DNA of 32,000 nt, taken from Polynucleobacter sp. Tro8-14-1 (GTDB lineage: Bacteria; Pseudomonadota; Gammaproteobacteria; Burkholderiales; Burkholderiaceae). Below, piece after piece: positions 1-32,000 of this stretch. Made by a program: the position numbers and the translations under genes. The notes under the pieces are model-generated. The model saw only the letters and a program-made list of their open reading frames with translations, was not told where the DNA came from and made no database searches. The stretch covers positions 139,772 to 171,771 of the forward strand of contig NZ_JACVPX010000003.1 in NCBI RefSeq assembly GCF_018881655.1, given 5' to 3'. Positions within the stretch are counted from its first letter, which is position 1; each line of letters starts with the position of its first letter.

Positions 1-25
1 CATCAATGCAGTGATTTCGTTTAGA

Positions 26-622
26 TCAATGCTCATGTGAATGATCATGATCGCCGTGATGATGGTGAGAGCATCCAGGCCCATGAACATGTGGCTTCTC
101 ATGTTCGGCATACACTTTTTGAGCTAAGGCATAGTCACTATCAAATGTCTCAGCATGACTATGGCGATGTCCACCTCCATACGCACCTGTTTCAGGCTCA
201 AACGGGGCAAATTCATGCTTAGACTCCAACCCCAATTGATGAATCATGCCCTCTAACACTGAGTCAGGCTCAATCCTCAAGAATCCCAAGCCCACCTGAA
301 CAGGAATATGTCGATTACCTAAGTGGTAAGCAGCCCTCATCAGCTGATGTGCGTCGGTAGAGGCAATTGTTATTACCTCTTGATCCGCCGCGGAGATTCG
401 AATCATGGATCCATCATCTGCAATCAAAATATCATCACTTGCCAGCACATTACCTCTTGGCAGAAAAAAGTGTGCCTCGCGACCATCGGAAAGTATTTCT
501 GAAAAACGGCTTTTATTGCGTACCTCAAATGGCAACTTTAGTTCGAGCGCTCTAGCAATAACTGCTTTGGCTAAGCCCTGTCCTTTGGGGATGATTTTCT
601 CAACGCGAATTGGTTCTGACAT
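26..622 (-). CDS. ureE: urease accessory protein UreE (nickel chaperone)
   Basis: 198-aa ORF immediately downstream of ureC. It has UreE-like sequence and a His-rich C-terminal tail ([13 protein letters not shown]). Confidence 0.9.
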
Positions 623-630
623 AATTTTTC

Positions 631-2334
631 CTAGAACAAGAAATATCGTTGAGCCATTGGTAATACTTTTGCTGGCTCACAAGTTAATAGTTCGCCATTT
701 GCTATCACTTGGTAGGTTTCTGGATCTACGGAGATATTTGGCTGCCAATCGTTGTGGACCATATCTGCCTTGGTGATAGATCGACAATTCTTTACCACCT
801 CAACTTGCTTCTCTAATCCATAAGCATCGCGAATATTGGCATTCATAGCCGATTGAGAAATGAAAGTTAACGAGCTATGACGTATCCCTTGGCCAATACC
901 CGCAAACATATTTCGGTAATGAACGGGCTGCGGCGTTGGAATAGATGCGTTTGGATCGCCCATAGCCGCTGCCGCAATAGACCCACCCTTTAATATTAAT
1001 GAAGGCTTGACGCCGAAGAAGGCAGGCTTCCAAAATACTAAATCCGCATACTTACCCACCTCAATAGACCCAACAACATGAGAAATGCCATGGGTAATGG
1101 CAGGATTAATGGTGTACTTAGAGATGTAACGCTTGACTCGGAAGTTATCGTGACGATTTGCATCACCCGGAAGCAAACCACGCTGTACTTTCATCTTGTC
1201 AGCAGTTTGCCAGGTACGAATAATTACCTCACCCACACGACCCATCGCTTGAGAATCTGATGAAAGCATCGAGAATGCGCCTAAGTCATGCAAGATATCC
1301 TCAGCAGCGATTGTTTCACGACGAATACGCGATTCTGCAAAGGCAATATCTTCAGCGATAGATGCATCAAGATGATGGCACACCATCAGCATATCCAAAT
1401 GCTCATCTAATGTATTAACCGTAAATGGTCTGGTGGGGTTAGTTGAGGATGGCAATACATTTGACTCGCCACACGCACGAATAATGTCGGGGGCATGACC
1501 GCCGCCAGCGCCCTCGGTGTGATAAGTGTGAATAGTGCGCCCCTTAAATGCAGCTAAGGTAGTTTCAACAAATCCAGACTCATTTAAAGTGTCGGTATGA
1601 ATTGCCACCTGAGTATCAGTTTCATCAGCAACACCCAAACAACAATCAATCGCTGCTGGCGTAGTCCCCCAGTCTTCATGCAACTTCAATCCAATTGCGC
1701 CTGCATCAACTTGCTCTCGTAATCCAGCTGGCAAGCTAGCATTGCCTTTACCCAATAGGCCAATATTCATAGGATATGCATCAATCGATTGCAACATTCT
1801 TTGAATATGCCAAGGACCAGGCGTGCAAGTAGTTGCAAAAGTACCGGTTGCTGGGCCCGTACCGCCACCAATCATGGTGGTTACCCCAGACATTAAAGCC
1901 TCTTCAATTTGCTGCGGACAAATAAAGTGGATATGAGTATCAATACCACCCGCCGTCACTATCATTCCTTCGCCAGCAATAATTTCGGTACCAGGGCCAA
2001 TGACAGAAGTAATCCCCGGTTGAATATCTGGGTTACCAGCCTTACCAATATTAGATATTCTGCCATTTTTAATAGAGATATCAGCTTTGATAATGCCCCA
2101 GTGATCAATGATTACCGCATTGGTAATAACAGTATCGGCACAGTCCTTTGACTCGCGTTGACTTTGGCCCATACCATCACGAATGACTTTACCACCGCCA
2201 AATTTGACTTCTTCGCCATAAATAGTGAGGTCCTTTTCAACCTCAATCATGAGGCCGGTATCCGCTAGTCTTAAACGATCACCTACAGTAGGGCCAAACA
2301 TTTCAGCATAGGCTTGACGACCAATCTTAGCCAT
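631..2334 (-). CDS. ureC: urease alpha (catalytic) subunit
   Basis: 567-aa ORF with canonical urease alpha blocks ([32 protein letters not shown]). Its start overlaps the ureB stop. Confidence 0.97.
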
Positions 2335-2672
2335 TAGAGGCCCCCCATAACGCGGCCAGCAAAGCCATAAATCTTCTTCTCACCAGCCACCTCTACAAGC
2401 TCAATAGTGCGCTTTTGGCCTGGCTCAAAACGCACAGCAGTTCCTGCAACAATATTTAATCGCATGCCCTTCGTTTTATCGCGATCAAATAACAGGGCAT
2501 CATTTACTTCAAAGAAGTGAAAATGAGAACCAATTTGAATAGGACGATCACCACTATTAGAGACTTCAATTGAAAGTGTTTTTCGGCCAACATTCAATTC
2601 AATATCCCCAGGCTCCACAAACATCTGCCCCGGAATAAAGCGTTGGCTATTTGCACTTGATGGTGTACTCAT
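2334..2672 (-). CDS. ureB: urease beta subunit
   Basis: 112-aa ORF with typical UreB sequence ([16 protein letters not shown]), translationally coupled to ureC. Confidence 0.93.
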
Positions 2673-3301
2673 GTCGAAGCTCCACCAAGCAGCGCAAAGG
2701 AAAGTTGACTGATTAATACCCAGCCATATATCACACTAGCAAACCCAGTCACTCTTGCAAAGATCGCTGTCTTGTCCCTAAGGAGCTTGACCAATAGAGC
2801 GCCTGATAGATGCAAGATCCCTGTCGCCAAAATCAAGCCAGCCATATCTTGTGCTACCAAGGAGGCTCCAAGGGATCCATTTGAAAATAATGCAGCGTGG
2901 GCAAACCCATGAAATATTCCAAAACAACCAATTAAGGCAAGGATTGGATTATTGGAGTACTGGCGCTGTACAAGCAACAATAATCCCATTGCAATTACAG
3001 AAGCAGCGATTCCAAATTCAAAGATATGAAGAGGTAAATTACTTAGGCCAGCAAATACCCCAAGACACATGCCTAATATAAAAACACAAGGCCCAAGCCA
3101 GATTTTTTTCAGCATGAAAGCACTCCAAAATCCTACGAGCACAATGACTAAAAAATGATCAAAGCCACTAAATGGATGCATCAGACCCGATAGAAAACTA
3201 ACCGAAGTTTCATGTCCTGGGTGGGCATAAACCAAATTTGAAGATAGAACCCCGATCAATCCAACAAAAGCTAAAAATATTCTTTTTATATGAAGACTCA
3301 T
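2669..3301 (-). CDS. ureJ: HupE/UreJ family nickel transporter
   Basis: 210-aa multi-pass membrane ORF with a signal-like N-terminus followed by HPGHE. It sits between ureA and ureB, as in several betaproteobacterial urease clusters (from memory). Confidence 0.85.
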
Positions 3302-3312
3302 TTGTATTGCTC

Positions 3313-3615
3313 CTAAACAATCGGGTTATGAACTGTGACTAATTTTGTTCCATCAGGGAATGTTGCCTCAATCTGAATATCTGGAATCATTTCTGGAACC
3401 CCTTCCATGACATCTTCGCGACCTAGTATCGCTTGCCCTTCGTGCATCAGTTGTGCGACCGTTTTGCCATCACGCGCACCCTCCATAATCGCAGCGCTAA
3501 TTAAAGCGACTGATTCCGGATAGTTCAACTTGAGGCCTCGAGCCTTTCTGCGCTCCGCTAAGAGTGCCGCTGTGAATATTAGTAATTTATCTTTTTCGCG
3601 TGGAGTTAATTCCAT
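3313..3615 (-). CDS. ureA: urease gamma subunit
   Basis: 100-aa ORF beginning [23 protein letters not shown], the canonical UreA N-terminus. Confidence 0.96.
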
Positions 3616-3633
3616 ATCTCACCTATAACAATC

Positions 3634-4509
3634 CTAAGAAGCCCAAAGCCGTAATGGCTGAGCTGGCACACCATGAACTATCGGTCTTAATTTAGACCAT
3701 ACATCAATCATAAAATTTCTAGCTATCTCCATATCACTAGAGACTGCCCTCACCAAAAAGACGCCTTGTGGCATCAACGTCACCCCAGCCCGTAATGAAT
3801 CAGTCCAAGGCATCATCTCAGCAAAGGTTTCAACTAAATTAGCTGAGCACCTTGGTCCTACGGCCCATAGAGTTGCACAAACAGGCCAAGACCCTAGTTG
3901 AGGTAAAGATCTGGAGTATTGATCTTCGGCATCTATATGCCCGTTCTCGATCCAAATTAACTTTCCATCACGCCTTATTTCATTGAGCATATGAATGTGG
4001 CCACTAGACCATTCCTCGCCAGAGGCATGGCGTCCTAACATCAGGGCGTCCCAACCAATAAATGAAGCATTCGATGAAAGGCTCATCCTGGTAATAACGT
4101 TAGAGTTTGCGCCTTTAAAAAAAAGATTCTCTTGAGGTAGCCAATCTAATTTTGCATTCTCACCCAGCTCAAATTGAATATTTTGAGTAGCAGGATTTTT
4201 AAATGATTTGTACCATTTAGTGGCACTTGGAGTAGATAGAACCACATGACTACCCTTGCCAACAGCAACCTGGATATCTAAGGTATCTCCGCCTGCGATA
4301 CCTGCTGGCGGGTGAATAATGACAGTGTGGCAAATATCATCACCTTCGGGATATAAAGCTTTTTGAACTCGCAGTGGCCCCTCATGCAAACTTTTCTTTA
4401 GTACAGTGCCAATTACAGTGCGCTCATAAGATAGGCTCAGTTTGGCTAGCCAACTAGGACTTAGAGACCTAAATAGCTGTTTTACTGCGTTATCTGGAGC
4501 CAAAAACAT
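3634..4509 (-). CDS. ureD: urease accessory protein UreD
   Basis: 291-aa ORF at the head of the ure genes. It has a UreD-like block (GPLRVQKALYPEGDDICHTVIIHPPAGIAGGD). Confidence 0.88.
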   Translation of the reverse strand: MFLAPDNAVKQLFRSLSPSWLAKLSLSYERTVIGTVLKKSLHEGPLRVQKALYPEGDDICHTVIIHPPAGIAGGDTLDIQVAVGKGSHVVLSTPSATKWYKSFKNPATQNIQFELGENAKLDWLPQENLFFKGANSNVITRMSLSSNASFIGWDALMLGRHASGEEWSSGHIHMLNEIRRDGKLIWIENGHIDAEDQYSRSLPQLGSWPVCATLWAVGPRCSANLVETFAEMMPWTDSLRAGVTLMPQGVFLVRAVSSDMEIARNFMIDVWSKLRPIVHGVPAQPLRLWAS

Positions 4510-4544
4510 ATGGGTAAACTATTTTAGTGAATTCAGCATCCACT

Positions 4545-5237
4545 TTAAACCGAAATCATCTCCTGAACACCATTGAGATCCATATCAGCACCTTTGCCTT
4601 GCGCGACGACTTCACCGCGGCGCATCACGATATAGTTATCTGAGAGCTCTTTTGCAAAGTCGTAATACTGCTCTACTAATAAAACAGTGATGCCCATCTC
4701 ATCGACTAATTTACGAAGACAGCGCCCAATGTCCTGAATGATAGATGGCTGGATACCCTCGGTAGGCTCATCCAAAATGATCAACTCTGGCTGAGACATC
4801 AATGCACGCCCAATTGCTAACTGCTGTTGTTGGCCACCTGACAAATCACCGCCCCGACGCGCCTTCATATCCGACAGAATTGGAAATAGCTCGTAAATAT
4901 ATCCAGGGATATTTTTTGGGCTTGAGAATTTTGCCGCTCCAATGAGCAAGTTTTCTTCGACTGTGAGTCTTGGGAAAATTTCTCGACCCTGAGGAACATA
5001 GGCAAATCCACCGTCCACCCGAGACCACGGGGGTAGATTGGCCAATTCTTTTCCATCCCAAGCAATCGAGCCAGTCTTTACTTTCACCACACCCATGAGC
5101 GATTTGAGCAAAGTGGTTTTGCCAACGCCATTTCGCCCAAGCAAACTGGTTAATTGACCTTTGGGGACTTCAAAATTCACATTACGCAAAATATGGCTTC
5201 CGCCATAATATTGATTGAGATCTTTGACGATAAGCAT
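4545..5237 (-). CDS. urtE: urea ABC transporter ATP-binding protein UrtE
   Basis: 230-aa ABC ATPase (Walker A GRNGVGKTT, signature LSGGQQQ, Walker B LIILDEP). It is the last gene of a five-gene branched-chain-type transporter adjacent to urease. Confidence 0.9.
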   Translation of the reverse strand: MLIVKDLNQYYGGSHILRNVNFEVPKGQLTSLLGRNGVGKTTLLKSLMGVVKVKTGSIAWDGKELANLPPWSRVDGGFAYVPQGREIFPRLTVEENLLIGAAKFSSPKNIPGYIYELFPILSDMKARRGGDLSGGQQQQLAIGRALMSQPELIILDEPTEGIQPSIIQDIGRCLRKLVDEMGITVLLVEQYYDFAKELSDNYIVMRRGEVVAQGKGADMDLNGVQEMISV

Positions 5238-5239
5238 GA

Positions 5240-6037
5240 TTAACGCCCTAAATACGATTCGATTACGCGTTCATCACGCTTTACTTCATCCAAAGTGCCC
5301 TCGGCTAGAACTGAACCTTCAGCCAATACAGTCACCTTACCTTTTGGGCCCGCTAAAGCAGCAACAAATTCCATATCATGCTCAACTACCATCATCGAGC
5401 ATTGACCACGTAATGAATTTAGAAGCTCAGCTAAGCGCATTGTTTCTTCGTCCGTCATCCCTGCAACGGGCTCATCAAGCAATAACAGCTTGGGCTGCTG
5501 CATTAGAAGCATACCAATCTCTAAGCGTTGCTTTTGACCGTGAGAAAGAAGGCCAGCTTCACGATAAGCTTCTGACTCTAACTGTGTAAGGGCAAGCACT
5601 GATTCCATCAAACGACGGCCCTCTAGATCTACTTTAGCAATCAAGGAGTGATGCCATGATTTATCTCCAGCCATTGCCAATTCAAGATTTTCCCAAACAG
5701 GGTGATGCTCAAATACCGTGGGCTTTTGAAATTTACGGCCAACGCCAATTTGGGCAATTTGTGGCTCGTTCATGGTCATAAGATCAATGGTCGAACCTAA
5801 ATAAACGGAGCCATCAATATCGGCAATGTTAGAGCGAGTTTTACCGGTAATGACATCCATTAAGGTAGTCTTACCGGCGCCATTGGGCCCAATCACACAG
5901 CGCAGTTCGCCGACATCAATCGTCAATGACAATTTATTAATGGCCTGAAAACCGTCAAAATTGACCGATAGATCATCCACATAGAGGATTCCAGTATGAG
6001 AAGTATCGATTCCCTTCTCAAGAAAGTGAGCGCTCAT
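5240..6037 (-). CDS. urtD: urea ABC transporter ATP-binding protein UrtD
   Basis: 265-aa ABC ATPase (GPNGAGKTT, LSHGQKQ, LLLLDEP) at the fourth position of the urt operon. Confidence 0.9.
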   Translation of the reverse strand: MSAHFLEKGIDTSHTGILYVDDLSVNFDGFQAINKLSLTIDVGELRCVIGPNGAGKTTLMDVITGKTRSNIADIDGSVYLGSTIDLMTMNEPQIAQIGVGRKFQKPTVFEHHPVWENLELAMAGDKSWHHSLIAKVDLEGRRLMESVLALTQLESEAYREAGLLSHGQKQRLEIGMLLMQQPKLLLLDEPVAGMTDEETMRLAELLNSLRGQCSMMVVEHDMEFVAALAGPKGKVTVLAEGSVLAEGTLDEVKRDERVIESYLGR

Positions 6038-7185
6038 TTTGACCCACCCTTCTTAACAACCAATTTGTGATAGATACCCAGCAATCCATTCGGTAGAAAC
6101 AAGGTCACCAATACAAACATCATTCCTAAGAAAAACAGCCAATATTCTGCAAAGTTAGTGGTAAAAAAACTCTTAGCCCCGCTCACCGCAAATGCGCCAA
6201 TAATTGGACCTAGCAAGGTGCCGCGGCCACCTACTGCTACCCAGATCGCCATCTCAATCGAGTTTGTTGGAGACATCTCTCCAGGATTAATGATGCCCAC
6301 CTGCGGAACGAATAAAGCTCCAGCAATGGCGCATAGGATGGCAGATAGAACCCAAATAAAGAGTTTGTAACCTAAGGGGTTGTACCCACAAAACATCAAA
6401 CGAGATTCTGCATCCCGTACCGCTGTAATCACCCTTCCCATTTTTGAGGTCACCAGGGCTCGGCAAAGAATAAAACTGCCCAACAGGACTAAGAAGGTAA
6501 CAATGAAAAGTGTGACGCGAGTACTTGGCGCGCTGATGGAGTAACCCAATATCCGCTTAAAGTCCGTGAAACCATTGTTGCCACCAAAGCCCGTTTCATT
6601 CCTAAAGAAAAGAAGCATAGCGGCATATGTTAAGGCTTGGGTAATGATGGAGAAGTAAACCCCTTTAATTCTGGAGCGAAAAGCAAAGTATCCAAACACC
6701 CAAGAAATCGCTCCAGGAACCAGAATCAACATCAAAAGCATCCACCAGAAATGATCGCTCCCTTTCCAAAACCAAGGTAACTCTTTCCAGTCTAAGAAAA
6801 CCATGAAGTCAGGTAATTCGCTTTTGTATACACCTTCAGTTCCTATCTGGCGCATGAGATACATGCCCATGATGTAACCGCCAATAGCAAAGAACAATCC
6901 ATGCCCCAAACTCAATATTCCGCAATAACCCCAAACCAAATCAAGCGCTAAGGCCGCAATTGCAAAGCACATAATCTTGCCAATTAAACTAAGCGCATAA
7001 GCAGACATGTAGAACATACTAGTCTCGGGAACCAGCAAAGAAAATATTGGCACACCAATTAATACGCACAGTGTCAATGCTGCTAAGGCAATATAGGCAC
7101 GCTTGCTGAGTATGGATTCACGCTCAGGAATTGCCAAACTAAAGCTAGATGAAGGAGCAAGCTTTCTAATATCCATATTAATCAA
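6034..7185 (-). CDS. urtC: urea ABC transporter permease UrtC
   Basis: 383-aa polytopic LivM-like permease, overlapping both urtB and urtD. Confidence 0.88.
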   Translation of the reverse strand: MINMDIRKLAPSSSFSLAIPERESILSKRAYIALAALTLCVLIGVPIFSLLVPETSMFYMSAYALSLIGKIMCFAIAALALDLVWGYCGILSLGHGLFFAIGGYIMGMYLMRQIGTEGVYKSELPDFMVFLDWKELPWFWKGSDHFWWMLLMLILVPGAISWVFGYFAFRSRIKGVYFSIITQALTYAAMLLFFRNETGFGGNNGFTDFKRILGYSISAPSTRVTLFIVTFLVLLGSFILCRALVTSKMGRVITAVRDAESRLMFCGYNPLGYKLFIWVLSAILCAIAGALFVPQVGIINPGEMSPTNSIEMAIWVAVGGRGTLLGPIIGAFAVSGAKSFFTTNFAEYWLFFLGMMFVLVTLFLPNGLLGIYHKLVVKKGGSK

Positions 7186-8761
7186 CGCTCCTGCCTTTCA
7201 GTGCGAAGAGGCCTTGAGGACGTCTTTGGATAAAAATAATAATGAATACTAAGATAGCAATCTTGGCCAATACGGCACCAATAAATGGCTCTAATAATTT
7301 GCTGGTGATACCAAGTCCAAATGCACCATAAATAGTGCCTGCAAGCTGACCTACTCCACCGAGTACCACCACCATGAAGGAATCAACAATATAGCTTTGA
7401 CCAAGATCGGGACCTACGTTACCAATCTGTGAGAGGGCTACACCACCAAGACCGGCAATGCCTGCGCCAAATGCAAAGGCATACATATCCACGCGCACTG
7501 TTTTGACACCCACGCATGCAGCCATATTCCGGTTTTGAGTAACCGCCCTGACGAAAAGCCCTAGACGAGTTTTGTTTAATACTAGCCAAGTCACGATTAC
7601 TACCGCAATCGCAAAAGCAAAAATAATGATCCGGTTATAGGGCACAACCAAGTTAGGTAGTACCTGCATGGCACCAGACATCCACGTTGGATTAGCCACC
7701 TCGACATTTTGAGCGCCAAAAATAGTTCTGGTCATCTGAATCATCAGCAAACTGACGCCAAAGGTGGCTAATAAGGTTTCTAGCGGACGACCATATAAAA
7801 ATTTAATGACCGTTCTTTCGATCAAAATACCCACTAAGGCGGCGGCAATAAAAGCAACCGGCAAAGCGAATAACAAATACCAATCTAAATAGCCAGGAGC
7901 ATATTGCCTGAAAAATCCCTGCACAACATAAGTTGCATAAGCACCAACCATCAGGAACTCGCCATGCGCCATATTGATGACGCCAATCAAGCCATAAGTA
8001 ATCGCCAAGCCCAAAGCGCAAAGTAACAAAATACTTCCATAACTAAACCCAGCGATCACATTACCCAGGATTTCGCCGCTAAACTCAGACTTCTTAATTT
8101 TGGCTAAAGCCTTTTCAGCCGCCTCTTGCACTGGGCCACCCTCTTTTGCCAAAGGCGCCAGCAATGCAGCAACTTGTGGATCACCACTATCGCCTAAGAG
8201 TTCAATTGCCTTTAGTTTTGATTCTTGATTGTCATATTGCAAAGCAAGGAGCGCCCAGAGCTTCTGTACTTTTGGCTTGAGCGCAGGATCCTTTTCGGTA
8301 GCCAGTAAGTTTTCAACCAATGGGAAGGTGTCTGGCTCGGGATCCTTGATTAAAGAGTCGACTGCCTTAGCGCGAATCTGTGGATCTGCAGAAGCTAGCT
8401 GTAAACCTAGCAAGGCATTATCAACTTTACCGCGCAGTTGATTATTCAGAATAACGTCTTGCAGTTCATCCGGCTTGACTGAAACACTTAGTCCGGTTAA
8501 GGGATCTAAATATTGATCGCCCTTTTGAACTACAACACCTTGGGGCGACAAGAAAAGGCTTTCTGCACTGAGAGCCTGAAGAATTTCTAAGGCTTCGGGA
8601 CTACCTTCTTTAGGTAAATTTTGGACCACTTTAACTTTGGCATCAAAGTTATCACTAAACAGGGGCTTTAAATCTGCAACATTAATTTTTGCAAAAGTAA
8701 TCCCACATGCCAATACACAAGCAGCAGAAAGGATTAGTTTTGAAAAGATTAGAAATTTCAT
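7178..8761 (-). CDS. urtB: urea ABC transporter permease UrtB with long N-terminal periplasmic extension
   Basis: 527-aa ORF. The C-terminal ~300 aa form a LivH-like permease. The N-terminal ~230 aa carry a signal peptide plus Asp-Pro-containing helical repeats (DPQIRAKAV, DPALKPKV, DPQVAALL). Confidence 0.88.
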   Translation of the reverse strand: MKFLIFSKLILSAACVLACGITFAKINVADLKPLFSDNFDAKVKVVQNLPKEGSPEALEILQALSAESLFLSPQGVVVQKGDQYLDPLTGLSVSVKPDELQDVILNNQLRGKVDNALLGLQLASADPQIRAKAVDSLIKDPEPDTFPLVENLLATEKDPALKPKVQKLWALLALQYDNQESKLKAIELLGDSGDPQVAALLAPLAKEGGPVQEAAEKALAKIKKSEFSGEILGNVIAGFSYGSILLLCALGLAITYGLIGVINMAHGEFLMVGAYATYVVQGFFRQYAPGYLDWYLLFALPVAFIAAALVGILIERTVIKFLYGRPLETLLATFGVSLLMIQMTRTIFGAQNVEVANPTWMSGAMQVLPNLVVPYNRIIIFAFAIAVVIVTWLVLNKTRLGLFVRAVTQNRNMAACVGVKTVRVDMYAFAFGAGIAGLGGVALSQIGNVGPDLGQSYIVDSFMVVVLGGVGQLAGTIYGAFGLGITSKLLEPFIGAVLAKIAILVFIIIFIQRRPQGLFALKGRSVD

Positions 8762-8812
8762 GGTGATTGTGAAAACCCTCCCCCAATTGAGGGAGGGTAT
8801 TTCTATTGAAAA

Positions 8813-10072
8813 TTACTGTACTGAATCAGGCTTGCCTGCATTACCGTCGATATACTGACTCCATGGTTTGGCTGGAATAGCTGTTGGAGTTTTGTAGATT
8901 ACGTTGAATTGTCCGTCTGCCTTGATTTCACCAATCATGACCGGCTTAGATAAATGGTGATTAGCACCCATCACCTCAAGATAACCACTTGGAGTGTTAA
9001 GTTTTTGACCAATCATTGCCTTACGAACAGCATCAACATCGGTTGTGCCCGCTTTCTCAACAGCCGCTTTCCACATCAAGATACCGGTACGACTAGCCTC
9101 CATTGGGTCATCTGTCAAAGGCTTGCTAGCCCCTGGCAACTTTCTCTCTACAGAGTAAGCAGCCCACTGTTTTTTCCACTCGTCATTAACTGGGTTCTTA
9201 ACTGACATGAAGTAATTCCATGCAGCCAATTGACCTACCAACGGCTTGGTATCAACGCCACGCAATTCCTCTTCACCAACAGAGAATGCCACTACTGGAA
9301 CATCTTTCGCTTTCAAGCCTGCATTACCCAATTCTTTATAGAAAGGAACGTTTGAGTCGCCGTTAATAGTAGAAACAACTGCTGTCTTGCCGCCTTGAGA
9401 GAACTTCTTGATATTGGCAACAATAGTTTGATAGTCTGAGTGGCCAAATGGTGTATATGTTTCTTGAATATCATCATCTTTAACGCCTTTAGATTTCAAG
9501 AATGCACGCAAGATCTTATTGGTTGTGCGTGGATATACATAGTCAGTACCCAAAAGCACCCAACGCTTAGCCCCGCCACCTTCTTTACTCATCAAGTACT
9601 CAACCGCTGGAATAGCCTGTTGATTTGGCGCTGCGCCAGTGTAGAAAACGTTACGAGACATTTCTTCGCCTTCGTACTGCACGGGGTAAAAGAGTAAGCC
9701 ATTGAGCTCTTCAAAAACTGGCAGTACAGATTTACGTGATACGGAAGTCCAGCAGCCAAAAACAACCGAAACCTTATCTTTAGTTAAAAGCTGTCGAGCC
9801 TTTTCAGCAAATAATGGCCAATTGGAAGCTGGATCAACTACTACTGGCTCTAATTTACGACCCAATACGCCGCCGCTTTTATTAATCTGGTCAATCACCA
9901 TCAAATCCATATCTTTAAGTGATGTTTCAGAGATTGCCATTGTTCCGGATAGTGAATGCAAAATACCAACCTTAATTGGCTCCTTGCTTTGAGCCATCGC
10001 CAAATGACTTAAACCTGTAAAACTCAAAGCCGCAGCCAAAGCTGACAACTTCAAAATTGATCTACGCTTCAT
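8813..10072 (-). CDS. urtA: urea ABC transporter substrate-binding protein UrtA
   Basis: 419-aa ORF with a signal peptide and LivJ/amide-binding-type periplasmic protein sequence. It is the first gene of the urt operon. Confidence 0.9.
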   Translation of the reverse strand: MKRRSILKLSALAAALSFTGLSHLAMAQSKEPIKVGILHSLSGTMAISETSLKDMDLMVIDQINKSGGVLGRKLEPVVVDPASNWPLFAEKARQLLTKDKVSVVFGCWTSVSRKSVLPVFEELNGLLFYPVQYEGEEMSRNVFYTGAAPNQQAIPAVEYLMSKEGGGAKRWVLLGTDYVYPRTTNKILRAFLKSKGVKDDDIQETYTPFGHSDYQTIVANIKKFSQGGKTAVVSTINGDSNVPFYKELGNAGLKAKDVPVVAFSVGEEELRGVDTKPLVGQLAAWNYFMSVKNPVNDEWKKQWAAYSVERKLPGASKPLTDDPMEASRTGILMWKAAVEKAGTTDVDAVRKAMIGQKLNTPSGYLEVMGANHHLSKPVMIGEIKADGQFNVIYKTPTAIPAKPWSQYIDGNAGKPDSVQ

Positions 10073-10260
10073 GTCTCACCTCTTGAGTAAATTAATCAGT
10101 TGGGCACATATAACCACTGCCTGCATTGATTAGAGGATGTTTCATGTTGGTGCAAATTCAAATAATCACCAAAACAGAGCGCCTGCACCAAAATAAAGCG
10201 TCATCAAATTAAGAATTGCACTAAGAATAGGAATTTATGCCATTACAAAGGGGATACTAC

Positions 10261-10836
10261 AGAACGATATGAGAGAAATTGCAGTTAGAGGATTTATAAA
10301 CGAGAAATTTAATACCACCTTCGGTAAAGGCTTATTTAGAAGAGCGATGTTTAATGGCTCAGTAGAGCTAGGTAGCCCAAATCAAAAATACCTAGTGGAT
10401 TACTTTGAATATAGCAATTGGGAAAATACTGCCAAAACAGATGAGCAGATGGCAACTGTTCGAAAACTCAGCGAGGCTGGTATTGCAGGTCAAGCTGGAG
10501 TTTTAATGTCTTGGATCCAACATTACGATCCACTCACTAAGACAAAGCAAGGTGTTGGCGGATTTAGCATCTACTCCCCAGAAACCAAGGAGCTGCATGT
10601 AGAGATTGAAGATCAAGCAAACAACACCAAGGATTCCTGGACGCTAGATGTACATCTTTGTAAAAGTACTGGCGTTAATAAGCCAGTGTTTATAGCAACC
10701 AATGTGGATTTGAACTAATTGACGCTTTGAATTTGTACAAAATTCGCCTCAAAAAAGCCCTATACGCAAAGATCTATTAGCTTCGCAATAATGAGTAGCT
10801 GGAATTACTAAAAACAGCGTATAGCGCGAATTTGAG
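10261..10836 (+). repeat. 576-bp near-identical direct repeat, copy 1 (149-aa ORF cassette)
   Basis: Base-by-base comparison with 18275-18850 shows only 4 differences (10481, 10489, 10490, 10499). Confidence 0.95.
10269..10718 (+). CDS. hypothetical protein, 149 aa (copy 1)
   Basis: Intact ORF, 148/149 aa identical to 18283..18732. No family recognised. This copy lacks the AAGGAG Shine-Dalgarno sequence present before copy 2. Confidence 0.6.
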   Translation: MREIAVRGFINEKFNTTFGKGLFRRAMFNGSVELGSPNQKYLVDYFEYSNWENTAKTDEQMATVRKLSEAGIAGQAGVLMSWIQHYDPLTKTKQGVGGFSIYSPETKELHVEIEDQANNTKDSWTLDVHLCKSTGVNKPVFIATNVDLN

Positions 10837-10907
10837 CTACTAGCAGTAATTCGTGGGATTTTCGCCACGATCCGCACTAAATACAAGCATTGATTCGTCA
10901 ATAAAAA

Positions 10908-10977
10908 CGATTAAGAAAATATACATTTTCTTAATCGAATTATTTTTGTTTTACTAAGTCATTGATTCTTGGAAGAT
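10908..10977 (+). promoter_or_regulatory. conserved palindrome plus 23-bp box upstream of short recombinase 1
   Basis: Perfect 13-bp-arm palindrome CGATTAAGAAAAT-ATAC-ATTTTCTTAATCG (10908-10937), followed by TAAGTCATTGATTCTTGGAAGAT (10955-10977). Both elements recur upstream of recombinase 2. Confidence 0.55.
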
Positions 10978-11074
10978 CTTTTGACTGCAACCCGAACTTG
11001 AGCCTCGGTTGTCCTTTTGGAAATAAGAAAACACACTCTATATGTAATTTTATTTATCAAAGGAAAACCCATAA

Positions 11075-11641
11075 ATGGCACAAGCAAAAACCCTTACCCA
11101 AGCAGAGCTCGATCAAATACTGCGTTATGTCTCCACTAAGAAATATCCGCAGCGTGACAGAGCTATCATTCTCACCAGTTTTTGGTCGGGACTTCGCGTT
11201 GCAGAAATTGCATCGCTTAAGATGGGCGATGTTCTCAATATTGATGGCAGTATCAAAAATGAAATCCGTTTGTCTGCAGCTCAAACGAAAGGCGGTCAAC
11301 CGAGAACCGTATTTCTTCCTAAGAAACTACAAGACGAATTATTGGCCTATGTCGGCACTAGACATGCCAAGATGCCAGAGATCCCTTTTTTCCATACAGC
11401 AAACAGACTGGGATTTTCTGCCAACGGCTTATGCGTATGGTTTTATTGGAACTACAAACACTCTGGCATTTCTGGGGCAACGAGCCATTCAGGCAGAAGA
11501 ACCTTTATTACGAATTTAGCCAATAAAGGTATTTCAGTAAGAGTTTTGGCTAGTTTGGCAGGCCATAAATCCATTGCCGTTACCCAAAAATACATTGACG
11601 TAAATGACGATATGAAACGCAATGCAGTAGAGCTCATTTAA
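11075..11641 (+). CDS. short (catalytic-domain-only) tyrosine recombinase, copy 1
   Basis: 188 aa with tyrosine-recombinase catalytic residues in order: R (GLRVAE), K (QTKGG), HxxR (HSGRR), H..Y (GHKSIAVTQKY). There is no N-terminal core-binding domain. Confidence 0.85.
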   Translation: MAQAKTLTQAELDQILRYVSTKKYPQRDRAIILTSFWSGLRVAEIASLKMGDVLNIDGSIKNEIRLSAAQTKGGQPRTVFLPKKLQDELLAYVGTRHAKMPEIPFFHTANRLGFSANGLCVWFYWNYKHSGISGATSHSGRRTFITNLANKGISVRVLASLAGHKSIAVTQKYIDVNDDMKRNAVELI

Positions 11642-11665
11642 GTTTGTCGGTTTAACCGACAAACT
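11641..11665. repeat. island palindrome copy a (core GTCGGTTTAACCGAC 11646-11660)
   Basis: Perfect 12-bp arms AGTTTGTCGGTT-T-AACCGACAAACT, overlapping the stop codon of recombinase 1. Confidence 0.9.
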
Positions 11666-11758
11666 AGTGTCTCTTTAAGTGACGCTGGTAATGTCAAATC
11701 ACCACAAATCAAGCACTTTTCAGCCCAAGCGTTACTTTAAGTAACGGTGTGAAACTGC

Positions 11759-12349
11759 TTATTGGCTGCTGAGCTTATCTAGAATGAGTTGCGCTAGCGC
11801 CTTCTCGTCACCAAAAAAGGCTAACTCCATTGCTTGATACATTTGGGACTGGTTTAGATCGGAATAATTGAGCCTAAACCCAGCCTCGCTAGCTAACTGA
11901 GCAATAAACACTCGCTGCACCCGTCCATTGCCATCCCGAAATGGATGCAAGACATTAATCTCAGAAAGATAGTGGGCTAACTTCTGTGCAACTTGCTTGA
12001 TATCTTGATTTTGGAATAAATGCTCTTTAGCTAAATTACTGAATAAAGTTTTAGCGGCTGAATCAATCATGCGGATATTTGCAAAACGGCTATTTTCACG
12101 GCTTATATCTACAGTCCGAATCTTTCCAGCCCAATCATAGACATCTTGAAAAAGAGCATAGTGAATTGCTTGTAAATGCGCTAAATCAAAATTACCTTGA
12201 ATTGGCTCTAAATCTAAAGCCACTAAACGCGAAGCAGTCATATCAGACTCAAACGCCTCAAGCTCATTTTGATCCCTAAAGCCCAATTTGTTTTGCAATA
12301 CCGGAGAACCCGGATAGCAATAGACACTATCCGCGTCGTAGCGCGACAT
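11759..12349 (-). CDS. Fic-domain toxin (class I FicT-like AMP-transferase)
   Basis: Carries the Fic motif HPFRDGNGRVQR, matching HxFx(D/E)GNGRxxR. I place the start at MSRYDAD (12349) rather than the track start at 12412, which would run deep into the antitoxin ORF. Confidence 0.85.
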   Translation of the reverse strand: MSRYDADSVYCYPGSPVLQNKLGFRDQNELEAFESDMTASRLVALDLEPIQGNFDLAHLQAIHYALFQDVYDWAGKIRTVDISRENSRFANIRMIDSAAKTLFSNLAKEHLFQNQDIKQVAQKLAHYLSEINVLHPFRDGNGRVQRVFIAQLASEAGFRLNYSDLNQSQMYQAMELAFFGDEKALAQLILDKLSSQ

Positions 12350-12518
12350 AGCGTTCTTTAGTCTCTGCAATGATTTGATCGATTGTTTTTGATCCACCAA
12401 TAAAGGCATCAAAATCTTTCATCAACTCATTGCTAGGCTTCATACCCTCTACCCGCAAAGAACCCAAGGCATTGTCAACAATGTCTTTTCGGTTTAAGGT
12501 AGTTTGATTATTTTTCAT
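12327..12518 (-). CDS. VbhA/FicA-like antitoxin
   Basis: Small ORF directly upstream of fic, overlapping it by 23 nt. It contains the inhibitory motif (S/T)xxxE(G/N) as SLRVEG. The start may instead be at 12581. Confidence 0.75.
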   Translation of the reverse strand: MKNNQTTLNRKDIVDNALGSLRVEGMKPSNELMKDFDAFIGGSKTIDQIIAETKERYVALRRG

Positions 12519-12616
12519 AAGGGCTGTTTTATCTATATTACGGTATTTTAAGGGGTGCTTCCAGAAAATTAAACCCTTCATTAAGACCTGCCAGCAAATA
12601 GGGCGTAGGTTGTAGC

Positions 12617-12632
12617 GTCGGGTAAAACCGAC
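12617..12632. repeat. island palindrome copy b (GTCGGGTAAAACCGAC)
   Basis: Lies 27 nt downstream of the integrase 1 stop. Extended form is TGTAGCGTCGG...CCGACACC. Confidence 0.9.
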
Positions 12633-12659
12633 ACCAAATGGTCATCCCCTCACCCATCT

Positions 12660-13895
12660 CTACCCCGCCAATCTCTCCGCACTGAGCATTGGGGTTAGTT
12701 TGCTGTAATGACGCTCAATCATCCCTACGCTGGCTCCCATTTGCTTTGCTAGCGTATGAATATCAACTCCTTCTTCTAATCTAAATGTGGCATAGGTATG
12801 GCGAAGGCTATACAAGGTCCTGTTTTTACCAGCAGCATACTTAAACAAGCCTGATTCAACCATGAGTCGCTCAAACACGCTATCTAGACTATGGGGTGCA
12901 TCACCCGCAGGAAATACGAATACCTTACGATCCAACTTAGCTTCAATCACAGCATCGAGGTTCTTATAAGGCAAAGCCTGCCAAGTAATTAGTCGCTCTA
13001 AGGCCTCAATCACAAAATGTCTTGCAATCAGATACCTAGGCCCAGTCTTACCTGACACCCAGATCCGTAAATAGCGTTTTTCACCAATCCAGTGCCACTG
13101 CAATGATTTCCAGCGGATTGGCATGCTTTCGGTTCCCTGCCGTATCCCTGTACCTAGCAAGAACTCTACATAGACTCGGCAAAGTCTACGCATATGATTA
13201 CTGCGTTGATTGCGGCCAAAACGCTCCCAGTCCCGCATGTATTCCAATAAGTATTCGATCTCTTGGTGGCTAAAGGCTGGCCTAACCTGCGCAGCACCAC
13301 CGGTTATTTCTAATAAGGGGATATTGCGGTGTTGTGAAATAAGCCCTTGTGCTCTAGCCCGCTCAAGCACCCGCTTATAAAGACCAGCATGACGCCTTTG
13401 AGTATAGGTCTTGGGATTCTTGCCCATCTTAGATATGCGCCACGCTACATAGTCATCCACTAGCTCTTGAGTAATGTCATTGATCTGGTAGTTACCAAAG
13501 AATGGGATCAAGTACTTGGTGTAGATGTGTATGTAATCAACATGAGTGCGCTTATTGGGATTGGCTTGGACTACTCGGGCAGCCATAGCCAACTCTTGCG
13601 TGGCTAGTTGACGAAAGGTACGGGTCTTAATGGCTAGATCGCTTGCTAGCTTGACCTTGACTGTTTCATAGATAGCAATGGCTTGGGTTGTGGCTTCGGC
13701 CACCTGATCTAATCCTGTACTAGCGGAATGCCAGGCGCCAGTTGATAACTTAAAGCGGCATTGCCACTGGTGACTCGTAGGCCTCTTATAGAGGGTGATG
13801 GCACCATCAAGGAGTTTGATGGGCTCATCATCAGTGATAACGGTAGAAAATAAGAGCGATAAATTATTCATTACAAGCGTCTTGTTACGCGACAC
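12660..13895 (-). CDS. tyrosine integrase (island integrase), copy 1
   Basis: 411 aa with R (LGTGIRQGTE), HxxR region (LYSLRHTYAT) and catalytic Y (MIERHYSK). Start is GTG at 13895 or ATG at 13871. Confidence 0.9.
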   Translation of the reverse strand: MSRNKTLVMNNLSLLFSTVITDDEPIKLLDGAITLYKRPTSHQWQCRFKLSTGAWHSASTGLDQVAEATTQAIAIYETVKVKLASDLAIKTRTFRQLATQELAMAARVVQANPNKRTHVDYIHIYTKYLIPFFGNYQINDITQELVDDYVAWRISKMGKNPKTYTQRRHAGLYKRVLERARAQGLISQHRNIPLLEITGGAAQVRPAFSHQEIEYLLEYMRDWERFGRNQRSNHMRRLCRVYVEFLLGTGIRQGTESMPIRWKSLQWHWIGEKRYLRIWVSGKTGPRYLIARHFVIEALERLITWQALPYKNLDAVIEAKLDRKVFVFPAGDAPHSLDSVFERLMVESGLFKYAAGKNRTLYSLRHTYATFRLEEGVDIHTLAKQMGASVGMIERHYSKLTPMLSAERLAG

Positions 13896-13944
13896 TTGCT
13901 AGCTTAATTTCAGATTAGGGTTTGGGCGACCTGAATTATTTAGA

Positions 13945-13959
13945 GTCGGTTAAACCGAC
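13945..13959. repeat. island palindrome copy c (GTCGGTTAAACCGAC)
   Basis: Lies 50 nt upstream of the integrase 1 start and is followed by ACTACAGCG. Confidence 0.9.
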
Positions 13960-14062
13960 ACTACAGCGTCAGGGCCGCGATGGACTGTTGTTAATCACAA
14001 AGCAGCTATCACCCTACTTGCTAATGGCTAGCTCAAGTCGACCCATAGCAGACTATCGAGAC

Positions 14063-14087
14063 AACAAAAAACCCGCCTAAGCGGGTT
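14063..14087 (-). terminator. Rho-independent terminator of the outer-membrane protein gene
   Basis: The minus strand reads AACCCGC-TTAG-GCGGGTT followed by TTTTTGTT, 27 nt after the stop codon. Confidence 0.8.
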
Positions 14088-14113
14088 GATTGTTTAACAG
14101 CAGGTGGTTTGTA

Positions 14114-15493
14114 TTAGAAACCAACTGTATATGTTGCCATTACAGTAGTACTTGCTGTAGCTTGATACGCTTCTTGTCTGTAAATACCAGTTACACCTAA
14201 ACGCTGATTCTTCTCAACATCGTAAGATGCGCCAAGCATTGCTGTTGGACGGGTTTTTACAGGATTAGGGTTGAAGTTCACTGGAGTTAAACCAGTTAAG
14301 CCAGTTGCATTGTATGAACCATTAGCAGTGTTAGTGTCAGTTTCTACACCAGCACTAGCAAACAACGTGGTTTGTGGAATGCCTTTGTAGCTTGCGCCTA
14401 CGCCAGCTAATGCTGTTGTGGCATTGGTGTTGAGTGCTGAGTAGGTTAATGGCGTTGTTACAGAAGTAGAAGTTGCTTCTGTGTAACCGCCCATATTGTT
14501 CTGTGTATAACGAATACCAACATATGGTGAAACAATAACTTGGTCAGCAACACCAAAACCATACTTAGCAGTCACTTGTGCGCCTTGACTGTTCAATGTG
14601 GAGCCACCAGAACCTGCTTCGGATGCGGTAGCACCAGTGCCAACTACTGAACGATTCATCGTAGTGTTCTTTTGACCATAAGCAATAGTTGCTTTAACTT
14701 CGGTACCTGTGCCATCTAAATTTTCATTCCAAGCAGCAAATAAACCAAGTAATGGTGTGTTGTTGCCCAAGTTCACAGTAGAGCCAGCATTGTTAACCGA
14801 TAAGTTCTGGTCAGCATAAGCACCAACACGAACATTTGCCATTGCACGATAAGCGGCAATCAGTAATGCACTGGTGTTGTTCAAGCCATTAGCGGCAGAC
14901 ACGGCAGTATTGCGACCACCCGCTGATACGCAAATATCATTCTCACCAAAAACATTACAGTCATAAGAGAAGCTATTGGCTAAGACTGAGTTTTGTAATG
15001 TGTAAGTGCCTTGCAATGCTTGGACGGTGTTTTGTACGGAGACTTGGGTATTGGCTACAGATGGCCCAACTGGAAGAGGTACATAGCTAGAAATGTAAGC
15101 ATAATAGGCGTTCTGAGAACTGCCCGGCCCAGGTATCGCGTTAGTACTTCCGTTCACCCAAAAAGTAACGGTGCCGTTGCCTGTTGAGGAGGTCAGAAAT
15201 AAAACGCTTGGGAGGGTGGTGCTTGCTGTGCCATTCCAAGTTCCCAGTCTATATTGAACTTGTTGCGCAAATTGGGTTGCAAGCGATGGCTGGCCGTACC
15301 AAGGTTGGGTCGTTAATGTGTAGGCGGGGTTTGCAAGGCTGGTGGAGAGGGGCTGTAGAGCCGTCTTACCAACCGTATAGTTAATACCACCAACAGTGAC
15401 GTCAACCGTTTGCGCTTGAATATTTACTGCAAATACACTTCCAACAACTAATGCTGAAGTGATGGCGATATTTTTAATATTAAGTAATTTCAT
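14114..15493 (-). CDS. outer-membrane beta-barrel protein, autotransporter-like, short Ser/Thr/Asn/Gly-rich passenger
   Basis: 459 aa with a signal peptide (..AVNIQAQT). The C-terminal half has alternating beta-strand character and ends in ..TYTVGF (terminal Phe). Confidence 0.65.
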   Translation of the reverse strand: MKLLNIKNIAITSALVVGSVFAVNIQAQTVDVTVGGINYTVGKTALQPLSTSLANPAYTLTTQPWYGQPSLATQFAQQVQYRLGTWNGTASTTLPSVLFLTSSTGNGTVTFWVNGSTNAIPGPGSSQNAYYAYISSYVPLPVGPSVANTQVSVQNTVQALQGTYTLQNSVLANSFSYDCNVFGENDICVSAGGRNTAVSAANGLNNTSALLIAAYRAMANVRVGAYADQNLSVNNAGSTVNLGNNTPLLGLFAAWNENLDGTGTEVKATIAYGQKNTTMNRSVVGTGATASEAGSGGSTLNSQGAQVTAKYGFGVADQVIVSPYVGIRYTQNNMGGYTEATSTSVTTPLTYSALNTNATTALAGVGASYKGIPQTTLFASAGVETDTNTANGSYNATGLTGLTPVNFNPNPVKTRPTAMLGASYDVEKNQRLGVTGIYRQEAYQATASTTVMATYTVGF

Positions 15494-15747
15494 AATTCTT
15501 TACAGGTGGGTTATGTAAATCAGCTCTAGAGCTAATTTTTAGCAACCCGTATTTTACCTGCTCACCAAGTAGGTGCATAAGGTTTCATAAGCAATTACCT
15601 CGAATACAACGCTTTCATGGAGTTAAATGAGTAAAGTCGGCTTTTGGCCGTTCTCTGCCACCCAGGCACCGCCAATTACCCTGTTTTTAGCATCCACAAG
15701 CCACCGTATAAGAGCCACCTGACCGTCACTTAACAGGACACCGCACC

Positions 15748-15763
15748 GTCGGGTTAAACCGAC
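15748..15763. repeat. island palindrome copy d (GTCGGGTTAAACCGAC)
   Basis: Lies inside arm A. The homologous position in arm B (about 27097-27125) is decayed. Confidence 0.85.
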
Positions 15764-15950
15764 ACCACAAGCTCAGCCCCTAAATTTCATCAAAATTACC
15801 CAGTCGTAGGGTCGCACATAGCCCTAAGGATCGCCTACGCTAGACTCAAGGCCTCTCTAACGTCCAAAAGCCCGAGGCATTATCCACCCCACAATCAAGC
15901 CAATTAACCAGCCTGAAACAAGCCTAGAATGACAATAAATGGTAGATAAG

Positions 15951-15995
15951 TGGCCTGCCCAGCACGATTCGAACGTGCGACCTACGCCTTAGAAG
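15951..15995 (-). repeat. tRNA-Arg(TCT) 3' fragment (att-type direct repeat)
   Basis: 45 nt identical to 27313-27357, spanning from the CCA end through the T-arm, variable loop, 3' anticodon stem strand and anticodon loop. Identity stops at the 5' edge of the anticodon loop. Confidence 0.92.
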
Positions 15996-16051
15996 CTTTA
16001 AAAATGAGCTAAAACAATAGCAGAAACAATGACTTAAGCCTTAATAGATCA

Positions 16052-16113
16052 GGTGTGGCATACACACCGAGATCTGTGGAATCGTGTGGAACTGACTATG
16101 TGGTGTGTGGCAT
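16052..16113 (+). repeat. cluster of GTGTGG(C/A)A direct repeats at the distal end of GI-B
   Basis: Copies are GTGTGGCA (16053), TGTGGAA (16075), GTGTGGAA (16084) and TGTGGTGTGTGGCA (16098). GGTGTG-GCATA-CACACC also forms a small inverted repeat. Confidence 0.7.
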
Positions 16114-16126
16114 CCGCAGGCTGGGG

Positions 16127-16141
16127 GTCGGTTTAACCGAC
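16127..16141. repeat. island palindrome copy e (GTCGGTTTAACCGAC)
   Basis: Lies just inside the distal end of GI-B and is followed by ACTAAA. Confidence 0.9.
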
Positions 16142-16343
16142 ACTAAATCAGGCGAACCCACAGCAAGCCTTGGCAAACCATTTTTACTATGCCTCTCGTC
16201 CCCACGAACAGGGAAATTTATAAAGCACAAAGATCGGCAAAACCACTGCATTTTGGCGTGATTTTGCACATTAGCTATTTTGATGGGGCTTAGCGTAAAT
16301 CAGGTGGGGGATGCAATCTCGAGCGGCGCAAAAAACTACGCGG

Positions 16344-16688
16344 CTAGATATTTGCACGAGCAGCTGAAATCTGCTGTTGGGCTCGTTTAATCTTTTGTCG
16401 ATTACGCTCTGCCTTTAATGCCTTACTAGCAGTGTCTTTCTGATTTTGTAAGCTAGCCACCCTAGCCTGCTCGGGTGTTTGCGGCGGCTTAGCTTTAATT
16501 GAAGAAATAACCTCATCAATCATTTGATGCCCCCTGCTTTCATGGGTGACGAGTGATGGTTGACTAGCTAGGCTATCCATCCCAAATTGATATTGCAAAA
16601 TTAATCTAGCGTGAATTGGATTTGTGGCAAAAACAGCCGTATTTACTAACTGACCCTTGATCCTTACATAGGCTTGATATTTATTCAT
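16344..16688 (-). CDS. hypothetical protein, 114 aa, basic Gln/Lys/Arg-rich C-terminal helix
   Basis: ORF only. No Shine-Dalgarno sequence is visible and no family is recognised. Confidence 0.45.
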   Translation of the reverse strand: MNKYQAYVRIKGQLVNTAVFATNPIHARLILQYQFGMDSLASQPSLVTHESRGHQMIDEVISSIKAKPPQTPEQARVASLQNQKDTASKALKAERNRQKIKRAQQQISAARANI

Positions 16689-16727
16689 GCAAGTATTTAG
16701 CCAGTCTTATTTTGACTGACTAAAACT

Positions 16728-16748
16728 AAAGGCGCCTAATGCGCCTTT
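16728..16748. terminator. GC-rich hairpin between the toxin-antitoxin operon and the 114-aa ORF
   Basis: AAAGGCGC-CTAAT-GCGCCTTT. On the minus strand it is followed by AGTTTTAG, 28 nt after the DUF5615 stop. Confidence 0.5.
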
Positions 16749-16775
16749 AGAGTGAAATGGGTATCAGTAATTGAG

Positions 16776-17126
16776 CTACTCATGCGTAATCAAACCATCA
16801 CTAGTAATCTCTATAAAACGATGGTCCTCAAATGCTTTCGCAACAGCAGATAAGTTCGCTTGCAACAGATTCTCTAAATTGCGATTGGATATATTGCCAG
16901 TAGAAATTAACAGTAAAGCAGGTTCGCCGTTTAACAAAAAAGCCTGTACAAAGTCATCGTCTTTGGTGACTACAACTCGAGCTTCTTTAATAGCGCAAGC
17001 AATGACATCTTTATCTGGAGTTGCATTTTTGAGAGGTAGATCAGAGGTATGAATAGCATCATGTCCTTGAGCCTCCAACCAACCAACAAATCGCTTTGGC
17101 AGTTGGGCGTCTACTAAAAACTTCAT
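16776..17126 (-). CDS. DUF5615-family PIN-like putative toxin
   Basis: 116 aa starting MKFLVDAQLPKRFVGWLEAQGHDAIH, as I remember for DUF5615. A 4-nt overlap couples it to the upstream DUF433 gene. Confidence 0.7.
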   Translation of the reverse strand: MKFLVDAQLPKRFVGWLEAQGHDAIHTSDLPLKNATPDKDVIACAIKEARVVVTKDDDFVQAFLLNGEPALLLISTGNISNRNLENLLQANLSAVAKAFEDHRFIEITSDGLITHE

Positions 17127-17347
17127 GCCACCAAACGCTCAAATCGTTTAACATGACTTAATCTTGCAGCATAGGCAAGAGACGCCAAAATATCTTCTTT
17201 GTTAAGGTCTGGATAGTCAGCCAAAATCTCTTCGGTACTCATGCCGCTAGCCAGCCACTCTAAAACATTTTCTACGGGGTAACGCAAGCCGCGAATACAG
17301 GGCTTGCCATGGCAAATAACCGGATCAACAGTGATTAAATTAGCCAT
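17123..17347 (-). CDS. DUF433-family putative antitoxin
   Basis: 74 aa from ATG 17347, preceded by AAAGGAG. The DUF433-like sequence is CHGKPCIRGLRYPVENVLEWLASGMSTEEILADYPDL. Confidence 0.72.
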   Translation of the reverse strand: MANLITVDPVICHGKPCIRGLRYPVENVLEWLASGMSTEEILADYPDLNKEDILASLAYAARLSHVKRFERLVA

Positions 17348-17429
17348 TTGAATCTCCTTTCGCATCATAATTTGGCTTGTTAAAGCATGGGTAGATTTTA
17401 TACTGCTAGACCAAAAATTAGCATCTTTT

Positions 17430-17459
17430 CTTTAGAGCAATACTGCTATTGCTCTAAAG
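17430..17459. repeat. 13-bp-arm perfect palindrome
   Basis: CTTTAGAGCAATA-CTGC-TATTGCTCTAAAG, between the 148-aa ORF and the toxin-antitoxin operon. No U-tract follows on either strand. Confidence 0.6.
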
Positions 17460-17464
17460 ACCCC

Positions 17465-17911
17465 TTATAGCTGCCTCTTAAAGCCACTGCCAAGACTAGA
17501 GCTCGCTAACTCAATCTGGGGATCTAAATCCCCTGCTTCCACAGCAACCTTAACTGTTTCTAGCGCCTTAATTAAGTCCTCGGCACTATCAACTTGAATA
17601 CTGGGCTTGCCTTTGGCCAATTCAATTGTGCAAGCTCCATATCTAATGGAAACACAGACCTTCCCTTCTTCAGTCTGAAACCACCACGGCTTAATACGTT
17701 TTGGAACTTCTACTTGCTTACGAATCCCTGTCTCCTTATCTTTAATGCTGCGAAACTTCATTAGTACAAAAGGGGTTCCCGACATCTGCCCTTTAGCCAA
17801 CTGGATCTGCTCCCATAATCGACTTGAAAGTTTATTCCTTCGAATCACAATCGCTGGTTGATGAACCGGCTTCTTGAGAGCCACTAGTTTTAATGCGGTC
17901 AATGCGCTCAT
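17465..17911 (-). CDS. hypothetical protein, 148 aa
   Basis: ORF with a strong Shine-Dalgarno sequence (AGGAGGGAAT-ATG) at the internal Met (17911). No family recognised. Confidence 0.6.
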   Translation of the reverse strand: MSALTALKLVALKKPVHQPAIVIRRNKLSSRLWEQIQLAKGQMSGTPFVLMKFRSIKDKETGIRKQVEVPKRIKPWWFQTEEGKVCVSIRYGACTIELAKGKPSIQVDSAEDLIKALETVKVAVEAGDLDPQIELASSSLGSGFKRQL

Positions 17912-18274
17912 ATTCCCTCCTATAAATGAAAGAGTCATTTCAATTTATTTTCGAAATATTGGATTGGACAACCTCTTTTTTATTTTGGCTAATTTTGAGC
18001 CAGAAATTAATGGGTTTTCTTAACAAAAGCTAAATACTTTTGCGAGTTGCTGTGTTTCAAAGTACGGTCGCAAATAGATAAAGAAGTTACTGGTAGTGAG
18101 TTACTAGTTACTCGAGTGGCAAATGAGTAGCTCTGACTAGCAACACGACTTAGTGACTATCTCTTTGAGATCTGCAACTGAACTTAAAGCAACATCTTTT
18201 TGGATCTACTCCTCTAGCAACCAAGCTACGAAAGCAACAGCTCGCAACGAGAACTCAATCAATTTTAAAAAAGG

Positions 18275-18850
18275 AGAACGATATGAGAGAAATTGCAGTT
18301 AGAGGATTTATAAACGAGAAATTTAATACCACCTTCGGTAAAGGCTTATTTAGAAGAGCGATGTTTAATGGCTCAGTAGAGCTAGGTAGCCCAAATCAAA
18401 AATACCTAGTGGATTACTTTGAATATAGCAATTGGGAAAATACTGCCAAAACAGATGAGCAGATGGCAACTGTTCGAAAACTCAGCGAGGCTGGCATTGC
18501 AGAACAAGCTGGTGTTTTAATGTCTTGGATCCAACATTACGATCCACTCACTAAGACAAAGCAAGGTGTTGGCGGATTTAGCATCTACTCCCCAGAAACC
18601 AAGGAGCTGCATGTAGAGATTGAAGATCAAGCAAACAACACCAAGGATTCCTGGACGCTAGATGTACATCTTTGTAAAAGTACTGGCGTTAATAAGCCAG
18701 TGTTTATAGCAACCAATGTGGATTTGAACTAATTGACGCTTTGAATTTGTACAAAATTCGCCTCAAAAAAGCCCTATACGCAAAGATCTATTAGCTTCGC
18801 AATAATGAGTAGCTGGAATTACTAAAAACAGCGTATAGCGCGAATTTGAG
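18275..18850 (+). repeat. 576-bp near-identical direct repeat, copy 2
   Basis: See copy 1. The offset between copies is 8014 bp. Confidence 0.95.
18283..18732 (+). CDS. hypothetical protein, 149 aa (copy 2)
   Basis: Preceded by AAGGAG 6 nt before the ATG. It differs from copy 1 by one residue (E versus G). Confidence 0.7.
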   Translation: MREIAVRGFINEKFNTTFGKGLFRRAMFNGSVELGSPNQKYLVDYFEYSNWENTAKTDEQMATVRKLSEAGIAEQAGVLMSWIQHYDPLTKTKQGVGGFSIYSPETKELHVEIEDQANNTKDSWTLDVHLCKSTGVNKPVFIATNVDLN

Positions 18851-18942
18851 GTGTTACTCGAGGATCGCTGGTTTAAGTCCGTTTAGCTGTTGTCTAAATT
18901 CCACGAAAAGAAGCGATTTTTTATAAATACTACATAAAGAAC

Positions 18943-19001
18943 AGGTTAAGAAAATTGTACTTTTCTTAACCTGCCTTGTAAGTCATTGATTCTTGGAAGA
19001 T
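18943..19001 (+). promoter_or_regulatory. conserved palindrome plus 23-bp box upstream of short recombinase 2
   Basis: AGGTTAAGAAAA-TTGTAC-TTTTCTTAACCT (18943-18972), then TAAGTCATTGATTCTTGGAAGAT (18979-19001), which is identical to the box at 10955-10977. Confidence 0.55.
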
Positions 19002-19096
19002 ATTTTTTGATGGCCAAATAAACAAATTTCGGTCGACCTTTTAAGACTTAGAAAACATACTAAATACACACTTTTTATTTATCTAAGGAGAATTAA

Positions 19097-19663
19097 ATGG
19101 CACAAGCAAAAACACTATCTCAAACAGAACTAGATCTAGTTCTTAATTACGTCAGCACCAAAAAATATGCCTTGCGCGATAGAGCGTTAATACTTACAAG
19201 CTTTCTTGGTGGCCTTCGCGTTGCCGAAATTGCCAGCTTGAAAATGGGCGATGTATTAAATCTCGATGGCACTATTAAAAATGAAATCCGCCTATCGGCC
19301 TCACAAACCAAGGGTAAGCACCCTAGGACTGTATTCGTCTCACAGCGTTTACAGGCGGAATTGGCCAACTACTTAACAACAAGATACATAAAAGAAGCTG
19401 ATATTCCCCTCTTTCATACAGATCATCGTTTGAGATTTAGTGCTAATGGCTTATGTGTGTGGTTCTATCAGCTCTATAAGAATGTGGGTATTAGCGGTGG
19501 CAGCAGCCATTCAGGAAGAAAATTCTTTATTACTACCCTCGCTAATAAAGGGATTGGTGTTCGAATCTTAGCCAGTCTAGCTGGTCACAGATCAATTGCA
19601 GTGACTCAGAGATATATCGATGTCAATGATGAGCAAAAGAGGAATGCTGTCGAGCTAATTTAA
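19097..19663 (+). CDS. short (catalytic-domain-only) tyrosine recombinase, copy 2
   Basis: 188 aa, roughly three-quarters identical to copy 1 by eye, with the same catalytic residues. Preceded by AAGGAG. Confidence 0.85.
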   Translation: MAQAKTLSQTELDLVLNYVSTKKYALRDRALILTSFLGGLRVAEIASLKMGDVLNLDGTIKNEIRLSASQTKGKHPRTVFVSQRLQAELANYLTTRYIKEADIPLFHTDHRLRFSANGLCVWFYQLYKNVGISGGSSHSGRKFFITTLANKGIGVRILASLAGHRSIAVTQRYIDVNDEQKRNAVELI

Positions 19664-19669
19664 ATGGCA

Positions 19670-19685
19670 GTCGGGTAAAACCGAC
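19670..19685. repeat. island palindrome copy f (GTCGGGTAAAACCGAC)
   Basis: Begins 6 nt after the recombinase 2 stop and is followed by TCTAAC. Confidence 0.9.
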
Positions 19686-19686
19686 T

Positions 19687-20502
19687 CTAACAGGCATGCC
19701 TAGTCAATTGCGATACTCGATCTTTTGCGCAGTCAAACTCGTGATTACCTAATGAAAATAATCGGCTAGCAAAATTTTCATCTTCAAAATTAAAGCGGGT
19801 TTGAAAGCTTTTACCTAATTCTTGTTGTGGGAATATACCAAGTGCAGCCTGCTCTGAGATATTTAAAGCGCTTTCCTTGTGCCTCATGACCATTAAGGTC
19901 ATATGGCGCCGCATGTGATCATCCCCACTTTTGTGCCTTGCTGCCAATGGGTCTAACCTCCCGATAAAGCGATCTACTAGCATTGCCATTGCCCCAGCCC
20001 TCCAGAGCTCAGTATCGGGATTTAAAGCCATGGTGTAGATTAGGAGCAAATCTTTCCACATATTCTTTAATTTAGCGCCTTTAAGTACTTGACTATGAAT
20101 TTGCTTGATTTGAGTATTTGGCCAAATTTGCGATAAAGCATTAACCAGTTGGGATATTGATGGGGGGTCTTGATCGCTACAAAGCTTTAGCAATACGTCG
20201 TCATCACAAACAAAAAACCTGTCTTTGCCTTTAATAATTTCAATTACTGGAGGAGACGAATCCATCAGCTGCTTCTTATGACCTTCAAACCAAGTCGTAA
20301 ATGGACAATCTAAGACACAACCGTACTTGGAGTAACAATCTAAGATCTTACGATTATCAAGACTCATTTTCTTAGTTAATCGTTTTGGTCTCACATACTT
20401 GCTAGCGGCGGTATAGCTAGGACTTATACGTAAAAAGTTAAAGAAAAGCCTCGCCATCTCCTGATGACAGTCTTGCTGCTCCGCACAAAGTTTTCCGCCC
20501 AT
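19687..20502 (-). CDS. hypothetical protein, 271 aa
   Basis: Long ORF divergent from the next two genes, with GGAG 8 nt upstream of the ATG. No family recognised. Confidence 0.6.
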   Translation of the reverse strand: MGGKLCAEQQDCHQEMARLFFNFLRISPSYTAASKYVRPKRLTKKMSLDNRKILDCYSKYGCVLDCPFTTWFEGHKKQLMDSSPPVIEIIKGKDRFFVCDDDVLLKLCSDQDPPSISQLVNALSQIWPNTQIKQIHSQVLKGAKLKNMWKDLLLIYTMALNPDTELWRAGAMAMLVDRFIGRLDPLAARHKSGDDHMRRHMTLMVMRHKESALNISEQAALGIFPQQELGKSFQTRFNFEDENFASRLFSLGNHEFDCAKDRVSQLTRHAC

Positions 20503-20639
20503 GCGGATATCTCCAGCCTAAATTTACCTACTTTTTTTAATTCTAAATTTTGTATGTATTCACTACAGGGATGGTGAAGTGAAATCAGATTGTGAATGGA
20601 ATTCACCATCACATTTTTAACAATTTCAGGAGAAAATCC

Positions 20640-21464
20640 ATGAGTGAAACTACTGTAGTCGAATCAGGCGTTAGCGCCCCTAACGCTGAAAAAACGAATG
20701 CCAACCCTTTTGCAGTGGGAATTGGCAATTTATTAACAGGCAGCAATCCAGAAAAAGCCATCGGCGACTCTATTGATCGCCTAGTTGAATATCGCAAAAA
20801 CTGGGAAAGTAATGAGCTTTCTAGTGCAAATGATGTCTTGTATGGAATCTTGCGGCATTGTTACGCCTTAAACAACACAATGCAAGGCTCAGACAGTATT
20901 GCCAAAAGCCTTAAAAAAGGTCTAGCGAACTACATCAAGACCCATGAATACAAGTTCAGCGACAGCTCGCCACTAATCACTAAGATCGTGAAATGTGTAT
21001 TTGGTGTTGATCGTCGTAGGGTTAATGCCTATAGCACAGCTATGAAGGCAGCAATGGCTGAGAGAGTGAGCGTACTTGATCTACCAAAATATTTCCGTGA
21101 AAAAGGTGGCGTTGAGGAAGTTAGACGCTCTACTACTAGCAAAGGCAAATCGATTGCTCAGAAGGTGGAATTAGGACGTACTGTACTCAATGGCGAAATA
21201 CTAGCGAAGGTACAAAGTGATTCTCTTAATGCCTCATTCTCAAATGAGCAGCTAGAGGAAGGTGTTGTGTTGCTGGCAACACGAGAAGATGATGGCAGTT
21301 TTGCAATCCGCAGAGTCATCCAAAGTGGAACAGCAGTTAAATCAGCGTTAGCAGCTTGCTCCAGTGTCGGCGCTGAAAAAGAAAAAGCACAGAAACTAGC
21401 TGATGAGGCTAAAGCAATTGAAGATGAGCGTTTAGCCGCCCAATCTAAATTAAAAGCTGCTTGA
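20640..21464 (+). CDS. hypothetical protein, 274 aa, Ala/Lys/Glu-rich C-terminal tail
   Basis: The start at 20640 follows AGGAG. The C-terminus EKEKAQKLADEAKAIEDERLAAQSKLKAA looks like a coiled coil. No family recognised. Confidence 0.65.
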   Translation: MSETTVVESGVSAPNAEKTNANPFAVGIGNLLTGSNPEKAIGDSIDRLVEYRKNWESNELSSANDVLYGILRHCYALNNTMQGSDSIAKSLKKGLANYIKTHEYKFSDSSPLITKIVKCVFGVDRRRVNAYSTAMKAAMAERVSVLDLPKYFREKGGVEEVRRSTTSKGKSIAQKVELGRTVLNGEILAKVQSDSLNASFSNEQLEEGVVLLATREDDGSFAIRRVIQSGTAVKSALAACSSVGAEKEKAQKLADEAKAIEDERLAAQSKLKAA

Positions 21465-21480
21465 GCTTGTTGTTCTACAT

Positions 21481-21523
21481 ATGATTGCTGGCATTTACCT
21501 TCCAAGATAAATCCAGCAATCAT
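21481..21523 (+). terminator. 11-bp-stem hairpin with T-rich tail between the 274-aa gene and the AAA+ gene
   Basis: ATGATTGCTGG-(21 nt)-CCAGCAATCAT followed by TTCATTATTTT. The loop is large, so it may be an attenuator or processing site rather than a strong terminator. Confidence 0.4.
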
Positions 21524-21546
21524 TTCATTATTTTAAGGAGATTGCG

Positions 21547-22296
21547 ATGCATAACCCTAGACCACCCTCTATTGTCATACAAGCACCCGGATGTTTAGAT
21601 GATTTTGCTTTACAACCTAATAGTCGATTTAAGCTTGAGTCCATACTTGATTTAAGTCTGCATATTCCAGCTAACGGTATTTGTGGGATTGTTCTATATG
21701 GTTTATACGGAACTGGTAAAACTACTCTGGCCAACTTATTGCCAGGCTTAATTGAAACGGCCAAAGTCAATCCTGCTTGTGCAGCATTGAATGCTGGATC
21801 TATCATTGATACAGAAGATCCTAATTCAGATTATTTTGCCTGCGCACAAGGTCAGAACGGCGCTCAATTAACTCAATCGATTCAAAATAGAACCACTTAT
21901 ATGTCATTTAATAGTAGTGGTCTACATTACATCATCATGGATGAGGTTGATGTCTTAACCCCAGCAGCGCAAGCAGGCTTCAAATCAATCATGAATCGTA
22001 AAGACGTCATATTCATCATGACTAGCAATAACTTAGATCAAATTGATAAAGGCCTTCAGAATCGATCAATTTTGATTGATATGAATGTTCCACCAATTAA
22101 TGATTGGCGACCAATTTTGCGTCGTGTTTATGAAAATGCAGGTCTACCAGCACCGCCTGATGATGTATTAGATCAAGTGGTTCAGGCTGGTAGAGGATCA
22201 GCTCGAAGCATTTTTTCAGATATCGTGATGAGCGTTAACCAAGAGGTGAGAGAAAAGCATGAGACTCACTTAATTACCCTTAAAGCATGCAGTTAA
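21547..22296 (+). CDS. clamp-loader/RFC-like AAA+ ATPase, 249 aa
   Basis: Walker A GLYGTGKTT, Walker B IIMDEVD, sensor-1 MTSNN, SRC-like QNRS and sensor-2-like GRGSARS. A Shine-Dalgarno AAGGAG lies upstream. Confidence 0.75.
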   Translation: MHNPRPPSIVIQAPGCLDDFALQPNSRFKLESILDLSLHIPANGICGIVLYGLYGTGKTTLANLLPGLIETAKVNPACAALNAGSIIDTEDPNSDYFACAQGQNGAQLTQSIQNRTTYMSFNSSGLHYIIMDEVDVLTPAAQAGFKSIMNRKDVIFIMTSNNLDQIDKGLQNRSILIDMNVPPINDWRPILRRVYENAGLPAPPDDVLDQVVQAGRGSARSIFSDIVMSVNQEVREKHETHLITLKACS

Positions 22297-22308
22297 GTGA
22301 TATGTAGC

Positions 22309-22324
22309 GTCGGGTAAAACCGAC
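22309..22324. repeat. island palindrome copy g (GTCGGGTAAAACCGAC)
   Basis: The extended near-palindrome TGTAGCGTCGGGTAAAACCGACACTACA (22303-22330) lies between the AAA+ stop and the integrase 2 stop. Confidence 0.9.
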
Positions 22325-22325
22325 A

Positions 22326-23567
22326 CTACATGATTGCCCCTGCCAATCTTTCCGCACTCATCATTGGTGTTAATTTTGAATAATGACGCTCAATCATCCC
22401 TACGCTGGTTCCCATTTGCTTTGCTAGCGTATGAATATCAACTCCTTCTTCTAATCTAAATGTGGCATAGGTATGGCGAAGGCTATACAAGGTCCTGTTT
22501 TTACCAGCAGCATACTTAAACAAGCCTGATTCAACCATGAGTCGCTCAAACACGCTATCTAGACTATGGGGTGCATCACCCGCAGGAAATACGAATACCT
22601 TACGATCCAACTTGGCTTCAATGACAGCATCGAGATTGGCATAAGGCAAAGCTTGCCACTTGATTAGTCGCTCTAAACTATCAATAACAAAGTGACGGGC
22701 AATCAAATATCTCGGCCCCGTCTTGCCCGATACCCAGACTCTTAAGTACCGCTTTTCACCTATCCAATGCCACTGTAGGCTACGCCAGCGAATTGGCATG
22801 CTCTCTGTTCCCTGCCGTATTCCCGTTCCTAGCAAAAACTCTACATAGACCCGGCAAAGTCTGCGCATATGATTACTGCGTTGATTGCGGCCAAAACGCT
22901 CCCAGTCCCGCATGTATTCCAATAAGTATTCGATCTCTTGGTGGCTAAAGGCTGGCCTAACCTGCGCAGCACCACCGGTTATTTCTAATAAGGGGATATT
23001 GCGGTGTTGTGTAATAAGCCCTTGTGATCTAGCTCGTTCAATCACTCGCTTATAAAGACCAGCATGACGCCTTTGGGTATAGGTCTTGGGATTCTTGCCC
23101 ATCCGAGATATGCGCCACGCTACATAGTCATCCACTAGCTCTTGGGTAATGTCATTGACCTGGTAGCCACCAAAGAATGGGATCAAGTACTTGGTGTAGA
23201 TGTGAATGTAGTCCGCATGGGTGCGTTTATTGGGATTGGCCTGGACTACTCGGGCAGCTGCAGCTAGTTCTTGCGTGGCTAATTGCCGAAAAGTCTTGGT
23301 CTTAATGGCTAGATCACTGGCTAGCTTGACCTTGACTGTTTCATAGATAGCAATGGCTTGGGTTGTGGCTTCGGCCACCTGATCTAAGCCAGTACTTGCG
23401 GAATGCCAAGCACCAGTAGATAACTTAAAACGGCATTGCCATTGGTGACTCGTGGGTCTTTTATAGAGGGTGATGGCACCATCAAGGAGTTTGATTGGCT
23501 CTTCAGCGATAGTAGAAGCAAACAACAGGGATATATTATTCATTACAAGCGTCTCGTTACATGACAC
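22326..23567 (-). CDS. tyrosine integrase (island integrase), copy 2
   Basis: 413 aa, roughly 93-95 % identical to copy 1 by eye, with the same catalytic motifs. Confidence 0.9.
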   Translation of the reverse strand: MSCNETLVMNNISLLFASTIAEEPIKLLDGAITLYKRPTSHQWQCRFKLSTGAWHSASTGLDQVAEATTQAIAIYETVKVKLASDLAIKTKTFRQLATQELAAAARVVQANPNKRTHADYIHIYTKYLIPFFGGYQVNDITQELVDDYVAWRISRMGKNPKTYTQRRHAGLYKRVIERARSQGLITQHRNIPLLEITGGAAQVRPAFSHQEIEYLLEYMRDWERFGRNQRSNHMRRLCRVYVEFLLGTGIRQGTESMPIRWRSLQWHWIGEKRYLRVWVSGKTGPRYLIARHFVIDSLERLIKWQALPYANLDAVIEAKLDRKVFVFPAGDAPHSLDSVFERLMVESGLFKYAAGKNRTLYSLRHTYATFRLEEGVDIHTLAKQMGTSVGMIERHYSKLTPMMSAERLAGAIM

Positions 23568-23615
23568 TTGTAGCTTAATTTCAGATTTACGTTTGGGCGA
23601 CCTGAATTATTTACT

Positions 23616-23630
23616 GTCGGTTAAACCGAC
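23616..23630. repeat. island palindrome copy h (GTCGGTTAAACCGAC)
   Basis: Lies 49 nt upstream of the integrase 2 start and is followed by ACTACAGCG. Confidence 0.9.
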
Positions 23631-23766
23631 ACTACAGCGACAGGGCCGCGATGGACTGTTGTTAATCACAAAGCAGACCTTAGCCTAAATTGAGCATGGC
23701 AGTCAGAGTTTGACCCAAGGGAGACCTTGGAGGACAAGTCCAGTAACTCATCCCCCTAGTGTGTTA

Positions 23767-24267
23767 CTACCTTGACCGATCCATCCACATATAGTTCTGC
23801 TGCATCATTTGGTTCATCATGTTCTGCTGCATACCCATGTATTGATCCATCATGTATTGGCGTTGCTTTAACTGCTCAGGTGTTAATTTAGAGTAATAGG
23901 GGCCCACACCATTCCAACCCATCATGTGTCCACCCATCATGCCGCCGTTACCACCACAACAACCCATCATTCCCGAACCCCACATGCCTTGCATCATATT
24001 CATGTTGCCCTGCATTGTGCTCCAGTGAGCCTGCATCAGCTTTTGCCTTTCTTGCGGATCTTGAGTTGCACGGATCTGATCCATCTGCTGTTGCATCTTT
24101 TTAAAGTTCTCTTGAATTTGAGCGGCTTGCTTATCAAACTCCGCTACATCAACATTTTTTTGTTGTGTCTGTGAGGCTTTAGTGCCCGCCCCTGCTGTTT
24201 GCGCCAAAACGGGCGCACTTAGTAAAACACCTAAACTTAAAATCGCAACCCATCCTAGCTTTTTCAT
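23767..24267 (-). CDS. periplasmic Met/Gln-rich protein with LTxxQ motif (CpxP/Spy/ZraP-like metal-stress protein)
   Basis: 166 aa from ATG 24267 (Shine-Dalgarno AAGGAG) with a signal peptide (..SAPVLAQT). It has an LTPEQ motif and very Met-rich segments (MMQGMWGSGMMGCCGGNGGMMGGHMMGW). It lies directly downstream of the P1B-ATPase. Confidence 0.65.
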   Translation of the reverse strand: MKKLGWVAILSLGVLLSAPVLAQTAGAGTKASQTQQKNVDVAEFDKQAAQIQENFKKMQQQMDQIRATQDPQERQKLMQAHWSTMQGNMNMMQGMWGSGMMGCCGGNGGMMGGHMMGWNGVGPYYSKLTPEQLKQRQYMMDQYMGMQQNMMNQMMQQNYMWMDRSR

Positions 24268-24308
24268 TTTAGTACTCCTTGAGTTAACTGCTTGATATGA
24301 ACTAACAC

Positions 24309-26489
24309 CTAGCTTCTTAATAACCGCAATCCATTTGCCACTACTAGCAAGCTCGCACCCATATCCGCAAATACCGCCATCCACATCGTGGCTTGCCCTG
24401 TAAAGGTAAGCACAAGGAAAATAGCTTTAATGCCAAGAGCAAGAACAATGTTTTGAGTCAGAATTAGAGCGGTTGATTTGGATAGCCGAATAAAGGTAGC
24501 AATCTTGCGTAAATCATCATCCATTAGCGCAACATCAGCAGTCTCTATCGCAGTATCGGTTCCAGCCGCACCCATCGCAAATCCAATACTTGCTCTTGCT
24601 AAAGCGGGGGCATCATTAATGCCATCTCCAACCATGCCTACCTTTACATTGGGATCCTTTTTTAGGCGACTGTCAATTATTTTGAGCTTATCTTCAGGCA
24701 ATAAATTACCCATAATCTCATCGACACCCACCTGTTTACCTATTGCCTTAGCGGTGTGCTGATTGTCACCAGTGAGCATGATGGTAGTCACGCCTAATTG
24801 GTGAAGCTCATCAATAGCCTGCTTGCTTGTTTCTCTAACAGTATCGGCCACCGCAATAATGGCTAAAACCTCTGTTTGGTTGGTAAGCAATACGGCCGTT
24901 TTGCCTTGCTGCTCTAGTGGTAATAAACGATTCTCAATATCATCAGAGCACAAACCCAATTCTTCAATCAGTCGATGATTGCCAAGGTAATACAAATTAC
25001 CCTCAATAACGCCTTTGACACCGCGACCCAGAATCGCCTCAAAGCTATCTACAGTCTTTAAATCATTCTTTTGCTCTTGATTAGCATGGGCAATTGCTAG
25101 AGATACGGGATGATCAGATCGCGCTGCAAGACTAATGGCAATTTCGTGAATATGCTTGTCATTGCTACTTAATGCAAAAAAGTCCGTTTGTGCAGGCTTC
25201 CCGTAGGTTAGTGTCCCTGTCTTATCTACTGCTAAGACCTTCATGCTCCGTCCTGCTTCTAAAAAAGCGCCTCCTTTAATTAAGATGCCTTTTCTTGCAG
25301 CGGCTGCTAAGCCACTCACAATCGTTACTGGTGTTGAGATCACCAAAGCACAAGGGCAGGCAATCACTAACATGACTAATGCTTTATAGATCCACTCTTG
25401 CCATGACTGCGCTATTAACAATGGAGGCAAAACAGCGACTAACACCGCAAGCAAAAAAACAGCTGGCGTATAGATCTTGGCGAATTGATCAACAAAACGC
25501 TGGGTGGGCGCACGACTTCCTTGCGCTGCTTCAACTGCATGAATAATTCGAGCTAGCGTTGAATGAGTCGCTTCTGCAGTAACTTTGTATTCGAACGATC
25601 CTGTCTGATTGATCGTTCCTGCAAATACCTCATCGCCAACTATCTTATCGACGGGTAGGCTCTCACCCGTGATTGGCGCTTGATTTACTGCCGAGTTACC
25701 ACTTATTAATATGCCGTCTAAAGCTATTCGCTCTCCAGGACGCACTCGAACTAAAGCACCTAAAGCGATAGCCTTTACATCCGTTAGCACCCAAGAGCCA
25801 TCGGCTTGCTGAACGGTTGCGGTTTCAGGGGTGAGGTCTAATAAGCCACGAATCGCATTACGAGCACGATCTAATGACTTGGCTTCAATTACTTCAGCTA
25901 GAGTAAATAAGAACATCACCATGGCGGCTTCTGGCCAACTTCCAATCGCCATCGCGCCTGTGACTGCAATTGACATTAAGGCATTGATATTGAGATTGCC
26001 ATTCTTTAATGCAATCCAGCCCTTTTTATAGGTGGTCAGGCCACCTGAAGCAATTGAGGCGATTACTAGAGCAATGACAATCCACTGATTACCAAGTTGC
26101 AGCAATTCCATGATTTCAGCCAAGGTTGCAGTGATACCTGCAACAGCCAATGGCCACCAATTTTTTTTAGGTATAGGCTCAATCGAGCTGTCCTTTGTAG
26201 AAGTCTGACCACTTTGTAGCACCGCCTGCATTCCAATTGAACCCAAAGCGGACTCGATAGCGTCAAGTGAGTTGAGATTGTGACCAACCGTGAGTATCCT
26301 TTGCATTAAGTTAAAGTCCAGCGACTCAATGCCGCTTACACTAACTAGCTTTTTGCGAATAAGCGCCTCTTCAGTTGGGCAGTCCATATTTTCAATGCGA
26401 TAGATGGCCTTATTCTTGCTCCGTATCTCAGAAGCCTTTGTCACAGGGGTTGATGTAGAACAACTACAGGAGGTATTGCATTCGCTCAT
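24309..26489 (-). CDS. heavy-metal (Cd/Zn/Pb-type) translocating P1B-type ATPase
   Basis: 726 aa with an N-terminal metal-binding domain (NMDCPTEE). It has the membrane CPC motif (ACPCALVISTP), phosphorylation site DKTGTLT and hinge GDGINDAP. Confidence 0.93.
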   Translation of the reverse strand: MSECNTSCSCSTSTPVTKASEIRSKNKAIYRIENMDCPTEEALIRKKLVSVSGIESLDFNLMQRILTVGHNLNSLDAIESALGSIGMQAVLQSGQTSTKDSSIEPIPKKNWWPLAVAGITATLAEIMELLQLGNQWIVIALVIASIASGGLTTYKKGWIALKNGNLNINALMSIAVTGAMAIGSWPEAAMVMFLFTLAEVIEAKSLDRARNAIRGLLDLTPETATVQQADGSWVLTDVKAIALGALVRVRPGERIALDGILISGNSAVNQAPITGESLPVDKIVGDEVFAGTINQTGSFEYKVTAEATHSTLARIIHAVEAAQGSRAPTQRFVDQFAKIYTPAVFLLAVLVAVLPPLLIAQSWQEWIYKALVMLVIACPCALVISTPVTIVSGLAAAARKGILIKGGAFLEAGRSMKVLAVDKTGTLTYGKPAQTDFFALSSNDKHIHEIAISLAARSDHPVSLAIAHANQEQKNDLKTVDSFEAILGRGVKGVIEGNLYYLGNHRLIEELGLCSDDIENRLLPLEQQGKTAVLLTNQTEVLAIIAVADTVRETSKQAIDELHQLGVTTIMLTGDNQHTAKAIGKQVGVDEIMGNLLPEDKLKIIDSRLKKDPNVKVGMVGDGINDAPALARASIGFAMGAAGTDTAIETADVALMDDDLRKIATFIRLSKSTALILTQNIVLALGIKAIFLVLTFTGQATMWMAVFADMGASLLVVANGLRLLRS

Positions 26490-26520
26490 AGCGGAAACCT
26501 AAATGATGAAGACATAGAAC

Positions 26521-26551
26521 ATTTAACACCCTATAGTAACTATAGAGTCAA
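26521..26551 (-). promoter_or_regulatory. MerR-type promoter/operator of the ATPase gene
   Basis: The minus strand reads TTGACT-(19 nt)-TTAAAT. The over-long spacer contains the palindrome CTATAGT-A-ACTATAG (plus strand about 26531-26545). It is divergent from the MerR-family gene. Confidence 0.7.
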
Positions 26552-26587
26552 GGGATTAGAATAAAAATGTAAAAACTTGGAGGTCAA

Positions 26588-26986
26588 ATGAGAATTGGTG
26601 AACTAGCAACAGCCACAGGCACTCAAGTGGAAACTATTCGGTTTTATGAGCAAGAGGGTTTGTTAGCAAAACCGGCTCGATCTGAGGGTAACTTCCGAAT
26701 CTACGGGGATCAGCACCTGCAACGCCTTACATTTATTCGCCACTGCCGCTCGCTGGACATGACCTTAAGTGAAATTCGTCAATTACTTCGCTTAAAAGAT
26801 TTGCCCGATGAAAACTGTGATGCAGTAAATGAATTGCTTGATGCCCATATTGAAGGTGTAAGCAATCGAATTAATGAGCTACGCCAACTTGAGCGACAAT
26901 TAAAGCTGCTCAGAAAACAATGTCATGCGAATCAGGACTCAGCACACTGCGGGATCTTAAATAAATTATCGCTACCCGTGAAGTAA
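26588..26986 (+). CDS. MerR-family metal-responsive regulator (CadR/PbrR/ZntR-like)
   Basis: 132 aa with an N-terminal MerR HTH (MRIGELATATGTQVETIRFYEQEGLL). It has a dimerisation helix and C-terminal Cys residues (..ENCD.., ..KQCH.., ..AHCG..). Confidence 0.88.
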   Translation: MRIGELATATGTQVETIRFYEQEGLLAKPARSEGNFRIYGDQHLQRLTFIRHCRSLDMTLSEIRQLLRLKDLPDENCDAVNELLDAHIEGVSNRINELRQLERQLKLLRKQCHANQDSAHCGILNKLSLPVK

Positions 26987-27012
26987 AAAAGAGGTGACAC
27001 TACCGCCTCTTA

Positions 27013-27389
<377 letters not shown>

Positions 27390-27425
27390 TTATATGCTGG
27401 GTATATTTAGAACAATAAGGGAAAG

Positions 27426-27502
27426 TGGTCGGAGTACAAGGATTCGAACCTTGGACCCCCTGCTCCCAAAGCAGGTGCGCTACCAGGCTGCGCTACACTC
27501 CG
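27426..27502 (-). tRNA. tRNA-Pro (anticodon TGG)
   Basis: Manual fold. Acceptor CGGAGTG/TACTCCG, D-stem GCGC/GCGC, anticodon stem CCTGC/GCAGG with loop TTTGGGA, T-arm CAAGG-TTCGAAT-CCTTG, and an encoded CCA. Confidence 0.92.
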
Positions 27503-27562
27503 ACGGAACCGATATTCTACACCGAGAGAGCCATTCGAGGCAAATCCTGTAAGATTCGTCCC

Positions 27563-27931
27563 ATGATTGCCTATTTTTCAAGCAAATTTACAAAGCAAAT
27601 TCATGCCGCGCTTACAGCGGCATTGCTAGTATTTTGCTTGCTTGGCACCCACTGGATAGGCCTCTCACATAGCATTTCTCATGCCGGCTTCCAAAATCAA
27701 GTCTTTGAAGCTAATACCTCTAACAATATTGATAAGAGTTTCAAGCACAGCTCTGATACCTGTCATTTATTTGACGCACTTTCACTTGCAGGATTTGTAC
27801 CAAGCAATCACATTGAAGCTGCAGTTATTTTGATCAGCGCTTCAAATCTACAGAATTCAAGCAATCCTTCGTTACGAAGTTTGGCTGGTAACTCTTACCA
27901 CTCACGCGCTCCACCCACTTTCATTCTTTAA
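27563..27931 (+). CDS. small membrane-anchored protein, possibly DUF2946-like
   Basis: 122 aa from the first Met downstream of the tRNA. It has an N-terminal TM helix and His/Cys positions (SHSISH, DTCHLFD), and sits upstream of a TonB-dependent receptor. The family assignment is from memory only. Confidence 0.45.
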   Translation: MIAYFSSKFTKQIHAALTAALLVFCLLGTHWIGLSHSISHAGFQNQVFEANTSNNIDKSFKHSSDTCHLFDALSLAGFVPSNHIEAAVILISASNLQNSSNPSLRSLAGNSYHSRAPPTFIL

Positions 27932-27991
27932 AACAAGGCGCTCTATTGCGCACCTCCGTTTTAATTCCTCACCATGTATTGGTGAATCTGG

Positions 27992-30088
27992 ATGAATATG
28001 AATTATCGTTTTAAACAATTTTCTTGTACCCACCTAATAGCGCTGGCCTGTATTTTGCTAATGAATCCTGCTTGGTCTCAAAACCAAGCAGAGGCTTTGC
28101 CTCAACTAGATGTCACAGGAGCGCGAGAAGGTGGCCAAGGATTCCTCTCGCCCAATAAAGTATTGGCTGGAGATGAGCTTCAAAATAAACTTTCCGGAAC
28201 GCTAGGAGCAACACTTGCCAATGAGTTGGGAATATCTGCAACTGGTTATGGTGCGGGCGCCTCTAGACCCGTCATACGAGGATTAGACGGTGCACGAGTA
28301 CAGATTCTGCAAAATGGTTTGGCTGCTGGGGATGTCTCCAGTATCTCTGCAGATCATGCGGTTGCTAGTCCCATGCAAAATACCCATCAAATTGAGATAT
28401 TACGGGGTGCAGCAGCACTGCAGTATGGCTCAGGTTCTAGTGGTGGACTGGTAAACGTTGTGAATGATCGCATTGTCACCTCAATGCCCGATGCAGTATC
28501 TGGCGCACTCAATACTAGCTACGAAACAGTGAATCAAGGCAAGACTGCCAATATTGAATTAGATGCGCCTGCCGGACCTTTAGCACTCCATTTCGATTCG
28601 TCGATTAGTAATTCTAATAACTATCGCATCCCAGGATTTGCAGAACAAGGCGGGCCAAATGCCAATTGGTCTATCAACCCCGGTCAGCCAGTGAATATTC
28701 CTTATAGCGGCAAGTTACCCTTTTCTTTCAGCAATGAAAATAGCATGGGCCTAGGCGGGAGTTACGTTCGCTCGGATGGATACACTGGCATCTCTTTAGA
28801 GCGTTTGAATCATAACTACGGAATTCCTACTGCAGAAGGTGGCTTTATTCAGCAGTCGCAGAATCGTTACGATTTTGCTCACCAAACCAATGATCCGTTT
28901 GATGGCTTTAGCTCGGTCAAAATTAGTGCCGCCAATACCAATTACCAACACACCGAATTTACTAACAATGGGGTTGCCTCCACACAATGGAACAACACTG
29001 CCACTGAAGCTAGGCTAGAGTTGGCACACAAAGAATTGCTGGGGTCTAAGGGCATATTAGGCGCACAAATTGCCGGGTCAACTCTGAATGCCACGGATTT
29101 ATCTACGAATAATTACGCCATTGTTCCGCAGACAAAATCAAATGCAAGTGCCCTATTCTTGGTAGAAGAAGGCCGATACGGCCCTTTAAAAACAAGTCTT
29201 GGGGCTCGCTATAGCTACACCACCCAAAACCCCAATTCCGGGACTCAGTTTCCAAGCGCAAGCAGTCAGGAATTTGTCCCGACATCTTATGGTCCTCCAT
29301 CACTACAGAGTAGACAATTTAATTTAATGTCCTATTCAGCCGGTGGAATGTTCGATATTGTCAAAGGTTACGGCCTAGGTCTTGCCTACACAATTTCCCA
29401 AAGAGCGCCTTCTGCACAAGAGCTTTACTCCTATGGGCCGCATGATTCAACCGCAACATTCGATATCGGCAATGCAAACCTAAGCACAGAAACATCACAT
29501 AATTTAGAACTGAGTTTTCAGAAAAGCTTGGGAGTAATCCGTAGCAAAGCTAGTATTTACAGGAACCAATTTAGTAACTACATCTATGGCTACTACACTG
29601 GCGCCTATAGCCAAGCCAATGAAAACTTTTCAGTAGTTCAAGCCTCTCAAGCAAATGCCTCTATTCAAGGTGCAGAAGCAGAGCTTAGTTATAACTGGAA
29701 TGAAACCGGCGTGGGGGGCAGATTGTTTGGTGATGTATCACAAGGAACATTTACCGCGGGAGGAAATCTTCCGCTACAACCGGCACCACGTCTAGGCAGT
29801 GAATTGGCATATCAACGTAACGGCTGGTTAACAAGCGCCACCTATATTTACAGCTATCAACAAAATAAATTAGCCAGCTGGGAAATTGGTCCTGCACCGA
29901 GTTACAACCTAGTGAATGCCAATCTTTCCTATACAGAACGAATTGGAAAGGTCAATTGGACGGGTTATCTGATTCTAAAGAACCTACTGAATGAAGAGAT
30001 TCGCTACGCTACATCACCCATGGCAGTAAGACTATATGCGCCACAACCAGGAAGAAGTTTGATGGTTGGCGTTAGGGCTGCTTTTTAG
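27992..30088 (+). CDS. TonB-dependent outer-membrane receptor
   Basis: 698 aa with a signal peptide and a TonB-box-like LPQLDVTG. It has a plug domain ([14 protein letters not shown]) and a beta-barrel ending in ..GVRAAF. Confidence 0.9.
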
Positions 30089-31428
30089 GAAGTTGGAACA
30101 AGGTCAGCAATACTCTTGGCAGCGCTCAAGGCGGTGTCGCCATTCTGAGTTTCCACCATTACTCGCAATAATGGCTCTGTACCTGAGGCGCGTATCAGAA
30201 CCCTACCAATATTTTGAAGTTCAGCCTCAACCTTCGTAATTTGATTTATGAGCTTCTCGTCACTCTTCCAGTCGTAACCGGGTTTAAATTTAATATTCAA
30301 TAGTACCTGTGGAAATACTTTGACGGAATCCAATAGTTGCGCAAGATTTTTTTTATTTTGACTCATTGCCGCTAACACTTGAAGTGCCGCAATTGTGCCG
30401 TCACCTGTAGAGTGCTGGTCCAAGCAAAGCAAGTGACCCGAACCTTCGCCACCAATAATCCAACCATTTTGTTTGAGTAATTCCAAAACATAGCGATCGC
30501 CCACATTGGCGCGCTCAAAACCGATGCCCAGGTCTTTAATAGCGTTTTCAACTGCAAGATTAGTCATTAATGTGCCCACAGCACCACCAATCTGCTGGCC
30601 ACGATCCAAACGATCTTTTGCCAGCACATACAAAAGCTCATCGCCATTAAATAAACGACCAGAAGCATCAACCATTTGCAGGCGATCAGCATCTCCATCT
30701 AGAGCAATACCTAGATCCGCTTTTACTTCTTTAACTTTAGCAATTAAGGCTGCTGGTGCCGTTGCTCCGCAACCATCATTGATATTGCGACCATCCGGGC
30801 TCACGCCGATGGAAATGACTTCAGCACCTAGCTCATGAAAAACATGTGGAGCTGTGTGATAGGCAGCTCCATTGGCGCAATCTACCACAAGCTTTAACCC
30901 CTTCAGATTTAGCTCGCCTGGAAATGTTGATTTACAAAACTCAATATAGCGTCCTGCAGCATCATCTAGGCGAAAGGCTTTACCAAGCTCTTTTGAATTT
31001 ACACAACCCATAGGTTTTTCTAATTCAGCTTCAATGGCAAGCTCAAACTCATCAGACAACTTATCGCCTTTAGCAGAGAAGAACTTGATGCCGTTATCTT
31101 GATAAGGGTTATGAGAAGCAGAAATCACTAAGCCAGCAGACAAACGTAATGCCTTAGTGAGGTATGCAACGCCAGGGGTTGGAATGGGGCCGCAGAGCAT
31201 AACGTCAACCCCGGCAGCAGCAAACCCAGCCTCTAATGCAGCTTCCAACAAATATCCTGATACGCGCGTGTCTTTACCTATGAGAATTTTGCAGCGTTCA
31301 CCCGGCTTGGCTTCACGTGTTAATACTTTGCCGGCAGCATAGCCAAGGCGTGTCATAAATTCAGGGACGATAGGAAATTGGCCTACTTCCCCTCGAATGC
31401 CATCAGTGCCAAAGTATTGTTTTTTCAT
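30085..31428 (-). CDS. glmM: phosphoglucosamine mutase
   Basis: [14 protein letters not shown]-terminus and active-site [16 protein letters not shown] prefer the start at 31428 (447 aa); 31437 is also possible. Confidence 0.93.
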
Positions 31429-31457
31429 GGGTTTCATTATAAAACTTAGATGCGTTA

Positions 31458-32000
31458 CTAAGTATTTATAGCACTCCAAAGCTTTAGGGCATCAACAGTC
31501 TCGGGAACATCATGAACCCGGACAATTTGAGCGCCACGATCGGCGGCCATAATTGCTGCGGCAATGCTTGGGGCAAGTCGCTTGTTGGTATCTTTACCGG
31601 TAATTTTGCCAATCATCGATTTACGTGAAATTCCTGCCAATACGGGAAAGCCTAATGTCGAGAAGTCAGCAAAGTGTGCCAGCATATTGAGGTTATGTTC
31701 CAAGCTCTTACCAAAACCAAATCCTGGATCAATAGCAATACGGTCACTGCTGATGCCTTTCGAAATTAAAAGCTTCGCTCTATGATTTAGAAACTGCTTG
31801 ACCTCGGCAATGACGTCCTGATATTCAGGGTTAAATTGCATTGTTAGGGGGTCGCGTTGCATGTGCATTAATACAATGCCGCAGTGATGACTGCCCATCA
31901 CAGCCTCTAAAGCCCCCGCTTGCCTGAGGGCCCAAATATCATTTACACAATCTACACCAGCATGCAACGCTTGGCGCATTGTGTCTGCTTTGTAGGTATC
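31458..32000 (-). CDS. folP: dihydropteroate synthase, 3' portion (5' end beyond the window)
   Basis: DHPS blocks DPGFGFGK and GISRKSMIG. The reading frame stays open to the window edge. Confidence 0.85.

Follow-up and report, generated by a model that had tools for sequence, protein, structure and literature searches.

Self-encoded resolution systems are known from Cre/loxP of phage P1, TnpI/IRS of Tn4430 and ResD/rfsF of plasmid F. In all of them the recombinase gene adjoins its own site, which consists of inverted arms of 11–14 bp around an asymmetric center of 6–8 bp, and XerS likewise adjoins its difSL site. A core-binding domain N-terminal to the catalytic domain is typical of tyrosine recombinases, although not universal. 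To our knowledge, all Xer proteins have this domain, and for recombinases that lack it activity is known only at fim-type sites, where host factors assist. At the fim switch, IHF is one of these.

The DNA analyzed here, a stretch of 32,000 nucleotides from a freshwater Polynucleobacter (the window), contains two islands in tandem, each of them with one gene for a recombinase of 188 residues. In the explanation that we prefer, and that we consider moderately probable, each island carries a self-contained module of ~720 bp (a core site, a box for a bending protein and the recombinase gene), which would recombine DNA at its own palindrome. The site lies beside the gene and has inverted arms and an asymmetric center, as in the lox/res-type systems.

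Two tandem islands and their catalytic-domain-only recombinases

The genes of the two islands to which the analysis refers were the following:

27313..27389, minus strand: tRNA-Arg(TCT), the integration target
11075..11641, plus strand: recombinase 1, 188 aa, consisting of a tyrosine-recombinase catalytic domain alone
19097..19663, plus strand: recombinase 2, 188 aa
12660..13895, minus strand: classical integrase of island 1, 411 aa, SAM-like domains at its N-terminus
22326-23567: classical integrase of island 2, 413 aa, with ~95% DNA identity to the integrase of island 1
10269..10718, plus strand: backbone gene of 149 aa (cluster C5), directly 5' of recombinase 1
18283-18732: second copy of the 149-aa C5 gene
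17465..17938, minus strand: DUF6641 backbone gene (cluster C1) of island 2
19687..22296: backbone genes 3' of recombinase 2
within 19687..22296, minus strand: ORF of 271 aa in the C2 position (assigned by position only)
within 19687..22296, plus strand: C4, 290 aa
within 19687..22296, plus strand: C6, a clamp-loader-like AAA+ ATPase of 249 aa

The 3' 45 nt of the tRNA-Arg(TCT) gene, together with 50 nt of its flank (27263-27357), were repeated at 15901-15995, which is the junction of the two tandem islands. The 149-aa gene gave no match in Pfam or NCBIfam. The stretches 10261-10836 and 18275-18850 were 99–100% identical, and past 10836 and 18850 the islands could hardly be aligned, the exceptions being the box and the promoter-proximal blocks described below; the earlier note had likewise seen that the DNA around the box has diverged. 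A small HUH Rep-like protein was present in some of the homologous loci and, together with the clamp-loader-like AAA+ ATPase, hints at replication of the island after excision. Relative to the integrase, the backbone block pointed one way in some loci and the opposite way in others.

Tycheposon-like or 'additive' flexible islands at tRNA genes have been described (PMC10872708; bioRxiv 10.1101/2020.12.28.424599). They share with the present islands the tandem arrangement at a tRNA gene whose 3' end is repeated, the inward-facing integrase, the small backbone and the variable cargo. A tyrosine recombinase annotated 'xerD' inside one Methylophilaceae flexible island, and insertion clusters flanked by an integrase annotated 'xerC', are noted in PMC10872708; the 188-aa protein carries the JGI label XerD. 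The passages of the two sources that were searched mention neither a catalytic-domain-only recombinase nor the palindrome or the box. Literature searches on DUF6641, and on small recombinases in articles about tycheposons or flexible islands, returned nothing specific.

The family of the recombinase comprised 3625 matches and, among the best 120 listed, nearly all were 188 aa long. It is encoded by a backbone gene of islands in Polynucleobacter, Limnohabitans and Methylophilaceae (all three dominant in freshwater bacterioplankton), as well as in Rhodocyclales and Burkholderia, and the gene-plus-site module recurs in the island backbones of freshwater Betaproteobacteria. Recombinase 1 shared 78–80% identity with Methylophilaceae copies and 71–74% with other Polynucleobacter copies. 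A second, minimal recombinase conserved alongside the classical integrase had been reported in the earlier note; the two genes do travel together, but the small one does so as a separate backbone gene.

Recombinases 1 and 2 were 74% identical as proteins and 65.6% identical as DNA; hence the figure of ~73% that had been given for the genes is right for the proteins and too high for the DNA. Their codon differences were 86 synonymous versus 48 non-synonymous. The sole Pfam match was Phage_integrase (PF00589), which covered profile positions 2-170 of 172 with scores (78.5 and 78.8 bits) above the cut-off of 27.1 and places both proteins in the superfamily. The residues R41, K72, H138, R141, H164 and Y173 were invariant in 35 sequences, and these six catalytic residues were at least 95% conserved in 87 sequences with identities down to ~35%. 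No core-binding domain was recognized, the catalytic-domain match beginning 5 residues into the protein, and no remnant of an N-terminal domain was detected 5' of the genes of relatives, where in-frame extensions stopped within 0–63 codons. The protein start M[AS]QAKT[LF]T was conserved in the homologues. A truncated pseudogene, which the earlier note had kept in mind, was ruled out by the conserved start, the closed upstream frames and the 188-aa homologues. The protein is a genuine, complete catalytic-domain-only tyrosine recombinase, and the description of both ORFs as having 188 aa, the full catalytic set and no N-terminal domain was correct.

Furthermore, a confident AlphaFold (AF2) model, with a pLDDT of 86 and a pTM of 0.82, could be superposed on XerA, Tn1549 Int, IntI4, Cre and XerH, in each case on the catalytic domain. 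The TM-score was 0.65–0.77 over the query and only ~0.4–0.55 over the two-domain targets, and the matches were confined to the C-terminal half of these targets. The best matches in both sequence and structure were Xer proteins (XerA 4a8e and 5hxy, and the NCBIfam XerA model). Nevertheless, the scores lay far from Xer membership, with 77 bits against a cut-off of 220 for XerA (NCBIfam) and 64–66, 59–62 and 40–49 bits against cut-offs of 335, 330 and 267 for the XerC, XerD and XerS models, respectively.

The palindrome and the box upstream of the gene

Between the conserved 149-aa gene and the recombinase gene, the following elements were located:

10908..10937, unstranded: palindrome of island 1, CGATTAAGAAAAT-ATAC-ATTTTCTTAATCG
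18942..18973, unstranded: palindrome of island 2, CAGGTTAAGAAAA-TTGTAC-TTTTCTTAACCTG
10955..10977, plus strand: 23-bp box of island 1, TAAGTCATTGATTCTTGGAAGAT
18979..19001, plus strand: 23-bp box of island 2, same sequence
11009..11037, plus strand: promoter-like block of island 1, TTGTCC (11009-11014), 17 nt, CACACT (11032-11037)
19033..19061, plus strand: promoter-like block of island 2, TCGACC, 17 nt, CATACT, with the same geometry as in island 1
11048..11057, plus strand: inverted arm-core copy TTTTATTTAT, ~25 nt 5' of the ATG

The palindromes were present 5' of both genes, where the earlier note had seen them. Written as 11-6-11, that of island 1 reads ATTAAGAAAA / TATACA / TTTTCTTAAT. 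A palindrome was found in all 80 loci at a fixed place, 100–140 nt 5' of the ATG, with the family consensus ACCAAAGAAAA-N6-TTTTCTTTGGT and inverted arms of 11–13 bp around an asymmetric 6-bp center. Its geometry is that of a tyrosine-recombinase core site, and it is proposed to be the putative recombination and binding site. The two sites of the window differed in their centers (TATACA versus TTGTAC) and also in outer arm bases.

Symmetric variants of the arms occurred across the family (AAAGGAAA/TTTCCTTT, AAATCAAA/TTTGATTT, AAAGGTTTT/AAAACCTTT and ACAGGAAA/TTTCCTGT). Covariation, for which the two copies of the window had been only suggestive, was strong across 69 distinct homologous sites: the score was 0.32 versus 0.14 in shuffles (0 of 500 shuffles reached 0.32) and 0.05–0.11 in slid controls, and 144 cells were changed on both sides versus 68 in shuffles. 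Since G.U-type intermediates were rare (19 one-sided changes versus 144 two-sided, with 204 unpaired), a symmetric protein site on DNA fits better than an RNA helix, and the latter was disfavored. A known RNA at the palindrome was also rejected, as a search of 10700-11120 against Rfam was empty both with the gathering threshold and with a limit of E <= 1.

Two further identities of the palindrome were considered and are less favored. Compared by eye with dif and pdif, it looks unlike a site for the host Xer system. It is also unlikely to be the att site of the flanking integrase, because in the other four loci with this type of integrase the gene ends in GC hairpins instead.

It is highly unlikely that the palindrome belongs to the upstream gene, as its terminator or an RNA hairpin and nothing else, and that the box is just a piece of a promoter. 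The palindrome does lie 3' of the 149-aa gene, and in island 1, where a T-rich run comes after the stem, a terminator-like call was obtained for both strands, but this run is missing in island 2 (plus strand) and is not conserved in the family. Moreover, loci with a different upstream gene, or without it, keep the palindrome at the recombinase gene, and the AT-rich stems, the scarcity of G.U intermediates and the empty Rfam search do not suit a terminator either.

The box TAAGTCATTGATTCTTGGAAGAT occurred exactly twice in the window, both times on the plus strand, against a chance expectation of 0. Its 3' end lies 97 nt (island 1) and 95 nt (island 2) from the ATG, in good agreement with the ~95 nt noted before. 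Read on the minus strand, the first 13 nt of the box give AATCAATGACTTA, a sequence that conforms to the IHF consensus WATCAANNNNTTR; in island 2 the IHF-like consensus lies on the minus strand at 18979-18991. The full IHF consensus was present in 30 of the 71 distinct upstream regions versus 0.003 expected per region, and from this match we infer that the box is a putative IHF site. Both palindrome and box were thus retained in further homologues, and the box that had been called invariant is identical in the two islands, while at the scale of the family it is the full IHF consensus that is kept in 30 of 71 regions. Two other readings of the box, that it is a sigma-54 promoter and that it belongs to a second palindrome, were rejected, neither being consistent across clades when judged by eye.

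The size of the protein, the missing core-binding domain and the IHF-like site recall FimB/FimE, and a FimB/FimE-type invertase could flip a promoter segment to switch neighboring genes. As the earlier note had reported, no inverted copy of the box was found in the window; none appeared at 3 mismatches either, nor within +/-6 kb of 80 loci. A scan of +/-6 kb of 80 loci with the consensus pattern found a second palindrome only at locus L018, in direct orientation, and half-site searches in the window and the 80 loci gave scattered single matches only and no clear second site. Additionally, the matches to PRK09870 and PRK09871 were weak (38.1 and 24.6 bits against 221 and 222) and were outscored by the Xer models (77 bits), and a single compact palindrome is present rather than two separated inverted repeats. 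The resemblance to FimB/FimE therefore holds for size (~200 aa without a core-binding domain) and fails for sequence membership, and an invertible switch, a candidate in the earlier note, is very improbable.

The promoter-like block lies 3' of the box, and may be the promoter of the gene, judging from columns that are conserved throughout the family when the upstream regions are aligned (GGTYGnCC ... AAAGAAAACAYACT); a simple sigma-70 scan did not call the block of island 1. The spacer of island 1 holds a direct arm-core copy, AATAAGAAAA (11022-11031), and that of island 2 the copy ACTTAGAAAA (19046-19055). In many loci the inverted arm core is conserved at -24 to -27, where it reads TTTTCTTTAT or TTTTATTTAT. 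The co-variation of these promoter-proximal half-sites with the arms of their own locus was weak (permutation p = 0.15 and 0.02, the value of 0.02 belonging to the inverted arm-core copy of the 11048..11057 type).

Half-sites that overlap a promoter-like block, with the palindrome just 5' of it and one site in nearly every locus, would also be expected of a pure regulator, in which the integrase fold would serve as a DNA-binding repressor and the palindrome and half-sites as IHF-looped operators, with no recombination. A precedent is reported in bioRxiv 10.1101/2025.11.27.690993, in which the SPbeta-like phage repressor SroF binds DNA via an integrase-like fold. Nevertheless, 87 sequences show little or no change at the six catalytic residues, the nucleophile Y173 among them, and a pure repressor needs none of these, and the 6-bp asymmetric center and the block boundaries at the site would be left unexplained. 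Autoregulation and recombination commonly coexist at res-type sites, so the regulator is more a subset of the preferred reading than an alternative to it; as a full explanation it is improbable.

Module boundaries, gene-end hairpins and plasmid relatives

In loci with 93–98% identical recombinase genes, the flanks were unrelated. In Methylophilaceae, the shared block extended from the palindrome's left end (-137 to -161) to the stop codon or at most 60 nt past it. Between near-identical proteins, the right arm and the center were unchanged and the left arm differed, the differences in left arm, center and right arm being 4/0/0 for L015/L017 and 3/0/0 for L017/L021. Two sets of boundaries lie outside the palindrome and count against the recombination model, namely that of the pair in this window (10836/18850), which lies 5' of the palindrome by 72 nt in island 1 and by 92 nt in island 2, and that of the L025-L033 group, at -290 to -343. 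At L018, the gene of a 344-aa integrase lies between two palindrome copies with identical arms; since their centers differ (TTAGCA and TACATA), these copies are not fresh products of one exchange. The L018 duplication aside, no junction explicable only by exchange in the 6-bp center was found among the loci compared.

Both recombinase genes are followed by a GC hairpin:

11641..11665, unstranded: GC hairpin AGTTTGTCGGTTTAACCGACAAACT, 0 nt after the stop codon of recombinase 1
19669..19686, unstranded: GC hairpin AGTCGGGTAAAACCGACT, 5 nt after the stop codon of recombinase 2

These distances bear out the observation that each gene ends 0-6 nt before an island palindrome. The hairpin at 11641..11665 is a member of a family spread throughout the islands. 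Hairpins of the form GTCGG...CCGAC numbered 8 in the window versus 0.03 expected, all of them within the island region, where they bracket both integrase genes and also stand 3' of both recombinase genes; the same hairpin was found 3' of the recombinase gene in Rhodocyclales loci. A hairpin followed 33% of the recombinase genes, 34% of the other backbone genes, 27% of the integrases and 10% of the other ORFs. Given the similar rates after other backbone genes, the hairpins are not specific to the recombinase gene.

An exchange of modules or cassettes, in which the palindrome (attI-like) would be joined to the gene-end hairpins GTCGG-N5-6-CCGAC and their relatives (attC-like), would account for this excess within the islands, for the hairpin in the Rhodocyclales loci and for the contrast between backbone genes (27–34%) and other ORFs. 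Homology blocks bounded by the palindrome on one side and by the stop codon or hairpin on the other, the L018 integrase gene between two palindromes and the varying orientation of the backbone block would fit as well. However, hairpins so unspecific could be terminators or integrase accessory sites, and they share no sequence with the palindrome arms. In addition, neither a promoterless cassette array nor attC-like conserved motifs were seen, and the integron-integrase model TIGR02249, which includes the IntI-specific insertion, gave 40.7 and 28.8 bits against 265. Such an exchange is quite unlikely.

Distant homologues of ~190 aa were found in 503 plasmid records. In Legionella and Piscirickettsia plasmids they adjoin parAB, repB and toxin-antitoxin genes, a neighborhood that is the usual place of multimer-resolution systems, and these relatives beside partition genes suggest an overlooked class of such systems. 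The Acinetobacter plasmid homologue, with 36% identity, has a 14-6-14 palindrome, TAAATGCCCTAAAA-TGTATC-TTTTAGGGCATTTA, at -130 and a third perfect half-site 43 nt 5' of the ATG, with exactly 3 copies of AAATGCCCTAA in 5.5 kb. The sequence of these half-sites is unrelated to the arms of the island family; here the arms change with the protein. By eye, the Piscirickettsia homologue has a similar layout with yet another half-site sequence, and that of an Azospirillum plasmid (L083) only an imperfect upstream palindrome. Plasmid homologues of Legionella (L081, L086) and Paracoccus (L085) had no upstream palindrome above the scoring threshold, so the wider clade does not share this site architecture throughout.

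The combination of inverted repeat and IHF-like site directly 5' of a DNA-processing gene, in an island that already has a classical integrase for its integration, could alternatively belong to an atypical relaxase and its oriT, with a single-strand nick at or near the palindrome and mobilization of the island by a helper conjugative element, a role proposed for MpsA of Salmonella genomic island 1 (SGI1) and for TcpM of pCW3. MpsA is a tyrosine-recombinase-like protein essential for the transfer of SGI1, whose gene is adjoined by an oriT with inverted repeats (PMC6414798). MpsA has ~320 residues with the catalytic Y319, structure models match 91–94% of it to two-domain recombinases, and it needs MpsB, which is core-binding-domain-like (PMC6414798). 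This two-domain size and the dependence on MpsB contrast with the 188 aa found here, where there is no conserved small partner gene 3' of the recombinase gene, the downstream genes varying among loci. Coupling-protein and type IV secretion genes were absent from the loci, and 243 of the 503 plasmids with homologues were typed non-mobilizable. Core sites of recombination typically show this perfect two-fold symmetry around a 6-bp center, while a nick region is located next to an inverted repeat. We therefore find a relaxase function distinctly doubtful.

Proposed reaction and comparison with known systems

In the preferred reading, the 188-aa protein would be an active tyrosine recombinase that works from its catalytic domain alone. 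A dimer would bind both inverted 11–13-bp arms, 100–140 nt 5' of its own gene, and strands would be cleaved and exchanged across the 6-bp asymmetric center, in the manner of Cre/loxP, Xer/dif and TnpI at the Tn4430 IRS. IHF at the box, 2–17 nt 3' of the palindrome, would bend the DNA and bring the arm-core copies that flank the -10-like element beside the core site, and this contact would give the complex its shape and put the gene under autoregulation. Two identical sites, recombined with each other, would allow the excised island, which probably replicates, to be resolved from multimers or tandem arrays. The reverse reaction would fuse islands with a compatible site and, over evolution, DNA blocks would be exchanged at the site.

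With a single site in almost every locus, an intramolecular reaction is impossible without a second island copy. The module probably resolves island multimers or tandem arrays and allows exchange between islands; its anatomy and context favor, as we infer, a separate DNA transaction of this kind, tandem-island resolution or exchange. The different centers and outer arm bases of the two sites in the window make the co-resident modules look mutually incompatible, and this incompatibility would stop tandem islands from deleting each other.

A broader and rather unlikely extension is that the palindrome and the minimal recombinase form a shared docking point for island fusion, for the swapping of backbone and cargo and for separation, across orders of freshwater Betaproteobacteria. 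The 6-bp center would then define a compatibility group, and the GC hairpins might be secondary sites in an integron-like exchange. If true, it would supply the mechanism behind what the title of an article in AEM (2017) calls a 'partially interspecific gene pool', with regard to Polynucleobacter islands.

Should the preferred reading be true, a catalytic-domain-only tyrosine recombinase can use a compact lox/dif-like site with a bending protein, which extends the knowledge gained from the fim invertases. It would also offer very small recombinase-site pairs that seem naturally orthogonal, because the arms and centers differ between copies. The module belongs to the backbone of a widespread, undescribed island family in Polynucleobacter, Limnohabitans and Methylophilaceae, and since recombinase 1 is as near to Methylophilaceae as to Polynucleobacter copies, the module may help to explain the movement of cargo between these lineages.

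Among the known systems, FimB/FimE are alike in their ~190–200 aa, in the absence of a core-binding domain and in a likely dependence on a DNA-bending host factor, and differ in having paired inverted repeats around an invertible segment instead of a single compact palindrome. Xer/dif shares the 11-6-11 site geometry, and XerS/difSL the adjacency of gene and site. In contrast, Xer proteins have a core-binding domain and are encoded by a core gene, whereas the gene described here is multi-copy and island-borne, and the arm ACCAAAGAAAA is by eye unlike dif. MpsA/MpsB of SGI1 and TcpM of pCW3 are comparable as a second recombinase-fold protein in an integrase-bearing island (PMC6414798), and MpsA/TcpM also in the cis-acting inverted-repeat region just 5' of the gene. 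The oriT of MpsA differs in being GC-rich and 125 bp long (PMC6414798), and the loci studied here have neither a partner gene nor a transfer context.

Cre, TnpI and ResD differ in having two domains and 260–340 aa, compared with the catalytic domain of 188 aa found here, to which they are related in sequence only at the superfamily level. The IHF-like box as part of the site, and a tRNA-integrated island with a classical integrase as the host, also set the present module apart from their systems. It resembles them in the extra copies of the arm motif between core site and gene, as in the Tn4430 IRS, and in the plasmid relatives of the 188-aa protein, which sit in maintenance regions as do self-encoded resolution systems.

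Two tandem islands and their recombinases

Two related genomic islands of a Polynucleobacter genome were found in tandem, adjoining a tRNA-Arg(TCT) gene. The last 45 nt of this tRNA and 50 nt of flanking DNA (27263-27357) are repeated exactly at 15901-15995, which places island 2 between about 15996 and 27312, with island 1 on its left; a third copy of the tRNA end was not present in the window.

Features of the island pair (window positions)
10269-10718: 149-aa gene, island 1
10908-10937: palindrome, island 1
10955-10977: 23-bp box, island 1
11075-11641 (+): recombinase 1, 188 aa, directly downstream of the 149-aa gene
12660-13895: classical integrase of about 411 aa, island 1
18283-18732: 149-aa gene, island 2
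18942-18973: palindrome, island 2
18979-19001: 23-bp box, identical to that of island 1
19097-19663 (+): recombinase 2, 188 aa, directly downstream of the 149-aa gene
22326-23567: classical integrase of about 411 aa, island 2
27313-27389: tRNA-Arg(TCT)
11646, 12617, 13945, 15748, 16127, 19670, 22309 and 23616: GTCGG-N5-6-CCGAC hairpins

Both ORFs, both palindromes, both box copies and the hairpin following each stop codon were located where the earlier note had placed them. The two integrase genes share about 95% DNA identity. Island 1 is truncated at the left and has neither the DUF6641 gene nor a distal tRNA repeat; it matches island 2 only from 10261 onwards, 8 nt ahead of the 149-aa gene. 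Across the following 576 nt (10261-10836 versus 18275-18850) identity is 99-100%, whereas it is only 66% in the adjacent recombinase genes, which hints at conversion or recombination in the recent past. From 10836/18850 to the ATG, shared sequence is limited to the palindrome core, the box and some promoter-proximal blocks.

The two recombinases are 74% identical as proteins and 65.6% as genes; of the codon differences, 86 are synonymous and 48 non-synonymous. The integrase catalytic domain was the sole Pfam match and covered nearly the whole protein. The start M[AS]QAKT[LF]T was kept across 80 related loci, in which the upstream frame was closed by a stop within 0-63 codons, and among 3625 homologues nearly all of the best 120 were 188 aa long; recombinase 1 itself was encoded identically in 3 Polynucleobacter isolates. 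The confident AlphaFold model (pLDDT 86, pTM 0.82) superposed on the catalytic domains of XerA, Tn1549 Int, IntI4, Cre and XerH, with the whole query covered and only about half of these two-domain targets. The protein is a real, selected, catalytic-domain-only tyrosine recombinase, as had been proposed.

No curated NCBIfam family was reached by the recombinase, and its best partial matches were Xer models (77 bits, cut-off 220). A FimB/FimE-type switch was not supported; the earlier note had likened the protein to such recombinases in size and listed a switch among its candidates. The invertase models gave 38 and 25 bits (cut-offs 221 and 222). A pure repressor with an integrase fold was also considered, for which SPbeta-like phages offer a precedent (bioRxiv 10.1101/2025.11.27.690993); nevertheless, the six invariant catalytic residues (R41, K72, H138, R141, H164 and Y173) would be superfluous in a repressor.

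The plus-strand segment 1899-2181 matched the Helicobacter "5' ureB sRNA" Rfam family (102 bits, E = 5e-26). It lies within the urease operon, antisense to the urease genes, and the match probably stems from the conserved ureB coding sequence and not from an sRNA.

Architecture of the upstream site

When the 240 nt upstream of the recombinase gene were aligned for all loci, a recurrent order was observed: a TAAATAC motif, the palindrome, the box, a promoter-proximal block (GGTYGnCC, 17 nt, CAYACT, with AAAGAAAA in the spacer), TTTT[CA]TTT about 25 nt before the ATG, and a ribosome-binding site. The palindrome, with the consensus ACCAAAGAAAA-N6-TTTTCTTTGGT, ends 100-140 nt before the ATG, or about 180 nt in one clade.

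Covariation was tested on 69 distinct sites, arranged as 13-6-13, with 500 shuffles and slid windows as controls. The cells that pair amounted to 76% (63% in shuffles, 40-52% in slid controls), a percentage inflated by the choice of each centre for maximal pairing within +/-14 nt. This choice does not inflate the cells changed on both sides, which numbered 144 against 68 and 20-40, respectively. The covariation score was 0.32, compared with 0.14 for the shuffles (reached by 0/500) and 0.05-0.11 for the slid windows, and the covariation first noticed between the two islands was hence borne out in homologues. One-sided G.U-type changes were rare (19) and mismatches occurred on either strand, so the symmetry is a property of the DNA, as would be expected of a site bound by a dimer. 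Reading the palindrome as a terminator or RNA hairpin found no support across the family. An asymmetric 6-bp centre separates the arms; it varies, with limited forms such as TTACAC, [CGT]TAGCA, TTGCTA and TCACGC, which differ even between nearly identical recombinases.

Nucleotides 1-13 of the box are the reverse complement of AATCAATGACTTA, matching WATCAANNNNTTR, the IHF consensus. A full match within 25 nt after the palindrome was found in 30/71 distinct regions (about 0.003 expected per region), and a relaxed one in 41/71. This consensus match suggests binding of IHF.

Island backbone, module boundaries and plasmid relatives

The ORFs of the 80 loci were clustered and identified with Pfam and PHROGs. 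The recurrent order was a DUF6641 protein (minus strand), a protein of about 150 aa, the recombinase, two unknown proteins of about 300 aa and an AAA+ ATPase resembling clamp loaders, with the classical integrase on either side depending on the locus. The 150-aa slot is filled by three unrelated protein types. A 167-aa occupant, seen at L053:5015-5518 (Burkholderia diffusa) and in L057, L061 and further loci, has no relationship to the window's 149-aa protein; it carries rolling-circle Rep-like motifs (FTHAVTLT, HYH, YITK), with a weak Pfam REP_ORF2-G2P match (E = 3e-4).

Hosts included Polynucleobacter, Limnohabitans and other Comamonadaceae, Methylophilaceae, Rhodocyclales, Burkholderia, Paraburkholderia and Janthinobacterium, several genomes having two or three copies. 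Recombinase 1 shares 78-80% identity with the Methylophilaceae copies but only 71-74% with recombinase 2 and other Polynucleobacter copies, a pattern that points to transfer between orders.

The unit of recombinase and site is portable. In many pairs of loci, recombinase genes 93-98% identical were surrounded by unrelated flanks. The block shared among Methylophilaceae has its left boundary where the palindrome begins (-137 to -161) and its right boundary at the stop codon or up to 60 nt past it; nearly identical proteins have the same right arm and centre, with a left arm differing at 2-4 positions. In Polynucleobacter, the conserved block reaches further upstream (-230 through -343). Recombination at the site would explain the sharp left edge in Methylophilaceae, not every boundary. 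In L018, the Methylophilaceae isolate ME-M6, palindromes at 4703-4735 and 5845-5880 with identical arms (TTAGGTAAAGAAAA/TTTTCTTTACCTA) and different centres (TTAGCA versus TACATA) bracket a 344-aa tyrosine integrase gene (4743-5777, minus strand). Locus L076 has tandem recombinase genes, one decayed (5240-5755; SHS changed to SES, C-terminus gone) and one intact (5893-6459), and the frame of the first stops exactly at the palindrome of the second. In L013, L017, L022 and L027-L031, either the DUF6641/150-aa pair or the recombinase-to-ATPase block has the opposite orientation relative to the integrase when compared with the window, and one edge of the rearranged block adjoins the palindrome.

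The eight GC hairpins of the window (0.03 expected) all lie within the island region, flanking both integrase genes and following both recombinase genes. In the Rhodocyclales loci L060 and L062 this hairpin, GTCGGTTTAACCGAC, likewise comes after the recombinase gene, and over all loci hairpins follow 27-34% of backbone genes versus 10% of other ORFs. Possible roles for them are as terminators, as accessory sites of the integrase or as boundaries of modules; an integron-like exchange using them was considered as a rival reading compatible with the data. Immediately within the distal end of island 2 (16127-16148), a 22-nt element consists of a hairpin and ACTAAAT; it recurs inverted just upstream of each integrase gene (13938-13959 and 23609-23630; 95% complementarity), and in island 2 this pair surrounds the entire backbone (16127-23630), leaving the integrase-to-tRNA cargo outside. 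Directly after the recombinase hairpin of island 1, genes for a Fic/DOC-domain protein (217 aa) and an 84-aa upstream partner (11759-12581, minus strand) look like a toxin-antitoxin arrangement; the pair also follows an identical recombinase in L001-L003.

Distant homologues (35-46% identity, about 190 aa) were found in 503 plasmid records, mostly from Acinetobacter, Piscirickettsia, Burkholderia and Legionella, and in annotated contexts the gene adjoins parA/parB, repB and toxin-antitoxin genes. The Acinetobacter plasmid p12SAAs474 has TAAATGCCCTAAAA-TGTATC-TTTTAGGGCATTTA at -130 and, 43 nt ahead of the start codon, a third perfect copy of AAATGCCCTAA; 5.5 kb of sequence contains only these three. 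Its layout is like that of the window sites but its sequence is unrelated; the site goes with its protein. A Piscirickettsia homologue had an 11-4-11 palindrome at -123 and, on visual inspection, additional half-sites closer to the gene, whereas visual inspection of an Azospirillum homologue gave only an imperfect palindrome; two Legionella homologues and one from Paracoccus had no upstream palindrome above the scoring threshold.

Proposed function and known systems

We lean slightly towards reading the module as a self-contained site-specific recombination system. The recombinase would bind both arms and exchange strands across the 6-bp centre, while IHF would bend the DNA at the box; arm-core copies around a -10-like element would provide autoregulation and may act as accessory sites. 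Most likely, its role would be to resolve multimeric or tandemly arrayed copies of the excised island, and the reverse reaction would fuse and exchange islands with a common site. Replication after excision is plausible because of the AAA+ ATPase and, in some loci, the small Rep-like HUH-motif protein. The two sites of the window differ in centre and outer arms, and hence look like those of two incompatible systems residing side by side. In this model, the fold, the catalytic residues, the conserved and covarying site, the consensus match, the block boundaries and the plasmid context have been shown, whereas DNA binding, catalysis, the use of IHF, autoregulation and the role are inferred.

An MpsA/TcpM-like relaxase acting on an oriT is a possible alternative; however, MpsA is much larger and depends on MpsB (PMC6414798), neither a partner gene nor transfer genes were conserved in the loci, and the symmetry of the site fits recombination better.

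Catalytic-domain-only recombinases are known from the fim-type invertases, and modules of a recombinase plus its site are also known. As far as the libraries and papers were searched, the undescribed part is the combination: a recombinase lacking a core-binding domain, a compact lox/dif-like palindrome and an IHF-like box, with a conserved position within an abundant family of freshwater islands and relatives in plasmid maintenance regions.

Follow-up and report, generated by a model that had tools for sequence, protein, structure and literature searches.

Background

Small genomic islands that integrate at tRNA genes and accumulate there in tandem have been described as the tycheposons of Prochlorococcus and, more broadly, as additive flexible islands (bioRxiv 10.1101/2020.12.28.424599; PMC10872708). 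The Polynucleobacter islands described here resemble them in being small, in bearing an integrase, in occupying a tRNA gene of a streamlined planktonic host, and in forming tandem arrays with partial-tRNA repeats, integrase-distal cargo and integrase-less remnants. They differ in carrying internal palindromic sites and a second short recombinase, neither of which is described in those two sources, and in their hallmark genes, which in Polynucleobacter are DUF6641, p149, rec188, p290 and AAA.

The window, which is the whole 32,000-nt stretch of Polynucleobacter sp. Tro8-14-1 DNA that was analysed, contains two tandem copies of such an island, about 6 and 11 kb in length, at tRNA-Arg(TCT) (Table 1). 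An initial annotation had noted that a short palindrome, GTCGG-N5/6-CCGAC, recurs at the module boundaries and beside the recombinase genes of both islands, and had proposed that it serves as a recombination site for the exchange of cargo. We evaluated this proposal by searching the window, related loci and a large set of genomes for the palindrome and its variants.

Results

An exact search of the window for GTCGG-N{5,6}-CCGAC recovered all eight of the copies originally reported as perfect matches on the plus strand (sites a to h, Table 1), while 100 dinucleotide-preserving shuffles of the window gave none. The family is all-or-none: no copy with one mismatch over the ten stem positions is present in the window, and the shuffles yielded approximately 2.1 at one mismatch or fewer. 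Exact and one-mismatch searches were both empty over positions 1-10072 and 27400-32000, confirming the absence of the motif from the 10 kb of urease/urt genes and the 4.6 kb following the tRNAs, and the density is eight copies in 12 kb of island DNA versus none in 14.7 kb of flanking chromosome. The single orientation claimed for all eight copies is likewise borne out by their asymmetric flanks, since the first base 3' of CCGAC is A in seven of the eight (AC in six) and the left flank contains no mirror image of the right. Among related loci, 39 of the 40 distinct contexts have A at this first position.

Table 1. Features of the two islands and of their attachment region in the window
Feature	Position	Strand	Description
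p149	10269-10718	+	conserved partner gene upstream of rec188; beta-barrel
rec188-1	11075-11641	+	188-aa tyrosine recombinase, catalytic domain only
Site a	11646-11660	+	GTCGGTTTAACCGAC; 4 nt past rec188-1 stop; between convergent genes
Site a, extended perfect palindrome	11641-11665		AGTTTGTCGGTTTAACCGACAAACT
Site b	12617-12632	+	GTCGGGTAAAACCGAC; 27 nt past integrase-1 stop
Integrase 1	12660-13895	-	411-aa ORF; 403 aa as called in relatives
Site c	13945-14005	+	core 13945-13959 GTCGGTTAAACCGAC; conserved right arm ACTACAGCGTCAGGG... to 14005
Site d	15748-15763	+	GTCGGGTTAAACCGAC; within conserved att arm 15644-15950
Island 1/island 2 junction	15901-15995	-	95 nt identical to 27263-27357
att core repeat	15951-15995	-	copy of 3' 45 nt of tRNA-Arg(TCT)
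Site e	16127-16141	+	GTCGGTTTAACCGAC; outer end of other att arm, 15996-16126
DUF6641 backbone gene, island 2	17465-17938	-
p149, second copy	18283-18732
rec188-2	19097-19663	+	74% identical to rec188-1
Site f	19670-19685	+	GTCGGGTAAAACCGAC; 6 nt past rec188-2 stop
Backbone module	19687-22296	.	p271 (-), p290 (+), 249-aa AAA+ clamp-loader-like protein (+)
Site g	22309-22324	+	GTCGGGTAAAACCGAC; between AAA gene stop and integrase-2 stop
Site g, extended palindrome	22303-22330		TGTAGCGTCGG-GTAAAA-CCGACACTACA
Integrase 2	22326-23567	-	413-aa ORF
Site h	23616-23676	+	core 23616-23630 GTCGGTTAAACCGAC + conserved right arm; upstream of integrase-2
Decayed d-type copy	27115-27130	+	GTCCTGTCTAACTGAC; att arm 27013-27312, adjoining intact tRNA-Arg
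tRNA-Arg(TCT)	27313-27389	-	integration target of island array

Sites d and e, which lie approximately 190 nt to one side and 130 nt to the other of the tRNA-Arg core, are best seen as elements of attP arms; conservation among islands ends about 7 nt to the right of site e. The decayed copy that had been recognised at the homologous arm position is real, but two weak relics suggested at 10853-10882 and 18867-18881 were rejected as motif copies. The reported adjacency to recombinase genes was also recovered, with sites a and f just past the rec188 stops, b and c bracketing the 411-aa integrase gene (c precedes the integrase-1 ORF start by 49 nt) and g and h bracketing the 413-aa one. Sites f and g share an identical 16-mer, and the left flank TGTAGC is common to b and g. 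The integrase repeat (12611-14005 and 22303-23676, 89%), said to begin exactly at the motif, does start 6 nt left of b and g, but its other end falls off the core, 46 nt past c and h.

The short recombinase rec188 aligns to residues ~100-290 of XerA, XerC and XerD, whose catalytic domains are the most similar to it, and the alignment shows that it retains the conserved positions characteristic of a tyrosine-recombinase active site (Arg, His-x-x-Arg, His and Tyr). The segment that follows rec188-2, previously taken for a three-gene unknown cargo module, is instead conserved backbone, the p271/p290/AAA+ module being conserved in many island lineages; its slot in island 1 is occupied by Fic/VbhA (11759-12581). 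Approximately 65 nt upstream of rec188 there is a conserved AAGGTCGACCTT palindrome, and terminator-like sites with a GC-rich stem and T-run occur elsewhere in the islands at 14070-14087 and 16726-16750.

The sites of the window belong to a wider class, as relatives carry different palindromes of one design, T-GTC-NN(N)-centre-(N)NN-GAC-A, of which 164 were observed versus 48 in shuffles. The stem is uniform inside an island and differs among island lineages, those seen being GTCGG/CCGAC, GTCGTG/CACGAC, GTCGCG/CGCGAC, GTCAA/TTGAC and GTCCTG/CAGGAC, with several copies of one per locus. The centre, of 5-6 nt, is specific to the position in the island: GTAAAA at b/g (15 of 15), TTAAA at c/h (14 of 16) and GTYAAA at d (23 of 24). 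Among 83 distinct flanks of rec188, 25 have a palindrome no more than 40 nt past the stop codon against an expectation of about one, an approximately 25-fold enrichment that persists down to 44-47% identity, versus 4 of 77 flanks on the upstream side of rec188, where about 3.5 are expected and there is no enrichment. Integrases have a palindrome at their 3' end in 13 of 32 flanks and upstream, at -62 to -79, in 15 of 36, and those of unrelated families are also trailed by palindromes (e.g. locus L245, 25% identity). The survey of flanks in related loci therefore upholds the association of the motif, in constant orientation, with both recombinase genes.

A scan of 185,579 species genomes with one 19-nt variant of the motif returned only 74 occurrences, confined to 1-4 matching 8-kb stretches per genome. 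Approximately 60 of these were in Polynucleobacter or other freshwater Betaproteobacteria and in island contexts that recur; for most of them the 8-kb stretch itself contained no backbone gene. Non-island flanks of the window and of loci L001-L010 contain no copies of the motif, and the same core is retained with integrases that are 42-100% identical and adjoin different tRNA genes. For the variant scanned, these results agree with the proposed confinement of the motif to this family of islands. The eight palindromes of the window are cis-acting sites of the islands rather than host repeats.

When related islands were aligned, homology often broke at or within a few nucleotides of a motif, but the edges of cargo 2 (outer-membrane protein versus metal resistance) lie off the cores, 46 nt to the right of c and some 100 nt to the left of d, and this cargo may therefore have been swapped by homologous recombination in conserved flanks. 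At site b, identity to at least three integrase alleles steps from 99.6-100% to 81-88% between 12633 and 12666-12675, and the b-left and e-right flanks each occur next to several different, unrelated sequences, the change falling at the core. Module order and orientation vary among lineages, with a palindrome at every changed junction examined. A break at the edge of a site is equally expected, however, if the site is the outermost constrained element of its module. Locus L155 contains two precise palindrome-to-palindrome deletions, joining e-left to c-right and d-left to e'-right, although deletion at microhomology (9-14 nt) could be an alternative origin of these hybrid sites.

Discussion

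Judging from sequence and placement, the palindromes are most likely where the islands' own recombination machinery would join, delete and reshuffle modules. A more specific reading, that the islands' tyrosine-recombinase machinery uses them as cis sites, probably for crossover, is put forward tentatively, with a chance that we place a little short of even. The machinery would bind the palindromes, and the likeliest enzyme would be the conserved, catalytic-domain-only rec188, whose stop codon is usually trailed by the first site, with the ~403-aa integrase as a possible participant. Strand exchange in or beside the palindromes would then lead to deletion, replacement and re-ordering of backbone and cargo modules, within one island or between co-resident or tandem islands. 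Tyrosine-recombinase core sites (lambda COC', dif, lox) consist of inverted arms around a short centre, and the 8-11-bp inverted arms and 5-6-bp centre of the palindromes fit this geometry. Because the centres differ between positions, such sites would be mostly mutually incompatible, so that two islands would more readily exchange segments at equivalent positions than a single island would delete its own.

The recombination-site proposal of the initial annotation is thus partly supported: the two precise motif-to-motif junctions speak for it, but several observations count against it in addition to the edges of cargo 2. Sites of 15 and 16 nt occur side by side, the hybrid sites were found in one genome only, no direct trace of circles was seen, and the Fic/VbhA segment was encountered solely in its rec188/integrase context. 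The close relative L132 has the backbone but lacks sites a and b after rec188 and the integrase, and a whole rec188 clade, L208-L217, shows no uniform perfect palindrome. The stem type strictly tracks neither recombinase; L240 and L245, whose integrases are only 26% identical, have a common stem, and the stem of L253 differs from that of L256 at 92.6% identity between their rec188 proteins.

It is rather unlikely that the palindromes are architectural or accessory sites, bound by the integrase N-terminal domain or an accessory factor and with no strand exchange inside them. Sites d and e would then be attP arm-type sites, c an int autoregulatory site and the remainder module-end sites, and homology would break at the sites only because no constrained bases of a backbone block lie beyond them. 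This would accommodate the distances of d and e from the tRNA-Arg core, which are of a scale typical of attP arms, the location of d inside the conserved arm rather than at its edge, the recurrence of c-type palindromes upstream of int, and the extended right arm AC-N6-GTCAGGG common to c, d and the Comamonadaceae sites. It does not explain the L155 deletions, and sites a, f and g lie between convergent genes, 2-4 kb from att. The arm specificity of integrases normally diverges, whereas one core spans integrases of 42-100% identity at different tRNA genes, and the trailing of unrelated integrase families by palindromes is also difficult to reconcile with such a role.

Structural hairpins on ssDNA or RNA, recognised by shape and acting as module terminators or insulators or as oriT-/ssi-like signals in single-strand transfer or replication, are improbable. 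Stem substitutions are compensatory, some copies have their own stem extensions (e.g. AGCCACT...AGTGGCT + T-run in L240, L237 and L259), ssDNA folding energies of the sites range from -4.3 to -11.5 kcal/mol with 6/8 better than shuffles, 70% of copies lie outside long ORFs, and orientation is constant relative to the island, as a strand-specific process predicts. Yet only site a passed a loose terminator scan, the clear terminator-like sites of the islands look different, and recognition by shape leaves the shared stem sequence and position-specific centres unexplained. Orientation is constant relative to the island but adjacent genes are read in both directions, so that the strand of the site present in RNA would differ between transcripts. 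Neither a relaxase nor a HUH gene was seen among the annotated island genes.

Operators of an island-encoded dimeric repressor, forming an immunity-like specificity system in which half-sites differ by lineage as in phage operators, are quite improbable. Lambdoid operator sets have conserved arms around a variable centre, which the palindromes with their lineage-specific stems resemble; the conserved palindrome upstream of rec188 and one site at the p290 ORF 5' end, in a divergent promoter region, would also be in keeping with this role. However, no promoter is expected between convergent stop codons, where three of the eight sites lie, the upstream side of rec188 is not enriched, spacing varies between 15 and 16 nt, a promoter-like scan was empty at the sites, and the backbone genes compared with Pfam gave no recognisable helix-turn-helix protein.

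A miniature mobile palindrome (REP-/MITE-like) that inserts itself within islands, unrelated to module exchange, is highly improbable. Some copies are gained or lost as a unit of ~22 nt in otherwise collinear sequence, as when L240 is compared with L237 past the rec188 stop, or L182 with the window on the upstream side of rec188, and TGTAGC / ACTACA recall the GTAG-like heads of REPs, but copy number is very low, positions are homologous among islands, position-specific centres are unlike a freely copying unit, and neither target duplications nor a RAYT or other HUH gene were seen in the annotated loci. A generic REP or terminator element of the host chromosome, an alternative that the initial annotation had raised and that palindromic, intergenic sites in an AT-rich, streamlined genome might suggest, is scarcely credible, being contradicted for the variant scanned by its low count per genome and recurring island contexts, and by its absence from non-island flanks.

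Comparison with described systems places the palindromes, as candidate crossover sites, beside several families. With REP/RAYT elements they share short palindromes, a GTAG-like head and a stem that is carrier-specific and uniform within the carrier, but REPs are scattered chromosome-wide, in tens to hundreds of copies, and accompany a HUH (RAYT) gene, whereas the island sites are few, restricted to islands and without a HUH gene seen. Shufflons (Rci, sfx) likewise have many short sites in a few kb and a tyrosine recombinase gene beside the first; their sites are inverted and inside coding segments of one gene family, unlike the island sites, which are mostly intergenic (70%) and separate unrelated modules. 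The FimB/FimE invertases, at ~190-200 aa, are essentially a catalytic domain, as is rec188, whose N-terminus gives weak matches to the PRK09870/PRK09871 invertase models that are far below family cut-offs, and module inversions between island lineages have palindromes at their ends. Fim switches, however, consist of a promoter flanked by a single pair of 9-bp inverted repeats, whereas islands have 6-9 sites per element, direct by their flanks, and no invertible promoter segment was seen in them.

The Xer/dif, IMEX and Acinetobacter pdif systems are similar in their recombinases, as rec188 is closest to the XerA/XerC/XerD catalytic domains, in sites with ~8-11-bp inverted arms and a 5-6-bp centre and, for pdif, in gene modules bounded by short recombinase sites. 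The island sites have no evident similarity to the dif consensus, all are direct where pdif sites alternate, stems are lineage-specific, and the recombinase is island-encoded and lacks a core-binding domain.

Integron arrays (IntI, attC, attI) also have modules divided by co-oriented, imperfectly conserved palindromic sites, with a tyrosine recombinase encoded alongside and hairpin-foot bases conserved over a variable inner stem. The island sites are 15-28 nt long, versus 57-141 nt for attC, and lack RYYYAAC/GTTRRRY boxes; their stems, unlike those of attC, are identical within an island; the modules are multi-gene, in either orientation and with their own promoters; an attI-Pc platform is absent; and the recombinase is a 188-aa catalytic domain scoring far below cut-off against NCBIfam integron-integrase models. 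The integron-like logic first suggested for the islands holds only as an analogy, realised with different sites, a different recombinase and a different gene layout.

Form and orientation of the palindromes

An exact search for GTCGG-N5/6-CCGAC in the window returned the eight copies reported in the initial annotation (sites a-h, listed in the table), with no match in 100 dinucleotide-preserving shuffles. The motif family is perfectly kept, since the window holds no copy with a single stem mismatch (the shuffles gave ~2 at one mismatch or fewer). The cores comprise a 15-mer class of perfect palindromes, GTCGGTT[T/A]AACCGAC, in which c and h carry the reverse complement of the core in a and e, and a 16-mer class, GTCGGGT[A/T]AAACCGAC. 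Some copies extend to palindromes of 25-28 bp, as at site a (AGTTTGTCGG-TTTAA-CCGACAAACT) and site g. The shared orientation claimed for all copies is borne out by their flanks: the core is followed by A in seven of the eight, usually by AC, and the left side is not its mirror image. Among related loci the +1 base is A in 39 of 40 distinct contexts. The gene positions assigned to the motif also hold, except that the integrase repeat ends 46 nt past c and h and not at the core. The decayed copy proposed at the homologous arm position is real; the two weak relics suggested at 10853-10882 and 18867-18881 are not motif copies.

Coordinates of the islands, palindromic sites and associated features in the window
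Feature	Position	Remark
Island 1	~10261-15995	left end lost
Island 2	15996-27312	
tRNA-Arg(TCT) and tRNA-Pro	27313-27502	
Exact repeat of a 95-nt stretch	15901-15995	includes the 3' 45 nt of tRNA-Arg
Repeat of the tRNA-Arg(TCT) 3' 45 nt	15951-15995	
att arm	15644-15995	matches 27013-27357 at 77%
p149 copies	10269-10718; 18283-18732	
rec188-1	11075-11641	
rec188-2	19097-19663	
Site a	11646	15-mer
Site b	12617	16-mer
Site c	13945	15-mer
Site d	15748	16-mer
Site e	16127	15-mer
Site f	19670	16-mer
Site g	22309	16-mer
Site h	23616	15-mer
Decayed motif copy	27115-27130	
AT-rich hairpin 3' of p149, island 1	10908-10937	CGATTAAGAAAA...TTTTCTTAATCG
AT-rich hairpin 3' of p149, island 2	18940-18975	CAGGTTAAGAAAA...TTTTCTTAACCTG
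12-bp palindrome upstream of rec188	~19035-19046	GGTCGACC
p271, p290 and AAA+ genes	19687-22296	island 2 middle module
205-aa Met/Gly/Gln-rich protein	23767-24384	MMGGHMMGW-type repeats

Carrier islands and their integration site

The repeats of the att arm and of the tRNA-Arg end indicate that two islands lie in tandem at tRNA-Arg. They have the tyrosine integrase and the direct repeats of a tRNA 3' part at the ends that characterize tRNA-integrating genomic islands, and their relatives are found at this tRNA as well. A search beside urtA, where island 1 should have its left att copy, found none, and the left part of this island has been deleted. At 10073-10268 island 1 is without the left att copy, the e-type site and the backbone gene for DUF6641, and its homology to island 2 begins 8 nt before the p149 start codon, adjoining the urtA upstream region.

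Each island reads p149, rec188, a middle module, an integrase of ~403 aa on the opposite strand, cargo and the att arm. Relatives of the integrases belong to Polynucleobacter by their source names, and PF00589 is found in both integrases at a score below Pfam's own cut-off. The 188-aa recombinase rec188 aligns to residues ~100-290 of XerA, XerC and XerD, the catalytic domain only, and the alignment shows that the conserved active-site positions are kept. Its upstream partner p149 belongs to a family of 233 clusters with source names that include Polynucleobacter and Methylophilaceae. AlphaFold confidently models p149 (pLDDT 89) as a beta-barrel to which nothing in the PDB is significantly similar, so the idea that it is the detached core-binding domain of a split recombinase is not supported. 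The long hairpin that follows p149 shows compensatory stem changes between the two islands; it resembles a terminator and differs from the GTC palindromes. An origin as phage or satellite was rejected, with just four distant rec188 relatives among 2.9 million viral contigs. A search for contigs encoding the 411-aa integrase ORF or UrtA gave no match.

The middle module of island 2 (p271, p290 and a 249-aa clamp-loader-like AAA+ protein with weak RFC/DnaX matches) is, judged from its recurrence in many lineages, backbone and not cargo; island 1 carries Fic/VbhA in this slot. The three genes are conserved with rec188 across lineages (loci L240, L237, L259, L243, L232, L245, L283 and L178), and may constitute an island replication or mobilisation module. 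The 205-aa protein adjoins a P-type ATPase and a MerR regulator and may be a periplasmic metal-binding protein of the resistance cargo.

Island restriction of the motif

The motif is restricted to the islands. Ten further loci from other assemblies (L001-L010) encode the exact rec188 protein and carry the motif at matching places, together with extra copies, always on the same strand; it is absent from their chromosomal flanks and from the non-island flanks of the window. Numerous chromosomal copies unlinked to recombinases had been named beforehand as the mark of a generic host REP element. In a collection of 185,579 species genomes the variant GTCGGGTHAAACCGACACY, which is the part of the degenerate pattern this count covers, matched 74 stretches, against ~26 expected by chance and with ~11 that look like chance; 34 were from Polynucleobacter and ~28 from other freshwater Betaproteobacteria, and no genome had more than four matching 8-kb stretches. 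The matches recur in a few contexts. Some directly follow an integrase gene on its 3' side, some lie within a conserved arm, 160-190 nt away from the 3' end of tRNA-Arg(TCT), and others occur in Comamonadaceae near 42%-identical integrases beside tRNA-Leu or tRNA-Pro. For the variant tested this rarity and island context rule out a host REP. A RAYT (IS200/IS605-like HUH) domain is absent from the window's island genes and from the Pfam calls precomputed for the ten loci. Known RNA families were rejected, an Rfam E-value scan of 10000-27600 returning the two tRNAs only.

Four loose-pattern matches within 700 nt of an IMG/VR contig (L086, 3300020201_000148, 10769-11493) are a tandem repeat (GTCGGCGTAACCGAC), most likely coding and unrelated to the islands. 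L151, a CPR-binned contig from a MAG labelled Candidatus Berkelbacteria, has at position 3068 a d site and conserved arm typical of Polynucleobacter, probably through a binning error.

A wider family of GTC palindromes

A metagenome scan with the rec188 alignment recovered 80 loci at 64-98% identity. Most are without GTCGG...CCGAC and bear instead perfect palindromes that differ in sequence but follow its design, each locus repeating one stem several times. GTC palindromes total 164 against 48 in shuffles. The stem GTCGTG-N5-CACGAC occurs in 4-7 copies per locus at nine loci; further stems are AAGC-GTCGCG-TWA-CGCGAC-GCTT, GTCAA-N5-TTGAC, GTCGT(G)...ACGAC, GTCCTG...CAGGAC and GTCTAG...CTAGAC, and the clade L208-L217 has heterogeneous GYGTC...GACRC hairpins only. 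Palindromy is maintained through compensatory changes, within the common frame T-GTC...GAC-A with symmetric R-S-T / A-S-Y flanks, and stems are uniform within an island. In 22 cases the asymmetric flank ACYAM is present to the right alone, in four to the left alone. Centres are position-specific: in the GTCGG lineage, b/g have GTAAAA (15/15), c/h TTAAA (14/16) and d GTYAAA (23/24). Seventy percent of the palindromes fall outside ORFs of at least 90 aa, compared with 20% of the sequence. Stem types form clades on the rec188 tree and agree strictly with neither rec188 nor integrase. Either protein may determine the stem: both correlate with it through shared ancestry, and each has counter-examples.

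In the GTCGTG lineage (L240:9033, L237:4713, L259:4371, L260:4455, L243:3425, L242:2152) a palindrome lies within the annotated 5' end of a p290-like ORF, with perfect stems and a variable centre (TCAAA, TCGGA, TCTGA); either the true start is further downstream or the site is tolerated in coding sequence. In Polynucleobacter brandtiae, two d-like sites 78 nt apart near tRNA-Arg (L181:374 and L181:452) represent the tandem duplication of a short unit.

Association with recombinase genes

The sites are placed at the ends of recombinase genes and in att arms. Of 83 distinct 3' flanks of rec188, 25 have a GTC palindrome within 40 nt of the stop codon, whereas the local density (0.30 per kb) predicts ~1; upstream of rec188 no enrichment was seen. 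The link to the rec188 stop is kept at 47% identity (L148) and at 44% in a contig from a viral collection (L288). In freshwater metagenomes the rec188 family comprises over 3,600 protein clusters. For the integrase, a palindrome is present in 13 of 32 3' flanks and in 15 of 36 5' flanks (at -62 to -79), unrelated integrase families included. Separately, a 12-bp palindrome, AAGGTCGACCTT, is conserved ~65 nt upstream of the rec188 start in the window and in L182, L229, L231, L270 and L132; some relatives have a full GTCGGGTAAACCGAC site ahead of it, at a place where the window has unrelated or decayed sequence.

Junctions at the sites

Flank clustering of 149 GTCGG-type instances gave 53 left and 58 right clusters in 73 combinations. 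The expectation that cargo breaks exactly at the motifs was realized in part when related islands were aligned. The integrase-side flank of b has at least three unrelated left partners, with the break at the core, and the arm-side flank of e is combined on the right with eight or more unrelated partners, with breaks within 7 nt; cargo 2, the outer-membrane protein versus metal resistance segment, extends from 46 nt right of c to ~100 nt left of d. Of the ends of pairwise homology, 11.8% lay 10 nt or less from a site, compared with 0.9% of random positions, figures that still include redundancy and intergenic bias. Between lineages, the p149-DUF6641 and integrase modules occur on opposite sides and inverted, with a palindrome at each changed junction examined.

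Two site-to-site deletions are seen in Polynucleobacter sp. AP-Kaivos-20-H2 (L155), both with precise joints. One hybrid site joins the left part of e to the right part of c, the whole island interior being gone; the other joins d-left to e'-right with the loss of ~360 nt, still present in L192, that comprise a tRNA fragment with an arm on each side. Only one case emerged when 360 palindromes were searched for empty versus occupied pairs.

Loci of different species share the block from rec188 through b at 99.6-100% identity, as opposed to 81-88% for the integrase module. With three or more integrase alleles as reference, the step in identity at b falls between 12633 and 12666-12675, and the invariance of the intervening 33 nt prevents a finer placement. 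In the window this block (10900-12665, with rec188 and Fic/VbhA) has 99.6-100% DNA identity to assemblies of different Polynucleobacter species (L001-L010, L147, L150 and L153), while p149 has 93-97%, a pattern that points to very recent spread across diverged islands. Fic/VbhA as a roaming cassette was rejected, the segment being always in one and the same context. At L164:3431, L168:1674 and L177 (reverse strand), the 3' fragment of a different tRNA (…GGTTCAAGTCCTCTTGGGCCCACCA) lies 15 nt left of a d-type core with the right arm leading to tRNA-Arg; this looks like a junction of elements with different att sites.

Proposed mechanism and alternatives

A tyrosine-recombinase core site consists of inverted binding arms around a 6-8-bp overlap region, where both strands are exchanged. 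Arms and a centre are present in the palindromes, which are putative core sites. An island-encoded tyrosine recombinase would bind the arms, and strand exchange would take place in or beside the centre. We consider it nearly an even question, inclining slightly to the negative, that the palindromes are crossover sites. The favoured enzyme would be rec188, which islands with unrelated integrases have in common and whose stop codon is the place where sites are found most consistently. If only like sites recombine, as compatibility groups, uniform stems within an island follow. With centres that differ by position, self-deletion would be held in check and exchange would tend to pair the corresponding positions of two islands; tandem arrays like the one in the window provide such pairs of islands.

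The broader proposal is an undescribed modular recombination system in which the rec188 family acts on short 'GTC-box' palindromes, the stem defining a compatibility group and position-specific centres creating heterospecific sites, with the result that co-resident islands trade entire modules of several genes. We advance it tentatively and hold it to be unlikely as a whole. Swapping of cassettes is weakened by the ends of cargo 2 away from c and d, by the Fic/VbhA segment never being found outside its context, and by a relative (L132) without sites after rec188 and after the integrase. Moreover, the hybrid sites come from one genome only and could be yielded by 9-14 nt of microhomology, and breaks at site edges are also expected if the site is the last constrained element of a block. 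Cargo 2 may have been exchanged by homologous recombination in its conserved flanks.

The palindromes could instead be binding sites without crossover, a reading that we judge improbable; it gains from the position of d and e in attP at distances typical of arm sites, which also tells against cassette swapping. Operators, structural hairpins and a miniature mobile palindrome share the remaining probability. Intrinsic termination is unlikely: a loose scan for a GC-rich stem-loop with a T-run was passed by site a but failed by the other seven of the eight, and other terminator-like sites in the islands differ in form from the palindromes.

Polynucleobacter and other streamlined lake bacteria diversify mainly via small genomic islands. 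A short lineage-specific site paired with an abundant minimal tyrosine recombinase would make the loading, swapping and leaving of cargo in such islands testable with two-site substrates and junction PCR, and might yield compact, orthogonal recombinase-site pairs. If the modular system is real, it would resemble a natural form of recombinase-mediated cassette exchange and represent, in streamlined planktonic bacteria, a counterpart of the integron that handles operon-sized modules. Should the sites prove only binding or structural, they would still be a precise marker to find and delimit this island family in genomes and metagenomes.

Comparison with known systems

REP/BIME elements, which are associated with RAYT, differ from the present sites in their high chromosomal copy number and cognate RAYT gene. 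The carrier islands resemble tycheposon-like tandem tRNA islands, whose accounts covered here describe no internal palindromes. Full-text searches found no description of these sites, although an earlier mention may exist.

The likeness to FimB/FimE is one of recombinase architecture (188 aa, catalytic domain only). The FimB/FimE models score rec188 far below the cut-offs of this invertase family (PRK09870, 32.8 bits against 221; PRK09871, 24.4 bits against 222), and match it in no more than its N-terminal 60 residues. The invertible segment of this family lies between a pair of inverted repeats and occurs in both orientations. Comparison of near-identical loci showed no segment in both orientations, orientation differences being confined to distant lineages.

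With integron attC arrays and Xer/pdif modules the likeness is one of logic. Integrons have an IntI-type integrase with an IntI-specific extra segment, which is lacking here: in the NCBIfam integron-integrase models, with cut-offs of 265 and 435, rec188 reached 40.7 and 15.4 bits and int411, the 411-aa integrase of island 1, reached 20.8 bits. An attC site has R''/R' boxes (RYYYAAC ... GTTRRRY) and spans 57-141 nt, in contrast to the 15-28 nt with GTC...GAC at the foot seen here. Integron cassettes are mostly promoterless, single-ORF and in one orientation downstream of attI/Pc, whereas the modules here hold 1-6 genes on both strands. Xer/dif sites are 28 bp long (11-6-11) and are acted on by host XerC/XerD; their geometry is partly matched at site g (TGTAGCGTCGG-GTAAAA-CCGACACTACA), with a sequence that we take to be unlike the dif consensus. 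Short recombinase sites that delimit modules are of an already known kind, and the potential of the present ones as a distinct system may be real, if unproven; they could add a new natural module-exchange system beside integrons and Xer/pdif modules.

Follow-up and report, generated by a model that had tools for sequence, protein, structure and literature searches.

Within the 32,000-nucleotide stretch of Polynucleobacter DNA that we analysed (hereafter the window), a conserved module of three genes occupies positions 19687–22296. Gene A, on the minus strand (19687–20502), encodes a fast-evolving orphan protein of 271 aa and is divergent from genes B and C, which follow one another on the plus strand: B (20640–21464) encodes a strongly conserved orphan of 274 aa with a predicted helical N-terminal part and a long C-terminal helix, and C (21547–22296) a 249-aa AAA+ ATPase of the clamp-loader clade made up of base and lid domains only. 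All three open reading frames are present where the initial annotation had placed them, and its description of an unrecognised but conserved three-gene module was borne out both by wide co-occurrence and by a lack of family matches; a search of the literature on DUF6641, DUF3220 and clamp-loader-like ATPases in genomic islands found no description of such a module. Translation of B begins at the ATG at 20640, which has an AGGAG 8 nt upstream and is backed by the homologues, all of which begin MSE. A mechanical call of B as a 290-aa ORF starting at GTG was rejected, having no support from homologues.

The triad is part of an 11-kb island (~15996–27262) with repeats of a tRNA-Arg 3′ end on both sides. 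The left att copy (15901–15995) is a 95-bp exact repeat of 27263–27357, consisting of the 3′ half of tRNA-Arg(TCT) plus 50 nt. A gene for a 188-aa tyrosine recombinase (19097–19663, plus strand) lies directly upstream of A, as it does in almost all loci; the protein comprises a catalytic domain only, matching PF00589 (5e-22) over residues 6–179 of 188 and profile positions 2–171 of 172. On the far side of C is the 413-aa tyrosine integrase of the island (22326–23567, minus strand). Together with DUF6641, these two genes form the backbone of the island type, sometimes joined by a third, 341-aa tyrosine recombinase; cargo includes heavy-metal efflux genes, tandem arrays occur, and neither a primase nor a helicase was seen in the island.

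Two palindromes mark the junctions of the cassette. Palindrome f (19669–19688; AGTCGG-GTAAAA-CCGACT), at the left junction, fills the 23-bp gap between the 188-aa recombinase gene and the convergent gene A, and palindrome g (22308–22327; CGTCGG-GTAAAA-CCGACA), at the right junction, lies between the stop codons of C and of the 413-aa integrase. Both had been reported to enclose the module and proved real: each sits in a gap between convergent genes and carries the core TCGGGTAAAACCGA, which has four matches in the window against 0.18 expected and recurs at three to four copies per island. They also bound a variable slot, as had been proposed. Nucleotide similarity to relatives stops at 19657–19665, a break seen in comparison with relatives carrying other slot contents, and resumes at 22303–22359; in relatives with an extra gene, the insertion falls exactly at palindrome g (22298–22337). 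The cassette thus has sharp boundaries at the palindromes, and it exists in several diverged variants.

The B/C module is the commonest occupant of this slot. Elsewhere the slot holds a protein of 317–349 aa or one of 195–228 aa that starts MPKLN, neither of which has a Pfam or PADLOC match; both were considered as B homologues and rejected by hhalign. The equivalent slot of the sister island had been described as containing a toxin–antitoxin pair; one gene, of the Fic/Doc family, was found there. Toxin–antitoxin genes occur near the triad.

The divergent A–B control region (20503–20639) contains an AT-rich stretch, the blocks TTGTATGTATTCA and TGAAATCA, GTGAA repeats and an inverted repeat. 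The two blocks are conserved between loci, including those at which B is only ~60% identical, and the segment 20525–20610 combines the AT-rich stretch with three GTGAA repeats and one inverted copy. The 8-bp inverted repeat described earlier exists, one base away from its first coordinates, at 20571–20578 and 20602–20609 (extended arms 20570–20587 and 20593–20610). Its proposed role as an operator fared worse: the sequence is not conserved even in relatives that are 98% identical, reading ATGCTGAA in locus L010, and what recurs at the same place between loci is an inverted repeat of variable sequence. Between B and C, the reported hairpin (21481–21523, plus strand) was confirmed: it has a perfect stem of 11 bp (−22 kcal/mol, z = −2.3), with a T-rich run after it. 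Hairpins of differing sequence recur at this position in diverged loci: of 83 distinct spacers, 40 have a perfectly paired stem of 8 bp or more, where shuffled sequences give 5.5 bp.

Proteins A and B could not be placed in any family, as the initial annotation had found. Searches against Pfam, NCBIfam, PHROGs and PADLOC assigned neither to a family, profile searches against the PDB returned no match for either, and Foldseek placed neither model. The sole signal in A is a sub-threshold match to DUF3220 (E 0.0016), seen in 6 of 24 homologues. A nevertheless has a conserved N-terminal motif, FNFLR(I/V)SPSY, and numerous invariant charged and aromatic residues, and it evolves much faster than its partners, with 33–40% identity as opposed to 60–67% for B and C. 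Its AF2 model (pLDDT 69, pTM 0.65) found no match by Foldseek in the PDB or BFVD. A putative resemblance of this motif to the WEFLRRNPxY motif of DUF6499/FseA-type regulators of integrative and conjugative elements was not supported by Pfam scans of 11 diverse A proteins.

B is characterized by the motifs KCVFGxDRRRxxAY and GG(I/V)EExRR and by a long C-terminal helix predicted at residues 230–273, in agreement with the coiled-coil-like tail first noted there. Its family extends to at least 872 clusters (50% identity) at E≤1e-3, all without annotation; two single-protein scans of the context of very distant representatives, P0388 and P0414, found nothing. The AF2 model of B, made without a diverse alignment of the family, is poor (pLDDT 56) and predicted to be helical, and its Foldseek matches are noise.

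Protein C falls within the clamp-loader clade of AAA+ ATPases but has no collar domain. Every motif previously read from it is present (GLYGTGKTT, IIMDEVD, TSNN, QNRS and GRGSARS), and the likeness to clamp loaders was confirmed by matches to phrog_168 ‘clamp loader’ (5e-17), to NCBIfam RFC/DnaX models (1e-7) and, for the C family profile, to RFC5 in the PDB (1e-11, C positions 11–220). The NCBIfam scores, at 25–31 bits, do not reach the curated cut-offs of 250–588 bits; the DnaC-like phrog_50 is matched only at E 0.03; and, among plasmid and viral homologues, C finds only phage clamp loaders of ~25% identity. Key residues K58, D132, E133, N161, R173 and R220 are invariant across 27 homologues, a conserved insertion, CxQGQNG, separates Walker A from Walker B, and the more diverged C variants begin KYAPKxLxEV, like the KYRP of RFC.

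The whole AAA+ module of RFC small subunits, T4 gp44, DnaX/HolB and RarA can be aligned with C, which shares with these proteins a box II-like N-terminal segment, the Walker A and Walker B patterns GxxGTGKT and DExD, the sensor-1 asparagine, sensor-2 GSAR and the arginine at the SRC position, although the motif reads NRS, the S and C of SRC being lost. Clamp loaders, however, are 320–360 aa long, whereas C, at 249 aa, has no collar (domain III): its alignments stop at RFC5 residue 232–252 of 354, and the protein ends some 25 residues after sensor 2. It is the collar domain that assembles clamp-loader pentamers. The closest sequence relatives of C are RFC subunits and phage gp44-type clamp loaders, but we consider it very improbable that C is a true clamp loader, or a clamp-associated repair factor that the island gives to host replication or repair; besides the missing collar, neither a cognate sliding clamp nor any other clamp-loader subunit lies alongside C (A and B have no such similarity), B is predicted, from its poor model, to be helical and not clamp-like, and the scores of C fall an order of magnitude under the family thresholds (31 bits against 280–300).

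The three genes co-occur widely beyond this genome. C is adjacent to B for 55 of 57 distinct B proteins, the 188-aa recombinase lies within 2.5 kb of 51 of the 57 distinct B genes and the integrase within 9 kb of 49, and order and orientation (small recombinase, convergent A, then B–C) are fixed across the Beta-, Alpha- and Gammaproteobacteria. B and C are an obligate pair. The slot had been termed a cargo slot, yet B and C do not behave as ordinary cargo: throughout these three classes, every occurrence found belongs to this island family and lies beside the 188-aa recombinase. Given this pairing, fixed order and restriction to one island family, the triad is an exchangeable, island-specific cassette and not free cargo. 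Exchange is evident from B/C variants only 30–48% identical that are flanked by recombinases 85–92% identical, and from one genome in which islands with different B/C variants lie 19 kb apart. The module is present in 27 of 52 related islands, about half, and is missing from 18 of the 45 islands that have the small recombinase, showing that it is not essential to the island family. Neither the region, searched as DNA, nor B, searched as protein, has a match among the 72,556 plasmids of PLSDB, and B has none in IMG/VR.

Such patchiness, in a slot that is differently filled in near-identical islands and is edged by recombination-prone palindromes, is what a cassette for anti-phage defence, abortive infection or exclusion might show, with A as a fast-evolving sensor or effector and B–C as an ATP-driven switch. 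The initial annotation had seen in the neighbourhood a context typical of defence or island maintenance, and in the sister slot this is borne out by a candidate defence gene, the Fic gene, which matches PADLOC PDC-S04 at 1e-75 and SoFic at 1e-7. The rapid evolution of A, its invariant charged and aromatic residues, which to judge from the sequence could be catalytic, and the toxin–antitoxin genes nearby are likewise compatible with defence. This support for defence is circumstantial, and we regard a defensive role as unlikely. A and B have no match in PADLOC-DB v2 at E≤1, and C has only a local one to TRIP13 (6.5e-5, residues 40–67) along with weaker P-loop matches; no effector domain is recognisable in the triad. 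Defence systems tend to be mobile across many types of element and hotspot, whereas no copy of B and C turned up in another island family, apart from the small recombinase, or in the plasmid and viral collections searched (PLSDB and IMG/VR). In locus L022, moreover, the Fic gene and the triad coexist, so that Fic is an addition to the triad and not a substitute for it.

The invariant layout of small recombinase, convergent A and B–C raises a second possibility, to which we attach a similarly low probability: that A, B and C are accessories of recombination or transfer, acting together with the tyrosine recombinases on the palindromes or on att sites. They might supply a directionality or remodelling factor for excision, or drive the exchange of cassettes; should the 188-aa protein be a MOB_M relaxase, they could form part of a relaxosome. 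In each case C would by analogy take the part that TnsC or MuB has for transposases. A recombinase reduced to its catalytic domain would depend on other proteins to recognise DNA, the island has no recognisable excisionase, and the palindromes fall exactly at the module junctions. In SGI1, MpsA needs MpsB (PMC6414798), and relaxases of the MobK type have the same catalytic-domain-only architecture as the 188-aa recombinase (PMC8152469). Against these points, the strongly diverged B/C variants beside closely similar recombinases show that the two do not co-diverge, which argues against specific contacts between them, and 18 of the 45 small-recombinase islands carry no B/C. TniB and IstB are absent from the Pfam matches of C at E≤0.1, the DnaC family is likewise unmatched, and neither the window nor the related loci showed conjugation genes. 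The AAA+ regulators of transposition (TnsC, TniB, MuB and IstB) partner a DDE transposase, which is absent here, the neighbours of C being tyrosine recombinases.

A bolder version, and in our view a distinctly less probable one, would make A–B–C a novel ATP-driven machine for DNA transactions, belonging to an undescribed island family with several tyrosine recombinases, in which a collar-less RFC-like ATPase and two fold-orphans act at the palindromes or att sites to control excision, cassette exchange or single-strand processing. If true, it would do for tyrosine recombinases what AAA+ regulators of the TnsC/MuB type do for DDE transposases.

The explanation that we tentatively favour is that the triad may be a self-contained life-cycle module by which the island, once excised as a circle, is replicated or maintained. 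B and C are restricted to islands with the same backbone of integrase, 188-aa recombinase and DUF6641, and so tight a linkage of B–C to the recombinase is expected of a life-cycle function and not of portable cargo. The modular B/C variants follow the pattern of mosaic replication or immunity modules in mobile elements, the catalytic residues of C are invariant, and the want of a PADLOC match means that the triad is not a listed defence system. By analogy, a protein of ~270 aa followed by an AAA+ ATPase of ~250 aa, with a divergent regulator and a control region, is reminiscent of an initiator-plus-loader layout. A would then be a module-specific regulator acting on the conserved A–B control region. 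B, with its arginine-rich motif and potentially oligomerising C-terminal helix, may be a DNA-binding initiator or adaptor whose site lies inside the cassette. At that site C, whose Walker A, Walker B, sensor-1, arginine-finger and sensor-2 residues are all intact, would spend ATP loading or remodelling a component of the host replisome or the DNA itself, while the B–C hairpin might cut read-through and so leave more B than C.

Known modules of initiator and AAA+ loader (lambda O/P, DnaC-type, PICI/tycheposon) resemble the triad in several respects: two co-transcribed genes, like B–C (~270 and ~250 aa), of which the second encodes an ATPase, and a divergent regulator with a conserved control region. 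They also adjoin an integrase and are optional and mosaic between similar elements (bioRxiv 10.1101/2020.12.28.424599), and by analogy the position of our cassette beside the integrase and its presence in about half of the islands (27 of 52) would fit an optional replication module of this kind (bioRxiv 10.1101/2020.12.28.424599). The differences are substantial. The triad has no sequence or fold similarity to a known initiator, primase, helicase or DnaC-type loader, and profile searches, which might have assigned it to a known replication or partition family, matched none; C belongs to the clamp-loader clade and not to the initiator/DnaC or DnaC/IstB one; and no iteron array was found in 19600–22400, in or near B. 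Replicon modules are usually common to plasmids and phages, but B is absent from the plasmids and viral contigs searched. The islands without B/C, and the poor model of B, also weigh against a replication module. No sign was obtained of the island in circular or amplified form either, the triad-bearing metagenome contigs ending at variable cargo.

At the level of the whole element, the 11-kb island resembles tycheposons and other tRNA-targeting islands in its tRNA 3′ end repeat and inward-facing tyrosine integrase, and shares with tycheposons adaptive cargo (here heavy-metal efflux), tandem arrays and a genome-streamlined planktonic host; it differs in having, besides the integrase, a 188-aa and in some cases also a 341-aa tyrosine recombinase, DUF6641 and conserved palindromes at its module junctions. 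SGI1-type MOB_M islands (MpsA/MpsB, MobK, TcpM) offer a parallel to the 188-aa neighbour gene, in that a small catalytic-domain-only protein is encoded near the integrase and a short GC-rich inverted repeat lies beside the recombinase-like gene. The palindrome, however, occurs three to four times per island here and once there, and nothing in SGI1 corresponds to A, B or C: the likeness concerns the neighbouring gene and not the triad.

We conclude that the triad is real, widely conserved and tied to a tRNA-integrating island of freshwater bacteria, and that it may serve replication or maintenance of that island. Few freshwater bacteria are as abundant as Polynucleobacter, Limnohabitans, Methylophilaceae and their relatives, whose adaptive genes move by way of islands. 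The sharp, palindrome-bounded junctions show how these islands swap modules, and make the triad usable as a metagenome marker of the island family. In B, at least 872 unannotated clusters are tied to one island backbone and paired with an RFC-like ATPase (55 of 57); a function for B and C would explain the persistence or movement of a large unannotated class of islands, and could also show the clamp-loader ATPase fold in a new role.

The module comprises three genes, A on the minus strand (19687-20502, 271 aa) and, on the plus strand, B (20640-21464, 274 aa) and C (21547-22296, 249 aa), all three of the ORFs proposed in the initial annotation being present. Homologue alignments fix the start codons of A and B, since every A homologue begins MGG... 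and every B homologue MSE...; a mechanically called 290-aa GTG ORF for B was ruled out, the homologues supporting the 274-aa reading. Every AAA+ motif that had been quoted for C was found, and its catalytic residues K58 (Walker A), D132 and E133 (Walker B) and N161 (sensor 1) are invariant in 27 homologues, as are R173 (in QNRS, at the SRC position) and R220 (sensor 2). The suggested resemblance to RFC/DnaX-type clamp loaders was borne out by matches to phrog_168, 'clamp loader of DNA polymerase' (5e-17), to the NCBIfam RFC and DnaX models (1e-7) and to yeast RFC5, the top PDB match of both the single C sequence (4e-5) and the C family profile (1e-11, positions 11-220 of 248); the closest annotated phage relatives are T4-type clamp loaders, at ~25% identity. 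By sequence, C belongs to the clamp-loader clade of AAA+ ATPases. Yet it ends ~25 residues past sensor 2, and therefore lacks a collar domain, and scores ~10-fold under the curated RFC/DnaX family cut-offs; because of both features it is, though of that clade, no clamp loader in the family sense, but a new branch of a known type of ATPase, one without the collar. That it serves as a true clamp loader is very improbable, with collar domain and clamp both missing.

A and B match no family in Pfam, NCBIfam, PHROG or PADLOC, and profile search retrieved no PDB relative of either; the sole family signal is a sub-threshold match of A to DUF3220 (E 0.0016; 6/24 homologues). The structure model of A (pLDDT 69, pTM 0.65) has no Foldseek match in PDB or BFVD, and that of B is poor (pLDDT 56): its N-terminal part is helical, a small region contains strands, and a helix of 44 residues forms the C-terminus. 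The earlier failure to place the two partner proteins in families thus holds after profile and PDB searches and Foldseek of the A model: neither has a detectable relative whose function or fold is known. B is a large, strongly constrained family, with 872 clusters at E<=1e-3 and 533 at E<=1e-10 in an exhaustive profile search (clusters at 50% identity); its members are almost all stand-alone proteins of 250-320 aa with the conserved motifs (K/R)CVFGxDRRRxSAY and a GGxEExR loop, and residues Y131 and G157 are invariant across 57 diverse members. A diverges fast, to 33-40% identity where B and C retain 60-67%, and is present by position in all loci.

The triad lies in an 11-kb island (~15996-27262) bounded by an exact 95-bp direct repeat (15901-15995 and 27263-27357) that consists of the 3' half of tRNA-Arg(TCT) plus 50 nt; these repeats are the island's att sites. 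Together with an 82%-identical stretch, carrying a palindrome copy, just inside both repeats (15708-15790 versus 27076-27158), they indicate tandem islands at one tRNA. At the left island end stands a PIN-like pair (16344-17126, minus), a 116-aa DUF5615 protein and an upstream 114-aa partner that are probably a toxin-antitoxin pair, followed by two conserved backbone genes, for a DUF6641 protein (17465-17938, minus) and for a 149-aa orphan protein found in many related loci (18283-18732, plus). Next come a 188-aa tyrosine recombinase consisting of the catalytic domain only (the small recombinase; 19097-19663), the triad, a 413-aa integrase and, between integrase and tRNA (23767-26986), cargo in the form of a 205-aa protein, rich in Met, Gln and Gly and with a signal-like N-terminus, and of heavy-metal genes for a P-type ATPase (726 aa) and a MerR regulator. 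To the left, a truncated copy forms the sister island (~10261-15900), with its own catalytic-domain-only small recombinase (11075-11641, 76% identical); it lacks the triad, and its slot holds a Fic/Doc-family protein (11759-12412, minus) that matches PADLOC candidate system PDC-S04 (1e-75) and, weakly, SoFic. The window derives from Polynucleobacter, and loci 90-98% identical occur in many species; no description of the module or the island backbone was found in the literature searched. Many related islands (loci collected for comparison bear L-numbers) contain a third tyrosine recombinase of 341-342 aa, often adjoining the DUF6641 gene (L194-L203, e.g. L194:797-1822; L003:14446-15474; L005:9423-10451), and the island family therefore has up to three. 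Homologues of the small recombinase occur on 940 PLSDB plasmids, mainly of Acinetobacter, Piscirickettsia and Legionella. Alphaproteobacterial versions (L056-L058, ~11664-11743) have a complete tRNA-Thr gene between C and the integrase, and L058 a tRNA-Cys on the integrase's other side.

Related loci were gathered in three independent ways, with C, B or the integrase as seed. All C- and B-seeded loci with enough sequence share the order small recombinase (+), A (-), B (+), C (+), with the integrase downstream and DUF6641 upstream, and this order is kept in Polynucleobacter, Limnohabitans, Rhodoferax, Hydrogenophaga, Methylophilaceae and Rhodocyclales as well as in a Legionellaceae-assigned MAG, Alphaproteobacteria (Sphingorhabdus, Erythrobacter, Aestuariivirga) and Methylophaga. 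The gene-neighbourhood analysis first proposed as a check on the triad reveals wide co-occurrence: of the 57 distinct B proteins flanked by 3 kb or more on each side, C is adjacent on the same strand in 55, the small recombinase lies within 2.5 kb in 51 and the integrase within 9 kb in 49. The integrase-seeded sample, unbiased as to the triad, comprises 52 loci that continue for 5 kb or more downstream of the integrase, of which 45 carry the small recombinase, 41 DUF6641, 27 B and 24 both B and C; more slots between the two recombinases thus hold the triad than any other content, though not all do. Searches of 72,556 plasmids and of IMG/VR yielded no B. On the Azospirillum plasmid pAB510d (L193, 7001-11592), a convergent 253-aa orphan gene comes after a small-recombinase homologue (45% identical), with a 579-aa protein nearby that has a weak B-like region (E 2e-6), an arrangement that may be distantly related to the module.

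The triad is a discrete, exchangeable cassette. Related islands with recombinase genes 85-92% identical to those of the window nevertheless carry B/C pairs only 40-48% or ~30% identical, and other slots contain unrelated genes: Fic, a 317-349 aa protein with a 104-aa protein, or a 195-228 aa protein. Nucleotide similarity to relatives with other slot contents ends at 19657-19665 and restarts at 22303-22359; where one extra gene follows C it is unbroken to 22297 and restarts at 22338, and in L022, where a Fic gene stands upstream of A, beside the triad and not in its place, it begins at 19664. The cassette junctions are thus palindromes f (19669-19688) and g (22308-22327), which flank the triad as first described and occupy short gaps between convergent genes; the palindrome-bounded slot of the initial annotation was right, whereas its label of 'cargo' is unsupported by the distribution. 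Both share the core TCGGGTAAAACCGA (4 matches in the window versus 0.18 expected), within a wider family GTCGG-N(4-7)-CCGAC with a spacer of mostly N5-6. The eight copies in the window (11647, 12618, 13946, 15749, 16128, 19671, 22310 and 23617) are confined to the two islands and mark every module junction, and the four with an asymmetric GT(A/T)AAA loop share one direction. Over 2.95 Mb of related loci the density is 0.11 per kb, against 0.004 per kb in shuffles (~27-fold enriched), and in a subset of islands a palindrome marks the 3' ends of recombinase genes (31/113 small-recombinase and 36/113 integrase genes). This palindrome family is specific to these islands, and its copies could be recombination sites or protein-binding sites, or merely short homology patches.

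Within the cassette, the 8-bp inverted repeat of the A-B region, initially a plausible operator, lies at 20571-20578 and 20602-20609, one base from where it had been placed, and is unconserved even in 98%-identical relatives. The hairpin reported between B and C (perfect stem 11 bp, -22 kcal/mol, z = -2.3) keeps its place and pairing in relatives but not its sequence, 40/83 distinct B-C spacers having a perfect stem of 8 bp or more (shuffles, 5.5 bp); for that reason a partial terminator or attenuator fits better than a sequence-specific site.

The variable slot content, the PADLOC match of the sister-slot Fic protein, the sensor-like manner in which A evolves and the TA genes nearby would suit a defence or exclusion cassette. 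Portable defence or ordinary cargo is expected in plasmids, prophages and other hotspots, however, and the module was never seen outside this island family, a distribution that leaves the earlier anti-phage reading unsupported; nor is there a recognisable effector domain or a PADLOC model match, and we regard such a role as unlikely. A recombination or transfer accessory is similarly doubtful. The triad always neighbours the small recombinase, whose catalytic-domain-only architecture would need DNA-binding partners and resembles that of the MOB_M tyrosine-recombinase-like relaxases MobK, MpsA and TcpM (PMC8152469, PMC6414798), yet the divergence of the B/C variants does not track that of the adjacent recombinases, and 18/45 islands have the small recombinase without B/C. 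To a new kind of AAA+-assisted tyrosine-recombinase machinery we give only a modest, rather slim chance.

Ranked first, if tentatively, is a replication or maintenance module of the island, in which A would be a regulator, B a DNA-binding initiator or adaptor and C an ATP-dependent loader or remodeller. The triad is confined to one island family and keeps its order and orientation in three classes of Proteobacteria, which speaks for a role in the life cycle of the island itself. One genome can hold several family islands with different B/C variants (L059 and L073, 19 kb apart on one contig; L079, L089 and L095), with B 96% and 40% identical to that of the window, which fits incompatibility- or immunity-driven diversification; coexisting variants and the absence of co-divergence suggest a self-contained module, with the specificity determinants within the cassette. 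Phage, satellite and plasmid modules for replication, immunity and incompatibility are likewise self-contained in specificity. The layout, too, is like that of initiator-plus-loader modules: a divergent, fast-evolving gene (A), a conserved ~270-aa protein (B) and a ~250-aa, predictedly active ATPase (C), with a conserved control region containing an AT-rich stretch and short repeats, and an attenuating hairpin. Tycheposons, moreover, are defined as including an 'optional, small replication module' (bioRxiv 10.1101/2020.12.28.424599), which the triad matches by adjoining the integrase and by its presence in about half of islands. These arguments place replication or maintenance first. Against it, no similarity to any known replication protein was seen, C belongs to an AAA+ clade other than that of helicase loaders, and neither iterons, plasmid or phage relatives, nor evidence of an excised, amplified island form was found; what probability the four readings of replication, defence, accessory and clamp loader leave over falls to some other function. 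We class the triad as an accessory module in the life cycle of a tRNA-integrating island.
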